A stretch of DNA of 64,000 nt from positions 496,001-560,000 of the forward strand of contig OY253672.1 of the NCBI GenBank assembly GCA_958009085.1, read 5' to 3'. A program made the position numbers and the translations under genes. This DNA is from Protoeuglena noctilucae. Its lineage: Eukaryota. Positions within the stretch are counted from its first letter, which is position 1, and every line of letters begins with the position of its first letter. Positions 1 through 64,000 of the stretch are shown here, in pieces. The notes below the pieces were generated by a model that ran no database searches, was not told where the DNA came from, and was given only the letters and a program-made list of their open reading frames with translations.

Positions 1-1596
1 GGACGCCTCGCGGTGTTGGGAGATCGTGGACCGCCTGGGCGTGACCCTCTTTTACACGGCGCCCACGGCCATCCGAACACTGGAGGGGCTGGGCAGCAAG
101 TGGCTCGAGGGGTCCAGGTGTGATGCAGAGGCCAGGACACGATGTTTTCAGTCTATTGTGCGAGTGCTCGGCGCGCGGGCTGCTGCAGCGAGCGTGGCAA
201 GGCACGCGGTCTGCGAGTAACAAAACATCTGCTTTTTGTCACGCAGCCGCAAGTCCCTGCGGGTGCTCGGCTCCGTCGGGGAGCCCATCAACCCGGAGGC
301 GTGGCGGTGGTACCACGACGTGGTGGGGAACGGCCAGTGCGACATCGTCGACACCTACTGGCAGACCGAGACGGGGTCGCACGTCATCACGCCACTCCCC
401 GGCGCGTGGCAGCAGAAGCCGGGATGCGCCACGCTGGTGAGAACGTGCTTAAAAAGGGACTTGAAGTGCCCGTGCGCCGCAGGGCGTCGTTCGCTGCCGC
501 AGCACGCCGGCCGAGCGCAGGGTGGCTGACATCAAGCCCGGACCCCTCTGCGCCCCGTTCCGCAGCCCTTCTTCGGCGTAGAGCCCGCGGTGATCGACCC
601 GCAGACGGGCCGCGAGATCGAGGGGCCCGGGGAGGGCTTCCTGTGTTTCAAGCGCCCGCACCCAAGCATGATGCGCACGCTGGCGGGCGACCACGAGCGA
701 TTCGAGGCGACCTACTTCAGCCAGTGCAAGGTGAATGCGCGGAACGCCATCTTTGCGTTAATCGCAGCCAGCTCCTGCCCGGGCGCAACATGACGCACAC
801 CATGATCCCCAGGGTTACTACTTCACGGGCGACGGTTGCCGCCGTGACGAGGACGGCTTCTACTGGATCACCGGCCGCGTCGACGACGTGATCAACGTCT
901 CCGGGCACCGCATCGGGACGGCGGAGGTCGAGGCGGCGCTGAACGAGCACCCCTTGGTGGCCGAGTCGGCGGTCGTGCCGATGGAGCACCCGGTGAGGCG
1001 GCGATTTTGTGCAAGCGAAACATATCATGACGCGATCATCGACTCGCGCGGGGGCTGCCATGCGCTGTCGCACCGGACTTGAGCGCTGGGTTATCTTTGC
1101 TAAGTGTGGTCGGTGTAACCCTAAGCGTAACCCACGATGCGCACCTTGGTGTCTCTCGTGCAGGTCAAGGGCCAGGGCATCTACGCGTACGTGACGCTGA
1201 TGGCCGGGAACGAGTACCCCGGTCCCGAGACGGTGAAGAAGGAGCTGGTGGCGCTGGTGCGGAAGGTGATTGGGCCGATCGCCACGCCCGACGTCGTCCA
1301 TTGGGCGCCCGGGCTGCCCAAGACGCGGTCGGGGAAGATCATGCGGCGCGTGCTGCGGAAGATCGCGAGCAAGGAGGAGGACCAGCTGGTGAGCGACGGC
1401 TTTGCACCGGGGCGCGGAGTGATGTGGCGGGAGAGCGGGGAGCATTGCGGTGTGATACGACCGCTCGGCAGGACTGCCGAGCCGCGCCGGTGTGCGATGC
1501 GACTTGCGTCTTATTTTGCTCTCATCGCAGGGGGATACGTCGACCTTGGCGGACCCGTCGGTCGTCCAGCAGCTCATCGAGCTGCGCGGTAAGTGA
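1..1596 (+). CDS. ACS: Acetyl-CoA synthetase, 5'-truncated by window edge; six exons (~1-117, 247-436, 566-730, 813-992, 1164-1388, 1531-1596)
   Basis: Spliced motifs [83 protein letters not shown] introns in phase; TGA at 1594-1596. Confidence 0.97.
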
Positions 1597-1846
1597 TGCG
1601 GGCCTTCAGCGCGCGTATGATCCTTGGGATGAACGAGAGACGTTGCCGTCGATATCTAATGCATGTGTTATGCAGGTCCGAATGCGTGTGTGCCCTCTTT
1701 GTCGATGCGTTTTCCTCAAAGCCCGCGGGCGTGCCGCAGCGCGTGCCAGACCTTTTGTCTCTCGCCGTAACGGCTTGCGCGGTCCGTGGCTTGGCAATGA
1801 AAGAGCGTTTCTGCCGAGACGGCGGGACAGGCTGCGCGGGGCAGGG

Positions 1847-4800
1847 ATGGGGAGCCGGAAGATCGTCACCGACGCGGCGGCAAAGCTGCTGAGGCTGCCC
1901 TCAGCGGAGCTGTTCGCCAAGGTGGGGCGGGGATTACTCTCTTGTGTTAACTAAAGTCAAGCCACTCGGCCGTGCCCGGTATCGTCGGCGTTTAGCCGAA
2001 GAGTCAACATCGCGGTGACCCGGGCACCTTGCGAGGCCGTCGGGAGCCCGATGGCCCTTGGTTGGCTCGCCGAAGGGATGTACCATTTCAAACATCAATT
2101 AAGCATGCCCGGGATGTCGCGACTGGCGATCCTTGCTGCGGAAGCGACAGGTGGCCTCGGCTCGTGCGCCGGGGTCCTTCGCGCCGCGGTGCGGCCCGCC
2201 ATCGTCGCGGCGTGGGATTTATGGGCTGCGTACTGACGCCACTTTCCGCTGCCAACGATTGCCGGGCGTCGGCGTCCTCCGCACCGTGCATCGAAGGCTG
2301 CAAAGTGCCGAGCATGCCACCGACTGCCGGGTCGCGCCGGGGGCTCCCCGGCCCGCTGCTCGCCGTATATACCTCCGATCCGTTCTTTGCTGTCTCGCTG
2401 CTGCGGCCGTCTTCCCTAACGGCCTTTCGTGGCCGAGGGTGGGCCCTTGCGTGTTCGAGCGGCCTTTGGTTCCCCGCGCTCGCGGCACCTCTTTGCGTGC
2501 CCGCGTCCCCCGCAGTATGCGTCCACGGGGGCCAAGAAAGTCATGGAAACCCGGGACCTCGCGCGCCTGTTCGCGGACTGCGGCATCGCCGTGGCCGGGG
2601 GCGACTTCGACGACGAATTTCGCCTCGCGGATTTGAAGGGCGACGGCGTGCTGACGCTGGACGAGTTCGCCGTGTACCACTACGGGGTGCTGCGGACGCA
2701 GGCCGGCCTGCTTGCGGGGCTGGAGAGCGTCTTCAAGGCATACATCGCGTTTGGCGGCAAGCCCGACCTCTTCATGGACGCGCGGGCCCTGGTGAGCTGC
2801 GAACGAGAAAAAAGAAACGCCTTTTCGCATATTTGATGCAATACCGCGATTCCTGGAGCACCGAGGGTGCTGTTTTGCATTGCGCAAAGAGCATCGACGT
2901 TGCACGTTCCTCCCCTCTCTCTCGCGTGCACCGCAGGCGCACCTGTGCAAGGACGCGAAGTTGATCGGGGACGGTCTGCGCCTGGGAGACGTGGACGTGA
3001 TCCACTCCAAGGTCAAGACCAAGGGGGAGCGCAAGGTGTCGTTTGAGCAGTTCGTCTACGCCCTGGCGCTGGTGGCAGAAGCACGGGTGAGCGGGGGGCA
3101 TGCATGCCGCATGCAGAGGTGTCTCAGCACTGGTGACCACCGCAGTCAGTCCTGCATGCGATTCTTGTTCCCCATCTCTACCACCACCCATCGTGCTCTG
3201 CCCCACTTGCAATCCGCACCATGTATATCGATATGCCACCCCACATATCGCGCTCCGCCATTCTCCCAGAGCGAGACATTAGACCAGGTGGTGGCTTCCG
3301 TGGTCAAGTCCGGTCCCCCAAAGGGCCACGGCACCACGGAGACCGACAAAGTGCGACTGCACGACGACAAGGATGCGTACACGTGGGTGTACAAGCGGGG
3401 AGGGTCGGCGAAAGTGGACGGGCCGGCATTGGTTAACGCGGGGCAGGCGTCTATCAAGGGAAGGCAGGAGGGCGATGGGAGGGGGGCGGACCGGGGTGCG
3501 CGGGCAATGGGGGCGGGGGCGGGTGGTGATGCGGGGAGGGGGCAGGGGCTGTCGCGGCAGGGGTCTTTGGCGAGGCGGGACAGCCTGACGGAGAGCACGG
3601 GTGAGGGGAAGGGTGGGATGGGATGAGATGTGACGGAGATGGGGGATGTGAGATGGAGAGGGTGACTACAGTGGTACCGTTCACGCCAAACCCAACCCTT
3701 TTACCCCCCTCCACCCCCCCCCAGGCAGCGTGGGCGAGGAGGAGGTGGCCGCGATGCTGGAGAAGGCGTCTCTGCGCCGCGTGAACGAGGCGATTTCGAC
3801 CAAAGAGGACCTTCCCTCTCAGGGGGAGATCCGCGTGGAGCTGACGCCCACGGGGGACATGGACACGGACCTGAGGAACGTGTTTGAGGTGATTGTGTGT
3901 GGGAGTAATATAGTAATAGAGTGATATGTGGAGTGATTGGGTGATGGAGTGATGCTGGGACATGGACACGGACCTGAGGAACGTGTTTGAGGTCAGATGG
4001 AGTGTGACTGGTAGAGTAATTGAGTGATTGAGTAATGGAGTAGTTGAGTGACAGGGTGATGGTGAGACATGGACACGGACCTGCGCCACAACACACTCTC
4101 CCTCCCCACCCTCACGTTAGGCCCACAACGTCCTCAACAACCCAGCATCCCTCACACCTCTTCCCCCCCCCCCACCCCACCCCAGGCCTACAACATCTTT
4201 GACGGCGGCGACCCCGACACCATGTCCGGCCGCGCCTTCGTGAAGATCTTCCGCGATCGCAACATGGTGCAGCGCAACAAGGGCATGACCACACAGTACC
4301 TGGATTTGCTGTTTGCTAAGATGAAGCCCAAGGCACAGAAGAGGATGGGGTTCAGGGACTTCAAGGCAGCTTTGGAGAAGATCGCCACGGAGCACAAGCA
4401 GGCGAGTGGAGATGGGGTGGGGATGGGTGGGTGTGTGTGAGTGAGTGGGTGTGTGTATGGGTGTGTAAACAGGTCGCCATTCGCCCACCTCATCACCCAT
4501 CTCACATCCCATCTCTCATTCACCTCCCACCCCCCCCCAGATGGGCATGGCCGAGTTCGCCCACCTCATCATCCAGGGCGGCGGCCCCACGGCCCGGGGC
4601 ACCATCCCCGACGACGTCCGGCACCACGACGAGGCCGTGTACAGCGCCATCGGGGGACGTGCGCCCTTCGAGTCCTCACAGCGACCCGAGTCCACCTATT
4701 CCGCCAACAGCGCGGTCGGGTCCGTCACGCGCGGCAACGCGGCCGCTTCCCCATCGGTGGATAACTCCAATGTAAATATGAATGCGAGCTCCCCCGATCG

Positions 4801-5774
4801 GTCGAGCGCGGTGTCGATGCGGCGGTCGGTGGGGGGTGGGGTGGCGGCGAGTGTGGATGTGGCAGAGATGGCGGTGCGGGAGGCGGTGCCGACGGAGCAG
4901 CGGCAGTGGGGGGAGGGGCCCAAGAGGCTCTACCAGCTGTTCCAGGTAAGATGGATGGGATGAGAGGGAGTGATATGGATGTGTGAGGTGTTGGATGTGA
5001 ATGGGAGTAAAAGCAAAGTGCAGGCAGGGCAGCCGTGACGGCCCCGCATCTCCCCGCCCAACATCCCCGCTTCCCTCACCACGTCCCTGCAACCCTTTCC
5101 ATAAGATCTCATCCCCAACCCCGCGATTCGAACCCCCGACCTCCCCCGCCCCTCACCCCCAGGACTACAACCTCTTCGGCGGCCGTGGCGACGCGCTGAA
5201 CATGGACGGCCGCGGCTTTGTGAAGCTGTGCAAGGAGAAGGGGCTGCTGATCAGGCCGCTGACGGTGACCGATGCCGACATGGTGTTTGCGGCCGTGCGC
5301 AAGGCGCCCAGAAAGACCATATCGTTTAATGAGTTCTGTGTGGCCATCGCCAAGCTGGTGGAGAGGTCGCAGGTGAGGGGTGGGGTGGCAGTGGGGGTGG
5401 GAGTTGGGGTGGGAGAGGGGGTGGCGGTGAGGGTGGCAGTGGGGGTGAAGGTGGGGGTGGTGATGAGGGTGGTAGTGCGCTTCCCAGCGTGTTTGCAAAC
5501 GCGCATCGCAGTGCACCACCTGTTGTACTACACCCATGCCCGCCCCTGTGCAACCACAACTGCCAAACAGTCAAATCCCTTCCATCTCTCCCCCCACCCC
5601 CAGGGCTCCCTGCCGTCGTTTGCCAAGGTGATGCTCGCGCTTGGCAAGATGGGAGGGCCCGAGTCAACGGGCACTGTGGGTGAGCCCACCAAGCTGTATG
5701 ATAACAAGGAGATGTGGACGGGGGTGGCGCTGAGGGGCGGCCCGTCGACCGTTGGTAGCGGGAATGCCTTCTGA
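1847..5774 (+). CDS. Multidomain TPPP-like protein: N-terminal EF-hand region plus three p25-alpha domains
   Basis: EF loop DLKGDGVLTLDEF; three p25-alpha units (LCKDAKLIG..DVDVIHSKVK..LHDDKDAYT; FVKIFRD..LDLLFAKMK..VRHHDE; FVKLCKEKGLL..DADMVFAAV..KLYDNKEMWTGV..GGPSTV). Exon 1 1847-1921 splices in phase to 2516; start codon less certain. Confidence 0.85.
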
Positions 5775-6399
5775 GGTAGTAACTGGTGATACCTTGGGCC
5801 GGCCATGATGAGGGAGATGGGGGCGTTGGTGGCGTAAGGGGCGAAGGCGTTTGAGTGTTGGCAGCGGCGATGCTTTCTGAGGTGATCGTACCTTGGGGAC
5901 AATGAAAAACGTGCTGTGATCCGCACAGGGCTGCGTTGGCATATGCCTTTATAGTAGAACAACCGGTGTCTGTTCCCCGTGCATAGCTGACGCCCGACAC
6001 TTCTGCTAGGTCAGCTGTCAGCGATGGTAGCTAGTGCCGATAAAAGCTAGGGTCGGCCAAGCCCTTTTAGTTTCCGCCAAGGGCCAATCCGGGGTGCATG
6101 CTTGCGTGTTTGCTTTGTGCGAAAGAGAGTGCTGGGTGCATCGTGCTGTGCCGACCTTTGCATAACTGCCGCCCGTACTAGCATTGGTGACTCTTTACAA
6201 AACATGGAGAGACGTATGAATCGTGATGCTCGTGACTCATCACCGTCAGCTTCATCCTCGGTTAGCGCAAGCGCTGCCCCCACCCCGCTCAGCCCCGCAC
6301 CACCACCACCGCTCCCCTCCACTGCTCCGCTGTCGCTCTCTTCACCACTCCGCTCTTGCTCTCTCACCCACCGCAACAGCTCCCTCTCGCTTTAATCAT

Positions 6400-9300
6400 T
6401 CATCTCGTCAGTTTCATCCCCGGGTAGTGCGGGTGCAGCCCCCAGTCCCACCCCACCGTCATCGCCTTAGCAGCATCGCCCAGCTTTGCCAGCAGAGAGA
6501 CGGCGGTGATGTTCTGGGCAGCCACGCGCTGCAACTGCTGCACCTCGGACAGAGTGCGGGGGCTGGGGGGGAGGGGGGAGGGTGGGGGTGTGAGGGGTGT
6601 GAGGGGTAGTGGGGCCGGTGCAAGTGACATCAGACAACTTACACAATCACTCACACATCCCATCCCGCCCTCCCAGCCCCGTCCCTGTTCTCCAAACCCC
6701 CCCCCCTCCCATCCACACCGTCACAGCTACACCTCACACCCCACCCCACACACACCACCCCCACCGCACACACCACACACAACCCCATCTTCCGCAGCCC
6801 CCACCCCCCCCACCTGGCATCCCCAAAGTCTGGGTTCTTGAATACCCCCGCCAGCCTGGGTGCCGTCAGAAACGACTCGCATGTCAGCCCCGCCATGTGT
6901 TGGCTAGTAACGCCCGTCATGTCCACTGATGCGACATACTGGTCGAAGGTGAGGGGGTCGGGTCTGGGGCTATGGGAAAGAAGGTATTATTATAATGATT
7001 ATATTTAAATATCTGTAATAGTATAATTATAGACGACAGAGGGTGCAGTTGCTGGTCGAAGGTGAGGGGGTCCGGCCTGGGGATATGGATGGGAAGGAGT
7101 GTAATATTGTAATTGCATTTGTATTTCTGTGTTAGTGTATCTATGGACAAGAGAGGGTGGAGGCCAGTGGATGGACTAGAGAACAACACATAGCAATCCA
7201 TGGTTCAAGACAATCAGACAATCCACTTCTACCATTCGCATCCCATCCCCACCCTCGCCTGCTGAGCACGTGGAATGCCGCGAATCTCTGATTGAACCAC
7301 TCCTCTTCGCCATTGAATGGGCCGGGGGGTATCGCCATGCCGTCACACACCGTCAGAAGCGCCACCAGGCGGAGCAAGCCCTGGGGGGGTTGTTGGAGAG
7401 GGGGGGTGTATGTTGTGATGGATTATGTCGTAGTAACATACAGTCATTTGATTCGAAACATCTACGGTTCATGGATGTTTGATACCCTTCTCGGCATGGC
7501 CACGCTTGCTGCCATCCGCACCCCCACTGCCACCCTCCCAGCCACCCCCACCCCTACCCCCACTGCCACCCCCCCACACCCTCACCCCAACACCCCCACT
7601 CCTACCCCTCACCTGCGCCAGGCACTTCCTGAGCTCCGTCATCGCCACCAGCCGCAGCGTCTCCGGGGCATAGGGCGCCCCCCTCGGGATTCGAACCCCC
7701 GCCAGCCGCGGCAGTGCCCGGGCGTTGTCCAATGCGCGCGTGTTCTGAAGCACCACGCCGAGGAGGAAATCCAGGTACCTGGGTGGGGATAAGGGATAAT
7801 AGGGTAGTAATAGAATAGCGCTAGTGAGGGGTGCAACACGACCCCCAGCAGGAAGTCCAGGTACCTGCAAGGGAGAACAGGGCGATGATGGTACTAGTAC
7901 TAATGAGGCAGCGACCATCTCCTCCTCCATCATCCATGCTCATCCAGCTGCAAAGCTGTGTTGCACCCTCACCCCACTCACTAGCAGCCCCGTCCCTCTC
8001 ATTCACTTTTACTCACCAACCACTCACATCACCCACTCTCCCACTCACCAGTATGTCATCCTCAGCTGTGTTGGCTTGACCAACTCAATTCCTCTCAATC
8101 ACTCTAACTCACTATTACAGCTGTTCCCACACTCACCAGTACGTCATCCTGAGCTGTGTTGGCTTGACCAATTCGACCTCCACCCCCGTGGTGACGTGAC
8201 AGGCCATCGCCATCGCACACTCCCGCTCCACCCAGCACGCGAGCATACCGTGGCTGCCGTTGCCGTCGTAGTCCCAATCCACGTTGCGGTCGCGGAGGAG
8301 GGAGAGGAAGGGGGGGCTGGGGGGGTGTGGGGGAGGTGAGTGTGGGTGAGGGAGGGAGTGGGTGGGTGTAGGTGTGGGTGCGGGAGTGAGAAGCGGGGTT
8401 CGCCATGCACAGCTCCCTTCACTGTCATGCCACGTCACTGCCCCAGCACCCCTCACCTCTGCTCTACTGTTGTTCATATCTACCACCCCTCACCTCTGCT
8501 CTGCTTCCACTGCTTTCAAATAAAGCTCCCCCCAGTCGCTGAGGTAGGCCCTGAGCTTGCGGTGGCGCCAGGTGCGCTCCAGGCACATGATCTGGACCCA
8601 CGTGGTCTGTGAGAATAGATGCGGTGGTAGTTATCATAATAACTATTCTGTACCGATACATCATCAATAGCTAAATATACACCAATCCGCACGTCATGGT
8701 CTAGCAGCCCACCCCCTCACCTCTCATGCCACATCCAACCCCACCGCATTCCCCCACCATCCCCCTCACCAGTGCCTTCTCCGCAAACTCCAAAAAATCC
8801 CCGTATGCCCGGCACTCGCTGGCCACCCTGGCAGGCACGCCCCAGTGAGCGCTGAGGAAGGCGCCATCCACACGCATGGGCCGGGGGCCGTGCTTCTTGG
8901 AGCCGAGGAGAAGGGAGCCGGCGCCTGGGGATAGGGGGAGGAGAAGGGGGGTGTGCAGTGGTAGTGCGGGCGTGTGACGGTTATGGGGTGGTGAGAGGAT
9001 GGGGGGGGTGGCGGTTGTGTGGTATGGGTGGCGCGTGCGAGGGTGTGGGGGAGGGTGAGATGATAGTATCAGTATTAAGCAGTTCTGCCAGGCAGCGTTG
9101 AGCAGCAAGCACAGCCAATACACCGCCGCATGCCACCCACCCCACCCCACCCCAACACTCACCGTCCACCCCACCCACCCACCCCACCCCACCCCACCCC
9201 ACCCCACCCCACCCCAACACTCACCGTCCACCCCGTAGCACGTGTGCAGGTGGAAGAGCGTCCTGGGCACCAGCGACGGCGATGCGTGGGCCCATTCATA

Positions 9301-11084
9301 CAGCAAGTCCCTCAGGACACCCCACTGCCCCGGCGACACCCCCGCCAGCTCACACACCATGCCCAAATGCTCCACCAATCCGCCCCATAAGGCAACGGTG
9401 TCGCGCCAATTGAGGATTTCGACGACGCGAGGGATGGGGAGCCGCCAGCGAGGCACCAACTCCGGCAGAGTGCCCAAGTCCGTGTCATCCCGACATGCAC
9501 TCGCACTGGCACTCGCACTCGCAACCCCACTTGTACCTGCACCCACACCCGCACCCGCACCTCCCCTGTTCTCCACCCCTCGCCCCCCCCCGCCCTCCCC
9601 ACCCCCCTTCCCACCCCCGCCCTTCCCGCTCCCCCCCGCCCGCTCCCTCTCCGCCCTCAGCTCAACCAACGACGCCTCCCATTTCTTAAATGCCTCAACA
9701 GCACTCGTCAGTGGTTTCCTTGCTTTCTCCAGTCCGTCCTTGGTGCAATGCTCCATGCATTCCAGCGCCTTGGCTGTCTCTGCCACCATTGCCAGTCGGC
9801 AAAGCATCGCCTGACTGAGGCAGTCGGCTGTGGGGGCGTCCGGTGCGGGGCTGCGAGTGCCCATGCCCTGGTGCGCGCGCAGGAGTCTCTTGGCTCGATC
9901 GCAGCACTCGTCTGCTTGGGTGGGGGACACGAGAGGGACGGACGCCACCTGTGGGGGGCACGAGCGGGGGTTGGTGAGGGTGGGTGAGGGTGAGGTGGTA
10001 GTGAGGGTTGAGGTGGGGTAGGTGGGTGGGTGGTGGTAAGGTGGTGAGGAGGGCAGAGATGAGGTGAGCCATGGAGTTGGGAGGGAAGGGGGTGTGTGGG
10101 TGAGGTGGTTGTGAGGGAGGAGGTGCGAGCGATACGCGTTGCAAGCAGCTCTGGTCCTCATCATCGGTGACAAGACATCAGCAACCCGCAACCACGCGCC
10201 TTGGTCTGCGTGATGGGGAATTCATCATCCATGATGACCTTGGAAGCCTCCGCCACGCGAAGCACCGCGTTGCAGAGCCGAGCGGCGTTGGCGCAAAACG
10301 CTTCGAGGGCAGGGATGGCCGAGAGGGCGGGGCTGCGAGGGAAGGGTGTGATTTGGTGAAGTATTTGTTATAGTCGATTCCGCGCCGCTGTATCGGGTGC
10401 GGGCGCGGCTCGCCGGCGCTGCGCGGGAGGGGCGATGAGGGGCGCGCACCTGCCGGCCTGCATGAGGTACAGCGACGTGCACACGGTCTGCGCCTGCATT
10501 TGCCCGGACATGTACGTTGCCAGCCGCGCCAGGATGCCGTCCATCACAGCGACCACTTGCGAGGGAGTCTGCGGCGTGGGTCGGAAGTACGCAGTCCACA
10601 GCCGCGGGCGCGCGCGGGCTCCCGCGGATCCCTTCCACGATAATGTATGTAGTTCCCCTAACTATCTCCGTGTCCGCGCGCTCACCAGAGCCATCGGCGC
10701 CCTCTCGGCCTGCAAATGCTCCTCCACGGTCATGAGCCGCACCGACGACGTGCCCACGTCCATCTTCGGGTGCCCGATCTCAATCGCGGTCATCGCCGCA
10801 AAGGGACTGTAGTCCGCCACATGGACGAGGTCATTTCGGCCCAGCTTGCTGCGCGGGGGGCCGCGGGGCTTCCGTGGGCCGCCGGTCCCGCTGTGAACCC
10901 GCGCCCTCGAGCGCCCAGCGACCGCCAGGGCGGTTGCACCGCCATGACAGCAAGCTTGGAATGAACATATGCGCTCGGTTTGAATTGCAGACACATTGGC
11001 TTGTCCGCAGGGCACGCGCCTGCATGCTCGATCCAATTCCTCGGTGATGTCCACCCACTTCGTCTCAGCGCTGGCTTTGTCCAT
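6400..11084 (-). CDS. NAA35: N-alpha-acetyltransferase 35, NatC auxiliary subunit (MAK10)
   Basis: WVDITEEL, FAAMTAIEIGHPKMDVG, GQMQAQTVCTSLYL, FNQRFAAF and a C-terminal HPHYP segment; multi-exon; TGA at 6400-6402. Confidence 0.9.
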
Positions 11085-11471
11085 GCTTATGCGATGAAGT
11101 GCAACCAGAGCTATTCCGCAAATTGTCTTGCAGGCTTACGCGGCCTGCGCTTGCCCACGGCACCAACAGCAAGAGATCGGCCCGTTGATCCACCTGCCCG
11201 GCAGACGCAGGCATGACCGATGCCGCGACAGCTGCGGCCGGGGAGGGGAAAACGAGGAGAACCTGCCGCAAGCGCCGTGCCAGGGAAACCTGGGAAACCC
11301 TTTCAAGGGCGCCGGCAGCGCAGGTGTCCCGCAGCAACTTCGAGCTTTTAGCTAAGTGCCTCGCCCATGAGCGCACACGGCTAGGGCGGGAGAGGGTGTC
11401 GGCGTGCCCCTCGGCCGAGCGCGGGCCTTGTGACGTGGCGACGCCTCGTGCGAGCGACGCGGTCTGGCGAG

Positions 11472-14400
11472 ATGTGGTGGAAGAAGTTCAACTTCTACTC
11501 CGTCAGCGAGATTGCTGACCACAGCGTGCCTCAGGGCATCCTGTGCCATGCATCCGGTGCGCCGCGGTTTGTTGGGGGCCCCGGAGCCGCTCGGGCCGTA
11601 TCTCTCCACCGAGATGCCCCCGATGTGTACATATTCCTTGCAATTGTTCGTGCACTAACTCGCCAGCTGCATACAGCCGGCGGGTAGGCGCCACTCGCGG
11701 CGTTGCCCTGGGCCCCTTTTGGCCCGCGTGCCGACGGCCCCTCCGTGCACCACGCGACGTCGTGACTCGATCTTGCATCGCTAGTGCATGTCACGGTCCC
11801 TAAGCGCCGCTAGCCTTCCGGACCGCGTCGCGGGAGATGGCGAAGCGGGCCCTCTTTTCACGCTCCATGTTTCATAACCCCCGATGTCGCGCTCCGCGCC
11901 CGCAGGGGGCTCCAACATCTTCTTCGGCTGCGACGACGGCATGATCCATGTGCTGGACTCGTCGCTGAGGGTCTTCAAGGCCTTTATCGCCTACCAAAAG
12001 GGCGTCTCTGCGCTGGCAAGTGCCCGCCCGCAGCTGCGCGCTACACCCCGCGCCCGCCTCCCTACCCGCGCCCCCTTCTCTTATTACTCCATTCCCAACG
12101 TATCTCCACAGTTCCCGCTTTCCGGCGACGTGCTGGCCGCGCTAGGGTCCGATGACCCCTCGCACCCTCTCAAGGCTTGCTCCCTCAAGTGCTGGGACCT
12201 CCCCGCCATCCCCGACAACCCAATGGTCGCGCCGGCGGCCACCGTCGACCTCTTCCCTCGCCGCGGCGCGGCGCTGTCGCGGGAGCGGCTGCCCGACGCC
12301 ACTGTCACTGCTGCTGCCCTCGCCCCCACCTCCGCCCGCGCCGCGCCACCCCCCGGCCCCGCGGATGCGTCCCGGCAGCACCCGCTCGCCTCCGCGACGC
12401 TGCTGGCGGCGCTGTCGGACGGGACGGTGCGCGTGATGCAGGGGGACCTGCGCAGCAGCGCCCGTACGGTGCGCAGCACGCTGGACCTGAAACGCCAGAT
12501 CGGGACCGCAGGAAACGCCGAGGGCACTGCCCCGGAGCAGGTCGCGTCGGCGCATTCGGTCCTCGCCACCCCCCGCGGGGCCTTCCTGGTCTCGTCCTCG
12601 CACGTGCTGTTTCTGACGCTGCCAGACATGCGTGTCGCGACGCTGGACGCCCCCGGGTGCGCCCCGGGGCTCTGCTGCCTGGGCCCGGACGGGTCGTTGG
12701 TGGTGGCGCGTGACGAGGCGCTTCAGATATACACGGAAGAAGGCAGGGGCCCGTGCTTAGCGCTACCGGTCCAGAAGTCGCGCATCGCGTGGGCGGGCGA
12801 GGCACTACTGGTGTCCTGGGCTCCCCCGCCGGTGTCGGAATCCGTGGCGGGCGTCACTGCTCCGCCCCCGCAACCCTCCTGGAGCCTTCATGACCTGCGG
12901 CACAAGCTGACGGTGTGCACGGTGGAGGGGGCGGCGGCCGAGCACGCGTTCGCGATAGGGGGCGCGGGGGGTGAGGGCTTGGGGAAGGGATGGGGCGTGT
13001 GTAACAGTGTGCGGGGTGTGGGAAAGGAGTGCAATGAGCTGGTCGGTGTACTGTGTTCACGCTGCTTTCTCATTCTAACGACACGCATCGGCTCATCGTA
13101 CCACCTGCCACCCAGTCATGGCAACTGCACCCCTCATCCCCCTTTCACTCCCTCACCCCATCACCCCACCCACCCCCTCTCACCACATCTCACCCCATCT
13201 CACCCCACCCCCAACCCAGACTGCGTGGTGGTCGACGACCATCACCCCACTCACCCCATCACCCCACTCACGCACCCCCCGTCCTCTCACCTCCCCTTCC
13301 CAGACTGCGTGGTGGTTGACGGCGCCCGCCGCGCCTGGCGCGTCTGCCAGAAACCCCTCCGCGACCGGATGGCCCTGATGCTGCGCAAACACATGTACGA
13401 GGCAGCGGTGGAGCTGGCGATAGAGAGCCAAGCGTCCAATGACACACTGGCGGACATTCGGCATCAGTGGGCGTCGCATTTGTACGCCCAGGGCGAGCAT
13501 GCGTTGGCCGTGGAGCAGTTCAAGGCCACGGTCGGGCACGTGCAGCCCAGCTCGGTGATTCGGCTGTTCCTGGGGCTGGAGGAGGTGAGGGGGGGGATGG
13601 GGGGGTGAGGGGTGGGGGTGGAGGTGAGGGGGGTTGGTGGGGTGGTGGAGGAGGTGAGGGGTGTGCTGTGGGGCTGGAGGAGGTGAGGGGGGTGGGGTTG
13701 GGGTGTGTGGGGCTGAGGTGGGGTTGGAGGAGGTGAGGGGGGTTGCTGTGTTGTGCTGTGGGGTGGGGGGTAGGGTGCTGTGGTGGTGCAATTGGAGCAC
13801 TTGCACAATCAAGCTAACCATCCATGAGTTAGAACCAAACAGTGTGTTACCGAGCAATCCCTTCCCCCTAACTCCCCCCCAGATGCCCAACCTGGTCGTG
13901 TATCTGGAGCACCTGCATGACCGTGGTTTGGCGACCCGCGAGCACACCACGCTGCTCCTCAACTGCTACTCGCACCTGGGGGACGAGGGGAAGCTGGGGC
14001 AGTTCATATGCGGGGATGCGGACATGGCGAAGGTGAGAGATGGAGAGATAGTGATAGTGTTATTAATTGTGATGAGAGATGGGTGATGGTGATGGTGATC
14101 ATGATAAGAGATGGGGCAGATCATATGCGGGGATGCGGACATGGCAAAGGTGAGAGGAGAGATGGGGTTGGTGCATGTGATGACAGGGGGGTTGAACGAT
14201 TATTCTGTGGTGGCTGTCGATGAGCACCCATCATGTTATCATATACACCACTCCCATCCATCTCCCACCTCCACCTCCACCCCCAGGCCCTGTGGTGGCT
14301 GTCGATGAACACCCCCCCCGAGGTCCGCTCCGAGCCGCGCCTGGCGCACGAGTTTCATGCGGACACGGCCGTGGGTGTGCTGCGTCAGACGCGCTACTTC

Positions 14401-17400
14401 CACCACGCCCTGTTCGTGGCCAGCGCGGTGGAGAGGCACGATTTGGTATTGCAGATACTGGTGAGGGTTACAATGATATGGATGGGGTGTTGGATGGAAG
14501 TAGATGGTTGATGTTGTGGAGGAGAGGCACGACTTGGTATTGCAGATACTGGTGAGGGGGATGGATGGGGTGACTCGGGTACTATATGGATGGGGATAGA
14601 TGGTAAGATGGTTAATGATGATGAGTGGAGGGACGGTATAACTGGGTGCTGCGGGTACCATACTCTACTAACACTCTCCCCATGCCCACTCCCCCCCGCA
14701 GACCAGGGACCTCAAGCGCTGGGAGGACGCCATCCGATTCATCAAGGCACTCCCACTGGTGAGACATGGGCCATTACCATGGTAACTACCGCACGCAATG
14801 CTTTGTCAGTCACTGACGAGCAACAACCACAGACACCCACCTTGGACCATCCATCGCACCTTCATTGCTCATTGCTGACATTACACAACACCCACACTGC
14901 TACCCACACTGCTACCCACACCCTCCCACCCCTCACAACACTTCCAACATCCCTCCCTTTCTCACCCCTCCCCCCAGGACCAAGCCCTGGCAGCCGTGGC
15001 GGACTGTGGCGACATGCTCATGGACGGCGCACCCGACCAAACCACAGACATGGTGGTCAGTCTATGCATCCAGAGCCTCACTGCACAGTCACAGCCACAG
15101 TTACAATCCCATTCACAGCGACAGTCTCACCCCAGCCACCCCCACACCACCGCCGCCGCCACCGCTACCACCCACCCCTCCCAACGCCACCCCACTGACA
15201 CCACCAAGCGCCCCGCGGGCCCCGCGCCAACCCCCGCACTGCGCCCCGGCCAGCGCGCGCCCCCACGCAAGCCCACGGACTTCCTCGACCTATTCATCGG
15301 TCGCAATAGGGCGTACCCGTCGCAATGTGTCGCTTTCTGTCGGCAACTGCTGCGGCAGGGATTGGTGCGGAGGGACGCGGAGCAGACGGCGGGGCTGGTG
15401 CTGGAATTGGTGACAGAATTGCTGTTTCAATGGGCGGAGGTGCGGAGGGGGCGGGAGGAGGGGCGGGGTGGGGAGGGCGGGGTGGGTGGGGTGGTGGGGG
15501 ATGAAGTGGGGGGTGAAAGGGGGGTTGAAAGGGAGGGTGAGAGGGAGCATAAGGGAGATTATAAGGGAGACAAGGGTGGGCATGGAGTGCGGGGAAAAGG
15601 GAGGAAGAAAGAGAGGGGGAAGGGAGGGGGTGGGGGGCGCGGGGGTGATGGGGATGGGGTGGGGGAGCGGAGTAATGGGGTAGGGGGTGGGGCGAAGGGG
15701 GGTGTTAAGAAAGCGTCTGCTGGGGGTGTGGATGGGGAGGGGGAGAGGGGCGGTGGTGGGGAGGGGAGTGCGGGTGCAGAGAATGGCAAGCGCGGTGCGG
15801 GTGCAGGTGACAGTGCAAGTGCGGGTGGCAACGGGGTTGCAAGCGGCAATGGTGGTGCGGTGGATTGGGATTCAGAAGAGAGGTCGGCGAGCGATGCTGT
15901 GATGGAAGTATTGAGGGACTTCTGGCCCCCAGGGCATTCCCCCAGCTACGATCCAGAAGAGATGCTGCTGCTGTGCAGAGTCACGCACTACCTGAGGGGG
16001 CTGGTGTTCCTGGTGAGATGCTGCTGCTGTGTAGAGTTGCCACCCCCATCACCAACCCCACTGCCACCTTTACCCCCACCCCCACTCCCACCCCCACTGC
16101 CACCCCCACTGCCACCCTTATCACCACCCCCACTCCCACCCCCACTGCACCCTCACAACCACCCTTATCACCACCCCCACTGCCACCCCCACTCCCACCC
16201 CACCCCTCACCCCTCACCCATACCCCACCCCCCCTCCCCCCCAGTTCGAGCGCCAAGGCCTGCTCCGCCACGCTCTCTTGGTGGGCATAGAGACGGGCGA
16301 CCCATCGGCAGTGATTGCCATGGCCACTCGACTATGCAGCCCCAATGCGGGGGGCGACGCGGAGCTATGGGGCGACGTGTTGATGTGGCTGGCATCCCGG
16401 GGACAGTCGGCAGAGCCAGACATCCGCGCATCGCTAGCGCATGTGCAAGGGCAGGGTATGGGGAGGGGGTTGCACCCCACACGTGTGCTGGAGTGTCTGC
16501 AGAAGGGGGATGGGATACGGGTGGTGGCGGTGAAGGATTATTTGGCCAGGCATTTGAATCTGCGGTGCCGGTGCATTTTGGAGGACTGCGCGGCCACGGA
16601 GGTGAGGGGTGATGGTAGCGGTGGGGGTGATGGCAGCGGTGGGGGTGTTATTGATAGTGAGGATAATTATGATGATAAAGTGTGTGACAATGAGTATGTT
16701 TTGAATGTCAACACCCAATCTCCTCCATTAACCCCCCACCCCCCCCCTCTCAGCGTTTGTTAGACGAGGCCGCCTCCACTGCCACCCCTTACACCCTCAC
16801 CCTCACTCTCACCCCCTCACATCCATTGTCCCACTCTCACATTAACACCCTCTCTCCCCCACTCTCACATCCCCCCGCTCCCCTCCCACTCTCAGCGTCT
16901 GTTAGACGAGGCCGCCTCCACCCGCCGCCACACCCACCGCCTGCGCGTGGACCCACTCGTGTTCGACTCTGCCAGATGCGACGCCACGGGACAGCCCCTG
17001 GAGCTCCCCACCGTGCACTTCCGATGCGGCCACTCGTTCAACGCAAGTGCGCTGGGGGAAGAGGAGGAGTGCCCGTTGTGTTCGTCGCGACACAGGACAC
17101 TGGCGCAGATCCGGGCGGCCATGCGGCCCACGCCGGTGCTGGAGGAGCGGCTCGCGAGGGAGAGGGAGGGGGCGGAGGATGCGGCGGAAGGTGAGGGTTG
17201 GGGGGGTGGGGGGTGGGGGGTAGCGGCGGTGATATGGGTGGCAGTGGGGGTAGCGGTGGGGGTGGTTGTAAGGGTAGCGGTGAGGGTAGCGGTGGGGGTG
17301 GTTGGAAGGGTAGCGGTGGGGATGAAAGCGGGGTGCGGGTGTGGCAGGGCTTTCTCACATTAAATCCAATCCATCACACCCATTACAACCCTCTCCCCCC

Positions 17401-17970
17401 CCTGCAGTGTCTGCCGAGTACATTGGCGCGGGTGCGTTGGGGTCGGTGTGGGGTGTGCTGAGCAGGGATCACGGCGATGAGAGCCGGGAAGAGAGGGAGA
17501 CGCTGGTGGCGGTGATGGCGGCCAGGCTGGGGGGCGTCGACCTGGCGTTGGAATACCTGGGGGTGAGGGGTGGGTGGGGGTGGGGTGTATGTGAATGTTA
17601 CAATGGAGTACCTGGGAGTGAGTGGAGATGGAATGGGTGGGTGTAAGAGTGGGAGTGGATGTGGTGAGAGTGGGTGGTGGGAGTGATGTGGATGTCGCAT
17701 AAGCGTACCTGGGGGTAGGGGTGGATGAGGTGGGGTGTATGTGAGAGTGGGTATGGTATAAGCTGGGTGAGTGAGAGTGGGAGTGGGGTGGGTGCGAGTG
17801 GATGTGGCGGTGAGATTGGTAGCACAGTAACTCTGACCTTCTCCAACCAACTCTCCCCCCCACTCCCCCAGAGTGCGCGTGCGGGTGAGGATCTCTTTGG
17901 CCGCGATGACCCCACTTTGGATGTGCTGGCGGCGGAGGACATGGTCATGCCCACGCCACGGGAGGTGTGA
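11472..17970 (+). CDS. VPS11: Vacuolar protein sorting 11 (HOPS/CORVET core subunit)
   Basis: N-terminal MWWKKFNFY; IFFGCDDG; clathrin-repeat region (LRKHMYEAAVELA, HLYAQGEH, YLEHLHDRGLATREHTTLLLNCY); C-terminal RING-like LELPTVHFRCGHSF..ECPLC; last exon boundary tentative. Confidence 0.93.
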
Positions 17971-18357
17971 GAGATGGGGAGAGTGATGGGGTGTCGGGGG
18001 AGGGATGGGGAGATGGAGAGGGGGAGAGGTGGGAGATGGGGTAGATATGTGGTGGTGCTAATGGGATGGGATGGGAGGGGTGGGATGTGAGTAGTACGTC
18101 GTAACAGATCGTAGCCAATCGCACCCGCACGCGCCTGAGGGCCGCACTGCTCTCCGAAGCTTCAAGCGTTTCACTCACTTCGTGTGAGCCTCGCAAGCTG
18201 CTGCATCGAAGCAACGCCTTCGCTCTTCAAAGCACTGTGTCCGCGAAACCAAAGCGCAAAGTTGCGACACTCAACGCCACATCCACGCACAGCCACCTCC
18301 CATCCCACCTAACTGCACCACCCAACCCCCCCACCCCACATACCCCCCCAAACCCAT

Positions 18358-19277
18358 TCACGCCCCCCCCGCCCGCTGCCTCTGCACCTGCTCCGTCCCC
18401 TGCCGCAGCAGATCCGCCACCTCCCCCGGCCGCACCTCCCCGTGCTGCATCTTCTGAACCAGCAGCGCCGCCTCCGGTCGGCGCAGCAGGCCCTTCACGT
18501 TGCGCAGTCCGGTCCCGAAACACACCCCGCACACCAGCTGGCCCCGGCCGAAGCACTGGGGGCACTCGGTGAACTCATACGTGTCCACGGTCCGCTTGCG
18601 GTTGAGCGCGCGCCACTTCCCCGTGCCCCCGCACATGTCGCACGGCACCGCGCCGTTGCCCCCGCACTCGAGACAGGTGTTGCGGGGGTCGCGGGCCATC
18701 GCGCCCAGGTCCTCCGCGCGCGCGGAAGGGGCGGACAGCGCCGCCGCCGCGCACGCGCCGAACAGCAGCGTGCGGCGACGGTCCGTGATCAGGCGGGGGA
18801 CGCACACGTGAGAGACCTGCAGAGAGTTGCAGAGAGGGAATGAGGGCGGGAAGGGCCCGGAGGACGCGGGACGACGCTGCGAAGTGCGGCCCACACGTCA
18901 CCTCGGAATCCCCCGCGCGACTCTCGCGATCCGCGCCCTCCGCGCCGCTGGCCGAGTCATGGACGGCACGAGCGACGACGGCAGCCCGGCTGGGCCGCCG
19001 GTCCTGCAGAGGCGACGATGGCGGGGGACGTCCGCAGCAGACGCTTGCGTGTGGCTCGCTCCCGCGGCCTGGGCCGCCCTGACGCGGGCGCAAGCGTCGG
19101 AACGCATGCGTGAGTTTGACATGCGTTCACGTGCACCGCGCGGGGACAAAGCCTGTGCTCCGGGACGTCAGCACCCGAGGCTCGCGTCAATCCTCCCGCG
19201 CCGCCGTGCGCACGCACCTGGCGCCCACCCGCTGCACATGGACAGCTGCAAACGTGCGATCGGGTCAGCGGAAGCAT
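18358..19277 (-). CDS. PSA2: Photosystem I assembly 2-like DnaJ-type zinc-finger protein, thylakoid-targeted
   Basis: [60 protein letters not shown]; twin-Arg RRRTLL..ARA lumen signal; first exon (ATG 19277) tentative. Confidence 0.85.
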
Positions 19278-19499
19278 GGTGCGCCGCCGCGAGCGATCGA
19301 CGTGGCTTGGGTCGTGGAACGAGTCGATATGGCGATCCAGAACCCGCGATGGGACCTCCAGGCAGTTCTGGGAATGCCGTTTGAGGTGCTCACGATGCGG
19401 GCTTGTGCAGAGAGCGAGCCTTTCTTACCTGACAGCGCCGCGCCAGCGAAGCCCGTGAATTGAAGGAACCGCTTTTCCTTCACCCTTTCGCTCCCAACA

Positions 19500-22400
19500 A
19501 TGCAGTCACTCTCCGGTCATACATGGCACCTGGCGAATGATGTAGCGCCAAGCCATAGCGTCGCGACAATGGCAGGACATCCCGGCCACGCTGGGGCTGC
19601 TGCGCCCTTGGACGAGGCCTGGAAGAGCTATGGGACGGTCTTCACGCACGCCAAGGCTGGAATGGAGTGCGACATGGACCGGGTCAAGCGCGTCGTGTAC
19701 GAGAAGAGCAAGGGCTCCGACTTCTTCGCCGAGCAGGAGCGTCGGCAGGCCAAGGCCGACCGCCGCATCGAGGAGATGCGCGCGCGTGCAGCCTCGCTGT
19801 CTGCTGAGGCTCTGCAGTCCTTCCAAGCCCGCGCGGACGCGTTGCTGGCGACGCTCGAGGCGCAGCGCGACTTGACGCGGACCTGGCTGCACGTTGACAT
19901 GGATGCGTTTTACGCGAGCGTCGAGGAGCTCGACGACCCGTCGCTAAAGTGCAAGGCCATGGCCGTCGGAGGCATCGCGATGATCACGTGCGCGCGCAGC
20001 GATGCAGCGCGTAGCTGCGCTCCGCTTTCTTGCTCGACGCGCGTTATCGTCAAGCACACTAGCTTTCCTCTCCGTTTCTCCGCGCAGTACGTCGAATTAC
20101 GAGGCGCGCAAGTTCGGCGTCCGCTCGGCCATGCCGGGATTCATCGCCAAGGAGCTCTGCCCGCACCTGGTGTTGGTGCCGCCTCGCTTCGACCGCTACC
20201 GCCAGATGAGCGAGGTCGTGCGGGGCGTGCTGCGGGGATTCGACCCGGAATTCGAGGTGACGGATGAAATATGTTGCAAACGAAGCTGCTTGCGAGATCC
20301 GTTGGTTGGTTCGCGCGACACTGCTTCATACTCATGAGGCTGCTCCTGTTATAACAACACATGCCACATCCCCACCCCTCTCCACCATCCCCGCAGTCTT
20401 TAGGTCTGGACGAGGCATCCCTGGACATCACAGACCACTGCCTCCGCACGGGGCAGGACCCATGGGACGCCGCAAACGTGCTACGCGCAAACGTGCTACA
20501 TGCCACGGGCGGCCTCACCTGCAGCGTGGGCATTGCCCCGAACCGCGTCCTCGCCAAGGTGTGCGCGGACCTGCGCAAACCGGACGGGCAGTATCGGTTG
20601 GAATCTTCCCCCGACGCCGTGCGGAGTTTCCTACGCGCGCTGCCAGTCCGCAAAGTGCCAGGGGTGGGGCGTGTCATGGAATCTACCCTGGCGGCGCTGG
20701 GGGTGCGGACGTGCGGGGATGTGGTGGAGCAGCGGGGAATGGTGCAGGCCCTGTTCAGCGCCGCTCAGTCGGACTTCCTGCTACGGGCGGCGGCGGGGGT
20801 CGTGCGGGCCAGGCACCCAGGTGGGTTGGGGTGGGGGGTGGATGGGGTGTTTTAGAGTGAGATGCGTTGGGTGGGCTGGGGTGGGGGTGTCATCGCATGG
20901 GGCTCAGATGCGGCACCCAGGTGGGGGTGGATCGGCTGGGTCTCAGTGCCCCGTGTCGCCACCCCTATCTCACCACCCCCTGTCACCACCACCCGTCCCT
21001 CACCACCAACCCCCCCTCACCCCCCTCACCACCACCCCCCCCGCAGCCCCCCTCCCCCCCGGCGCCGTCTCCCGCAAAGGCATGTCCACCGAGCGCACCT
21101 TCCCCCCCACCAGCGACCCCCAATTGCTGGAGAGTCGATTGGTCGATATCGTCAATAGACTCTGTGAGCATCTGGGGGAGGAGGAGCTGAGTGCGCGCAC
21201 GGTGACGCTCAAAGTGAAGACGGCCACGTTTCAAGTGCGCACCAGGGCCGTTACGCTGCCCAGGTGAATGGATGGGGGGGGGGGGTGGACGGGGTGGAGG
21301 TAGATGGGGTAAGGGGGTGAGAGAGGGGTTTAATTACAAAACGTCAAAAGGCGGGAGGTCCACTCTTTACACACCCATTAGACAGCCCCAATACACACAG
21401 CCCCACCATCACACTCACCCCCCCCCTCTAACACACACCCCCAGGCCCGTCAACAAGCCCCAGGACATCCTCCCCCACGCCCTCTCCGCCCTCCGAGCCG
21501 AGATGCCCGTGCGTGTCAGACTGCTGGGTGTCAGGGTGTCAGACTTCGGTGTCAGGCCGGGGGCGGCGGTGGTGGGCGCGGATGGCAGGCAACGGACCAT
21601 GGATGCGTGGGTGGGGGGGAAGGGGAGGGGTGGGGGTGGCAGTGGGGGTGGGGGTGGCAGTGGGGAGAGAGGGGGGTGCGACAGTGCGGTTGGTGGGGGT
21701 AGGGGGAGGAGAGAGGGGGAGTGGGGTGGTGCGGGGGTTGGGGAGCGAGGGGTGTGTGAGGATGGAGGTGACAATGGGGGTGACAGCGATGGGGAGTGTT
21801 TTTGGCGAGATGGGGAGGAGAGGGGAGGGGAGTTGTTGTGGGATGAGGGGACGGTGGATGGGGGTGCATCCCATGCAGGGATGAGTGAGGATGGGGAGCT
21901 GTGGGGTGGGGAGGGATTGGGGCAGAGGGTGGTCGGGTGGGGTGGGAGTGGCGAGGGCGGGGGTGGGGGCGGGGGCGGGGGTGGAGGTGGGGATGGGGCG
22001 TGCGGCAGGGGCAGGTTGCAAGCAGAGGAGAGGGGTGGAGAGAGAGATGGGAGAGAGGGTGCAGTGGTAGCGACAGAGAGTGCAGTGGGGGCGGGAATGG
22101 GTGCAGATATGACCGGCGTTGCACAAGGCAGTGAGATGAGAGAGGTTACAGATATGAGAGATGACCCACCCCCAGTCACACATCCAGATTACTTCCTGTG
22201 CCCTGACTGCGGTGCCCGCGTGGATGCAAGGGATGGGCAGGTGCACCGGGACTGGCACGTGGCGGTCAGGCGAGTGTTTGAATTTGAATGAGAGCGTTTA
22301 AATGTAAGGGTGAGTGTGCGTGAATGTGAGGGTGAGTGTGTTTGGACGCGTGGGTGGTCAGCGCGAGAGAGTGAGTGTGCACTTTTGAAAGTGTGCGTGC

Positions 22401-22580
22401 ATGCAAGCATAGACTGTCGTGATGGCGTGCATGTCTGCATCCCCCATCCCATGATATAGTACCCATTACCCATCAATCACCAATTGCCAATCCCCCCTCG
22501 CTCCCCCACCCCCCAGGCTTCGCGCACAGCAAATGGAAGAGTCGGGGATTGCAACAAGTGTCACCACGCGAATAACTTAG
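19500..22580 (+). CDS. POLK: DNA polymerase kappa (Y-family, DinB) with C-terminal UBZ zinc finger
   Basis: KAGM, IYEKSKGS-like motif, [80 protein letters not shown]; first in-frame stop TAG 22578-22580 (frame stays open to TAA 22698-22700). Confidence 0.95.
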
Positions 22581-22808
22581 ACCCCAATATCACAGAGAAA
22601 GAGGGGCAGGGGCAGAGAGGGCAGTGGTGTGGTTGATAACAGAGGGGGTCGGGGGAGCAAGGGCATTGAGAGGTGGCTGGCCAAGGCTGGCGGTGTGTAA
22701 CAACGAGAAGTAATCAATGATGTCTTGATTGTATCTAGCGTTGATTCCGAGCGTTAATTGTCTATAACTGAGTTCAGTACTCTTTCATACCGAGCGTCGC
22801 AGTCGTTA

Positions 22809-23008
22809 NNNNNNNNNNNNNNNNNNNNNNNNNNNNNNNNNNNNNNNNNNNNNNNNNNNNNNNNNNNNNNNNNNNNNNNNNNNNNNNNNNNNNNNNNNNN
22901 NNNNNNNNNNNNNNNNNNNNNNNNNNNNNNNNNNNNNNNNNNNNNNNNNNNNNNNNNNNNNNNNNNNNNNNNNNNNNNNNNNNNNNNNNNNNNNNNNNNN
23001 NNNNNNNN
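22809..23008. other. Assembly gap (200 N)
   Basis: Run of n characters. Confidence 1.
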
Positions 23009-26000
23009 GATGATATTCGCGGAATCGGTTCGGCCCCTGCCCCGGTGGGGGTTGCCGGAGCGACGGTGGTGGTGGCCGCGATAGGTGGCGGTGGTGGGGC
23101 GAGAGGTGTCGGGGCGGATGGTGATGCTGGAGGACTGCGGGGGTGGGTGTAGAGGGAGATGGGCTATTAATGGATCAGTTTTTGGTGGATGGCGGCTTTT
23201 GATGCCACCGCGCGATGTCACAGCACCATTGCCACCCTTTGCCAATAACAAACATACTAACACGCAGCACCCACCACTCGCCTTGTACATGCCCATTAAA
23301 TCCACTGCATCACCCCCATAACACAAACTCACCTCAAGTATGTCTTCCAGATACCAACACTTACCCACTATAATCACCCACTATATTACCACAACACCAC
23401 ACATAAAACACAAGCTCACCTCCAGTATGTCCTCCAGAAACAGATCCCGCACCGGGTGCGTGAACCCGGGAATCTCGACCCGCGGGCACCCATGGAAATA
23501 GTCGCAGAACAGGTGACTATTTAGCGTGGCGCTCATCAGCACCACCCGCAGGTCGGGTCTCTTGGGCAGCAAATCACGGAGCACGATCAGCAGGAAGTCC
23601 TCGGTGCACCCCCGCTCGTGTATCTCATCCACGATGACGTGTGAAACGCCAGAAAGGGAGGGGTCGCCCACCAGGCGACGGAGGAGGACGCCGGTGGTGC
23701 TGGGGGTGGGGGGGGGTGGGGTGGCGGGGGGGTTGGTGAAGGGTGGGGTGGGGGTGGAGGTGGGGGTGGTGATGAGGGTGTGAGTGAGGGTAAGGGTGGA
23801 CATGCATGAAGCGGTGGGGGTGGGGGAGTCGCAACAAGGACTGCCGCTGCAATCGGCGATACCAGCGCTCATTCCCAACACCGCTAACATCTTGCACCAT
23901 GCATTCTCCCCCACTCACCAGAACAGCTGCCTCGTGTCGTCAAGCCGTACTGTGGTCTTAGTGCAATCCATTCGATTCCTCACCAGAACAGCAGTCGTGT
24001 ATTCTCTGATCGCCTGCTCTCCAGCCGCATCCGATAGCCCACCTCCCTCACTCACCAGAACAGCAGCCTCGTGTCCTCCGACCGCCTGCTCTCCAGTCGA
24101 ATCTGGTACCCCACCGTGGCACCCAGAGACTCCCCACGCTCCTCCGCCACCCTGCGATATGGGTGATGACGCGACAGTGGGGTTACTATGCTGACAGCAT
24201 GCGAGATGGGCATTGTATCGGAAATGGCATGGCTTGGTGTGGCAACCATCGGTCATGACTCACGACCCATCACACGCTACCTTGCCACCCTCCCTACCCC
24301 CCTCCACATCATCCATCACCACACATCCCCCACATCTCCCACCCACGCACCTCTGCGCCACGCTGATGGCACTGATGCGCCTGGGCTGCGTGCACACGAT
24401 GCTGGTGACCCCGCCCCTCCCAGCATCGTCCGCCTCCTCCAGCAGAAACTGGGGGAGCTGCGTCGTCTTGCCGCAGCCTGGGGGGTTGGGCGGGGGTGGG
24501 GGAGGTGGTGGCGTAATACAGTATGGTGCTTTTGCATGGTGTCGATAGTGGTGATGGGCCAACCAACCCCTAGAAGAAGCCCATGCCACTTAACCCCACT
24601 CCCTCATCTCACCCGTCTCCCCCGACACCACCACCACCACCACCACCACCGATCAACCACAAGAAACAGCTCAGCTCATCCCACCCCACCCCTCACCCGT
24701 CTCCCCCGACACCACCACCACCTGGTGCGCCGCCACCGCCGCCAGCAGCTCCCCCCGCTTCCCCCACGCAGGCAGACGCTTGCGGAACTCCAACAGACGC
24801 CCCGCAGCCGCAGAGCTGCCACGGCTGCGGGCGGGCGCAGCAACCGCCGACAGAGCGGGGGGGGCGGTTTGCTTGAGCGCCCCAGGACCCTGCTTGGCGA
24901 TGCTGTTGTTATTGCCACTGACATTGTTATTACCGCTGCTGCCAACTGCCTCCACCGTTACCGCCCGCTTTGCATCCGCGCTGGGCCGCGACGGTGCGAC
25001 GGGCGTTGCTCTGATGGCCGCCACACTCCCGCTTGCACCCCTGCCCCCAACCGCCACAGCGCGCACTGCCGGAGCCCCGCCATCCCTCTCGCTGCTCTCA
25101 GCCACTGCATGGTCGTTGCCGATACCACCACCACCACCACCACCACTTCCATTGTCATAGTCGTAGTCGTCATCATCATCGTCGTCGTCCCATGCGTCCT
25201 TCACCACTCGCGGTGCCTCCGCCGCCACGTGCAGGCGCTTGGTGGGGGGAGCCACCGAGCTGCAGTCAGTTATTATAGAAAGGAACAAGCATCACTCGCC
25301 AGCACCACCAGCCAACACCGCCATAGCGCAAGTGCCACACTGGCACCCCCCCCCTCCAGCACATCCACGTGTACCCACTCCACCATTCCACCGCACATAC
25401 GCACGCACGCACCTGGTGGCTGGCGCGGCCTCATCGCTGCGCTGCAAAGACGTCCCCACGTGCCGCAGCGCATCCCGGATCTGCGCCTGGGCAAACGGCG
25501 ACATGTCCACCTGACGCTCCGTCTGGGCACGCGGGTCTAGATCGGCTCTGCGAACAAACACGTACGCGGTGTGTCATGGTGCGGACACATTGCGGACAGT
25601 CACAATGGCATGTGGGCCCCTTCTCGCCTGTACTCGGGCAGCGGCACCCGGCTGACGCAGTGCACGGTCGACGTGCCGCGGCCGTAGGTGCGGAAGAAGA
25701 GACCCTGCGCCCGCGATATGCCTGCCAAGTCGGCGACTTGCTCCTGCGACAGGTGCGCCCGGATCAACACCTCCTGCTCCTCCGGCCCGGCGTATGCCAG
25801 TCTCTGCACTTTATCCTCGATATCCTCCCAGTCCACGTCCTCGGCGGGAGGGCGCTCCCTACGCATCTGCGATCGTAGCTACGCATCCACCCTCGCAAAC
25901 ATCGCGGGAGGCTCGACGGCGACGATTCCAGCTGCGATTGGGTGTCCGCGATGCTCTTTACCTTCGCGAGGCGCTCTTTCCGCCATTCGGGGTCCCACCA

Positions 26001-26240
26001 GCGCTGCGTCTCGCCACCCCGGCCCCCTCGGCCCCCGCCCCCGCGGCCCCGCCCCCGGCCGCCATCGCCGAAGCCCCGGGACCGGCCTGCGAAAGGAGCG
26101 GCTTCCTCACGATGTTCGTGATACACCCGCGATGATTAGGCCGTCAGAGATATCACGCAGGCGCGCGACGGGGCCAGGAACTGCGTCGGCCCCCATCCCC
26201 GCCTGGCCCGGCGCACACCTCGCCCTCGGCCGGCCCCCAT
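23009..26240 (-). CDS. DExH-box RNA helicase, DExH1/DHX36-like; 3' part lost at the gap
   Basis: RGG-rich N-terminus, [80 protein letters not shown]; helicase-C, HA2 and OB domains not seen. Confidence 0.92.
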
Positions 26241-26666
26241 GTCTCGCGGAAGGCTCGTGAAAGAAGGCACACGCTTAGGCAAACCCCATGCCACGAGACG
26301 CACGGAGAAGAAACGGTGGATGGTGGCTCGCAGCGTGGCTTGCAGAAGCACGCTCCCGTCTGGCTTGCCGCTCTGATGAAGCCCGGGGCAAGCTTTGCTG
26401 GTGCGCGGTGTTGTAGCGCTGGGTGTGAACAACAAGCCCTCTTAACACGGCAAGCTGTTGTCTGTCGCGCCACGCTGCCCGACGGAATCGACGCGCGCAC
26501 CCGTTGGTGTTAAGGCAAGAAGTTCAAAACCCAAATCCCTCACAAGTGCGGCGCGGAGCGAGACCGGCCTCAAGGAAGCACCGCCGCCCAGGCCGCCGTC
26601 CACGCCCCTGCCTCCCTGCCACCCGCGGTCACCCGCGATCGCGCGGATGCCGCGGCGGAGCGCAGC

Positions 26667-27464
<798 letters not shown>

Positions 27465-27783
27465 TCAGCTTCTTCGAACGCCACCCGGCAACCCCAGAGA
27501 GGGCGTGCGGGAGCGACCGGGCTGAGCTTTGGCCGCGGGGTCGAGCTCGTTTTCCGGCATCAGAAACCGGTGTCGCAGCAGGTGGCGATCCGCGCGTTTC
27601 CGCCTCTCCCGCGCTCTCCAGCCGCATTGATGCCCACTCCCTGCGGGCGCCGGCGATCCTGTAAGGCACGGGCCCCCCGTGTCTGCCGGAGCTGCCCGCA
27701 ACCGGTGGAAGACACCGCGGCCCTCGCGCCCGCGCCTCTGGAGCTGCGCGACTTCGTGCTTTCATGCCCGCCGACGCGTGACG

Positions 27784-30700
27784 ATGAACTCTGCGCTGAA
27801 TGGAACCGACGCGCGGCGAGGCGCGCGCATCGGGGGCGACCCCGCAGGTCCCCGAGCGCCATGTCCCTCGCTCGTCCCCGGCCGCGCGCGCCTTCGTCAG
27901 CGTCGGAGGGAAGCTGGCGGTGGCTATCGAGACATCGAGGCCCTGGATCTGCTGTGCTCCGGGATCCTGCGGGGCTCGCGCCCGTCCCTGCACGCCCCGC
28001 ACGCTGCCCCGACCGCGACGGTGGCCGCGCCCGAGCGCCAGTCGTCGGTCCCCGCGGACAAGTATTCCCCCGATTCCAACGTCGCGTACCACCCGCGTGA
28101 GTGGCCCGCGCGATGCATGCTTTGAGGCGGGGCTCGAGGCGCAGCGTTCCTTTGCCCCTCTCTCCCCCTCCGCGCCCCCGATCTACATTGCCGCGCCCTT
28201 ATCAGGTGCAAATGTGCTTTATGTACGATAGAGACTGCGCTTTCTGTCCCCTCAGTGACCAACGCGCCCATGGCTTTGTCGGCGCCGCTGCAAGTCCTCA
28301 TCACGCGCATCTATTCCGTCGGCCGCGGGCAGGAGCGTGCCAAGCTGAGCGTCAGCATGGCCACGGCTAACAAGGCGAGGAGCGCAGGGTATCTACTCGC
28401 AGCGTTTCGCATTGCCCAGGCTGCTTTTGACGGGTGGGAGTGCTGCATGCTGCCGTCCGACCCACTCCCGACACTCAGTGATTTTTTAACATGCAGGACG
28501 AGGCGGAGAGCTACACGCTGCTAGTGCTGAAAGAGAACCAGTTCCGAGAGGAGAGCCTGCTGCTGCTGGTGAGCGCCACAAGTCGTGTGCCCTCCCATCC
28601 ACGCACGCCTCACCATGGTATCGACTCAGCCAGCCCCGCCATCGGTGCCCGCTGCCGCAGGGATGCATCGAACTGCTGCGGGAGGAGCTCTATCCCGACA
28701 GCCCAGACATGGCGACAGACCAAGCGGGGGACCGTGGGTTCGGCCCAGCGCAGTACGCGCGCCTGCGTCGCACGGTGGAGCAGGGGGGCTACCTCGCGCT
28801 ATCGTATGATCAAACGTGTGTGCTGTACCACTGGCTGGTAGGGAAGGCCCTGGAGAGGATGACGGCGGCGCGGGGGGAGGCGATGCGCGGCGGCGTGGGC
28901 GTGGCGAGCGGCAGTGTGGCGAGCGAGAGCGGGGGTGCCGGCCAGGCCCGGGGTCGGCCCGCGGGGTCCGGGTCGTCGCAGCGGGCCGCGGGGGTCGAGG
29001 AGACGCCGTTCGGGTTCGTGGTGACGCGCCAGCCGCGTCGCCAGAGCGCCGTGTCAGAATCCCAGGCGGCCGAGGCTTCCCGCAAAGCTCCGTGGCTTTC
29101 GGAGGGCCACGATTCGTTAGAAGCCACGCTGCGGCAGGGCAGTGCAGGAGACCAGGTGTCGGGTTGGAAGGCCCGGAGGCGCATCGCTCAGGTGGCGCGG
29201 GCCAAGAGCCTGGCTGTGAGGTGAGGGAGTTGGGGGATGTGGGGGATTTATTGGTGTCATGCAGGGGTGCTGGGGCTAAGATCCTGGCTGTGAGGTGAGG
29301 GGGTGGGGTGATGTGGGGGGGAGTGGGGAGGAGTGAGGGTGTTATGCAGGGGTGCTGGCAGGGGCGGGGTGGGCTGGGGAGCAGGGTGGTTCTTGAGGTG
29401 ACGTGTCCTTGCAGCCACCCCCACTGCCACCCCCACTGCCACCCCAACCCTCACGCTGACCCTCCCCCCAGGATCCCCGACAACGCGTACGGCATCCGCC
29501 CTTGGTTGGACTCCCTCCACGGCTCCGAGGTGCACAACTTAACGCGCGAGCTGTTCCACTACCGAGGGCAGGCGCAGCAGCGGGGGAAGGGTGCGGGGAG
29601 CGAGCGGGCGTGGCTGCCGTGGTACGACGGGACGCCGGAGGACTACGCGGGGGACGGGGAGTGGGCCGTGATGCCGGGTGAGGGATTGTCGTGTGTTAGT
29701 GGATGTGTTGTTAGTATGCGTGCATGGAAGGAGGACTATGCGGGGACGGGGAGTGGGCGGTGATGCCGGGTGAGGGAGTCATGGGAGAGTGGATGAGATG
29801 TTATCGTGTGACAGATAACATGTTCACTGCTTACTGTTGTATGACGATGTTGTTACGCGCGGGGGCGTGGGGGTGTTGGGAAAGCGGGCAGGCACGGCCA
29901 TCTGCACTGCCCTCCTCTCGCAGAGGTGCGTCAGGTGTCGAGAGGAGAAGGGCCGGTTGACAGACCAGCAGACAAGAGTAACATGCGTGAGATGGCAGAC
30001 GGCCTCGACGAGTGGGACATGCTGGGGCAGGGGGTATTGACAACTGGGCGGAGTGGTGGCCAGGCCGGTGCCAGTGTGACTGGTGCCAGTCGGGGCAGCG
30101 CTGCCGAGAGGGGTGCTGCGGGGAGGGCATCCGTGCAAGACATGGCATCTTCTGTAGAAACCAACACATCGCCATCGTCGTCATCACCATCAACTAAGGC
30201 CGCCTCTCAGGGCCAGCGCGTGACGCTGTCCGGTGCAGCTCTGGACGCGGCACTGGTGGCGGACGGAGAACTAGCCACGGCGAGCGCGCATCTGTCCAAG
30301 CTTTGTCGCCCGGTGGAGGCTCACTTGGACCAGCAGATTGCGTCGGGCAGCGTGGCCGAGTGGCAGGGGGAGCACCGGGCGGTGTGTCTGCGGGCGGTGC
30401 TGGAGTGGGCGAGGTGGAGCCCAGAGGTGAGATGGGGGTGGTAGTGGGATGAGGGAGTTGTTTGTGTCTGCGGGCGGTGCTGGAGTGGGCGAGGTGGAGC
30501 CCAGAGGTGAGGGAAAGGGGGGTTGGGGGTTGGTGGGTGATGGGCGTTGTGGTTGTTGTTGCGGGTGTTGGTGGGCGATGAGTGATGCTGGGGGATGAGG
30601 GCGTTATACTGGGTGGTGAATGGACGGTGTACTGGGTGGTGTTGTTGCCATAATACGTACAGAGTGAGCAATCATACGTGGTCGTCATCCAAACCCACCC

Positions 30701-33700
30701 CCGCTCGTCCCCATCCCACCGTCGCAGGCAGAGGGCGTGCGCGAGGGTGCGCGTGTCTTCAAAACCCTCAATCGCCAGGCAATATTCCCTGAAAGGAGGT
30801 CCTTCCTGGGAGGTCCCAGCGTCACCACCGTCATCCAAATCGCGGGGCACGCTCTGCCGCAGCTATACGCGGATGTGCTGCAGGGAAGGCCCTTCAAAAA
30901 GACACAGGTGGGGATGAGAGGGGAGGGATGGGGTGGAATGTGACTTGCCACCCACACCGACACCCACACCCACACCCACACTGCTACCCCCACCCTCACT
31001 GCCACCCCCACACCCACCCTTCCCCACACCCACCCTCCCCTTCAGTCCGAGGCGTCCGGCCGTTGGTTCCGCGTGGACCCTCTCCCCAGTCGTCACGCGG
31101 AGGACGGGGCATTCAAGTGGAGTGATGACTACCTGCGTCGACACCTGCCCTTCGTGGTCAGCCAGAGGGTCAAGATGGAGAGAATCGGTGAGGGGAGATT
31201 GTGGTGTAAGGGAGGTGGTATTTGACAGAGGGATGGGCGTGGCTGGATGGTGCACACTTGGCAGTAAGGGGTGCCAATCATGCGCAACTACTAGCGAGAG
31301 TTACTGTTCCTTCACCTGTGTATGGTGAGTCAACTCCCTCTCTCTCTCTCCCCCTCCCCAGACCGCTACACGCTGCAGGTGGGACTGGCGGATGCCCCCG
31401 CGTCAGAAACAGATGGGGCCGCAGGAGGCGACAGCACGGACAGCGGTGACACCGGGAGTAACAGCGTCGCGAGCAATGGTGGTGTCACAACCAGTGGCAG
31501 AGGAATGAGCCATGACGGCAACATGAGCGATCGCAGCCATATGAGCAATGGCAGCCACAGCCATACCAGCGACCGCGGTGTCTCCGTGACCCTGGGCCCC
31601 TCTCTGCCCGGAGAGTCCCCCTGGCAGAGGCCGCTGCTGTTCGCGGGGAGCACTTTCCACATATCGGGGGAAAACGCCAACGACGTGCGGCTGCTCGTGC
31701 AGGCGAGAGGGTGTTATGATCGTATCATTGATAGCGCTAGTGTGTGAGAGTGAGGGTGAGAGTGAGGCTGCTCGTGCAGGTGAGGGGTGTTATGATGTCA
31801 TTGTTGGTGCTAGTATGTGAGACGGGGGCTGCTGGTGCAGGCGAGCGGGCGCGAGGGGTGTCACATGGTGATTACTACGTCCTCTTACGGCTAATGAGGA
31901 CCACCTCACCCACTCTTACTCCCCATCCCCCACCCTCCCCAGGCACTGAAGGCCTACGTCACCGATCGCCGCGGCCGTGGCCCCCTCCCCCACGACCGCA
32001 AGTGGTGGCGCAAGCACCCGCGTCACTGGGTGGGGTGCGCGGAGGCAGCGCCGCCCATCGGCGAGGAGCAGAGCGGCATCTGGCTGCGGCAGGCCGCGGG
32101 GCTGGTGCCGGAGAGTGATGTGCGTGAGGGGCAGGGGCAGGGGCGGACGGTTGGGCAGCACGCCGTGGCGGTGGTGCTGGGCAACGCGTGGTGAGTGACG
32201 GTGGCAATGGTGGTGGTAATGGTGCTGCTGGGTAATGCGTGGTGAGTGGCGTGGTGTGGTAATGGTGGTGGTGGTGGCAGTGGCGATGGTGGTGGCGGTT
32301 GTTATCTGGGGCTGCTGCAAGGGAGTGGCGGCAGCAGTGGTTGATAAGAATTGGCCCAATCGCTGCAAAGGCCTACCACCCTTTGTGTACTCACCCCTAC
32401 CCCGCCCCCCCGCCCCCTCCCTCGCAGCAGCCCGGGTGACTCCTCGCAGGCCCCCGCCAACATCACGGTGCTGCAGGGAGTGACGGACTCGCAGCTTTGG
32501 AACATGGTCATGGCCGTGGACCTGCTGCTGGCTGACACGGCCGTGCTGCCACGCGTGTTTGCTGGGCCGCCCCCGCCGCCCGAGAGGCGCGGCGCTCTGC
32601 ACGAGGTGAGATGCCTGTGATCTCTGTCTCTCTTCGCATGCTTTCGCTTTCTTTCTTTCGTTCTTACCGCATCTGCTGAGACGGCATTGGCACGGTGCCG
32701 AGACACATGACCGACAGCGGCTGCGTCTTTGCATGCGCATGTCGACTCCATCCAATGCCACGCAAATCTCATCAAGAACTCCTCCCTTCGCTCATCCCCG
32801 TCCCCAGGCCCTCGTCGCGCTGCAATCCCTCCCCGCCCGCTTTGCCAAGGCCACCGCGCCCGCATCAGTCCTGGCAGGCCTAGCTGCCCTCGCCTGGGCC
32901 GGCCCGTCCACTCTGAACTTCCTGGGAGCGCGCGCGGCCCTCTCGCAGCCCCCGCCGGTCGCCCGCATGCTCGGCGCGGCGCAGGGTATGCCCTCTGTAC
33001 GCGTCGCCAATTCGAATCTCACCTCTGCCGATGCCCAGCGCCTCTGCGCCCTCGTGCGCCGCCACATCGGCGACGTTCACCTGCCGCCTGAGTCAGGTAA
33101 GAAACGTGCTGTGCTTTGCGTGGGGAGGGATGCGAGTGGGTGGCGCGTCGGCTCGGCAGTCCCATGAGTTGAGAGTTGTAATGTCAATGGCTCACTGCTT
33201 ACAACTCCACTTGCACATTGCCTCACTTCCTCGCTGCTTCATCCCTCGCAGTGTCCAAGGCCAGGGGTAAACCCGAGGACCTCTTGCGTGGTCCCCTCGC
33301 ACACCGCGGCAACCGGGGAGGCAACTCCGCATCCGAAGCAGGCACCGAGGTCGTGTCGTACCAGGTGAGACTCGAATTTGTTGGGAATGCAATATGCGGT
33401 GCACTGTGCCGTCTGGCAGCACGTACTCTGTCCACAGCACACCCTGCCGGCCAAAGCGGTCGATTCCCACATTCCCACCAATGCTTTCATCGAATGCGCT
33501 CAATCAATCAAATCACTCCCTCGCTTCAACCTCCCCCGCAGGTCCTTGCCTCTCTCGACGGAGCCGTCCTGGGCATCCGCCCTTTGGACCCTCCCTCGTT
33601 GCGGGTGCAGCCGCTGCTGCGGGCAGACGCGGCGATCCACGGCGCGCGATTCTATCGCCGGCACGCGGAGCACCTCGCGCGCCACGTGGACCCTCGAATG

Positions 33701-34338
33701 GACCTCTATCACCGGGCAGCCAGGGCAGCAAAGGGGAGCATAGGGGCAACTGCGGGTGCCGCGGGGGCAGGTGCAGCTGCGGGGCCGAACGCGGCGAGCG
33801 GGGCAGCGGCGTCGCCGAGCGGGGCATCCGAAAACAAGAATTCAAATGATGAAAGCGCGGAGGGGCGTCGGGCGGCGAAGGAGGCGGTGGCGGATCTGAA
33901 GCGCAGGGCGGCAGTGAAGGGCGTGCCGCGGCCCATGCCGTGGGAGCGGCTGTCCGGAGTGCGGGGCGCGCGGCCGGCGGAGGTCGTGGCGTTGCGGGTG
34001 AGGGCCGCTGCTGCTGCTGCTGTTGTCGTAAGAAGGAGGGATTGATGCAGAGCAACGAGGGTTGTTGAGCCGCGAGGCGGAGAGGACATGCAGAGTGAAC
34101 GATGACAATGCCATTGCACCTGGCAAGCCACGCCGTCATATCAACAGCATTGTTTTTATATGCAATGCGGCGTGTCCTGCTCGGGTGACGCCCGCAGGTG
34201 GGGATTGAGAGGAACTGCGGCGTCAACCTCGACACGGGCCTCCTGGAGCCGAGCACAGTGCACGTGCGGCTGTGGGAGGACGCCGATTCCGTGCGCCTTT
34301 GGACGGGCGCCGGCGACGGGTCGGCGCGGGCGGCCTGA
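27784..34338 (+). CDS. Large uncharacterized multi-exon protein, possibly organelle-targeted
   Basis: Chain of splice-compatible exons (IPDNAYGIRPWLD, DRYTLQVGL, VVSYQ|VLASLDGAVLGIRPL, last exon VGIERNCGVNLDTG..ARAA-TGA 34336-34338); family not recognised. Confidence 0.6.
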
Positions 34339-34620
34339 TGCGACAAAGCGCCGTGCAGCATGCGCAGCGCGGCGTGGATGTCCGCCTGCCTGCACTTCGC
34401 TGCACCTCGGGCGGTGCCCAAACCGCGACCATTTCATGTTCCGTGTTTCTTCGAGCAGCGCTAGGCGCGCGGCTGCGACCGCTGCGGAAGTGCAGCGATC
34501 CAGCCATAGCCAGGGCCTCGCCCTGTCCTTCTGTCTTTCCCATGCGCAGTGCATGGCATATTCGGCGAATATGAACGACCACGCAAGCATGATATTTACG
34601 AAAAGCTCGATTTTGAAACC

Positions 34621-35313
34621 TCAGCCGAGCGGGAAGCTGGCCACGCGTCGCCAGCTCCGGCACGTCTTGTCGGCCCCGTCCGTCTCCCACACTGCCAAAG
34701 CGCTCGCCTCGAAGCTCGATCGGATTGCCTCGTCTCCGCTCGCGTTGAGCCTGCGATGCATCGCAGGGTGACGGACGCGTCGTATTAGGACTCCTTAGTG
34801 CAGGTGTGAGTGGCATGGACATAGGTGCTGGTACTTACTCGTCCACAATTTCCTGCCGCTCCGCCTGCGAGATGTCGGCGTATAGCAGCGACAGGTGCGG
34901 CATGTAATTCCCCGGCGACATCCCCAAGGCCTCCCGCGCAGCGACGTTCGCCTGGGGGCGAGGCAACCACTCGCTCGCTCGGCCCTTTTCCTGCCGTGCA
35001 CCAATGCAGCGCCTGGCAGCAGCCTCGCCTTCATCAGCTCGTCAGATGTCTCCGCCAGCAGGAAGACACACTGGTGGAAGATGTCGCCGCGAGCCGCGCG
35101 CGCGAATCGGATCGGGAATGGCTCGAGGCTTGCGGCGAGCTGCGAAGCCGCTCCCGTCACGCGCTGCTCCGGCCCATCCACGCCCCCAAGCAGCGTAACG
35201 TGGGGGACGAACGACGTCTCTGATGCCACGCGCTGCTGGAGACGGTCGATGTGCGCTTGGTACTTTGGGGCAAGCGCGGGAGGGGGCTCGAACCAGAGGC
35301 TGTACGTGGGCAT
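34621..35313 (-). CDS. Cyclic phosphodiesterase (2H phosphoesterase, plant CPDase-like)
   Basis: YSLWFEPP, FVPHVTL, FHQCVFLL, YMPHLSLLYAD (two HxT/S motifs), WETDGADKTCRSW; TGA 34621-34623. Confidence 0.93.
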
Positions 35314-35664
35314 CGCCGTCGCCGCGCTTTGGGATCGCCAATGGGTGCTTTGTCAAACCAAGCGAACTTTGGCTGCACGAAGACAACGGCAGCAGCTTTT
35401 AGCGGAATCTGGGGCTGACGCCGTCAGTTGCGCGCCACTGACACGGAGCCACGCTTGCTTGTTGGCTATATTCGCGATGCGGCCTTGCGCAGACGGACAC
35501 CATCGTCTGCACGGACCGGTTCTCCCGACTTGCCGCCGCGGGATCGATCCACCACGTAGTGACCGTCCGTGACTTGAATCGCTCGTCCGCGCGCGCCCGA
35601 AACATCGTTAGTTGGACATCTACCGCATTCGTGTTCGCTGCGAGGACCTGGCGGACGCAGAGCC

Positions 35665-37663
35665 ATGCAATCGATCCGCGGCGCGGCCCTGGCGGGTGCG
35701 GTTGTTGGCCCTCTAACATGCGATGGAAACAGCCCTCCGATCCCGGCCTCTGCATCCCGGCGACGCTCGCGGCTCGTAACATTCGAACCTGTCCGTCCGC
35801 AGGCCGCGCTCCGTGGCGCGCACAGCCCTCGCTCCCCCGCGCGACGTCGCACCCTGCGGTGGTCGCGAGGCCGGTCCGCCGGCGCGCGCAGAACGGTTAC
35901 GGTTACGACTACGGCGGTGGCATGGACCCCGTGCGTTTGGACCCGATGGACCCGCTGCTGATCCGCATCTCCGCCGACCACAGCACGCAGGTCCCCGCCC
36001 CTCCGGGCACGCCCGCTGCTGGCCTAGGTGAGAGCCCTTCTTATTTGCAGCTGCTGACCCCCAGCTTATACCATAGCGCTTGAGTTTCTCGTATTCCTCC
36101 CACTTTTTTCCTTTGGTAGCTTCCCTTGGTTCCTCATCGTGACGAACGGTTGCAGCTACTGCCGCTCGCCCCAACACTCTATCTCTTGCCCCATCCTTAA
36201 CGACCAACCATGACCCTCCCCACCTCATCTCAGGCACAGAGCTGAGCCGCTACATGCTGATGCCCGTGGAGCAGTTCGTGCTCTTAGAGCTGCCCCTGGG
36301 CGCCTACATGGCACGCGAGGACGAGAACACGTTCCAATTAGTCATACCCACCGTCGCCTTCTTTGGTCTTGAAGTGCGGCCCGTGGTCCGGGCGCGCGTG
36401 ACCCACGTGGCCAGCCCGCGCCCCGCGGTGGTGGTGGAGGCGGTGCAGTTCGCGCTCGACGGGTCCGAGCCCATCCGCGCGATGCAGGACCTGGCGGAGG
36501 TGCGGGGGAGGACCACGCTCACCTGGGAGGAAGGTGAGGGGGAGGGGGTGGGGTTTGAGACGATGTGATGACTGGTTGAGGACAGGGACTGGACCACGCT
36601 GAGGTGGGAGGAAGGTGAGGGGGTCGTGGTGGGGCAGTATGAACAGTGGTGAGGCATAAGAGTGGCTCACCAACGATGTCCCCAACTCTGACGAATCAAA
36701 CACCCACCCTCTGCCATTGCCACAATCCAACCACCAACCCACCCTCCCTCTCTCACACCCCCTCAACCAATCGCCCCACCCCCAGGCCCCAACCCGTGCA
36801 TCAACGCCGACACGTCCATCCGCCTCTTCGGCAAGGCGCCCTTCCCCCTCTCCCTGGTCCCCAAGGACCTCATTGAGACGACGGCCAACACCATCCTGCG
36901 CACCCTGCTCGCCGCACTCACGGGGCCCTTCCTCACCAACCTCGCGGTGAGCAAGGGGCAGAGCGAGGGGCGGCGATCGTGACGCTGACGCAGTGCAACC
37001 ACCGAACTGCATTGTGTGGTGCATCGTGTCGCACGGCGCCGCTGGCTGCACTGTTATGCCTGGTAACCGCATAATTGCCCTGCCCTCTGAGCAACCCACG
37101 ACTCCATTCACCATCACCCCTGCAGCACGACGCACCTCTTACTCCCCCATCACCCAACCACCCCCTCCCCCCGCCCCCCCCCACTCCCGCAGAAGGACTA
37201 CCAGCGTTGGTCCTCGGACCCCGCCTATCGCGAGGAGCGCATGAGCATGCGGAGGGCCAGCGTGGTTGACGCCGCTTACGACAGCAACTACGCGAGTGCA
37301 AACCAGCAGGCCCAGTCGGGGGCCTATCCCGACAGCATGATCTACGATGGGCCTAGGTACGCCCCCACGGACTACGCCGCTCCTGTGGGTGGGTATTACC
37401 CGGGTGGGGTGGGGCAGCCGGACGGCTTCGCGAGGCCGGGGGGTGGGTACGGGGGGTACGGTCAGCAGAGCGGTGGGGGTGGCAGTGGGTACGGGCAGCA
37501 GGGTGGTGGTGGTGGTGGCTATGGGCAGCAGGGTGGCAGTGGTTATGGGCAGCAGGGCGGGGGTGGGTACGGGCAGCAGGGTGGTGGGGGTGGTGGGTAT
37601 GAGCCTAGGGCGTACGGTCGGCAGGAGTTTCGCATCGACGGTGCTGGGTGGGAGAGGTGGTGA
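35665..37663 (+). CDS. DUF1997-family protein with transit-peptide-like N-terminus and Gly/Tyr/Gln-rich tail
   Basis: LSRYMLMPVEQF, FQLVIPTVAFFGLEVRPVV, PFPLSLVPKDLIETTANTIL, FLTNLA|KDYQRWS; tail of GYGQQ repeats. Confidence 0.8.
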
Positions 37664-38105
37664 TGGGGGTGGAGAGGTGGCGTGAGGGTGGGTTGGTGGG
37701 AGAGGGAAGGGTGGTGACTGTAGGGGAGAGTTGGCGTGAGGGTGGGCGGGCGGGTGGGAGAGGGAAGGTTGGCAAGCGCTTGCCGAATGCGCAGTGACGG
37801 TGACTAGTTGAGCCATGAGCCATGTGAATCAATGCCCCCATCTATGCACAGCCCACGCGCACGCGTGCATCCGCGCACCTTTGAACGCAGTCTTTTCCAC
37901 AACAAAGTGCCTTTCATTTCAAAGTAAGTCTCCCAGTCACCTCCTTCCACAACCACGAATATGACGACCAACACCGAACGAGTCACCAACCCACTCTCAC
38001 TGCACATAGAACCAAGATGTGACCCAAGCACCTAGAAACGCACATATGTCCCTGCCACACCATCCCATCCCATCCCACCCCACCCCACCCCATCCCACCC
38101 CACCG

Positions 38106-41100
38106 CTATCGCTGCGACCCGGCCGGCGGGTCTGGCGCCCCCACCCCCATCAAAATCGGCTCAGACGATATCTCCACAGGCGCAATCTCCTCCTCTTCCT
38201 CTCCCATCTCCTCATATTCATCCAAATCCACCTCCCCATCCCCCGCATCTCCCGCACCCCCCGCCCCTCCCTCTGCCACCCCCGCCCCCTCCCCACCACC
38301 CCCCGCACCCCGCCCACCCGCCCCGCCCTGCATTGGCGCGCCGCCCGCACCGCCCCTGCCCCTCCCAAGCCCCACGGGCCCCCCACCACGACCATAGCCA
38401 CCCCTCCCCATTTGCGCTCTGCCACTGCCCCTTGCCCCCATCATTTGCCCTTGCAAGGGTGGTTGCTGCGGCATGCCGGGCGCTACAGGGCGCGGCCCGG
38501 GCATTGCAACTCCGGGAGAGCCGGGGCCGACACCGGGCATAGCGTTCGGCTGCATGGGGCCATTACCACCCCTTGCTAATGCGCGTTGTTGTTGGGGCGG
38601 AGGTTGGGGTTGCATGGGCATGGACATGGGTGGCTGGGATGACATGGGGTTGGTTTGGGGCATGGGCAGCTAAGCTGGGTTGATTTGCAGCTGGGATGGG
38701 TTGAGGTTGGGGCGTAGCGACGGCGGTGCTTGGGAGGTGGGCGACAGGGGCAGTGAGGGGTTGCCTGGCATCACGGCGACGCCTGGCATGGAGCGGCGCG
38801 GTCCGTTGTTGGGTGGGGGAGGGCCCCAGGTTGGGACGGGCGGGGCTCTCTGTGGGGGTGGGGGTGTGATGGTGAGGGTGAGGGTGGGTGTGAGGGTGAT
38901 AAGAGGGGTGAGGGTGGGGGTAATGGTATGTATGGGGTGGTTGAGTGCACCTCTGCTTAGCCCCACCATTGCTACTGATCTCACTTACACTCCCACCATG
39001 AACCATCATCACACTCAACCCCTGCATTTGCATCTGCATCTGCACTTGCGCCTCCGCCGCCATCGCCGCCACCTCCGCCTCCCTCTCAATCAGCTGCTGC
39101 CTCAGAGATGCCATCTCTTTCGATGTTCTGGATGCCAGTTCCCGCATCTGCTCCTCCAATGCGGCGGCGCGCGTCTCGGCACGGGCGGTCTTGAGCTGCT
39201 GGGCCTGTGTGGGTGGGGGTGCGTGGTTGCTACATGAGGGAGTGTGAAGATGTGAGGGTGGCGTGGGTGGCGTGTGAGGGGTGTGTGGGGGGCATTGGAT
39301 GGGTGTGTGCACGTGAGGGGTGTGTGGGTGGCATGGGCTGTTTCGTGAGCTGCCAAGTACGCAGCTAGTCCGCAGCTGTCTCACTCATACACCTATCAAT
39401 AGCACCATCCCCCTCTTCTCCCACTCGCCTGCAGTTGCTCTTGCAGCTCCGCTTTGCCCTTCTGTGATATCTCCAACTCTTTCCACAGCTCCATCACCCT
39501 GCCCTGGAGCTTGGCATACACGTCTGCGGGAATAGAATGAGGGCGATACACACACAGCGTAGCAACATATCAGACACTGAGCAATGTGTCACCTCCACTG
39601 CCACCCTCACTGCCATTCTTGTCACCACCCTTATTACCACCCCCACTGCCACCCCCGCTGCCACCCTCACTGCCACCCCCACTGCCACTCCCACCCTCCC
39701 CCACACCCACCCTCACCCGCTCCACTCGACGTCATGTCCCTCCGCAGCTGCTCCACCGCAAGATCCCTCTCCCTCGCCGCCCCCACCGCCGCCTCTTTGG
39801 CCACTTTCGCTTCCCTTGCCAACCCCTCCACCACCCCCTCTAACTTGGCAATCACCGCCTCCTGGCTCTGTATGGTCAGCTCGAACGCCCCCACTCGCTG
39901 GATCTCCGATTCCCTGTCATCCAGTGCCTTTTTCATCTGAACCATCACCGCCTGCAATCGCTGGTATCGCTGCACGGCCACGTTCGCCGCCACCACGTTC
40001 CGGTGGTCCCTCGACACCTTGGCCTCCAGGTCTTTCACTTTCTGGCGCTCCAGGTACAGCGACTGACTCAGGGACAGCGAGCGTGCCAGCATCTCCTCCC
40101 GTGTGAGCGAGCCGAGCGACGCGTCGGTGACGGGCGGGGGGTGCACGCGCATGGCACGTTCCGCTTCCAGGGCTTTTTCCAGTTGCGCACGCTCGCTGCT
40201 GGCGTCCTGCATCTTCACCTCGACTTCGCCCAATCGCCAGTGGTTGCGCTCGGCACTCGCCTCGAAGCGCTCGCAGTGCGTGGCCAGCGTGTTCAGGATG
40301 CTCTGGAGGGGGTGGGGGATGTGGAGATGGGTACTTGTCATATATAATGATCATTATATGCATGTTAGTTGTTAAGCGTGTTGAGGACTCTTTGGGTATT
40401 GATCTGTGAATGTGGAGTTTGTATCGTGTATGCCTGATACCCACACACGCTCTCTCTCACCTGGTAGAAGAGCAGACTGGCCAGCAGCCTCTCGCACAGC
40501 TGCCGCAGCGCCCCCGCAGCGCTGTCGTCGTCCCCACGCATACCCACTCCAATTCCCACTCCTGCACCCGCACCCATACCCCCACCCATTCCCATTCCTG
40601 CACCCCCACCCGCACCCATCCCTCTCCCCCCCGCCCTCCCCGGTTGCGCAGGCCCCCTTCCCGGTCCCGGCCTAGGCGCCCCGCCTGATGGTGCGGTTGC
40701 GATAGATGCACTCGATGCGGGGTTATTGTTATTGGGACCATTACTATTGGGAACACCCTGTTGTGATTGCGACCCCTGGGCTGGCGGTGGGGCCATGCCG
40801 CGGCCGGGGAAGGGACCTGCGGCGAAGGATAGGTTGTAATTATATGTTATGTTATGTTATATGTTATGTTTTATATTATATTATAAAACGCAGTGTTAAA
40901 AGATGGGTGCCTAGCAGTGGGGATGGGGCCCATGCTGTCATAACGCAACCGCTTTCCCACGCATCAGCCGCTGTCACCGCCGCTCACCCCTCCCTCCCGC
41001 CCCGCCCCTCCCACCCTCCGCCCCACTGGGCCCCGCCTGCAAAGCCTGCCCCCCCTGTGTTGCATTGTCCGGTGGTCGGCGTTCCGGTGACGACTGACCT

Positions 41101-44100
41101 GGGGCACCGCCCCTCTGTGTTTGAGTGAGGCAGAGGGTGGGTGGTGAACGTGACACGATTGATGGAACATGATATGACAAGCAAGCAAATAGTAAAAATA
41201 CAAGGCAAGGACTGCTGTCGGTCGCTCGTCACCCCTTACCACCCACACCTCACAAACCACCCCACCCCACCCCTTCCCCACCCCTCACCTGCGACCCCCC
41301 CTCCCCCCTCAGCTCCTGCTGCGCCTGCTGCTGCAGCTGCCGCCTCCGCAATTCAAACACCGGATTGCCCTCGAAATCGAACTTTGTGCCCAATCGGATC
41401 AATTCGGTCGCAGGGTCCGTCACCATCACCCGCATTTGCACCGCGAAACGCTCGCCCTTGGTCTTGCCCAGCTGCTTCTCCACCACCTGCGGGGACGGAG
41501 GGATGAATGATGGTGATAATAGCAATAATAATAACTTATATTCATAATTATCATAATTATAACAAATATAATTATAAGTAAAAAATAATTAAAATATTTA
41601 GAATAATGAAAGAAAGACCAATGCGCATACTAATGACTCCCACCCGCCCAACATCCCCTCACCTTGAGCTCCCCCACGTCAACCCCTTTCCCCACGAAGT
41701 TCCCGATGGGCTCTTTCAGGGTATACAGCGTGAATGCGGTGCGGGTGTAGGAATCCACGTAGAGCACGTCGCACGCGATGCTGGAAACGTCCTGGAACTC
41801 CACCCCCAGCACGTTTGCCAGTAACGTGACTTCGGGGTCCTGTCGCCAGATGCTACTTAACGCTTTGCCGGTCCAGATGAAGGCGGGGACCATGTCGGAA
41901 AAGACCTGGGAGAGTGAATAGTATGATGTGTATGAGTTAGTAATAGTACTAACTTCCTTAAAACACAGTGACGGTGACTGTGACATGTTCATGCGTAGCT
42001 GGTAAGCCCTCGCCTGTGCAGAGTGCCGTACCATACACCATGCATCTCAGCTGCAATCAATCAGTTACCACCACCGTTATTCATGCTTAGTACTATTTTC
42101 TCACCTGTGCCGAGTCCCGCACCATGGCCCGCGTGCCCATCCCCAGGGCGCCCTTGACGCTGCCCGGCTGCGGGGGAGGGAACAAGGACATTAACATGAA
42201 TCTATGCGAATGGGATTCGTTTAGTACTCATTCGGTAATGTATATAACAATCCCCTATTACTCCCTACTAACATCGCCACTCACGCCGACCGCCTGTGCC
42301 TCGAAGAACTGCCAGCGATATTTTGAGGATAGCTCATCACATATTCCTCAATTACTATTCCCAATATCTAATATACCCATTACTCACGTCGACCGCCTGT
42401 GCCTCGAAGAACTGCGGGTCCCCCGGGGTGGCCTCATCGACGTCGAACCGCCATCGCAGGAACACCAGCCCACGCTTGCGCACGCGGCCTTCCAAAGCAG
42501 CGGGGGGGAGCTTGCTCAGGGCGCAGCGGAAGGAGTGACGGTCGGTGTCCCTGCAGGGGGTTGCCATAGCACTGATTAGTGTGATCTGTGCTGGCTCAGG
42601 GCGCAGCGGAAGGAGTGGCGGTCGGTGTCCCTGCAGTGGGAGGGGGAGGGGAGGGTGATGGCTATGGTTACATGTGGTATGGGTCATTGAGTGGCAGTCT
42701 GTAGCCCAGCCTTCATCCACACATGCACCACCCACTGCCCTCACCTGTACCCCAGCCACCTGGAGATGTACCGTGCAGGTGAGGGCGACAGCATGGCCAT
42801 GACCTCCATCTCTGGGGGGGATGTCAACTGCACGAGAAGTGGATGGGGTGCGAATGGGTGAGGTGCGGCACGTGGTTTGGTCAGGGTAAGGGTGGGTGTT
42901 GTTTTACAAGGCACCACCTGTCCCCCCACATCCGCAACCCACACGCACGCTCGTTCATCACAGCCCTCTAGTACGAACCACTCACATCCGTCTTCAGGTC
43001 GCTGAGCGTGATCTTCAAGTGGTAGTGGACCCCAGGGACCATGGAAGACAACGGTACCTCCACTTTAGATATCGGCGCTTGTGGGGTGTTGGCGTCGAAT
43101 AGACCCAGCATGACGCGCTCTTGGGGAACCATGCTGTCTGGGACTGTGAGGGATAGGACCTCGTCCCATATGGGGTCGTTGCCGGACACCTGGTCTGCGG
43201 GCAGCGGCAGTGGCAGTGGCAGTGGCAGTGGCAGTGGATGGGAGCACTCACGCACCAACAATCGATTGTAAATGGAGGGGGTTGCTATGCCAGTATGATC
43301 ACAGTGGTGTATGGATTGTCCACCATATGCGCTCGCTCACTCGTCACCACGGCCTTCTGCCCCTGCCCCACCGCCTGCACCGTCAGGGCACTGCGAGCGG
43401 GGTAACGAGACAGAGATATAAGGCATAAGCACGACCACAAGACGCGCTACGATCGATTGCCCCCACCCCCGCACCGCCCCTCCATGCTTCAGCCACAGTC
43501 CATAACAACCAACACCCAAACCCTCAATAAAACGCAAACGTCACCTGACGAACGTGGTGGGCTTGCCCCGCAGCCCCGTCTTGTCGGACGTGTTCAAATT
43601 CGGCAGACGGCTGACCCGCATGATCAACAGCGTGACGGTGGCCGTGGTGGAGGGCTGCACCAGTTTGTTGGCGTTGAATCCGAGGTTCTTGAGCAATCGA
43701 TCTTCCGCCTGTGCCAACACCTTGCTGTCCGCGCGTGACACCACGCGGACTTGCTCCGTGGCCGGAGGGGTCGGGCGCTCCGGGTGCAGCTGCGGAAGGA
43801 AGGCAAATGAAATGTCAGGAATGCTTTTATCGGCTCGATTCGGGCACTTGGTGAGGGTGTTGTCCTGTTGCAGCTGAGATTACACGTTGCCCGCCACCCT
43901 CGCAAGCGCACCCTTAGTAGCCCCAGCCCTTTCCCCAGCCTAAGCGCACCTTGGTGGGCGGCTCGTCCTGCGTCTGCGTCTCTGCGGGCCCCCGCCCCTC
44001 CGGCCGCGCCTCCGTCGCCAGCTCCCGCACATCCACGCCGCCTCCCTTGGCCACCGCCACCAGCTGCCTGTGCAGCACGGTCCGCGCCGCGCTGACCTCC

Positions 44101-45264
44101 AGCGCCAGCTCGAAATCGTTCTCCGGGCGAATCAAATACTCTGTGTGCTCTCCTCCGCGCGGGAACTGCTCCTGGTCGGGCAGCTCAAATCCACGCCGGT
44201 TGCGCACCGCGTGGCCAAGCACCCTGCGCGCGATTGGAAGCGGAAACGGAATTTACTATGCGTATTTATTACATTTGTACATTTCTTTTCTCGATCACGC
44301 GCCCCGCAGCGGTGCCCGGGTAGACCAGCACCTGTCGTATTCGTCCGTGTGTTCCATGGCCAAGCGCAGGACCAGGGAGTTGCCGTGGAGAATGGTCTCT
44401 GCCGTCTTGCCATCCAGCTGCGGGCGAGAACGGAGACGCCGGCGATGCAGGGGCTCGCGCTGTGAGGGGTCGCTTGGCTGCATGGGTTGCTTTTGGCTTT
44501 GCATCTCACCTCAGACTCGCAGCTGCACACTAGCACCGGCCTCTCCCTGCCGCCAGCCGACACGGGCCTTGCATGCTCATGGATGCTGGGCACTGCAAGG
44601 GGCGGGGTCAAGGGGGGATTGGTTCCACTTGCAGGCCCCACCAGTGCAGGGGCCGGGCTCCACAGGGAAAGGTCGACTGCGAGTCTTTGGAGTTCGAGCT
44701 CTTAAAACCAAACATCGACATGCCAATTTTATCCTGAAACCGTCCTAAGAGCACAGGCGCCCGCGTCGCACCTGTGTAGACATCGCAGCGCAGGTGCCCG
44801 AGCGAACCCTGGTATTGCGAAGCCAGCTGCTGGAGCGGAGCGATGGCCTTCAGGTAAAAGAGTCGAGTGAGGAAGTGCGGGAACCTCGAGGGGGCGCACA
44901 GCTGCGGGTGGTCGGACACGGGCCGGGTTCCAAGGGAGCGCCCACACGCGCTCGCCGACATGCGGAGCCCGGAACGGGGAATTAGGGCCAACCACGCGCT
45001 GTCAAAGCAAGTGCTACTGTCACAGAAGGCAACGGTCAAGCGCTCTGCATTTAAGGAGCGCCCTGGGCGTCGCTGACCAACGAAACCCTCCGCGCAGTGC
45101 AGCGTGGCCGCGCGCGCGCCGCACACCTCGGTCCTCGCAATGTTGTTGTGCGACAGCACCGTACCAGCCTCTTCCACGGGATGCTTCAGGCGGAAGACCA
45201 CGAAATAACGCCGGCTGTCCGCTGCCGACGCGGAGAGGATAGCGACGCGGAGCGACGCGTCCAT
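38106..45264 (-). CDS. C2-domain and coiled-coil protein, CCDC33-like; last exon contains an internal TAG at 38670-38672
   Basis: C2-like segments (LLIMRVSRLP..KPTTFV, NDPIWDEVLSL, PGVHYHLKI); coiled coil TIQSQEAVIAKLEGVV and RAAALEEQMRELASRTSKEMASLR; Pro/Gln/Gly tail. Confidence 0.65.
39590..39715. repeat. Intronic ~12-nt minisatellite (CCCCCACTGCCA / CCCTCACTGCCA family)
   Basis: Degenerate tandem units; related tracts at 5373-5475, 7520-7610, 16038-16200, 17200-17325, 29414-29455, 30950-31030. Confidence 0.8.
41512..41607. repeat. AT-rich (AAT)n-like intronic tract
   Basis: Nearly pure A/T run within GC-rich DNA; similar tracts at ~6985-7030 and 40835-40890. Confidence 0.8.
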
Positions 45265-45647
45265 GGTTCACGAGAGGGCTTCGCAGGGCACCGCAATCTT
45301 CCTATGTTGTGCTAGTACCAGAGACGACCACTTGCACGGTGGGCAAAGCAGCTGATGCCACCAGCGCGAGGCGCAGCTGCTTTGTTTCAATAGTTAAGAA
45401 ACCGTGCGCGCGCCGAGGGGCCGCGCAGGGCTCTCCTCGACTTGCACAGTGACGTACACGAGGCACTAGGCAGCGTGCTCATCGCTGGGAGGCATTGGGA
45501 CCGTTCCTGCCAGTGCATCTGGCGTTCAAACGTCACTGCAACAACTCTAGGCTCCACTGCTGCTATTTGTGTCCTAATACCTACCTGCTGACTACGCTCG
45601 TCCCCTCTGCTACTCCTCTCTCTGGCTCTCCTCTCCTACGCCTGCGC

Positions 45648-48600
45648 CTAGTCGGAACGTGCTACGACGCGGAACGTGAGGCAGCGTGCGCCGACCGCCG
45701 CCGCCAGCGCCGCCGCCGCAGCGCGCTCCACGTCCGCTTTCGCATCTTCTAAAGAACCCGGCGGCAGCTCGCAGATCGCCACGCATCGCCGGTTGCCCTC
45801 CGGCCTAATGGCCACCCTCCGCCGCCCGTCCTCCGCACCCCCCAATGCATCGACGCACAGCGGGTGCCCCACCGCTAGGCGCATCGGCGAATCGGAGCCC
45901 TCGTCCGCAATCGCAGCGGCGCCGTCGGAGCACCGCACGACCACGCGCCCCGCGGTCTCCCCGAAGCAGGATACGTGTGTCCCTCCCGTCAGGTAATACC
46001 ACGTGTGCAGCGGGACCAGATACGCGTCCCACAGCACCACCAGGCCGTCCTCACTCCCCGTCGCCAGCCGCGTCCCGCAGCGGCTCACCGCGACGCTCGT
46101 GAATAGCCGCCCCCTTGCCGGGGCGTTGCGACGCTGCTTGCCCGTCCAGTCCCACACGCACACCGCCTGCCCCGTGCAAGTGACGAGGAAGCTCCCGTCT
46201 GGCGCGAAAGCGGCGCCGATCACGGGTGCCGACGCCTGGTGCGTGCGGATTTGGAAGGACTCTGATGCGTTCCACACCCGCGCGGTGCCGTCCTGGCTGC
46301 CTGCTTGCAGGGAAGGGGACGGTGGGGGTGTGTTTGCAGAAGAGGAGACGGTGGGATTAATGCATGGTCAGGTCCGATAGCGGAACACATGCAGCAAAGC
46401 AATCATGTTAAGATAGGCCATTGATGTGGCAACTGACATCCCCCATGTTCATACCCTCTGATTAACAATTTTTAGTCATACACGCCTCGCATCTCACCCG
46501 TGACCACCTGCGCCCCGTCCGATGCAAACGCCACGCACAGCACCGGTCCCGAGTGCCCCACGAGGCACGCCTTTTGCGCCCCATCAGGCACGCTCCATAG
46601 CCGCACCGTGTGGTCGTTACTACCACTAGCGAGCGTGCCGCCATCAGGCGAGAATGCAAGGGCGTTAGCAGGCAGCCAGTGCCCCTCAAGCGTAGTGAGT
46701 AACTCCCCGGTCCACGGATCCCACAGCCGCACGAGGTTGTCTTGGGAAGCCACCGCGACCACCGCACCGTCCCCACGCACCGCTGCCGTTTTCACGACCC
46801 CGAACGCGGCTGGGGAGGGATCCTTGCTTGCAGAAGGGTTGCTAGGTGCTGAGTTATTGACAGAAGGGTTGCCTGGCATGGGCTCGTCTGGCGAGGGGTC
46901 GCTTGTCAGGGACTTGTCAGCCTCAGTCCGCCTGTCCGGCAGTGGCCACACGCGCACGGTGCCGTCCAGCGACCCACTGGCGATCGACTCGCCAGAATGG
47001 CTGAACGCAAGGTGCAACGCGAGCAGCTCGTGGCCCGTGAGCGTGCACAGGTGCGCGCCGGTGGCCAGGCTGTAGACGCGAACATCGCCCGACCGGCACC
47101 CGACCGCAAAGACCTCGCAGATCGGGCTGACGGCCAACGAATAGCCCTCGTCATCGGGTACCGTTATTGTGACCCTCTCTGCCCAGCTCTGATGGTCCCA
47201 CACCCGCACCGTGCCCTCGCCGTCTGCCGCCACGACTGCCCCGTCTGCCGCCATCACCGCGCACCGCACCTCCCTCGCATGACCACCCAGCGTGGCGATC
47301 TCCGTCACCTCACCCGCTCCCATAGTGCTACCTGCAAAGCCACTCTTATCTACAGGCACGGCCCAGACACGGGCGGTGGCATCAGCGGAGGCCATGAGGA
47401 GCCGAGAGCCGTCTTTTGAGAAGGCCAGCGATCGTATCACGTCCGTGTGGCCACGAAGGTGGCAGGCCGAAGTCAGATGTGACCTCTTAGTCTGTAATTG
47501 GCTTGGCTCTGTACTAGTCCTGCCCTGCTCAGTACCACTCCTGCCCTGCTCCGCACCACTCCCACCCAGTTCTGTCTTAGCTAGCACCCCGTCCTTCCCA
47601 GCAGTCACGCGCACCACCGTCACCGTCCCGTCGGCCCACCCGCACGCAAGCGTGTTATTCTCGCTAAACGCCACGACTCGCATGCGCTCTTCCGGAGACT
47701 CCGGGTGCGCGACGGACGCTAGCATCGTCCCCGTCTCTGCATCCCACACCGCCAGGTCATAAGTGACGGTAGAGGACGCGACAAGCGACCCATCTGTTGA
47801 TACTGCCACGCACGCACCCTCGCCCGCCCACTCGGCCCGCACCTGTCCCATAGTTGCGTCTATCACGTGCACGCGCTGATCGCGCGTGCAGAAGGCGACC
47901 GTGCGGCCGTCCCCGCTCATCGCCATGCAACTGCGGGCGCGGGCGGGTGGGTGCATGCAGAGGGATGTCATCAAACATGCAGCGTGTGCGTACGCCTGCA
48001 AACCTGACCCACCCTTGCGTCAGATTATATAGTTCCAAGCAGTAGTAGAGACTCGCGTCGACCATAGTTGTGTGTAAACACCGCAGTGCATCCCCAAGTG
48101 AACTGCCACACAATCCGCTCACCCGACCGCCCCCCGCCCCCTCCGCGCCACGGCCCTGACGTCGCCCGTGTCTGCCTCCGCCACCCGCACCGACCCATCC
48201 AGGCTACTGGTCGCCAGAATGGACCCGTCAGGTGAAAATGCCAGTCCCGTGACATCGCTCGTGTGACCGGACAGCACGAGGCCCCTCGGCAGGGTCTCCA
48301 TGCCACCCCTGCACTCGACGTGAGGGCGATACCCCAGCCGTACGCACCGCGCTGCCGCGTCGCCCAGCCAGGTGCCTTTGGGTGCGAAAGCGGCCACGTC
48401 GATGGTCAGGGAAGCGTCCGCGGTCAGGCAGGCGGAGAAGGCCCTGGGGGGAGGGTATGGGAGATGGGAGATGTATTGCAGGGAGGGGTATGGTGACATG
48501 AGACATGCACTGTGGGGATAGATGGTGACATGGGGCATCGAACTCTAAGGCTGGGGTGCGTTAACTGCGGCGGCCATCTCACGTCCACCACCACCCTTCC

Positions 48601-51600
48601 CACCTAAGCCACCCGACCGTCTGCCGGACCAGACCCAACAAAAGCCCCTCGCCGCCCTCGCCCTGCAGAGCTCTCTCGGTCCTCGTAGCCCCCCGCACCA
48701 GCCGCGCCACCTCGTTGGCCTCCACGCACGCCCGCACGAACCCCAGGCTGGTGCACATGCGCCCCGCGGAAGCAAAGTCTCCCGCAGCTAGTGCGTGGCT
48801 CACAGCGTGCGCTGCTGCATACCTACCCAGTTTTGACAAACACGGTTGCTCCTGCGCGTTTACTCGCACATTAGAGGCGTTGATATCCAAGTCGATTGCC
48901 TTTTTAACCCATGTGTCCGCATGCAGCTTGTGGCCCGTTGTGACGTCCGCGTGCCAGGGACCCGCCTGGCCTTCCGTCAGCCAATCCAGCACGGACCTGC
49001 GATGACTCAAGGCAATCTTGTGTTATAACTATCAATGATGCATGCATATGGTATGGTTACAAATACACCTTCGTAACAAACTGTGGCATTCATAGCAAGC
49101 TTGCATTCCTCGCAATCGCATCCACCGCAACTGCATCCATCATCGCACCAACACTGCCAGTGACATAACATCTCGCTCACTTGTGGAAGGGCCGCACTCG
49201 GCCGTCCGACCCCACCGGGAAGAGGCTGCCCATGGCATCGAGAACGTGCTGCACAAAGGAGCCCTTCCGTGCTGCGTCGCTGCCCACGATCTCCGCCAGT
49301 CCTGACACCAGCAGCGGTTCTGCTGCCACAGCTAACGCGGGCAGCAGCCGCGACCGGACCAGGCGCAGGTTCGCCCTGCCCAGGTGCCCGAACTGCCTGG
49401 GGTTGGGGTGGGGTGGGGTGGGGTAGTGAGCGGGTGAGTGGGGTTGCGGGTGATGGTGATTGCGAGGGGGGTGGCGTTGGCGTGGGTGGCAATGGCATGG
49501 CTGGGAAGGGAAGGGCGACGGTCGAGGTTGGGCCAGCCACAAGCCATTCATAAAGATAATACAAAGAGGGATAAATAACACACCACAGCAAAACGCGCAC
49601 GTCACCCCCTCCACTCACACCCCCCACCCCCACTAACCTGTCCATGTAAGCGGCGTAGAGCGCCCTGTGTCCCTCCGGCAGCTCCTCTACCCGCATATCT
49701 CCGACCTGCGCCCCCTTGGCCTGCCCCGCCTCGCGTTGCACCATCGCCACCAACGCCCCCACATACGCAAACACCCCCGCGCTCTTGGACGCGATCGCTG
49801 ACGTCAGGTCGTGTCTGTCAGAATCGCAGAGGCCCTCGGGGCGCAGGCTACCACGCACGAAGGCCCCCACGTCAGCCTGGTTGTTGGCACCCTCGGGGTC
49901 CAAAGCACAAACGCGTGTCGTGTGATCATGGGATGATGACGATAATTGCAATGAGCGGACGATGTAGTCCTCGGGACGGGAGGTGACCAGGAGCCTGCGT
50001 GGGATGTTGAGAGCGTCGCGTCCTTAGCCGTCATGTCTGCATTGCTGCGCTGGTGTACGCTATGCAATGCGTGGCGGTCGTTGCGTGGGAAGTATGTTGA
50101 GGGAACATCTACTGGTGCAGGGGACATGGGCTTGATCCACACCACGCCACACACCGCACCACATCCACACCACGCCACCCCCCGCACCTCTCATTCACAC
50201 CCCCTGCACGCCACCCCACCCCACCCCACCCCACCACACCTGACCCAGGATGGCAGCTCGGCCAGAGGCCCCTTGACGAGGTGCAGGAGGCCATTGGACG
50301 CCGCTCCCGTCCCCGCCTCATCCAATGCATCGATCAGGATGACCATGGGTGGGCCGTCCCAAGACACGCCCGACAGAGGACCCACGATCAGGCTGGGGAG
50401 AGGAGGGGGGAGGGGAGGTGGCGGAGAGTCACTCTGTATATTGTCGGAACACATAAGATTTTGACAACTGCATAGTGCATACCAAGCAATGGTGAGACTG
50501 ATGAAGCAGCCCAATCGACTCAACAATTTGTTGGGTTTCGTCATCGCTGTCACTAATGAGGGACGCTTCTCACACCGCCATTCGAACATCACAACCCCAT
50601 ACCTTCGTTTTATATCGCTCTCGTCTTATATCGCTCTCGTCACCTTTGGCACCACTGGGCAGCGGGCGCTTGCTTGTCCAGAGCCCCCCACGCGTCCCAC
50701 ACTGCTCGGGCGACCCCAGGCACCTCATTGGCCACCTGGCAAGCCAGGGACTTGACGATTTCCACAGGATCGCTGCGCCGGGCATCCACGAATCGGCGGA
50801 AGTGCCCAGCCAGGAGTCGGCCGGTGCGGCTGAGCTCGACCGCCACGTGCGCGGCAAAGGCGGTCTTGCCCATGCCTACAAGGGGGACACGGTGGGAGGG
50901 CAGTGGTCTACTCTATGTTGCATTCTATGTCGTTGCCTGCGCGGGGGGTCTTTTCTGTGTCGCAGATGAGTGAGGTGCAATGCCATGCAGCGCAAGCATG
51001 GTATGCGGCGGTGCGGGCATGGAGCGTACAACCACACAAAGAATGTGGCAGCAGTGATGCGACTGCAAAGCACCTGGCAGTGCGAGCAGGAGCAGCACGT
51101 TCTGGCTCGCCCCCTCTCCGCCCTCCGCCCATGCCAAAACCTCTCGTAGCAACCACGCGCGTGTGCCTGCCTGCGATGGGCGACGAGGCACGCATGTTGA
51201 TGAGGTCCTATGGTTGTGGATGCGAAGCCTTTGTCCTTCATATAAACACACATTCCACGTTTTACACGTAGCACCCCCACACACTCCCAATACCACCCTC
51301 ACACCAGGTAGCTCGCCGCTTGCCGATCGGCTCGCTTACCTTCCCTCACGCGTGCAAGTCACCCCGTCCCCGGTCTCACCAGGAAGCTCGCCTCCTTGGC
51401 CACCGCCTCGTCCAGAAACTCCAACGGCTGCAGCGCCTCCCGCAGCGCAGCCATCGTCTCATCCACCCCACCCGCACCCGCCGCACCCCCGCTGCCCATA
51501 CCCACTGCTGTCCCCCCCACCCCTGCCCCAGCACTGCCCACCCCTGGCCCCATGCCACCCACCCCAAACCCCATGCCACCCACTCCCACACCCACTCCCA

Positions 51601-54100
51601 CCCCCTCTACTTCGCTGTGCACGAGGGCCACCAGGTCTTCGAATCGGATGTCCCCCCACGCCACGCCCCTCCGCCGCTCCACGCGCCTCGCCAAGGCAAA
51701 CACCTGTGCCACCTGCAGCGTCCCGGACGGCGCCAGGCGGGCCCTGAGCCCACTCTCCGCAAAGACCTCGAGTGGTGGGGACTCAATGGTCGCACGATAC
51801 CACTCCGCCGGCGACGTCAGCAGCGCCGGGCGGCACTCGACGTGGATAAGCACATCGATGAATTCGGACCATGGGTACTCCAATAGCACGTTCCCGAGCC
51901 CGTCTGCCTCGTCGGCCCACAGCCGCAGCACGGAGGGCGGCAAGCGCTGCAGTTCCCTCGGCATAGGGTCGAGCACGTGGCGCAATAACAGGTGCACGGC
52001 TTGGCCCAGGTCCTGCATCAGCGCCGCCAGCACCTGCTCCCCCGGCGCTAAGAGGCCGAAGAGCGCGTCGATGCGAGCGGGGTCAGACAACATTGCGCGT
52101 AGGTGGTGGGGCGGGACGTCCTGCAGCCGCGTCGCGCCCGCCTCGTGCGCCAGTTTCGCTGCCAGATCCGCGCTCGAGAAGAGTCCGCCGGAGTCGATGG
52201 CCGCGCGGATGTCGTCCAGGCCACGCAGCGTCTGGACCTGCAATGCAGGGTAGGGCACTTCGCACTTGATGAATGATGAATGTGTCACATGGCGTGGGTG
52301 GGTATCATGTATGCAGAGACAGCTAGCTCTGCAGGCATGCATGCGCGCGTGTGTGAAATTTCCCCATAGTGACCTCCGCCCTCGCCTGCATCGCCGTCGC
52401 CAGCGTGGACACCTGCGGCAGGGAAACGAACGACGTTCCTTAATATTTCACGATTCCATTTAATAAGCACAACTTGCATGATTATCCACCCGAATGCCTC
52501 GTCTCGCCTGCGTCTTGATCTTCTCCGCAAGCTCTTTGAGGCCGTCGACGTCCATGGACGCCTTCAAGAAGCGCCCCAGCCACGTGCGGCCCTCGACCTC
52601 GCCCACCAGCGTCGCCGCCTCCTCCAAAAGATCTGCGAGAACATATCGTGTATTGTCGGCATGGAACGAAGCTCACTGTGCACTGCAGTGCAGGTGCGAC
52701 TCGGCATGACAATCGGACGGTGCTTGTACGTCATGCAAGCATGACACAGACCAGCACTGCCACGACTCGCATCTGTCCAACATCACCCACTTGTGATCTC
52801 CAGCAGCACTTTGTTGCTCCTCCGCACGACAGCATGGGCCTCCACCACGACCTCCGCCACAGCGACCACCACGGCTCGGAAGTCCTGCAACGCCGCCTTC
52901 ACTGCCACCGCCTGCGTGCATGGCAGTGATAAGGGATGCTCTTACCCACCTCACCCATCCCCGCTCTTACCCACCTGCCCTCACCCACATCGCCCATCCC
53001 TGCCCTCACCTCAGCAATGCCTTGCACCCACCTACCAGCTGCCCTCACCTCGGCCACTCCCGCCCTCACCCACCTCCCTCACCCCATCCCTCACCTCGGC
53101 AATGCCCTGCACCCACCAGCTGCCCTCACCTCGGCCACTCCTGCCCTCACACGCTGCCCTCACCTCAGCAATGCCTTGCACGACCCGGGACGCCACCTCC
53201 GCGAGAGGCCCCACCAACGGCGCCGACGCGAGCACCTCGAGTGCCTGCATGCCACCCCGGCTCAGGATGCGCAAGATGTCGCCTGTCACCCTGTTCTCCT
53301 GCAGGCGCAGACGAGCAATGCGGTGTGACGGCTCCCGTGAAAGCTGGTGAGGTCATTATGAGGCGTGGAGGAGATGCCGGGCGTCAGACACTCAGGACAT
53401 GTCGCATATAGACAGGGTGGATGAGCTCACGCATGTTAACGCTGTTGCAAGTCACACCTGAAGGAAGGTCAGCACCGGTCCGGCCAGCGGTTCCACGACA
53501 CCCAAGAGCTTCTGCGCCTCCGCCACGCGCTCCTGAGCCGCGGAGGACAGCTCCGACACCGCATCGAGCGCTTTATCGGTGGCATTGGCTGGCGGTGGGT
53601 CCGAAATCGCCGTGACTGGGTCGGGAGCGGGGGCGACCTTGCTGCGGGCGTGTCGATAGCGCTTGGATTCCGCAGGGTCTCCGTTCGCAACCGCCGGGTC
53701 TCTTGGAACTACTGCGACGTCATCACGGGACGCGTGGGCGGGAGGGACCGTGGATAGCGCAGATTTCCCCTCGCTGGCCATGGCCATGCACAGAGCGTCC
53801 ACAGCGCAGGCGTCGCGGAGCCCGGAATCCCGCAATCGCTGTCGGAGAACTCCCGAAGCGTGATACTCTCGCAACAGACCGATGGTGAGGCCACCCGTCG
53901 CGAGAGCGCGGAGCACGCGGGCGTCATGTGCAAGGCGCTGGTTCTGCGCACAGAGGCGGAAGCGAACCGTATTTGCAACTTGAGGAGAGAGAGGACAAAC
54001 GCGCGAAGCTCTCCGAGCTCTGTAAACTCTGTATCCTATGTCTTACCCAGAGAATGCAATATATCTCGGGGTCCACGGGAGTGCTCGCGCCACACCCCAT
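45648..54100 (-). CDS. NLR-like STAND protein: MGCGAS acylation motif, MLKL-NTD-like helical bundle, NACHT NTPase, WD40 repeats
   Basis: GTRAWLL pre-motif, Walker A ALP|GMGKT, GHF, IVKSLACQV, Walker B MVILIDALDE, LLVTSRPE, SAGVFAYV, PFHKSVLDWL; multiple GH..WD-type repeats at 45700-48290. Confidence 0.9.
52975..53181. repeat. Tandem array of degenerate copies of an exon-end/donor unit (GCCCTCACCTC[AG]GC..) in an intron of the NLR-like gene
   Basis: gccctcacctcagcaatgcc and gccctcacctcggccactcc units recur at ~53002, 53041, 53088, 53122, 53156. Confidence 0.85.
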
Positions 54101-54354
54101 TCGAAAGCCCAGCGGGGAAGGCAGCGCCGGGGCACGGCACAGACCACCCACTGGCAGTATGCACGCGCAGTCTCGGGCACAGATGCGTGGTCCCGCGTCG
54201 TGCAGCACAGGTCCGCATGCCAGTCGAGGACTGCAGTCGCAAGGGCGCTCGTGCGAGGGTGCAGAGGCAATTTTCGCATCCTTAAGTATCATTTTCTCCC
54301 GATTGGCAAGCACTCGGAGGTTTTTGTGCTTCGGTCGCGTTGAAACCCGTCGCG

Positions 54355-55248
54355 ATGAAGCGCTTCATGAGCGCGGCGGCAGGGGCGCGGGTGGACACGG
54401 CCGCTAACCTGGTGGAGATGAGGGAGATACTCTTCAAGCCGGCGCGATTGCGAGAGTACCTGCAAACCCAATCATCGGGCCAGCATCTGGCTCGTAACCA
54501 GGAGCCGGGTCTTCTCGGTCACTTCGTGAGCGTGTTGGGCGGTTCTACTTCCAAGGTCGTCACGATACACGCTTCGGACGACCTGGAGGCCAGGTGCGGA
54601 CATTCAGGTTGGCGCAAATCGAAGTGCCGAGCAAGCCAGCCTCTCTATCGAGACACCCACCACCCACTCGGCCGCAGGGTGGCGAGCCCAGCCGACGCCC
54701 CCGCCCTCGCGCGCGACCAGACTTCGGCCATCCTGCTGGAGGCGCTGGACTGCCACGAGGCCGGCGGGGCGTGCCGCGTCCGCGACTTCCAGACACCTCC
54801 CGACGGCGAGTGCCGTACCTCCCCTGCGCCCGCGCTCTGTCTTATACAAATGCCATATCGCGCAACGACGCCGCTCCATCGTCGCATAGTACCCGACCTC
54901 ACTCTCACAGCAGGTGCGGCTCGGCCGGTCTATGAGATGCGACAATATCAGCTGCACCCGGGTTACGGCAGCGTGCCCAAGCTGCGGGAGATTTTCCTAG
55001 AGGGCCTGCCTCACAAGGTCGCCGCGGACCCCACGGGGCGTCTCGTGGGGTTCCTTTACACGGACTTCGGGACGCTGAACCGCGTGGTGGAGCTGTGGCG
55101 GTACCCATCCGCCCAGGCGTGCATTGATGCGCGCCAGGCGGCTCGCAGGGTGCAGCCCTGGCGCGAGTGCATCGGCAAGGTGACGCCGGGAGTGCAGCAC
55201 TTCACCACAGAGCTGCTGGCGCCCACCCCCCTGTCGCGGTGGAAGTGA
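54355..55248 (+). CDS. NIPSNAP-family protein
   Basis: VYEMRQYQLHPG, GFLYTDFGTLNRVVELWRYPS, LLAPTPLSRWK; two stop-free introns (54594-54677 and from 54806). Confidence 0.88.
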   Translation: MKRFMSAAAGARVDTAANLVEMREILFKPARLREYLQTQSSGQHLARNQEPGLLGHFVSVLGGSTSKVVTIHASDDLEARCGHSGWRKSKCRASQPLYRDTHHPLGRRVASPADAPALARDQTSAILLEALDCHEAGGACRVRDFQTPPDGECRTSPAPALCLIQMPYRATTPLHRRIVPDLTLTAGAARPVYEMRQYQLHPGYGSVPKLREIFLEGLPHKVAADPTGRLVGFLYTDFGTLNRVVELWRYPSAQACIDARQAARRVQPWRECIGKVTPGVQHFTTELLAPTPLSRWK

Positions 55249-55447
55249 CGAGCGGGGATGTTGCCGCGATGAAGCAACGATGTGATAGAGGCAGATACTA
55301 GTGCACTGCACTTGAGGGTGATATGGCAGCGGTAGGTGTTACATTCAAAGTGCGTGTTTCTCGAGCAACAGATATGGCGACCATGTGCCAGTCATCGGCA
55401 CCAGACACTGACGTTGACAGAGCAGCAGCTGCTTCTAGGTGGCACTC

Positions 55448-57581
55448 CTATGGCCGCAGGGATGTCTCGCTGGTGCGGCCGGCGCGCTTCTCGTTTCGCT
55501 CCCCGTCCCCTTGCACCGCCCTGACGACCAGCCTCACGAAGGCAAAGAGGATGGCTGCCGTGCCGGCCGCCCAGCCCACGAGAGCCAGCGCGAACAGGAG
55601 CTGCGGGCAAAGCACGATCTGGGGTCCACAGCCATGATAGCAAGCGCAACGAGCACTTGTGGGCAGCCCACTTGCTGCCGCACGACCGCACTGCTTGCGC
55701 CGTACCAGCCAGCTGTGCGGGTGGGTGGGCTTGCAACCATCACCTGTGCGATGAGGAGGCTTGCGTTGTTGCTGCCCATGGCGACACCGAACGACTCCGG
55801 GGGTCTCTTTGCGTAGATGTCCGCAAGCATAGCACGGTCGGCAAAGAAGCCGACAGCCAAGAGACCCCACACGCCGCATACGCCGTGCACGGCTGCAACG
55901 TCGAGAGGATCGTCGATGGCCATGACGATGGATGCGAACTTGGCTGCCCAGAAGTAGACGAACCCGCCGATGCAGCCAATGGCAATGGCCGCCCAGGGCC
56001 TGACGACGGCGCAGGAGGCGCTGATGGATACCAGACCTGGGTGAGTGGGTAAGGGTGGCTAGTGGGCTATGGGGCAGGGAGTGTGAGTTGGGAGGGGAGG
56101 GCCGGGAGGGTGTGCTGCATGGGGCAGCGACGGCAGCGAGGGTGAGCTGCACGGGGCAGGGAGGGTGAGTGGAGAGGTGTCACCTGCCAAAGCTCCATTG
56201 CAAGTCCGACTGGCCTGCGTCGTCTCTGACCACTCGTCAGAGAACCAGCAGCCCCAGAGGGCAGCCGTGGCAAGGCTCGTGAGGGCGCCCGCCGCCGCTG
56301 ACAGAGCCGTGGCGACGCCAATCTCGGCGACCGCGACGCTGTCCGGGTGGCTGGGCAGCCCCGGCGCCGCGCTGGCGTTGAGCCCGAACCACGCGAACCA
56401 CAGGAGCAGCGTACCGATGACGGTGAGCGGACCCGACGCTATTGTCGCCACGTCACCCCCAGCCCCGCTGGGGGCCTCTCCCCGCTCGCCCTTGTCGCTG
56501 TCGCTGCCCTCGGGTGCGTCGAGGCGAGCGGGGCGCATCCACGCAGCCACGAAGGCCGTCGCGCCACCGACCACATGGATGACGCCCGCACCGGCGAAGT
56601 CCACAGCGCCAGAATTGATGAGCATCTCGTCCAACTGTGAATGCGAACGATCAGTGTCTGTGAGACATGGCAGCCTGCACGAGCAGGGCCTGTGCGCACG
56701 ATGCATGGCGGGCTGCTCACGTTCGCTGGGGATGCCCAGCCATCGACGTTCCACACCCTGTGGGGCGAGACGGAAGCTGCGTGTATGAACATGGCAGCAG
56801 AAGACGACTGCGCGTTTGGATAGTCCAGCTACGCACGCGTTGCTGCAAGAGGTACCGATGCTGCAAGGCACGATGTGGGCAGGTGCAGCCCTTCTCACCA
56901 GTGTGTGGCGAACGGGAAGACGATCATGGAGAGGAACAGCGACGTGAGCATGTAGAGAAGGGGCCCGTTGGCCCTCAGGGCGCTCGCGGCGACCGCCACG
57001 GCAGTCGTAGCGCGGACAGCGTTGACGAAGAAGGCCATGGCGCGCGCGTGGAACTCGCTTTTGAAAGGCGTCCCGATGCCCGTGAGGAAGAAGTGGTCGT
57101 TGCCCAAAAAGTGCCCGGCATCGTTACCAAAGCTGCGCAGGGAGGCAATGGGCAGGGTGTTGCTCCTCGCTGCTGTGCGTGAAACCGCGATGGTGAGCAC
57201 GGAGGGCCTCAGCCTCACCTGAACGCATAGCCGCACAGGTACCAGCCCAAAATGCCAGCTGCGAATGCCATGAGGAGCCCGTGAACCGCCCGCGTTGCCT
57301 CTGAGGACGACCTGCGCAGAGGCACGGGCTTGCAGCTTCGCCTTCGTTCAGCCAAGCCGAGCAGGCTCAAACTCGGGCAACTTCATAACGTACCTGGTTG
57401 CAGCTATCAACCGGAGGCCAAAGCCGGCCTGCATCGCGCAGGCAAGGACGATGAACGTGAAAACATTGGTGTCGTGGCTGGTCCCGTCGCCGAGGCTCGA
57501 CATGGGGTATGACGGCTGACTACCCGCATGAGAAGACTTTGGATGCCACAGAGATTCGCTGAGTATGTGGGACTTCGCCAT
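55448..57581 (-). CDS. Ammonium transporter (AMT1-like), divergent
   Basis: MQAGF, DFAGAGVIHVVGG, GTLLLWFAWFGLN, CNGALAGLVSISA, IDDPLDVAAVHGVCGVWG; start at 57581 or 57503. Confidence 0.9.
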
Positions 57582-58068
57582 CCATGGGGCTTTCCTGGAG
57601 TGACAGTGGCGTCATGCCAGCCTACGCTCTGCTCTTGCCCAGACCTCGACTCGTAGCGCTCGACGTGAACGGCGAGCAAAGCGCACGCAGCAGGAGCTAT
57701 GGTTCGACCAAGCGCGTGAGACGCTGGGCTACTAGCTCAGGCACAAGCCCGAGGGTCCTCTAAATGGATGCTTACGATCTATAACGCGTCGGCCCTTAGA
57801 CGACACGAGTGAGCGGAGAGGTGAGAGGCTGTTGCGTGATGTCCGCCACGCTCTGTCTCGGAGCGAAGGCGGCCGGAGCTGCTTTTCTGCAGCGTGGCTA
57901 CCTCAAGGAGCAGCCCGTCACGCCCGGGGCCGCTCGGCTCGATTTCCAGCAATATTATGTCCGACTCTTGCGTTCTGTGCAGCTTTGGGTCTCCTCGACG
58001 CGGCCCCTAGGCTTACGCGCGAGCAGCTGCACCCCGTCCCGATCTCATGTGCCGGTTGGCGGGCCAGG

Positions 58069-59066
58069 ATGATCGGGTCTCTGTTTCTGCTCATCTCCTG
58101 GGCGACCTTCGCCCTCCTTTCCTGGGTCAAGTACCGCAAGGAGGCTCGGACTCTGGCGCTCGGGAGCATCGGGGGGACGGGGGCGCTGACGCTGCTGGCC
58201 CTCCTTCTGATCCGCTCCTCGGCCCTCTTCGCCCTCCTGGACGGCGCCTTGCTGGGATCCGTGGCGTATTTCATATGGCAGGACCTGCAGGAGGAGAGCA
58301 AGCGGCAGGCGCATGCATCGGACGAGGAGCGGGTCGGCCGCAACCGCGTGCGCTCCGTCATTCGCCTCACGCGCGACACGACCGACACGATCGATCGGGA
58401 GAAGAACCGGCGACTGAAAGCCGTCGGATTCAACGTGACGGAGCGGCTCCGGTCGCAAGTCGTGGCGGCGCGCGACTTTCTGCTGGCACAAGAGCCCACG
58501 GACGAAGTGGCGGTGTTTAGCGAGCGGGAGACGGACCGGATGCTGTCCGTGCTGCGGGAGACGCTCTACTCCGTCACGGCCCAGGTCGAAAAAGTGCGGA
58601 TGCCCTGGGTGAGCCTCGGCACAGCGGCGTGCCCCCACAACGAGCGCAGCAGCATTGTTAACATCACTGCCATCAGCTCAATGGGCAGTGCGAGTCATGA
58701 ACCGACGTCTCCCGTCGCAGTCGGTATGCTACGCGCCCGCATCTCTGGGCGACGACCTACAGAACCTGACTCAGGACCTGATGCGCACCACAGCCGACCT
58801 CGAGCGCCACGTCAGGGCTCGGGCCCAGGCAAGTCCTCATCAGAGCTGCCGCGATCGTTGTTATCATCCCACACAGCCTGTACATTCTCACAATTTCCAC
58901 CATGGCGCATCCCAAATGACACCCAAGCAGCGCCCAAGCAACCCCAGCGCTTGCGGCGTCTAACCGCCCGTGCCTGTGCTTTGTGCCGCAGCAACGGGAG
59001 AGGAGCGACCCATCCCTGCTGGCCCAGACGAGGCACTTCGTCCGTGACGCCCTACCGTGGTCGTGA
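58069..59066 (+). CDS. Small uncharacterized protein with about three N-terminal transmembrane helices
   Basis: Hydrophobic MIGSLFLLISW..AYFIW followed by a charged helical region; donor near 58609 splices in phase to exon 58992-59066 ending TGA. Confidence 0.6.
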
Positions 59067-59290
59067 AGGATCTGAGTTGGCCGTGGCCGCCTTGGTGGTT
59101 GGGGACCAATCGCAAAGTCGTGGTTCGCGACGCCAGCGACACGATTGAAGGGTCTGGCAACGGCACAGGGGTGCACAGCATGCCATGACCACTGACCCGC
59201 CATGCTGGCTAGGTAGATGACACGGCAGCCACTCGCACTGCCCCTGCTACATCTTAAGCGACAAGCTACCACCCTCCTTTACGACCCACG

Positions 59291-62200
59291 TCACAAGGGC
59301 AATAAATGCGCCCCCGCCTTGGCAGCCACCCGCTCCCTGCGCCAGAGGACGAGTGTGGTGGTCGACAGAGCCAAGCAGGTCACTGCACTGGGCCACGAGG
59401 CACCGAACCAATGAGCATGTACATGTACATGCTCATTGTGCACTTGCCACACGCACCCGTAGTACGTGACAGCCAGGCAGACGATGAAGAGCGCCAGGCC
59501 GCCCAGCAGAGACCCAAGCTCCGTGGCCCTGTCGCTCCGAAGGTAGAGCTCGGTGGATGGGTTGACGGGCCACCGCGCCTCCGCATAGACGGTGCCGTTG
59601 CCGGCGCCCACCGACCATCGACCCGTCTGCACGCGGGGGTGTCCAGAGCGGCACGAGATGCTGGCGACCACCATGATGAGTCAGCGACATCCAACAGCAC
59701 TAACGCATGCACCAATGCCGCCAGTCCCATCTCCCACACTCCTCACCTGGTCGTTGAAAGACAGTCGCGACGAATAGGCCGGGACGTATGCCAGAGACAC
59801 CGTGTAGCACTGCCCGGCCCCGTCAGGGTACGCCTGGTTGCTAAGCCACCCAATACACGCCTGCCCTTCCCCGCAAGGGTGGACACCCGCCTGGTCGCAC
59901 TGCTGCCCCGTGCCCTGGCCCAAAACGGAACCGAAGTAGTTCCATACCAGGCGAACGCCGTCCGCCTTCTGCGGGGGCAGGGCCATCCATGGTGCAACCA
60001 TGATGCATGAGTGCTGAGTGCTGCCAGTGTTAATCGCACACAGCGCCCAGCGCACTCTGGTCCAGGTGCAAACTGTTCTAAAAACAGAATTACAGCATGT
60101 CATACATACCCCATGCTCCGTCGCCCTCACCATGTAAGGGCTCTGGGTGTAGGCCTCCATGCCGTGCGTTGCGATGTACGCCTTGTCCGCTTCGTAACCT
60201 AGGACCCCCACGACGCCCGGCTCTGTGAAAATGGGGTCCAACAAGCTCTGCGGTGAGAGGGTCAGGGGGCTAGTAAGATACAGTAACCCACAGAGTGCTA
60301 TTGCAACTGCAACTGTAAGACAGTCCACACAGCCCTCAGTGTACGGGAAGGGTTATCAAGCAATAGAATCGGTGCCACGTTCTCTGTCAGGCTGCCTCGC
60401 CTGCGCCAGGGGCTGGCAGACGCTGCTGTAGATGCCGAGCGTCAGGCACGCCGCGGCCTGCTTGGCGACCGTCCCTGCCTGACCACAGTCGACCGTGACC
60501 CCCGCATTGGGCGCCACCAGGTCCACCACCGCCTTCGCCACGGTGCACGCCAGGGCACCCATGGCATCATAGTCCAAATCCACTGCGTGGGAGGGAGGCA
60601 AGGGTGCAGGGCTTGTCTTCCAACAACTTCCAAAGCAAGCACATGCCATAGCATGCATCGTGCATGATACGCTGGGAGCACAGCTGCGAGCAACAGCGGC
60701 GCCGCGCTTCACCAGTAGCTGGCAGGCCGCTGTATCCGAGCACGGTGCGGTCGGTGCCATAGACGAAGCAGTCGCCCGGGCACGCGCTGTCGTAAGAAGA
60801 GGCGAAGGCGTCGTAGCGGAGTCGCGAAGCGTAGTCGGAGAGGTGCAGGGCCGGGACGGAGGCGAACGCGGGGTTTGACAGGAAGGCATGGGCGGCACTA
60901 AGCGAAGGGAGGCCCTCAGCCGTGGTCAGGGTGACCCCGCCCCCGCCGCCCGTCGCGTGCGCATTGAGGGCAGCGAGTACGGCAGACGGCTGCGCGAGGG
61001 ACGTCGCGGACGTGGGCGGCACGTGGGCGGCGAACTGGGCCGCGCCATTGCTGGCGTGGGTGGGGAGGCCCGCCATGCCGATGTCCATCAGAGCCCAGAG
61101 ATCAGAGACGGGTACGTCCAGAGCGGCGGGACCCTGCGCAGCCATCTCCTCCGCCAGCCGCTGCGAGCCCAGGCGGCCCCACATCTCCCCGCTCAGCGCG
61201 GCAAACACGACCCTGCGTGAACGTTGGACCGCTTCACAGCCCACCCCAACCACCCGCATGGCCCCATGCAGTGATCAGCGAGGTGGTGACCTGCGCTGGA
61301 AACTCGCTGCCGGCGTGTTCTTGAGAGCGGCACCCACGGCAGCCGCCGCCGCCATCAGCACATAAGCCCCCGACATGGCCTCTGCACCACCGGGAGCATT
61401 GTACCACAACGTCCTGGCATCCATCGCTGCCGTGACGAGTAACGTCGGAAGAGACCCCGCGGATGGCCCTGGCAGGGCCGCAGCCACTGAATGGCCCCCC
61501 ACGGGGTCGCAGAGGTCTGCCGCAAGGCATCGTGAGGCGTTCAGGCTGGGCGATGGGCCCATGGGCATCGAGATGTCCGCCACCTGGAGCTCTCCTCGGT
61601 ACCCCTTGGCGTGGTTCTGAGATTCGAGCGCCTGCGGGCGGCGAGAGGTGGGGTGGAAACATCATGTTGGGTCGTACCCCTGATATGCAAGCGACGGGCG
61701 CTACGCGGGGAGTACCACGGGCAGATGCCCACGCACCTGGGCTTGAGGGCCCGAGGCGAGGCCTAGGCGGACGACGGGCACTCCGAAGAACGTGTTTAGC
61801 AAATCCTGCCCTGCCGGGTTCACATCCGCGTCCGTTGGCAGCGCTGCGGCGACCGTGGAGGCCGCGAGTGGCTCCGGCGCGGCCGGGGAGGAGGACGCCG
61901 CGGAGTTGGATGCGTTCGTGAGGACGAGGACGGCGGTGATGTGGGATGCGAGCGCGGCGTCGGCCGCGGAGAGCGAGCTCGGGTCAGATGCGTACGAAGC
62001 CTGCGTGCATCGCTGGCGGACGTCGCCCCTGGCCGGTCGAGATTTGCAGCGCAACAGGTGAACTTACAAAGAATCGCGCGGGCTCACCAGGATCCTCAGC
62101 AGCGGCGCGAGCGTGGCATCATCGACCAGGGCTGCAATCGGCTCCTCGCTCCGCACCGTGTGCGGCAGCGACGGCACGGACTCGATCGGTGCAACCACCC

Positions 62201-62511
62201 TGCCGACCTCAGGATCCTGCGCCGACCATGGCGTAGGCCGTTTGCGACGTGACGCGCGCGCACCACCTGGCATGAAACCTTCATGAGAATGTGAGTCCCT
62301 GGCGGCGTCGTTTGTGCAGCCGAGTTACCTCCCTGACAGCGCAGCCGACAGGTCCGGTCTCGGAGAAGCGCAGGACGCACGTGCCACCCTCCCAAGCGAA
62401 CCATGTCATCGCATCACGAAGCGCATTGACCGTGGTCGCCTCGGTCGCGCCGCGCGCCACGCAAATGAGCACAGCGGCGACCGCGACGAACAGACATACG
62501 AGACGCGCCAT
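59291..62511 (-). CDS. NCSTN: Nicastrin (gamma-secretase subunit)
   Basis: Signal peptide; CVLRFSETGPVGC; NPAGQDLL; CDPVGGHSV; LLVTAAMDA..PGGAEAMSG; VVFAALSGEMWGRLGSQRL; YVPAYSSRL; YAEARW..LYLRSD followed by a C-terminal TM helix. Confidence 0.9.
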
Positions 62512-62958
62512 CACATCATCGCCATGTCCCAACTGATGCTAGAGCCAAGCCCCAGCGGACTCCATCACAGTTCACAGCTCATGCGCGTTGCCCAGGACCA
62601 TAACAGCAGCGCTAGGCAATGTCCCGGGGTCGGAGTGAGCCACGGGAGTGCATGCACTGAGTGGCAGTGAAGCGACTGGCCAGTCTCGGATCTGGCAAGC
62701 CGCCAGAAGATTCGAACCCAGCTGTCGCAGCGATTTAGGACGCTCCGCCCCTCTGCGCGTCCCATCCGCGTGCCCTGCATACGTGCGTGAGCATTCACTG
62801 ACATTGCGTGGCCCATGGCGGACGAAACCGCGGCGGGGACGCCCATACGGCGGTGCGATGTCCTGCACGCTGGCGCCTCTGTCGCCTGCGCCTCCCTCCC
62901 TCAACTGCCACGCAAACCCCATCACACACTTCTTTAACGACATTGTCCCTGCAGGCCC

Positions 62959-64000
62959 ATGGAAGGCGCCGAGAGGGGCGCCGACGCGACGCCCCTGACG
63001 GTCCGCGGCACTCCCCCTACGGCCTCGGCGCAGGGGTCGCTTTCCGACTCCACAAACCTCCCCAAGGCCGCGAAACGGAGGAAAACTATCGCATCGAGTC
63101 CGGCGGGGCCGCTGTACGGTGTGCCAGTCACGGGAGGCAAGGGGCGTTGGGAGCGCCTGACTTTTGAAGACGGCGCCCCGCCCGCGCGGTGGGGCGCGGC
63201 CTCGTGCGTCCTGGAGAGGACCGGAGAGGTGACGCGCAGCGCAGCAGGCGGGCCACGCCGTGCGAGTCGCTGAGCAGGCTGCATATGGCACGCAAGCGTG
63301 GTCGCATGCAGGCCGCGAAAGTGGTGGTGGTGGGGGGCGAGGGGGAGGCTGGGCATCTGGGCGACACGTGGATGTTGGACCTATTGACGATGCGCTGGGA
63401 GGAGGGGGCGCTGGCGACCGGGGACGGGGGTGGATGCGCGTGGCACACGCTGTTCGTCGCTGGGACGCCCGACGCGCCCCAACTCATGACCTTTGGGTGA
63501 GCATGCGGCATGCAGCCACATGCCCGCGATGCACTCCTTGCGTGCACTGCGCCTATGGAAACGCCATGTGCCACGTGGGCCCTCACAGAGGCGAGCGGGG
63601 CTGCCGCATGGCCCCTGGGACTGGGACAGAGGAGGACGGGCAGGACGCGCCGGCAGAGGTGCTGAACGACATGGGCGCCTTTGACTTCGACTGCACGTTG
63701 TGGTACTTCCCGCCCATCGCACACGAGGACGACCAAGGCGTGGTGCCGGCCCGGGCGGGCCACACTACGACGGTGTTGTCAGACGGTCGCGTGCTCGTGT
63801 TTGGGGGTGTGGACAGGCAGGGAGCCTTCACGAACCAGGTGTTCATGTTCCACCCGGCCCTGCTCCGGTGGGAGAGCCCCAGCCGGCAGGAGCTGAGGGG
63901 CGCACCTCCCAAGGCCCGTGCCTATCACACAGCCGTGCAGCTGGGACGCCGGCTGGTGGTGTTCGGGGGCACCGGCAAGGCCACGTGGAGCATGCGGGAG
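62959..64000 (+). CDS. Kelch-repeat protein, 3'-truncated by window edge
   Basis: PPARWGAA, VVVVGG..LGDTWMLDL, PARAGHTTT..VLVFGG, PKARAYHTAV..LVVFGG; basic NLS-like KRRK. Confidence 0.88.

Follow-up and report, generated by a model that had tools for sequence, protein, structure and literature searches.

Why do so many introns in one stretch of the Protoeuglena noctilucae genome hold, close to an exon, a second copy of that exon's end and its splice site? The window, that is, the whole stretch of 64,000 nt analysed here as one strand (GCA_958009085.1 OY253672.1:496001-560000), had been described in an initial annotation as containing about 30 such introns in nine genes. We scanned 110 introns, taken from our own approximate gene models of the window in which GC donors are under-called, with 48-nt junction probes; an echo was scored where the top score, of at least 14, fell in the probe's own intron rather than in the other 109, and chance is expected to supply about one case per probe type (donor, acceptor) and about two in total. 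The donor probe was positive in 20 introns and the acceptor probe in 7, with both positive in 2. Including intron 14461-14701, which was mis-called in the model run and was added to the scan count by hand after separate verification (homologue alignment included), copies of the adjacent exon end occur in 26 of 110 introns, on both strands and in some 9-10 genes; the earlier figure was close, if slightly high. Three of these introns (8317-8493, 17563-17871 and 20821-21046) are weak cases with only 9-12 exon nt. All 17 pair sets listed earlier (11 donor, 6 acceptor) were recovered where they had been placed or within a few bases. The pattern is real and unusually dense, taking in about a quarter of the predicted introns. 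The individual events are given below, with d the copy-to-copy distance in nt; the authentic copy was assigned by homology in VPS11 and in one DEAH-helicase intron, and elsewhere by reading frame in the approximate models.

3854-4083, plus strand: donor array of an EF-hand/p25-alpha gene; authentic exon end and GT 3854-3890, echo 3957-3993 (37/37), partial third copy 4066-4083 (18/18).
4480-4575, plus strand: acceptor-side echo without AG; intronic 4480-4499 against exon 4556-4575 (19/20, d = 76).
6939-7088, minus strand: acceptor echo of an unnamed gene; authentic acceptor and exon start 6939-6975, echo 7052-7088 (34/37, d = 113).
7751-7867, minus strand: acceptor echo of intron 7779-8136; authentic 7751-7781, echo 7837-7867 (26/31, d = 86).
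8042-8171, minus strand: donor echo of the same intron, 7779-8136; authentic exon end and GTGAGTG 8130-8171, echo 8042-8083 (40/42, d = 88).
13215-13321, plus strand: acceptor echo of VPS11 intron 12971-13303; echo 13215-13237, authentic 13299-13321 (22/23, d = 84), junction confirmed by homologue alignment.
13571-13745, plus strand: donor array of VPS11 intron 13585-13882; authentic 13571-13594, echoes 13646-13661, 13669-13692 (24/24) and 13719-13742 (23/24), TRF period 80.
13995-14156, plus strand: donor echo of VPS11 intron 14033-14286; 13995-14039 against 14112-14156 (43/45, d = 117).
14205-14314, plus strand: acceptor-side echo of the same VPS11 intron, 14033-14286, covering exon +4 to +28; echo 14205-14229, exon copy 14290-14314 (24/25, d = 85), no AG before the echo.
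14430-14558, plus strand: donor echo of VPS11 intron 14461-14701; 14430-14467 against 14521-14558 (37/38, d = 91).
15959-16037, plus strand: exon-internal 15959-15981 recurring at intron +3 to +25, 16015-16037 (22/23, d = 56); the unit spans donor 16012/16013.
16739-16921, plus strand: acceptor echo of VPS11 intron 16602-16895; echo 16739-16779, authentic 16881-16921 (38/41, d = 142).
23321-23441, minus strand: DEAH-helicase donor echo; authentic about 23408-23441, echo 23321-23354 (30/34, d = 87).
23906-24115, minus strand: three-copy donor array of DEAH-helicase intron 23700-24055; authentic unit 24051-24115, older echo 23979-24043 (82% over 65 nt), further echo 23906-23938 (31/33), TRF period 72.
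24608-24722, minus strand: donor echo of DEAH-helicase intron 24478-24696; authentic 24692-24722, echo 24608-24638 (31/31, d = 84).
29199-29319, plus strand: donor echo; 29199-29245 against 29273-29319 (42/47, d = 74).
29637-29777, plus strand: donor echo; about 29637-29685 against 29730-29777 (46/49, d = 92).
30383-30511, plus strand: donor echo; 30383-30431 against 30463-30511 (49/49, d = 80).
32170-32248, plus strand: donor echo; 32170-32197 against 32221-32248 (25/28, d = 51).
36510-36634, plus strand: donor echo of a DUF1997 gene; 36510-36553 against 36591-36634 (86% over 44 nt, d = 81).
42009-42125, minus strand: donor echo with GC instead of GT in the echo; authentic about 42100-42125, echo 42009-42034 (22/26, d = 91).
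42279-42415, minus strand: donor echo; authentic 42382-42415, echo 42279-42312 (33/34, d = 103).
42510-42640, minus strand: acceptor echo; authentic 42510-42560, echo 42590-42640 (48/51, d = 80); the pyrimidine tract is stronger at the upstream decoy.
51299-51410, minus strand: older donor echo; authentic about 51374-51410, echo 51299-51334 (29/37, d = 75).
52977-53181, minus strand: minisatellite-like donor array of period about 81, the first unit spanning the exon end; authentic 53154-53181, identical echo 53000-53027 (28/28, d = 154), a diverged copy between; TRF 52977-53169, period 81, 2.3 copies.

Homology supports the junctions of two genes. The echo in VPS11 intron 14461-14701 gives a secondary protein match of its own, and the exons run on from q510 to q512, which establishes the upstream site; for DEAH-helicase intron 23700-24055 the residues on either side are numbered contiguously on PDB chain 22tu_DH (657-677, then 679-771), which confirms the junction. 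Across the main events the two copies lie 51-154 nt apart, with a single weak case at 37. Repeat identity, mostly over exon-derived sequence, runs from 100% (49/49, 37/37, 31/31, 28/28) down to 78-82% (29/37; 65 nt at 82%), an age spectrum that fits repeated neutral events, and arrays of 3-4 copies whose first unit lies across the exon boundary occur at 13571-13745, 23906-24115 and 52977-53181. Introns with a donor echo are longer by about one unit (median 271 nt against 210 nt), in line with the earlier proposal that recurrent copying makes introns grow. The accompanying proposal, that it seeds decoy splice sites, also holds: GT is intact in 19 of 21 donor echoes (one has GC and one lacks the junction) and AG in 5 of 7 acceptor echoes, the copies at 4480-4499 and 14205-14229 consisting of exon sequence only, without AG.

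Such intact sites raise the possibility that selection keeps the echoes: additional U1-binding or decoy sites might help to define introns that are short and GC-rich, or the echoes might serve in alternative or recursive splicing. The donor echoes usually retain a full GTGAG consensus, their exon-derived part is better conserved than the spacer, and 11 of 20 end in AG|GT, as a recursive splice site would. AG|GT is, however, merely the general exon-end consensus; older echoes decay (82%, 78%), copy spacing is divisible by three no more often than expected at random (7 of 19 cases; intron 3895-4185 was taken as 103 nt rather than 105, the model donor being 6 nt off), and folding revealed no special structure (z = -2.1 and -0.5). 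We regard selective maintenance as distinctly improbable.

The copies are direct and derive only from the exon end that adjoins the intron. Exact direct repeats of at least 16 nt at 40-200 nt spacing number 55 (binned) in the window, against 0.16 on average and never more than 1 in 50 dinucleotide-preserving shuffles of 100-nt blocks. Inverted copies were all but absent (donor probe 0 of 110, acceptor probe 1 of 110), and far exon ends used as probes found an intronic copy in 0 of 88 and 0 of 86 cases. The comparison suggested in the initial annotation, intron self-alignment with exon-internal probes as control, was run on the window and set the 26 of 110 introns with echoes against 0 of 86 and 0 of 84 for the control probes. 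Complex 16-mers behave likewise, a local copy being present for 43 of 1740 exon-terminal and 37 of 958 junction-spanning words and for none of 4596 from exon interiors or 2327 from intergenic DNA. Complex intronic 16-mers of non-exon origin are themselves rarely copied (about 3 clusters among 7446), and duplication is therefore not uniform across non-coding DNA.

This distribution also bears on whether the second copies are assembly artefacts, namely haplotype or gap-closing duplications in repeat-rich introns. The assembly does contain a 200-N gap at 22809-23008, the introns are of low complexity, and a search for independent contigs found none. Artefactual copies would, however, have had to spare exons and intergenic DNA; the copies differ by 0-22%, with both substitutions and indels, and form arrays of 3-4, which a two-haplotype artefact would not. 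Moreover, 0.95-0.99 of the sampled 31-mers of 12801-22800 recur in read-built contigs from four runs of the same organism, and 0.82-0.90 in two marine metagenome runs of a different study; with the joins of the 7 events in that interval estimated at about 2% of the words, we infer that the duplicated arrangement is probably genuine. Misassembly is, on this evidence, highly improbable.

The sequence between the copies is what separates patch-like insertion from the copying of whole units. According to the initial annotation, spacers in the cases checked there are no copies of the flanking sequence, which our alignments contradict: when each spacer was compared with the whole remaining intron (104-534 nt), its best local match lay at most 12 nt off head-to-tail register in 13 of 17 testable events, so that whole units were copied, not patches. 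The match was out of register or negligible in the other 4 (events 13995, 14430, 36510 and 13299). Against 109 other introns, the spacer's own flank ranked 0-2 in 10 of 20 events and had no clear advantage in 9-10 of 20; spacer-flank alignments are collinear and share idiosyncratic motifs. The spacer 30432-30462, said to resemble neither side, aligns past the second copy with 24 matches, 4 mismatches and 4 gap nt (rank 2 of 109). In the array at 3854-4083, spacer 1 aligns with the sequence past copy 2 over 49 matches, 14 mismatches and 8 gap nt, and the spacer tail with copy 2 matches the spacer tail with copy 3 at 83% over 48 nt; the AT-rich but complex spacer of 6939-7088 scores 28 against its flank, above all 108 other introns, at a register offset of 4; and at 29199-29319 the unit end is conserved as well (29253-29273 against 29338-29358, 95%).

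Spacers are nonetheless far less similar to their flanks (0.80 of aligned columns, or 0.70 with gaps, pooled over 11 events) than the junction-containing repeats are to each other (371/392 = 0.946), and perfect runs of 37 and 49 nt adjoin spacers differing at 14-22% of aligned positions. The contrast is reduced, though perhaps not removed, by three factors: one copy is frozen (exonic), boundaries are defined by identity, and spacers are prone to slippage. It would suit a junction-focused, error-prone repair or template switching (polymerase-theta-type end joining, breaks at R-loops or G4, or RNA-templated repair at the intron 5' end) that copies the exon end and splice site and leaves an imperfect spacer from birth. 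Consistent with such a process, in most donor events the match gives way within 2-12 nt of the splice site, and donor-echo introns are G-rich at their 5' end (median G 0.47 against 0.34). Set against it, besides the in-register spacers, are the near-absence of the inverted copies expected of the polymerase-theta-like template switching earlier proposed, the ordinary decay of the exon-derived part in older events, and several events in AT-rich or GAGTGAT-type contexts without G runs. G4-associated repair, also proposed, fares no better, canonical G4 motifs in the first 200 nt being found in 7 of 21 donor-echo introns and 14 of 89 others (Fisher p = 0.12). Junction-focused repair is accordingly unlikely, if the least so of the alternatives considered here.

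An ordinary process is the most likely origin of the echoes. They are probably the survivors of short head-to-tail duplications across the junction, the intronic part having decayed faster than the exon-derived part. The duplicated unit would be some 50-150 nt long, with one end 14-60 nt inside the exon and the other inside the adjacent intron; if the exon-proximal splice site (the upstream donor or downstream acceptor) stays in use in vivo, as we presume, the mRNA would be unchanged and the extra exon end and splice signal absorbed into a longer intron. Duplications confined to exons would be purged by selection, those retained being presumably neutral, whereas those confined to introns are hard to see because most of the intron sequence is made up of degenerate repeats of short period, rich in G/T towards the donor and in C towards the acceptor (TRF returned 109 rows in the window, mostly of 5-36-nt period and largely intronic). 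Donor echoes go together with such repeat-rich ends, occurring in 15 of 38 introns with G+T of at least 0.65 in the first 80 nt and in 6 of 72 others (p = 2e-4; median G+T 0.70 against 0.57). The exon-derived part, as the sole complex sequence in the unit, would stay recognisable while slippage and indels scramble the repeat-rich rest. The molecular route may have been replication slippage, unequal exchange or flap-type duplication in repeat-rich DNA.

With introns of about 150-300 nt and units of about 90 nt, a large share of tolerated duplications must cross a junction; from the observed intron and unit lengths, 38-56% are expected to include at least 14 exon nt. The initial annotation had named full tandem duplications, equally frequent away from junctions, as the finding that would speak against its reading, and this is largely what the window holds: 21 introns have internal duplications (one row caused by an N run left out), 9 of them without a junction echo. 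At 26 of 35 affected introns, the observed junction share somewhat exceeds what geometry predicts, as junction-focused repair would have it, although detection favours the junction type. Also counting against simple tandem duplication, less of the unit is exonic than the one half that uniform placement would give, the exonic part averaging about one third and never exceeding about 60 nt. Geometry and survivorship explain most of the junction bias.

Among known systems, polymerase-theta end joining leaves templated insertions and G4 induces rearrangements, both yielding local flank copies near structure-prone, G-rich DNA, typically as short patches, direct or inverted. The present events are instead whole head-to-tail units, direct (inverted in 1 of 220 tests) and mostly without a canonical G4. 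The introner mechanism was reportedly set out by Huff et al. in 2016, and echoes could conceivably have arisen where a mobile intron element (introner or MITE) inserted beside a junction and left a long target-site duplication. The introns here do share dispersed motifs, such as the 12-mer CCACCCCCACTG (31 matches against 1.5 expected), and introners are known from marine algae (cited in PMC9481584). They supply marine picoeukaryotes with intron sequence and have duplicated target sequence beside the splice sites. Introners, however, form dispersed families of similar elements with short, fixed target-site duplications, whereas here the length duplicated ranges over 14-60 nt and spacers are copies of the local intron, not of a common element; there was no sign of terminal inverted repeats or of a shared spacer family, and arrays of 3-4 units are no insertion signature. 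An insertional origin is therefore exceedingly improbable.

Tandem duplication across junctions has closer parallels. In one model of intron gain, an exon segment containing AGGT is duplicated in tandem or segmentally (PMC3265369, PMC4974935, PMC2891723); splice signals are likewise duplicated and the mRNA stays unchanged, the extra copy being spliced out, but the whole new intron is built from exon sequence, whereas here a pre-existing intron is only lengthened by a unit that includes intron sequence. The human FGG exon 8-intron 8 duplication (PMC9052919) is similarly a small tandem duplication including the exon end and donor site; it is reported to cause disease through loss of protein (afibrinogenaemia), whereas the genes hit here look intact and presumably tolerate the events. 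The nearest known parallel is the intron-7 minisatellite of human F7, where head-to-tail units also begin in the exon end, so that in both the authentic 5' splice site is trailed by identical intronic pseudo-sites. Those of F7 are functional but silent, as the most upstream site is selected; the present decoys may or may not be silent. Our units are also longer (51-154 nt) and mostly present in two copies, their intronic part is strongly diverged, and acceptor junctions are hit too. Above all, F7 is one locus with several near-perfect copies of a 37-bp unit, whereas here the pattern takes in about a quarter of the introns predicted across 64 kb.

Second copies of an exon end and its splice site within the adjoining intron ('echoes') are a real, dense and useful feature of the window. 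All 17 pair sets named in the initial annotation were found and are visible directly in the sequence, and the window holds 55 binned exact direct repeats of at least 16 nt at a spacing of 40–200 nt; 50 dinucleotide-preserving block shuffles averaged 0.16 and yielded at most 1. Sampled 31-mers of 12801–22800 were present at a fraction of 0.95–0.99 in contigs from the reads of runs X1–X4 (one cultured organism), 0.82–0.90 in marine metagenomes and 0.20–0.40 in metatranscriptomes; a protein scan and an exact 49-nt scan of metagenome contigs found no independent contigs. These k-mer fractions bear only indirectly on whether the second copies could be an assembly artefact. The window (64% G+C) reads as eukaryotic nuclear DNA with numerous short GT..AG introns, and carries the following genes, assigned by Pfam:

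1–1600, plus strand, acetyl-CoA synthetase
2400–5774, plus strand, EF-hand/p25-alpha gene
11884–17970, plus strand, VPS11
in the window, Y-family polymerase, DEAH helicase, ubiquitin-L40, a DUF1997 gene and nicastrin

Introns were taken from a purpose-written exon-chain predictor, whose approximate models comprise 110 introns. It set the donor of the 3854 event 6 nt away from its true position, preferred a GC at 14436 to the GT donor at 14461, and overlooked a probable GC donor near 7258. The frame at about 7255–7262 (minus strand) points to a GC-AG intron with the donor CAG/GCGAGGG; since the genome may use GC donors commonly and the predictor is biased towards GT, the intron count is approximate. 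GC donors and the 64% G+C are reminiscent of Emiliania-type haptophytes (PMC4028052) and may hint at such an affinity, and Pelagomonas, for which 0.45 introns per gene are reported (PMC9481584), was set aside as a source since the genes here are rich in introns. An assembly gap of exactly 200 N occupies 22809–23008, inside the predicted DEAH-helicase intron 22768–23419, which leaves the exon downstream of donor 23420 uncertain.

Echoes were scanned for with a 48-nt probe (40 exon nt and 8 intron nt), and one was called when the score in the probe's own intron exceeded the best among the other 109 introns and reached at least 14. This yielded 20 donor and 7 acceptor echoes, with two introns bearing both, and once intron 14461–14701 is added, 26 of the 110 introns carry an echo, three of them weak. 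The main events are all direct, head to tail, at copy distances of 51–154 nt, and the duplicated exon end varies from 14 to 60 nt. In the two introns with both donor and acceptor echoes, 7779–8136 and 14033–14286, the interior therefore resembles a miniature of both exon ends around a short spacer.

Hits of control probes in the echo scan
Exon-internal probe, upstream exon, 60–108 nt from the junction: 0/86
Exon-internal probe, downstream exon, 60–108 nt from the junction: 0/84
Far end of the upstream exon: 0/88
Far end of the downstream exon: 0/86
Donor probe against the reverse-complemented intron: 0/110
Acceptor probe against the reverse-complemented intron: 1/110

Complex 16-mers with a copy (at most one mismatch) 40–200 nt away
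Exon interior: 0/4596
Intergenic: 0/2327
Exon-terminal: 43/1740
Junction-spanning: 37/958
Intronic, the matches being almost entirely the echo copies themselves: 119/7446

The exon-proximal copy is the authentic junction wherever protein comparison bears on it. A 972-aa homologue of VPS11 (P0003, 40% identity) is collinear with the VPS11 exons; its residue numbering runs continuously across introns 13585–13882, 14033–14286, 14461–14701 and 16602–16895, and the exon ends at introns 12971–13303 and 16013–16244 are consistent with it. At the level of sequence comparison, the exon-proximal copy is thus confirmed as the real junction in all six VPS11 introns compared with the homologue. The sole database protein matching the VPS11 exon at 100% identity is P0002, the window's own unspliced 574-aa ORF, and a search with the 576-aa ORF returned one distant fungal protein. 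For the DEAH helicase, the exons flanking intron 23700–24055 match residues 657–677 and 679–771 of PDB chain 22tu_DH, the residue absent between them being a split codon, and this alignment confirms the first unit as the holder of the real exon end and splice site. In the other genes, the reading frame of the approximate models suggests that the first or last unit is the real junction.

The echo sites often preserve splice signals. GT is retained in 19 of 21 donor echoes, usually as GTGAG, with one GC and one lacking the junction, and AG is retained in five of seven acceptor echoes. At 42590–42640 (minus strand), the pyrimidine tract of the upstream decoy acceptor is longer and better than that of the authentic site. 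Between the two lies a 29-nt spacer with a branch-point-like CTAAT some 25 nt ahead of the authentic AG, which would permit choice of the downstream acceptor.

The initial annotation had argued for an unusual mechanism on the premise that the spacers between copies are not copies of either flank, and this premise fails: the spacers align to the flank, mostly in register. Against mononucleotide shuffles, they match the flank predicted by whole-unit tandem duplication and not the exonic side. When matching end zones of the 109 other introns serve as the null, the spacer's own flank ranks 0–2 for 10 of the 20 events and 4 for another, and in the remaining nine it is indistinguishable from other introns' end zones. 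In a search against the entire remaining intron, 13 of 17 spacers have a best match that departs from head-to-tail register by no more than 12 nt, far above chance placement because these remaining introns are 104–534 nt long; outside this set, the spacer-flank match is weak or undetectable. Idiosyncratic motifs recur in matching order in the alignments, arrays of three and four copies are present, and the periods given by TRF are 72, 80 and 81. The whole unit, spacer included, is repeated, as in a boundary-spanning tandem duplication.

With 11 events pooled, 371 of 392 positions of the junction-containing repeat are identical, compared with a spacer-to-flank identity of 0.80 over aligned columns and 0.70 with gaps. 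Three considerations reduce this contrast: the exonic copy of the repeat is under constraint; the repeat boundaries had themselves been set by identity; and slippage and misalignment make the spacers, which are degenerate short-period repeats, look more divergent than they are. The exon-derived copy also decays in older events, to 82% over 65 nt at 23979–24043, 29/37 at 51299–51334 and 30/34 at 23321–23354. These considerations may not fully account for perfect runs of 37 and 49 nt next to spacers that differ at 14–22% of aligned positions, and a degree of error-prone synthesis when the copies first arose is therefore conceivable.

The echoes could instead be the product of a process tied to splice junctions, distinct from generic duplication, that directs intron growth and seeds decoy sites. 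Transcription- or splicing-coupled breaks at intron 5' ends, for example, would be followed by error-prone and possibly RNA-templated repair, in which the exon end and 5' splice site would be recopied faithfully and the repeat-rich spacer scrambled at birth. Such a process would explain why identity drops abruptly where the exon ends, why exon sequence makes up a low share of the unit and why junction-type events are in excess, and we nonetheless consider it quite improbable. Duplication is probably not junction-specific: once one row arising from the N run is set aside, 21 introns hold internal duplications that outscore all other introns, and nine of these 21 carry no junction echo. If tolerated duplications were placed uniformly, given the observed intron and unit lengths, 38–56% of them would include at least 14 exon nt; the observed junction-type share is 26 of 35 affected introns, and detection is clearly biased towards events with complex exon sequence. 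Uniform duplication over all non-coding DNA is rejected because complex intronic and intergenic 16-mers are almost never copied locally. Duplication is concentrated at repeat-rich intron ends, donor echoes occurring in 15 of 38 introns with a G+T content of at least 0.65 in their first 80 nt versus 6 of 72 others.

Echoes are unevenly spread over the genes, and the window seems to contain two kinds of intron, compact and repeat-filled. Those of the acetyl-CoA synthetase gene are compact, without low-complexity sequence and without echoes (0/6); the helicase has echoes in 3/6; and those of VPS11 (6/10) have a G/T-rich 5' zone, a C-rich 3' zone and many short-period repeats. Short tandem arrays of the 12-mer CCACCCCCACTG, G-rich on the opposite strand, lie within introns of many genes (at 5389–5448, 7518–7565, 16052–16194, 17242–17301, 21640–21651, 29415–29438 and 39601–39684, among others). 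Its 31 matches at no more than one mismatch, where 1.5 are expected, suggest a micro- or minisatellite motif dispersed among introns. At 15959–16037, a 23-nt exon-internal segment recurs at the very start of VPS11 intron 16013–16244; the duplicated copy opens with the GAG of the GTGAG donor, and the donor consensus thus lies partly within duplicated sequence.

The mechanism is probably ordinary, with slippage, unequal exchange or flap-type duplication (as in the rad27/FEN1 literature) within repeat-rich DNA as the putative route. The more elaborate causes proposed in the initial annotation, polymerase-theta-like template switching and G4- or R-loop-associated repair, are unsupported as general explanations. 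A templated patch made by polymerase theta or at a G4, with filler unrelated to the flank, is argued against by spacers that are in-register copies and by the counts of inverted copies (0/110 and 1/110). A canonical G4 motif within the first 200 nt of the intron occurs in 7 of 21 donor-echo introns versus 14 of 89 others (p = 0.12), which does not support an association, and several echo events sit in AT-rich or GAGTGAT-type sequence. RNA folding of two echo introns is unremarkable relative to shuffles (z = −2.1 and −0.5) and gives no ground for proposing a stem between the splice sites. Insertion of an introner or MITE from a dispersed family of similar inserts, with a fixed-length target-site duplication, is disfavoured by the variable duplicated length (14–60 nt) and by spacers that are closer to their own flank than to other introns. 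Creation of an intron from a duplicated exon segment, which would end in a copy of the upstream exon end, does not fit either: beyond each echo the intron continues with sequence that is unique or rich in repeats, and it has an acceptor of its own.

The echo pattern is best described as a known kind of duplication, probably of ordinary origin, at an unusually high frequency. Provided that the organism itself carries these copies, about one-quarter of the introns here have a perfect or near-perfect decoy splice site 50–150 nt away, often sharing 20–45 nt of identical exon context with the true site. For intron evolution, this would represent a concrete and frequent route to longer introns and alternative sites. 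In RNA-seq mapping, a read ending within the duplicated exon segment fits the echo equally well, and gene predictors may pick the wrong copy, as happened in our models at 3894 and 14436.

The literature searched, in which subscription journals were thinly covered, held single-gene cases only and no genome-scale account of junction-spanning duplications in an alga. Among these cases, a junction duplication in FGG is reported to cause disease (PMC9052919). The creation of whole new introns by tandem or segmental duplication (PMC3265369 and PMC4974935) is related to, yet distinct from, the echoes of the window. The closest parallel is the 37-bp minisatellite of intron 7 of human F7, whose first unit spans the exon boundary, so that the authentic donor is followed by identical pseudo-sites that are functional but silent, the upstream donor being selected through 5'-to-3' scanning (PMC1557585). 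The window would thus offer a natural, multi-locus counterpart of the F7 duplicated 5' splice site experiment, bearing on how the spliceosome chooses the exon-proximal site in a GC-rich, short-intron genome. As in F7, the copies in the window are direct and local, the whole unit is repeated, and the first or last unit holds the junction.

Follow-up and report, generated by a model that had tools for sequence, protein, structure and literature searches.

In marine phytoplankton the executors of regulated cell death, such as any that act under viral infection, are poorly known. A gene on the minus strand of the window analysed here, a stretch of 64,000 nucleotides, raises the question of whether such an executor might be built into the same protein as its sensor. 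A preliminary description had read it as an acylated receptor with an MLKL-like helical segment, a NACHT domain and a WD40 array; a transcribed gene joining an MLKL/HeLo-type domain to NACHT-WD40, if its sequence is read correctly, would be a concrete and testable candidate. The layout itself is already known, best from fungal cell-death receptors. Algal NLRs are reportedly the subject of work by Feng et al. in 2024 (Plant J), and in open-access papers and preprints we found no description of the MLKL/HeLo-type plus NACHT-WD40 combination in algae.

Read from 54100 to 45648 on the minus strand, the locus resolves into 16 exons whose consensus splice sites give a single open frame of 1886 codons, the sole stop being the terminal one; an uninterrupted frame across 16 exons lies far beyond chance. 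GC content by codon position is coding-like for all exons of at least 97 bases. Contigs from four metatranscriptome runs were placed on the locus, and these marine contigs confirm six introns, out of 15, with base precision. At least 99% alike to the locus are 15 of the 19 contigs placed from run X1, eight of nine from X2 and all five from X4. That the locus is a real, expressed, intron-rich gene is confirmed. Tandem repeats lie within some of its introns, and its neighbours are housekeeping genes, with no immune cluster.

The helical exons reported earlier prove real at all three places, to within one base, and the peptide quoted for them is indeed their translation. Exon 3 (53298-53164, aa 181-225) encodes helices that align with residues ~55-84 of a related database protein, P0007. 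Exon 4 (52911-52791, aa 226-265) carries the MLKL_N-like core, corresponding to about profile positions 29-60 when mapped via P0007, while exon 5 (52632-52508, aa 266-307), 49% identical to P0007, contains the conserved segment ...GRTWLGRFLKAS.D.DGLKELAEKI.... Both joints between these three exons, 53164 to 52911 and 52791 to 52632, appear exactly so in contigs of run X1, leaving exon 4 flanked by RNA-confirmed joints on both sides. Exon 5 ends in a GC donor (GCGAGA), favoured because relatives are without an insertion at that point. The nine codons of exon 6 (52412-52386, VSTLATAMQ) are also followed by a GC donor (GCGAGG), and their spacing is the same as in the uninterrupted reading frames of three relatives, P0002, P0003 and P0009. 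The exon 6 GC-donor intron was unseen among the RNA contigs; a neighbouring gene has an RNA-confirmed GC-AG intron. Exon 7 (52237-51380, aa 317-602) spans the end of the MLKL-like match, a linker of ~190 residues, a low-complexity stretch rich in Gly, Val and Ala, and the lead-in to NACHT.

The NACHT-type NTPase occupies exons 8-12 (51170-49181) and is intact, as the preliminary description held. Introns split the whole domain, which was scanned exon by exon; on exon 9 alone the Pfam NPHP3_N model scores 2.9e-6 and 28.0 bits, above its cut-off of 24.8. The protein that lends this model its name is an animal one, which we take to be no cell-death protein. NACHT STAND proteins are marked by a Walker A motif (GxxxxGK[ST]), a Walker B motif (hhhhD[GAS]hDE) and a TSRP-type motif. 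All three are present here, as LPGMGKT (exons 8 and 9, split by intron 8 at a joint seen in RNA), VILIDALDE (exon 10) and LLVTSRPE, with its TSRPE (exon 11). With E allowed up to 1, Pfam matched neither NB-ARC nor LRR to any of the exon pieces. A helical region encoded by exon 13 (48996-48604), for which Pfam offers no family, separates the NACHT domain from the WD40 array; both flanking joints are present in RNA.

Exons 14-16 (48443-45648) encode the WD40 array and end in a TAG stop at 45650-45648; RNA contains the exon 15 to 16 joint, and contigs extend 80-130 bases beyond the stop. Pfam WD40 (PF00400) matches the three exons at 1.3e-11, 1.4e-46 and 1.7e-13, in one, six and two stretches, respectively, and with a self-built profile 13 repeats score strongly (aa 1149-1762) and two more weakly. 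The best PDB match of the array is 2ymu (6.1e-136), and its ~14 blades probably form two propellers. The likeness drawn earlier to fungal HET-E/NWD proteins holds for the pairing of NACHT with WD40 but not for the near-identical tandem repeats of those proteins: Tandem Repeats Finder detected no array of WD40-sized period in 45600-48443, and the sole internal self-match of the protein is 27% identical.

More difficult is the claim that the helical segment resembles the MLKL N-terminal domain. Kinship to Pfam MLKL_N (PF22215, profile length 142, curated cut-off 27 bits) emerges via relatives only, Pfam having been run on the window itself exon piece by exon piece, with no MLKL_N match on those pieces. 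Nine database proteins share the pre-NACHT region, and five of them cover the helical segment. MLKL_N is the top match in four of these five, always under the curated cut-off. P0006, which bears a precomputed PF22215 label, comes closest (3.8e-6, 26.9 bits, profile 56-128), followed by P0007 (1.6e-3, 18.4 bits, residues 85-178, profile 29-120), P0002 (0.026, 14.5 bits) and P0009 (0.12, 12.4 bits); P0003 gives no MLKL_N match in Pfam. When a profile was made from an alignment of four relatives and exon 5 of the window, MLKL N-domain chains made up the top seven of ten PDB matches, at E-values of 0.0069 to 0.67, the best of them marginally significant. These include the solved domains 2msv, 6zvo and 4btf, and the exon 5 segment aligns to human MLKL residues ~60-125, spanning helices 3-4. 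Single-sequence phmmer searches of the PDB with exon 5 and with P0007 returned no MLKL.

An Atlas search by language-model features with residues 40-200 of P0007 reaches a score of 0.94, its best rows being two fungal clusters that lack a common Pfam family and one cluster with MLKL_N in 36% of its members. For a plant MLKL cluster the score is 0.84. AlphaFold, run twice on P0007, gives all-helical models of low confidence (pLDDT 60.6 and 45.3). Over the MLKL-like domain pLDDT is ~45-66 in both runs, too low for the models to show a four-helix bundle, and Foldseek and VIA-align return generic long-helix matches only. The relatives were also scanned for RPW8, with no Pfam match at E up to 10. 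The Pfam HMM, the family profile against the PDB and the language-model features all point to MLKL_N, and to no second family of its kind. The proposed resemblance is partly supported at the level of sequence, as kinship of the segment's family to MLKL_N, but even the best relative stays just short of the curated threshold. A probable assignment for the front end of the protein is the MLKL/HeLo family of membrane-attacking helical bundles.

The linker in exon 7, a helical domain of ~190 residues, is specific to the family. An exhaustive phmmer search with the exon 7 region among 1.84 billion representatives retrieved eight proteins, one of them this open reading frame itself, and P0009 is a further relative; the region matches no Pfam or NCBIfam family. 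In P0007 the equivalent part is modelled at a pLDDT of ~70-83. These relatives also bear on whether the helical exons and NACHT-WD40 form one gene, as had been assumed. No RNA contig bridges the two sets of exons, introns 5, 6 and 7 being unseen. Residues 200-503 of the spliced protein align to P0007 (7e-34), and P0006 (449 aa) aligns to aa 233-643 of the model (7e-44). A single gene is supported because P0006 is one protein that runs from the MLKL-like segment through the linker to the GMGKT P-loop of NACHT; P0004 carries the linker together with the NACHT lead-in, and both P0006 and P0004 match across the exon 7/8 junction.

The reading that we favour, by a modest lean, is that of an intron-rich nuclear gene for an ‘all-in-one’ NLR-like STAND protein of 1886 aa containing a distant MLKL_N/HeLo-like member. 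From the N-terminus, its predicted parts would be an extension of ~200 residues, the helical domain (~aa 200-330), the linker, NACHT and the WD40 blades. By analogy with fungal, plant and animal systems, the WD40 propellers would keep the protein off until a ligand is bound; NACHT would then swap nucleotide and oligomerise, clustering the N-terminal helical bundles, which may engage and disturb a membrane and so trigger either the death of the cell or an alarm raised at the membrane. The fold, the oligomerisation, the membrane action and the immune role are all proposed by that analogy. If correct, the design that unites sensor and executor in a single protein would reach another eukaryotic lineage beyond fungi and the plant RPW8 type, which would bear on how early STAND switches and MLKL-like bundles became associated.

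The weakest part of this scheme is the membrane anchor. Dual N-myristoylation and S-palmitoylation call for a Met-Gly start, Cys at position 3 and a small residue or Ser/Thr at position 6. The MGCGAS start (ATGGGGTGTGGCGCGAGC) is present as described, at 54100-54083 on the minus strand, and fits with its Met-Gly, Cys at position 3 and Ser at position 6, so that, were the modelled start right, a myristoyl plus palmitoyl anchor would hold the protein at the membrane. It opens exon 1 (54100-54047), an 18-codon stretch with a GTAAGA donor that exists in the model only. Exon 2 (53943-53458, aa 19-180) follows, with an open frame, coding-like GC by codon position (0.76/0.53/0.71) and no Pfam family; its N-terminal extension comprises a helical-looking stretch and then a Pro/Ala-rich one, and the first helices ahead of the MLKL-like core come after. 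One RNA contig covers 53462-53697 of this exon. Over 53698-54100, an interval that holds all of exon 1 and 246 bases at the start of exon 2, the four runs give zero cover, the depth in those bins being wholly explained by contigs of the neighbouring gene and by the 53462-53697 contig. As RNA over exon 1 is absent, MGCGAS as the true N-terminus is a model, not an observation.

There is accordingly a chance, not far below even, that the 5' end is mis-modelled, in which case MGCGAS would not be the N-terminus, the lipid anchor would disappear and translation would begin either at an in-frame Met of exon 2 (..CMAMASEG..) or at some point upstream of the modelled start. The missing RNA cover fits this, as does P0007, the only relative complete at its N-terminus, which begins directly ahead of the helical domain without an MG start. 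At 54 bases, exon 1 is too short for its composition to decide, and if transcription begins further up, three ATGs would come before it, two out of frame (54279 and 54218) and one in frame (54292). Against it, the exon 1 donor (TGG|GTAAGA) and the exon 2 acceptor (..tgcgcag|AAC) are good and in phase 0, and the ATG at 54100 has A at -3 and G at +4, a good context. The first 52 codons of exon 2 are coding-like (0.79/0.52/0.69) and contain no Met, so that, if they are translated, an upstream start is required. Upstream of the ATG the composition is not coding-like (0.67/0.60/0.58), and transcripts of the divergent neighbour start at 54288-54331, leaving little room for an extra exon.

A less probable alternative, which we consider rather unlikely, accepts the NACHT-WD40 STAND scaffold but makes the helical N-region an adaptor or oligomerisation module that does no membrane damage, its MLKL_N likeness reflecting either common descent with no function in common or a look-alike that stays below threshold. 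It draws on the sub-threshold MLKL_N scores and low-confidence models described above, on NPHP3_N as the only Pfam match of the NTPase, on the housekeeping neighbourhood and on the WD40 repeats, which show no sign of rapid shuffling. It has to contend with the convergence of three types of search on MLKL_N and on no comparable family, and with the association of the same architecture with regulated cell death in fungi, in the parts of the literature consulted (PMC9815663; PMC12881547). A doubtful extension of the favoured reading, less probable still, would see a small lineage-restricted family of marine phytoplankton, of membrane-anchored (myristoyl plus palmitoyl) MLKL-like NLRs whose WD40 propellers sense infection, for example by viruses, and which lyse the cell. 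Natural populations would carry divergent WD40 versions, as is hinted at by contigs in two of the RNA runs that follow the gene up to 46050, continue with unlike sequence and match it once more from 47195. That the gene is a decaying or non-functional copy is very improbable: the long Gly/Val/Ala insert of exon 7 and the intronic repeats might suggest it, but 1886 stop-free codons over 16 exons, spliced transcripts in environmental RNA and fully intact NTPase motifs speak against it.

Animal and plant MLKL consist of a four-helix bundle, a brace and a pseudokinase; this gene is without a pseudokinase, and activation would come from the NACHT switch rather than from phosphorylation. The likeness, sub-threshold and at the level of sequence, lies in the family of the exons 4-6 segment, which aligns to human MLKL ~60-125 and MLKL_N positions 29-128. 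In the RPW8-type helper NLRs of plants (ADR1, NRG1), an RPW8/HeLo-like domain is followed by NB-ARC and LRR. The logic would be the same, with an MLKL/HeLo-superfamily bundle N-terminal to a STAND switch, but the NTPase here is NACHT-type (Walker B D-A-L-D-E, NPHP3_N), and NACHT-clan and WD40 matches stand where the plant NLR classes (CNL, RNL and TNL) have NB-ARC and LRR. In both MLKL and RPW8 helix 1 lies at the very N-terminus, whereas ~200 residues precede the putative bundle here. In the green alga Chlamydomonas reinhardtii, NACHT-WD40 proteins likewise have a NACHT NTPase and C-terminal WD40 repeats, a likeness of layout, and the portion of the source consulted describes no N-terminal effector domain (PMC4773052).

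The closest parallel is with fungal NLRs, in which, according to the sections consulted, HeLo, HeLo-like or basidiomycete MLKL_NTD-like N-termini are combined with NACHT or NB-ARC and with WD40, ANK or TPR repeats (PMC9815663; PMC4986451). The order is the same, from MLKL/HeLo-superfamily helical domain to NACHT-clan NTPase to WD40, and basidiomycete forms appear in that account with extra helices ahead of the bundle, as in this gene (PMC9815663). The gene differs from them in its conserved linker of ~190 residues, belonging to no Pfam family, between the putative bundle and NACHT, in its N-terminal extension of ~200 residues with a possible acylation motif, in WD40 repeats that, unlike those of HET-E/NWD proteins, are not near-identical tandem units, and in its host, a marine and probably photosynthetic eukaryote.

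The gene on the minus strand at 54100-45648 is real, expressed and well formed. It lies in a region of 0.62-0.64 GC content (2-kb windows) with numerous short minus-strand open stretches, and consensus splice sites link it into 16 exons: exon 1 (54100-54047), exon 2 (53943-53458), exon 3 (53298-53164), exon 4 (52911-52791), exon 5 (52632-52508), exon 6 (52412-52386), exon 7 (52237-51380), exon 8 (51170-51074), exon 9 (50875-50644), exon 10 (50392-50240), exon 11 (49994-49638), exon 12 (49396-49181), exon 13 (48996-48604), exon 14 (48443-48123), exon 15 (47930-46498) and exon 16 (46300-45648). Spliced, they amount to 5661 bases and 1886 codons, the sole stop being the terminal one. GC by codon position is coding-like (positions 1 and 3 high, 2 low) in all exons of at least 97 bases, and not so in the stretch 5' of the ATG. 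A tblastn search with the model found no second copy within the 64-kb window.

Transcripts were sought in four marine metatranscriptome runs from a single study (X1-X4), whose word shares with the stretch are 0.34, 0.21, 0.17 and 0.10. The contigs at least 99% alike to 45000-55000 number 15 of 19 in X1, 8 of 9 in X2 and 5 of 5 in X4. Six of the 15 introns are exact in RNA (3/4, 4/5, 8/9, 12/13, 13/14 and 15/16), their ends CT..AC corresponding to GT..AG on the minus strand, and contigs extend 80-130 bases beyond the stop; no joint contradicting the model inside the gene was found among contigs aligned to 45000-55000. The three helical exons of the preliminary description are recovered as exons 3, 4 and 5, both joints between them being among the exact ones. 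RNA cover is thin and patchy, so that its absence for nine of the 15 introns, for exon 1 and for the 5'-most 246 bases of exon 2 is uninformative; depth in the bins of exon 1 and 5' exon 2 is accounted for by contigs of the neighbouring gene and one contig at 53462-53697. X3, mostly low-complexity repeats and unspliced or DNA-like pieces, was left out as support. Its depth of 330-370 at 50010-50343 and 51346-51679 falls on CACCC-type or similar simple repeats and is almost certainly unrelated low-complexity RNA of other organisms, not expression of the gene.

Some contigs in X1 and X2 match the gene up to 46050 or from 47195 onward, outside of which they carry up to 255 letters that differ from the window, the interval 46050-47195 (WD40 exons 15-16) being matched by other contigs of the same runs. 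These ends could come from a paralogue, from an allele divergent in the WD40 region or from chimeric assembly. Loose contig ends inside exon 7, at 52012-52048 (X1 and X3), hint that these samples also contain related transcripts, from paralogues. Separately, two overlapping tandem arrays, one of 2.3 copies of an 81-base unit (52977-53169) and the other with a 34-base unit (53088-53181), occupy intron 3 and the end of exon 3. They copy that exon end together with its GTGAGG donor, creating spare look-alike donor sites, of which RNA uses the first (53164).

The introns after exon 5 (52507-52413) and exon 6 (52385-52238) are predicted to be of the GC-AG kind, both with the donor CAG/GCGAG. Alternative GT donors 18 bases past exon 5 and 12 bases past exon 6 would keep the frame, adding six residues (ARRGIR) and four (ARAE), respectively, which have no counterpart in relatives: no residues are inserted at these points in any of the five database proteins covering them (P0002, P0003, P0006, P0007 and P0009). 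Two of these, P0002 and P0003, read on beyond the point corresponding to the exon 7 donor and so are apparently uninterrupted genomic ORFs here. RNA of three runs contains a GC-AG intron (54806-54913, plus strand, donor GCGAGT; placed one position right of the listed cut, inside the stated tolerance) in the NIPSNAP-domain neighbour starting at about 54355, and the organism therefore does use GC donors. These usually make up about 1% of eukaryotic introns; one RNA-confirmed and two predicted cases suggest that they are far commoner in this organism.

The intact NACHT and WD40 array of the preliminary description are borne out by a Pfam run on separate in-frame exon pieces. Exon 9 matches NPHP3_N, a NACHT-clan model, at 2.9e-6 (28.0 bits; cut-off 24.8), and exon 10 does so faintly. 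The translated model holds the motifs LPGMGKT, VILIDALDE and LLVTSRPE, whose form is that of NACHT and not of NB-ARC proteins. In phmmer searches of the PDB, exon 9 gave one irrelevant match (E 0.64) and exon 11 none. Pfam WD40 is found in exon 14 (1.3e-11, one stretch), exon 15 (1.4e-46, six) and exon 16 (1.7e-13, two), and among PDB entries exon 15 is closest to the WD40 protein 2ymu (6.1e-136). A profile derived from the repeats of the protein itself gives 13 strong and two weak units over aa 1099-1802, most simply read as two putative seven-bladed propellers. A likeness to fungal HET-E/NWD genes, also proposed, extends to the NACHT-WD40 layout but not to the repeats which, unlike those of the fungal genes, include no near-identical tandem copies: a tandem-repeat search of the WD40 region found no array with a WD40-sized period, and the sole internal self-match, from the tblastn comparison of model and window, is 27% identical.

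The preliminary description had named, as its own test, whether the helical exons might belong to a gene separate from NACHT-WD40. No one RNA contig of the four runs spans the helical exons to the NACHT exons, and the matter was addressed through database proteins holding the pre-NACHT region in one piece. A phmmer query with the 196 residues encoded at the start of exon 7 retrieved only 8 of 1.84 billion representative proteins, one being this ORF; P0009 was added by a later profile search. P0007 (359 aa) spans the entire helical region and a linker, the spliced model aligning to it over aa 200-503 (7e-34), while P0006 (449 aa) aligns to model aa 233-643 (7e-44) and extends into the P-loop (GMGKT). 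Identity is 42-45% for P0002 and P0003 over the parts they cover, and P0004 has the linker joined to the NACHT lead-in. The order helical segment-linker-NACHT thus appears conserved in a small family, which favours one gene, the argument coming from the order in P0006 and P0004.

The linker (51650-52237, minus strand; P0002-P0009) is a helical domain of about 190 aa with invariant P, L-P, W, W, F, W and F columns in the family alignment, A5. It has no Pfam, NCBIfam or Atlas match (the best Atlas score with the exon 7 linker, 0.76, was uninformative), and it precedes the NACHT lead-in wherever sequence continues. A word-indexed homologue search with exon 7 gave no match, probably swamped by a low-complexity stretch, and one with P0007 residues 1-200 returned P0007 alone; a metagenome contig scan with the alignment A6 gave 594 pattern matches, none confirmed. 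Between linker and NACHT, at 51440-51610, exon 7 carries an in-frame Gly/Val/Ala-rich low-complexity insert (GVGVGVGVGGMGFGVGG...) from 12-22-base tandem repeats.

The likeness of the helical segment to MLKL is seen through these relatives. MLKL_N (PF22215) is the top Pfam match, at E up to 10, in four of the five that cover the segment: P0006 (3.8e-6, 26.9 bits against a cut-off of 27, profile positions 56-128 of 142), P0007 (1.6e-3, positions 29-120), P0002 (0.026) and P0009 (0.12), every score being below the curated threshold. The fifth, P0003, begins inside the segment and had no such match at E up to 10, nor did P0004, P0005 and P0008, which lack it. PF22215 is also the precomputed database label of P0006. 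HeLo, RPW8 and Goodbye models matched none of the relatives at E up to 10; the N-terminal exon pieces alone matched no Pfam or NCBIfam family, and NCBIfam gave nothing on seven pieces and the relatives.

The profile A4 combines four relatives with exon 5, excluding the short exon 3 and 4 pieces that MAFFT misplaced in alignments A1 and A3. Searched against 177,635 PDB sequences, it gave ten matches at E up to 10, the top seven all being MLKL N-terminal domains or full MLKL (E 0.0069-0.67). The alignment covers human MLKL residues ~60-125, presumably helices 3 and 4 with a short connecting helix, and includes the conserved R-T-W-L-G-R-F-L-K-A of exon 5. Mapped through the alignments, the match corresponds to model aa ~230-327, that is, exons 4 to 6 and the opening codons of exon 7, with exon 3 in the position of helix 1. 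By language-model features, the first matches of P0007 residues 40-200 score 0.94 (194-202 of 256 features common) and comprise two fungal clusters without a common Pfam family and a third with MLKL_N in 36% of members; a plant MLKL cluster scores 0.84. Single-sequence phmmer searches of the PDB gave no match for exon 5 at E up to 10 and one irrelevant match for P0007 (E 3.8). AlphaFold models of P0007, whether full-length (nine rows, pLDDT 60.6) or cut to residues 1-200 (five rows, pLDDT 45.3), are all-helical and of low confidence, and fold searches with them returned generic helical matches only, the best Foldseek hit in the PDB being to F-BAR domains (E 0.28). The sub-threshold scores, the single-sequence searches and the poor models count appreciably against the likeness; at the sequence level, the segment is nevertheless quite likely homologous to the MLKL_N/HeLo-like superfamily, and the proposed MLKL-like assignment, albeit sub-threshold, is a probable one.

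The proposed N-acylation is more evenly balanced. MGCGAS fits the myristoylation pattern, with Cys3 as a candidate palmitoylation site. In favour of this start are the ATG context (A at -3, G at +4) and the in-phase joining of exons 1 and 2 through good splice sites. An upstream start is argued for by the first 52 codons of exon 2, which look coding and hold no Met. Transcripts of the divergent NIPSNAP gene begin at 54288-54331, leaving fewer than 200 bases for promoter and 5' UTR; two out-of-frame ATGs further up, at 54279 and 54218, and an in-frame one at 54292 are relevant if transcription begins beyond them. Against the start stand the lack of RNA over exon 1 and P0007, the sole relative with a complete N-terminus, which has no MGCGAS-like beginning. 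MGCGAS is thus a plausible candidate signal, and the chances that the N-terminus is acylated are roughly even. Whichever start is used, the predicted bundle lies inside the protein and not at its very N-terminus, with about 200 residues ahead of it.

The neighbours are ordinary eukaryotic genes, encoding an AMP-binding enzyme, two p25-alpha proteins, VPS11, a RING finger, a Y-family polymerase, ubiquitin-L40e, CPDase, DUF1997, NIPSNAP, an ammonium transporter and nicastrin; the window shows no cluster of NLR genes. The p25-alpha (TPPP) ORFs (2796-3623 and 5001-5771, plus strand) are adjacent and look like a tandem pair. The source is shown to be a marine eukaryote by the nearly identical spliced transcripts found in marine metatranscriptomes. 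The DUF1997 ORF (36143-36565, plus strand) is the only pointer in the window to a photosynthetic host; the domain is typical of cyanobacteria and plastid-bearing eukaryotes, and an algal host fits with it.

The architecture is as first described, and by analogy with known systems the gene may encode an executor of cell death. Plants have RPW8-NB-ARC-LRR helpers. NACHT-WD40 proteins are reported in Chlamydomonas (PMC4773052), and fungi abound in MLKL_NTD/HeLo-like N-termini joined to a NACHT or NB-ARC and to WD40, ANK or TPR repeats (PMC9815663). Searches of open-access papers and preprints turned up no account of an algal MLKL-like NACHT-WD40 protein. The ~200-residue extension recalls the extra N-terminal helices that PMC9815663 describes for basidiomycete MLKL-like and Goodbye-like NLR domains. 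The gene would thus be of the known 'executor-switch-sensor' kind, with the same layout in a new lineage and with a linker domain and N-terminal extension of its own.
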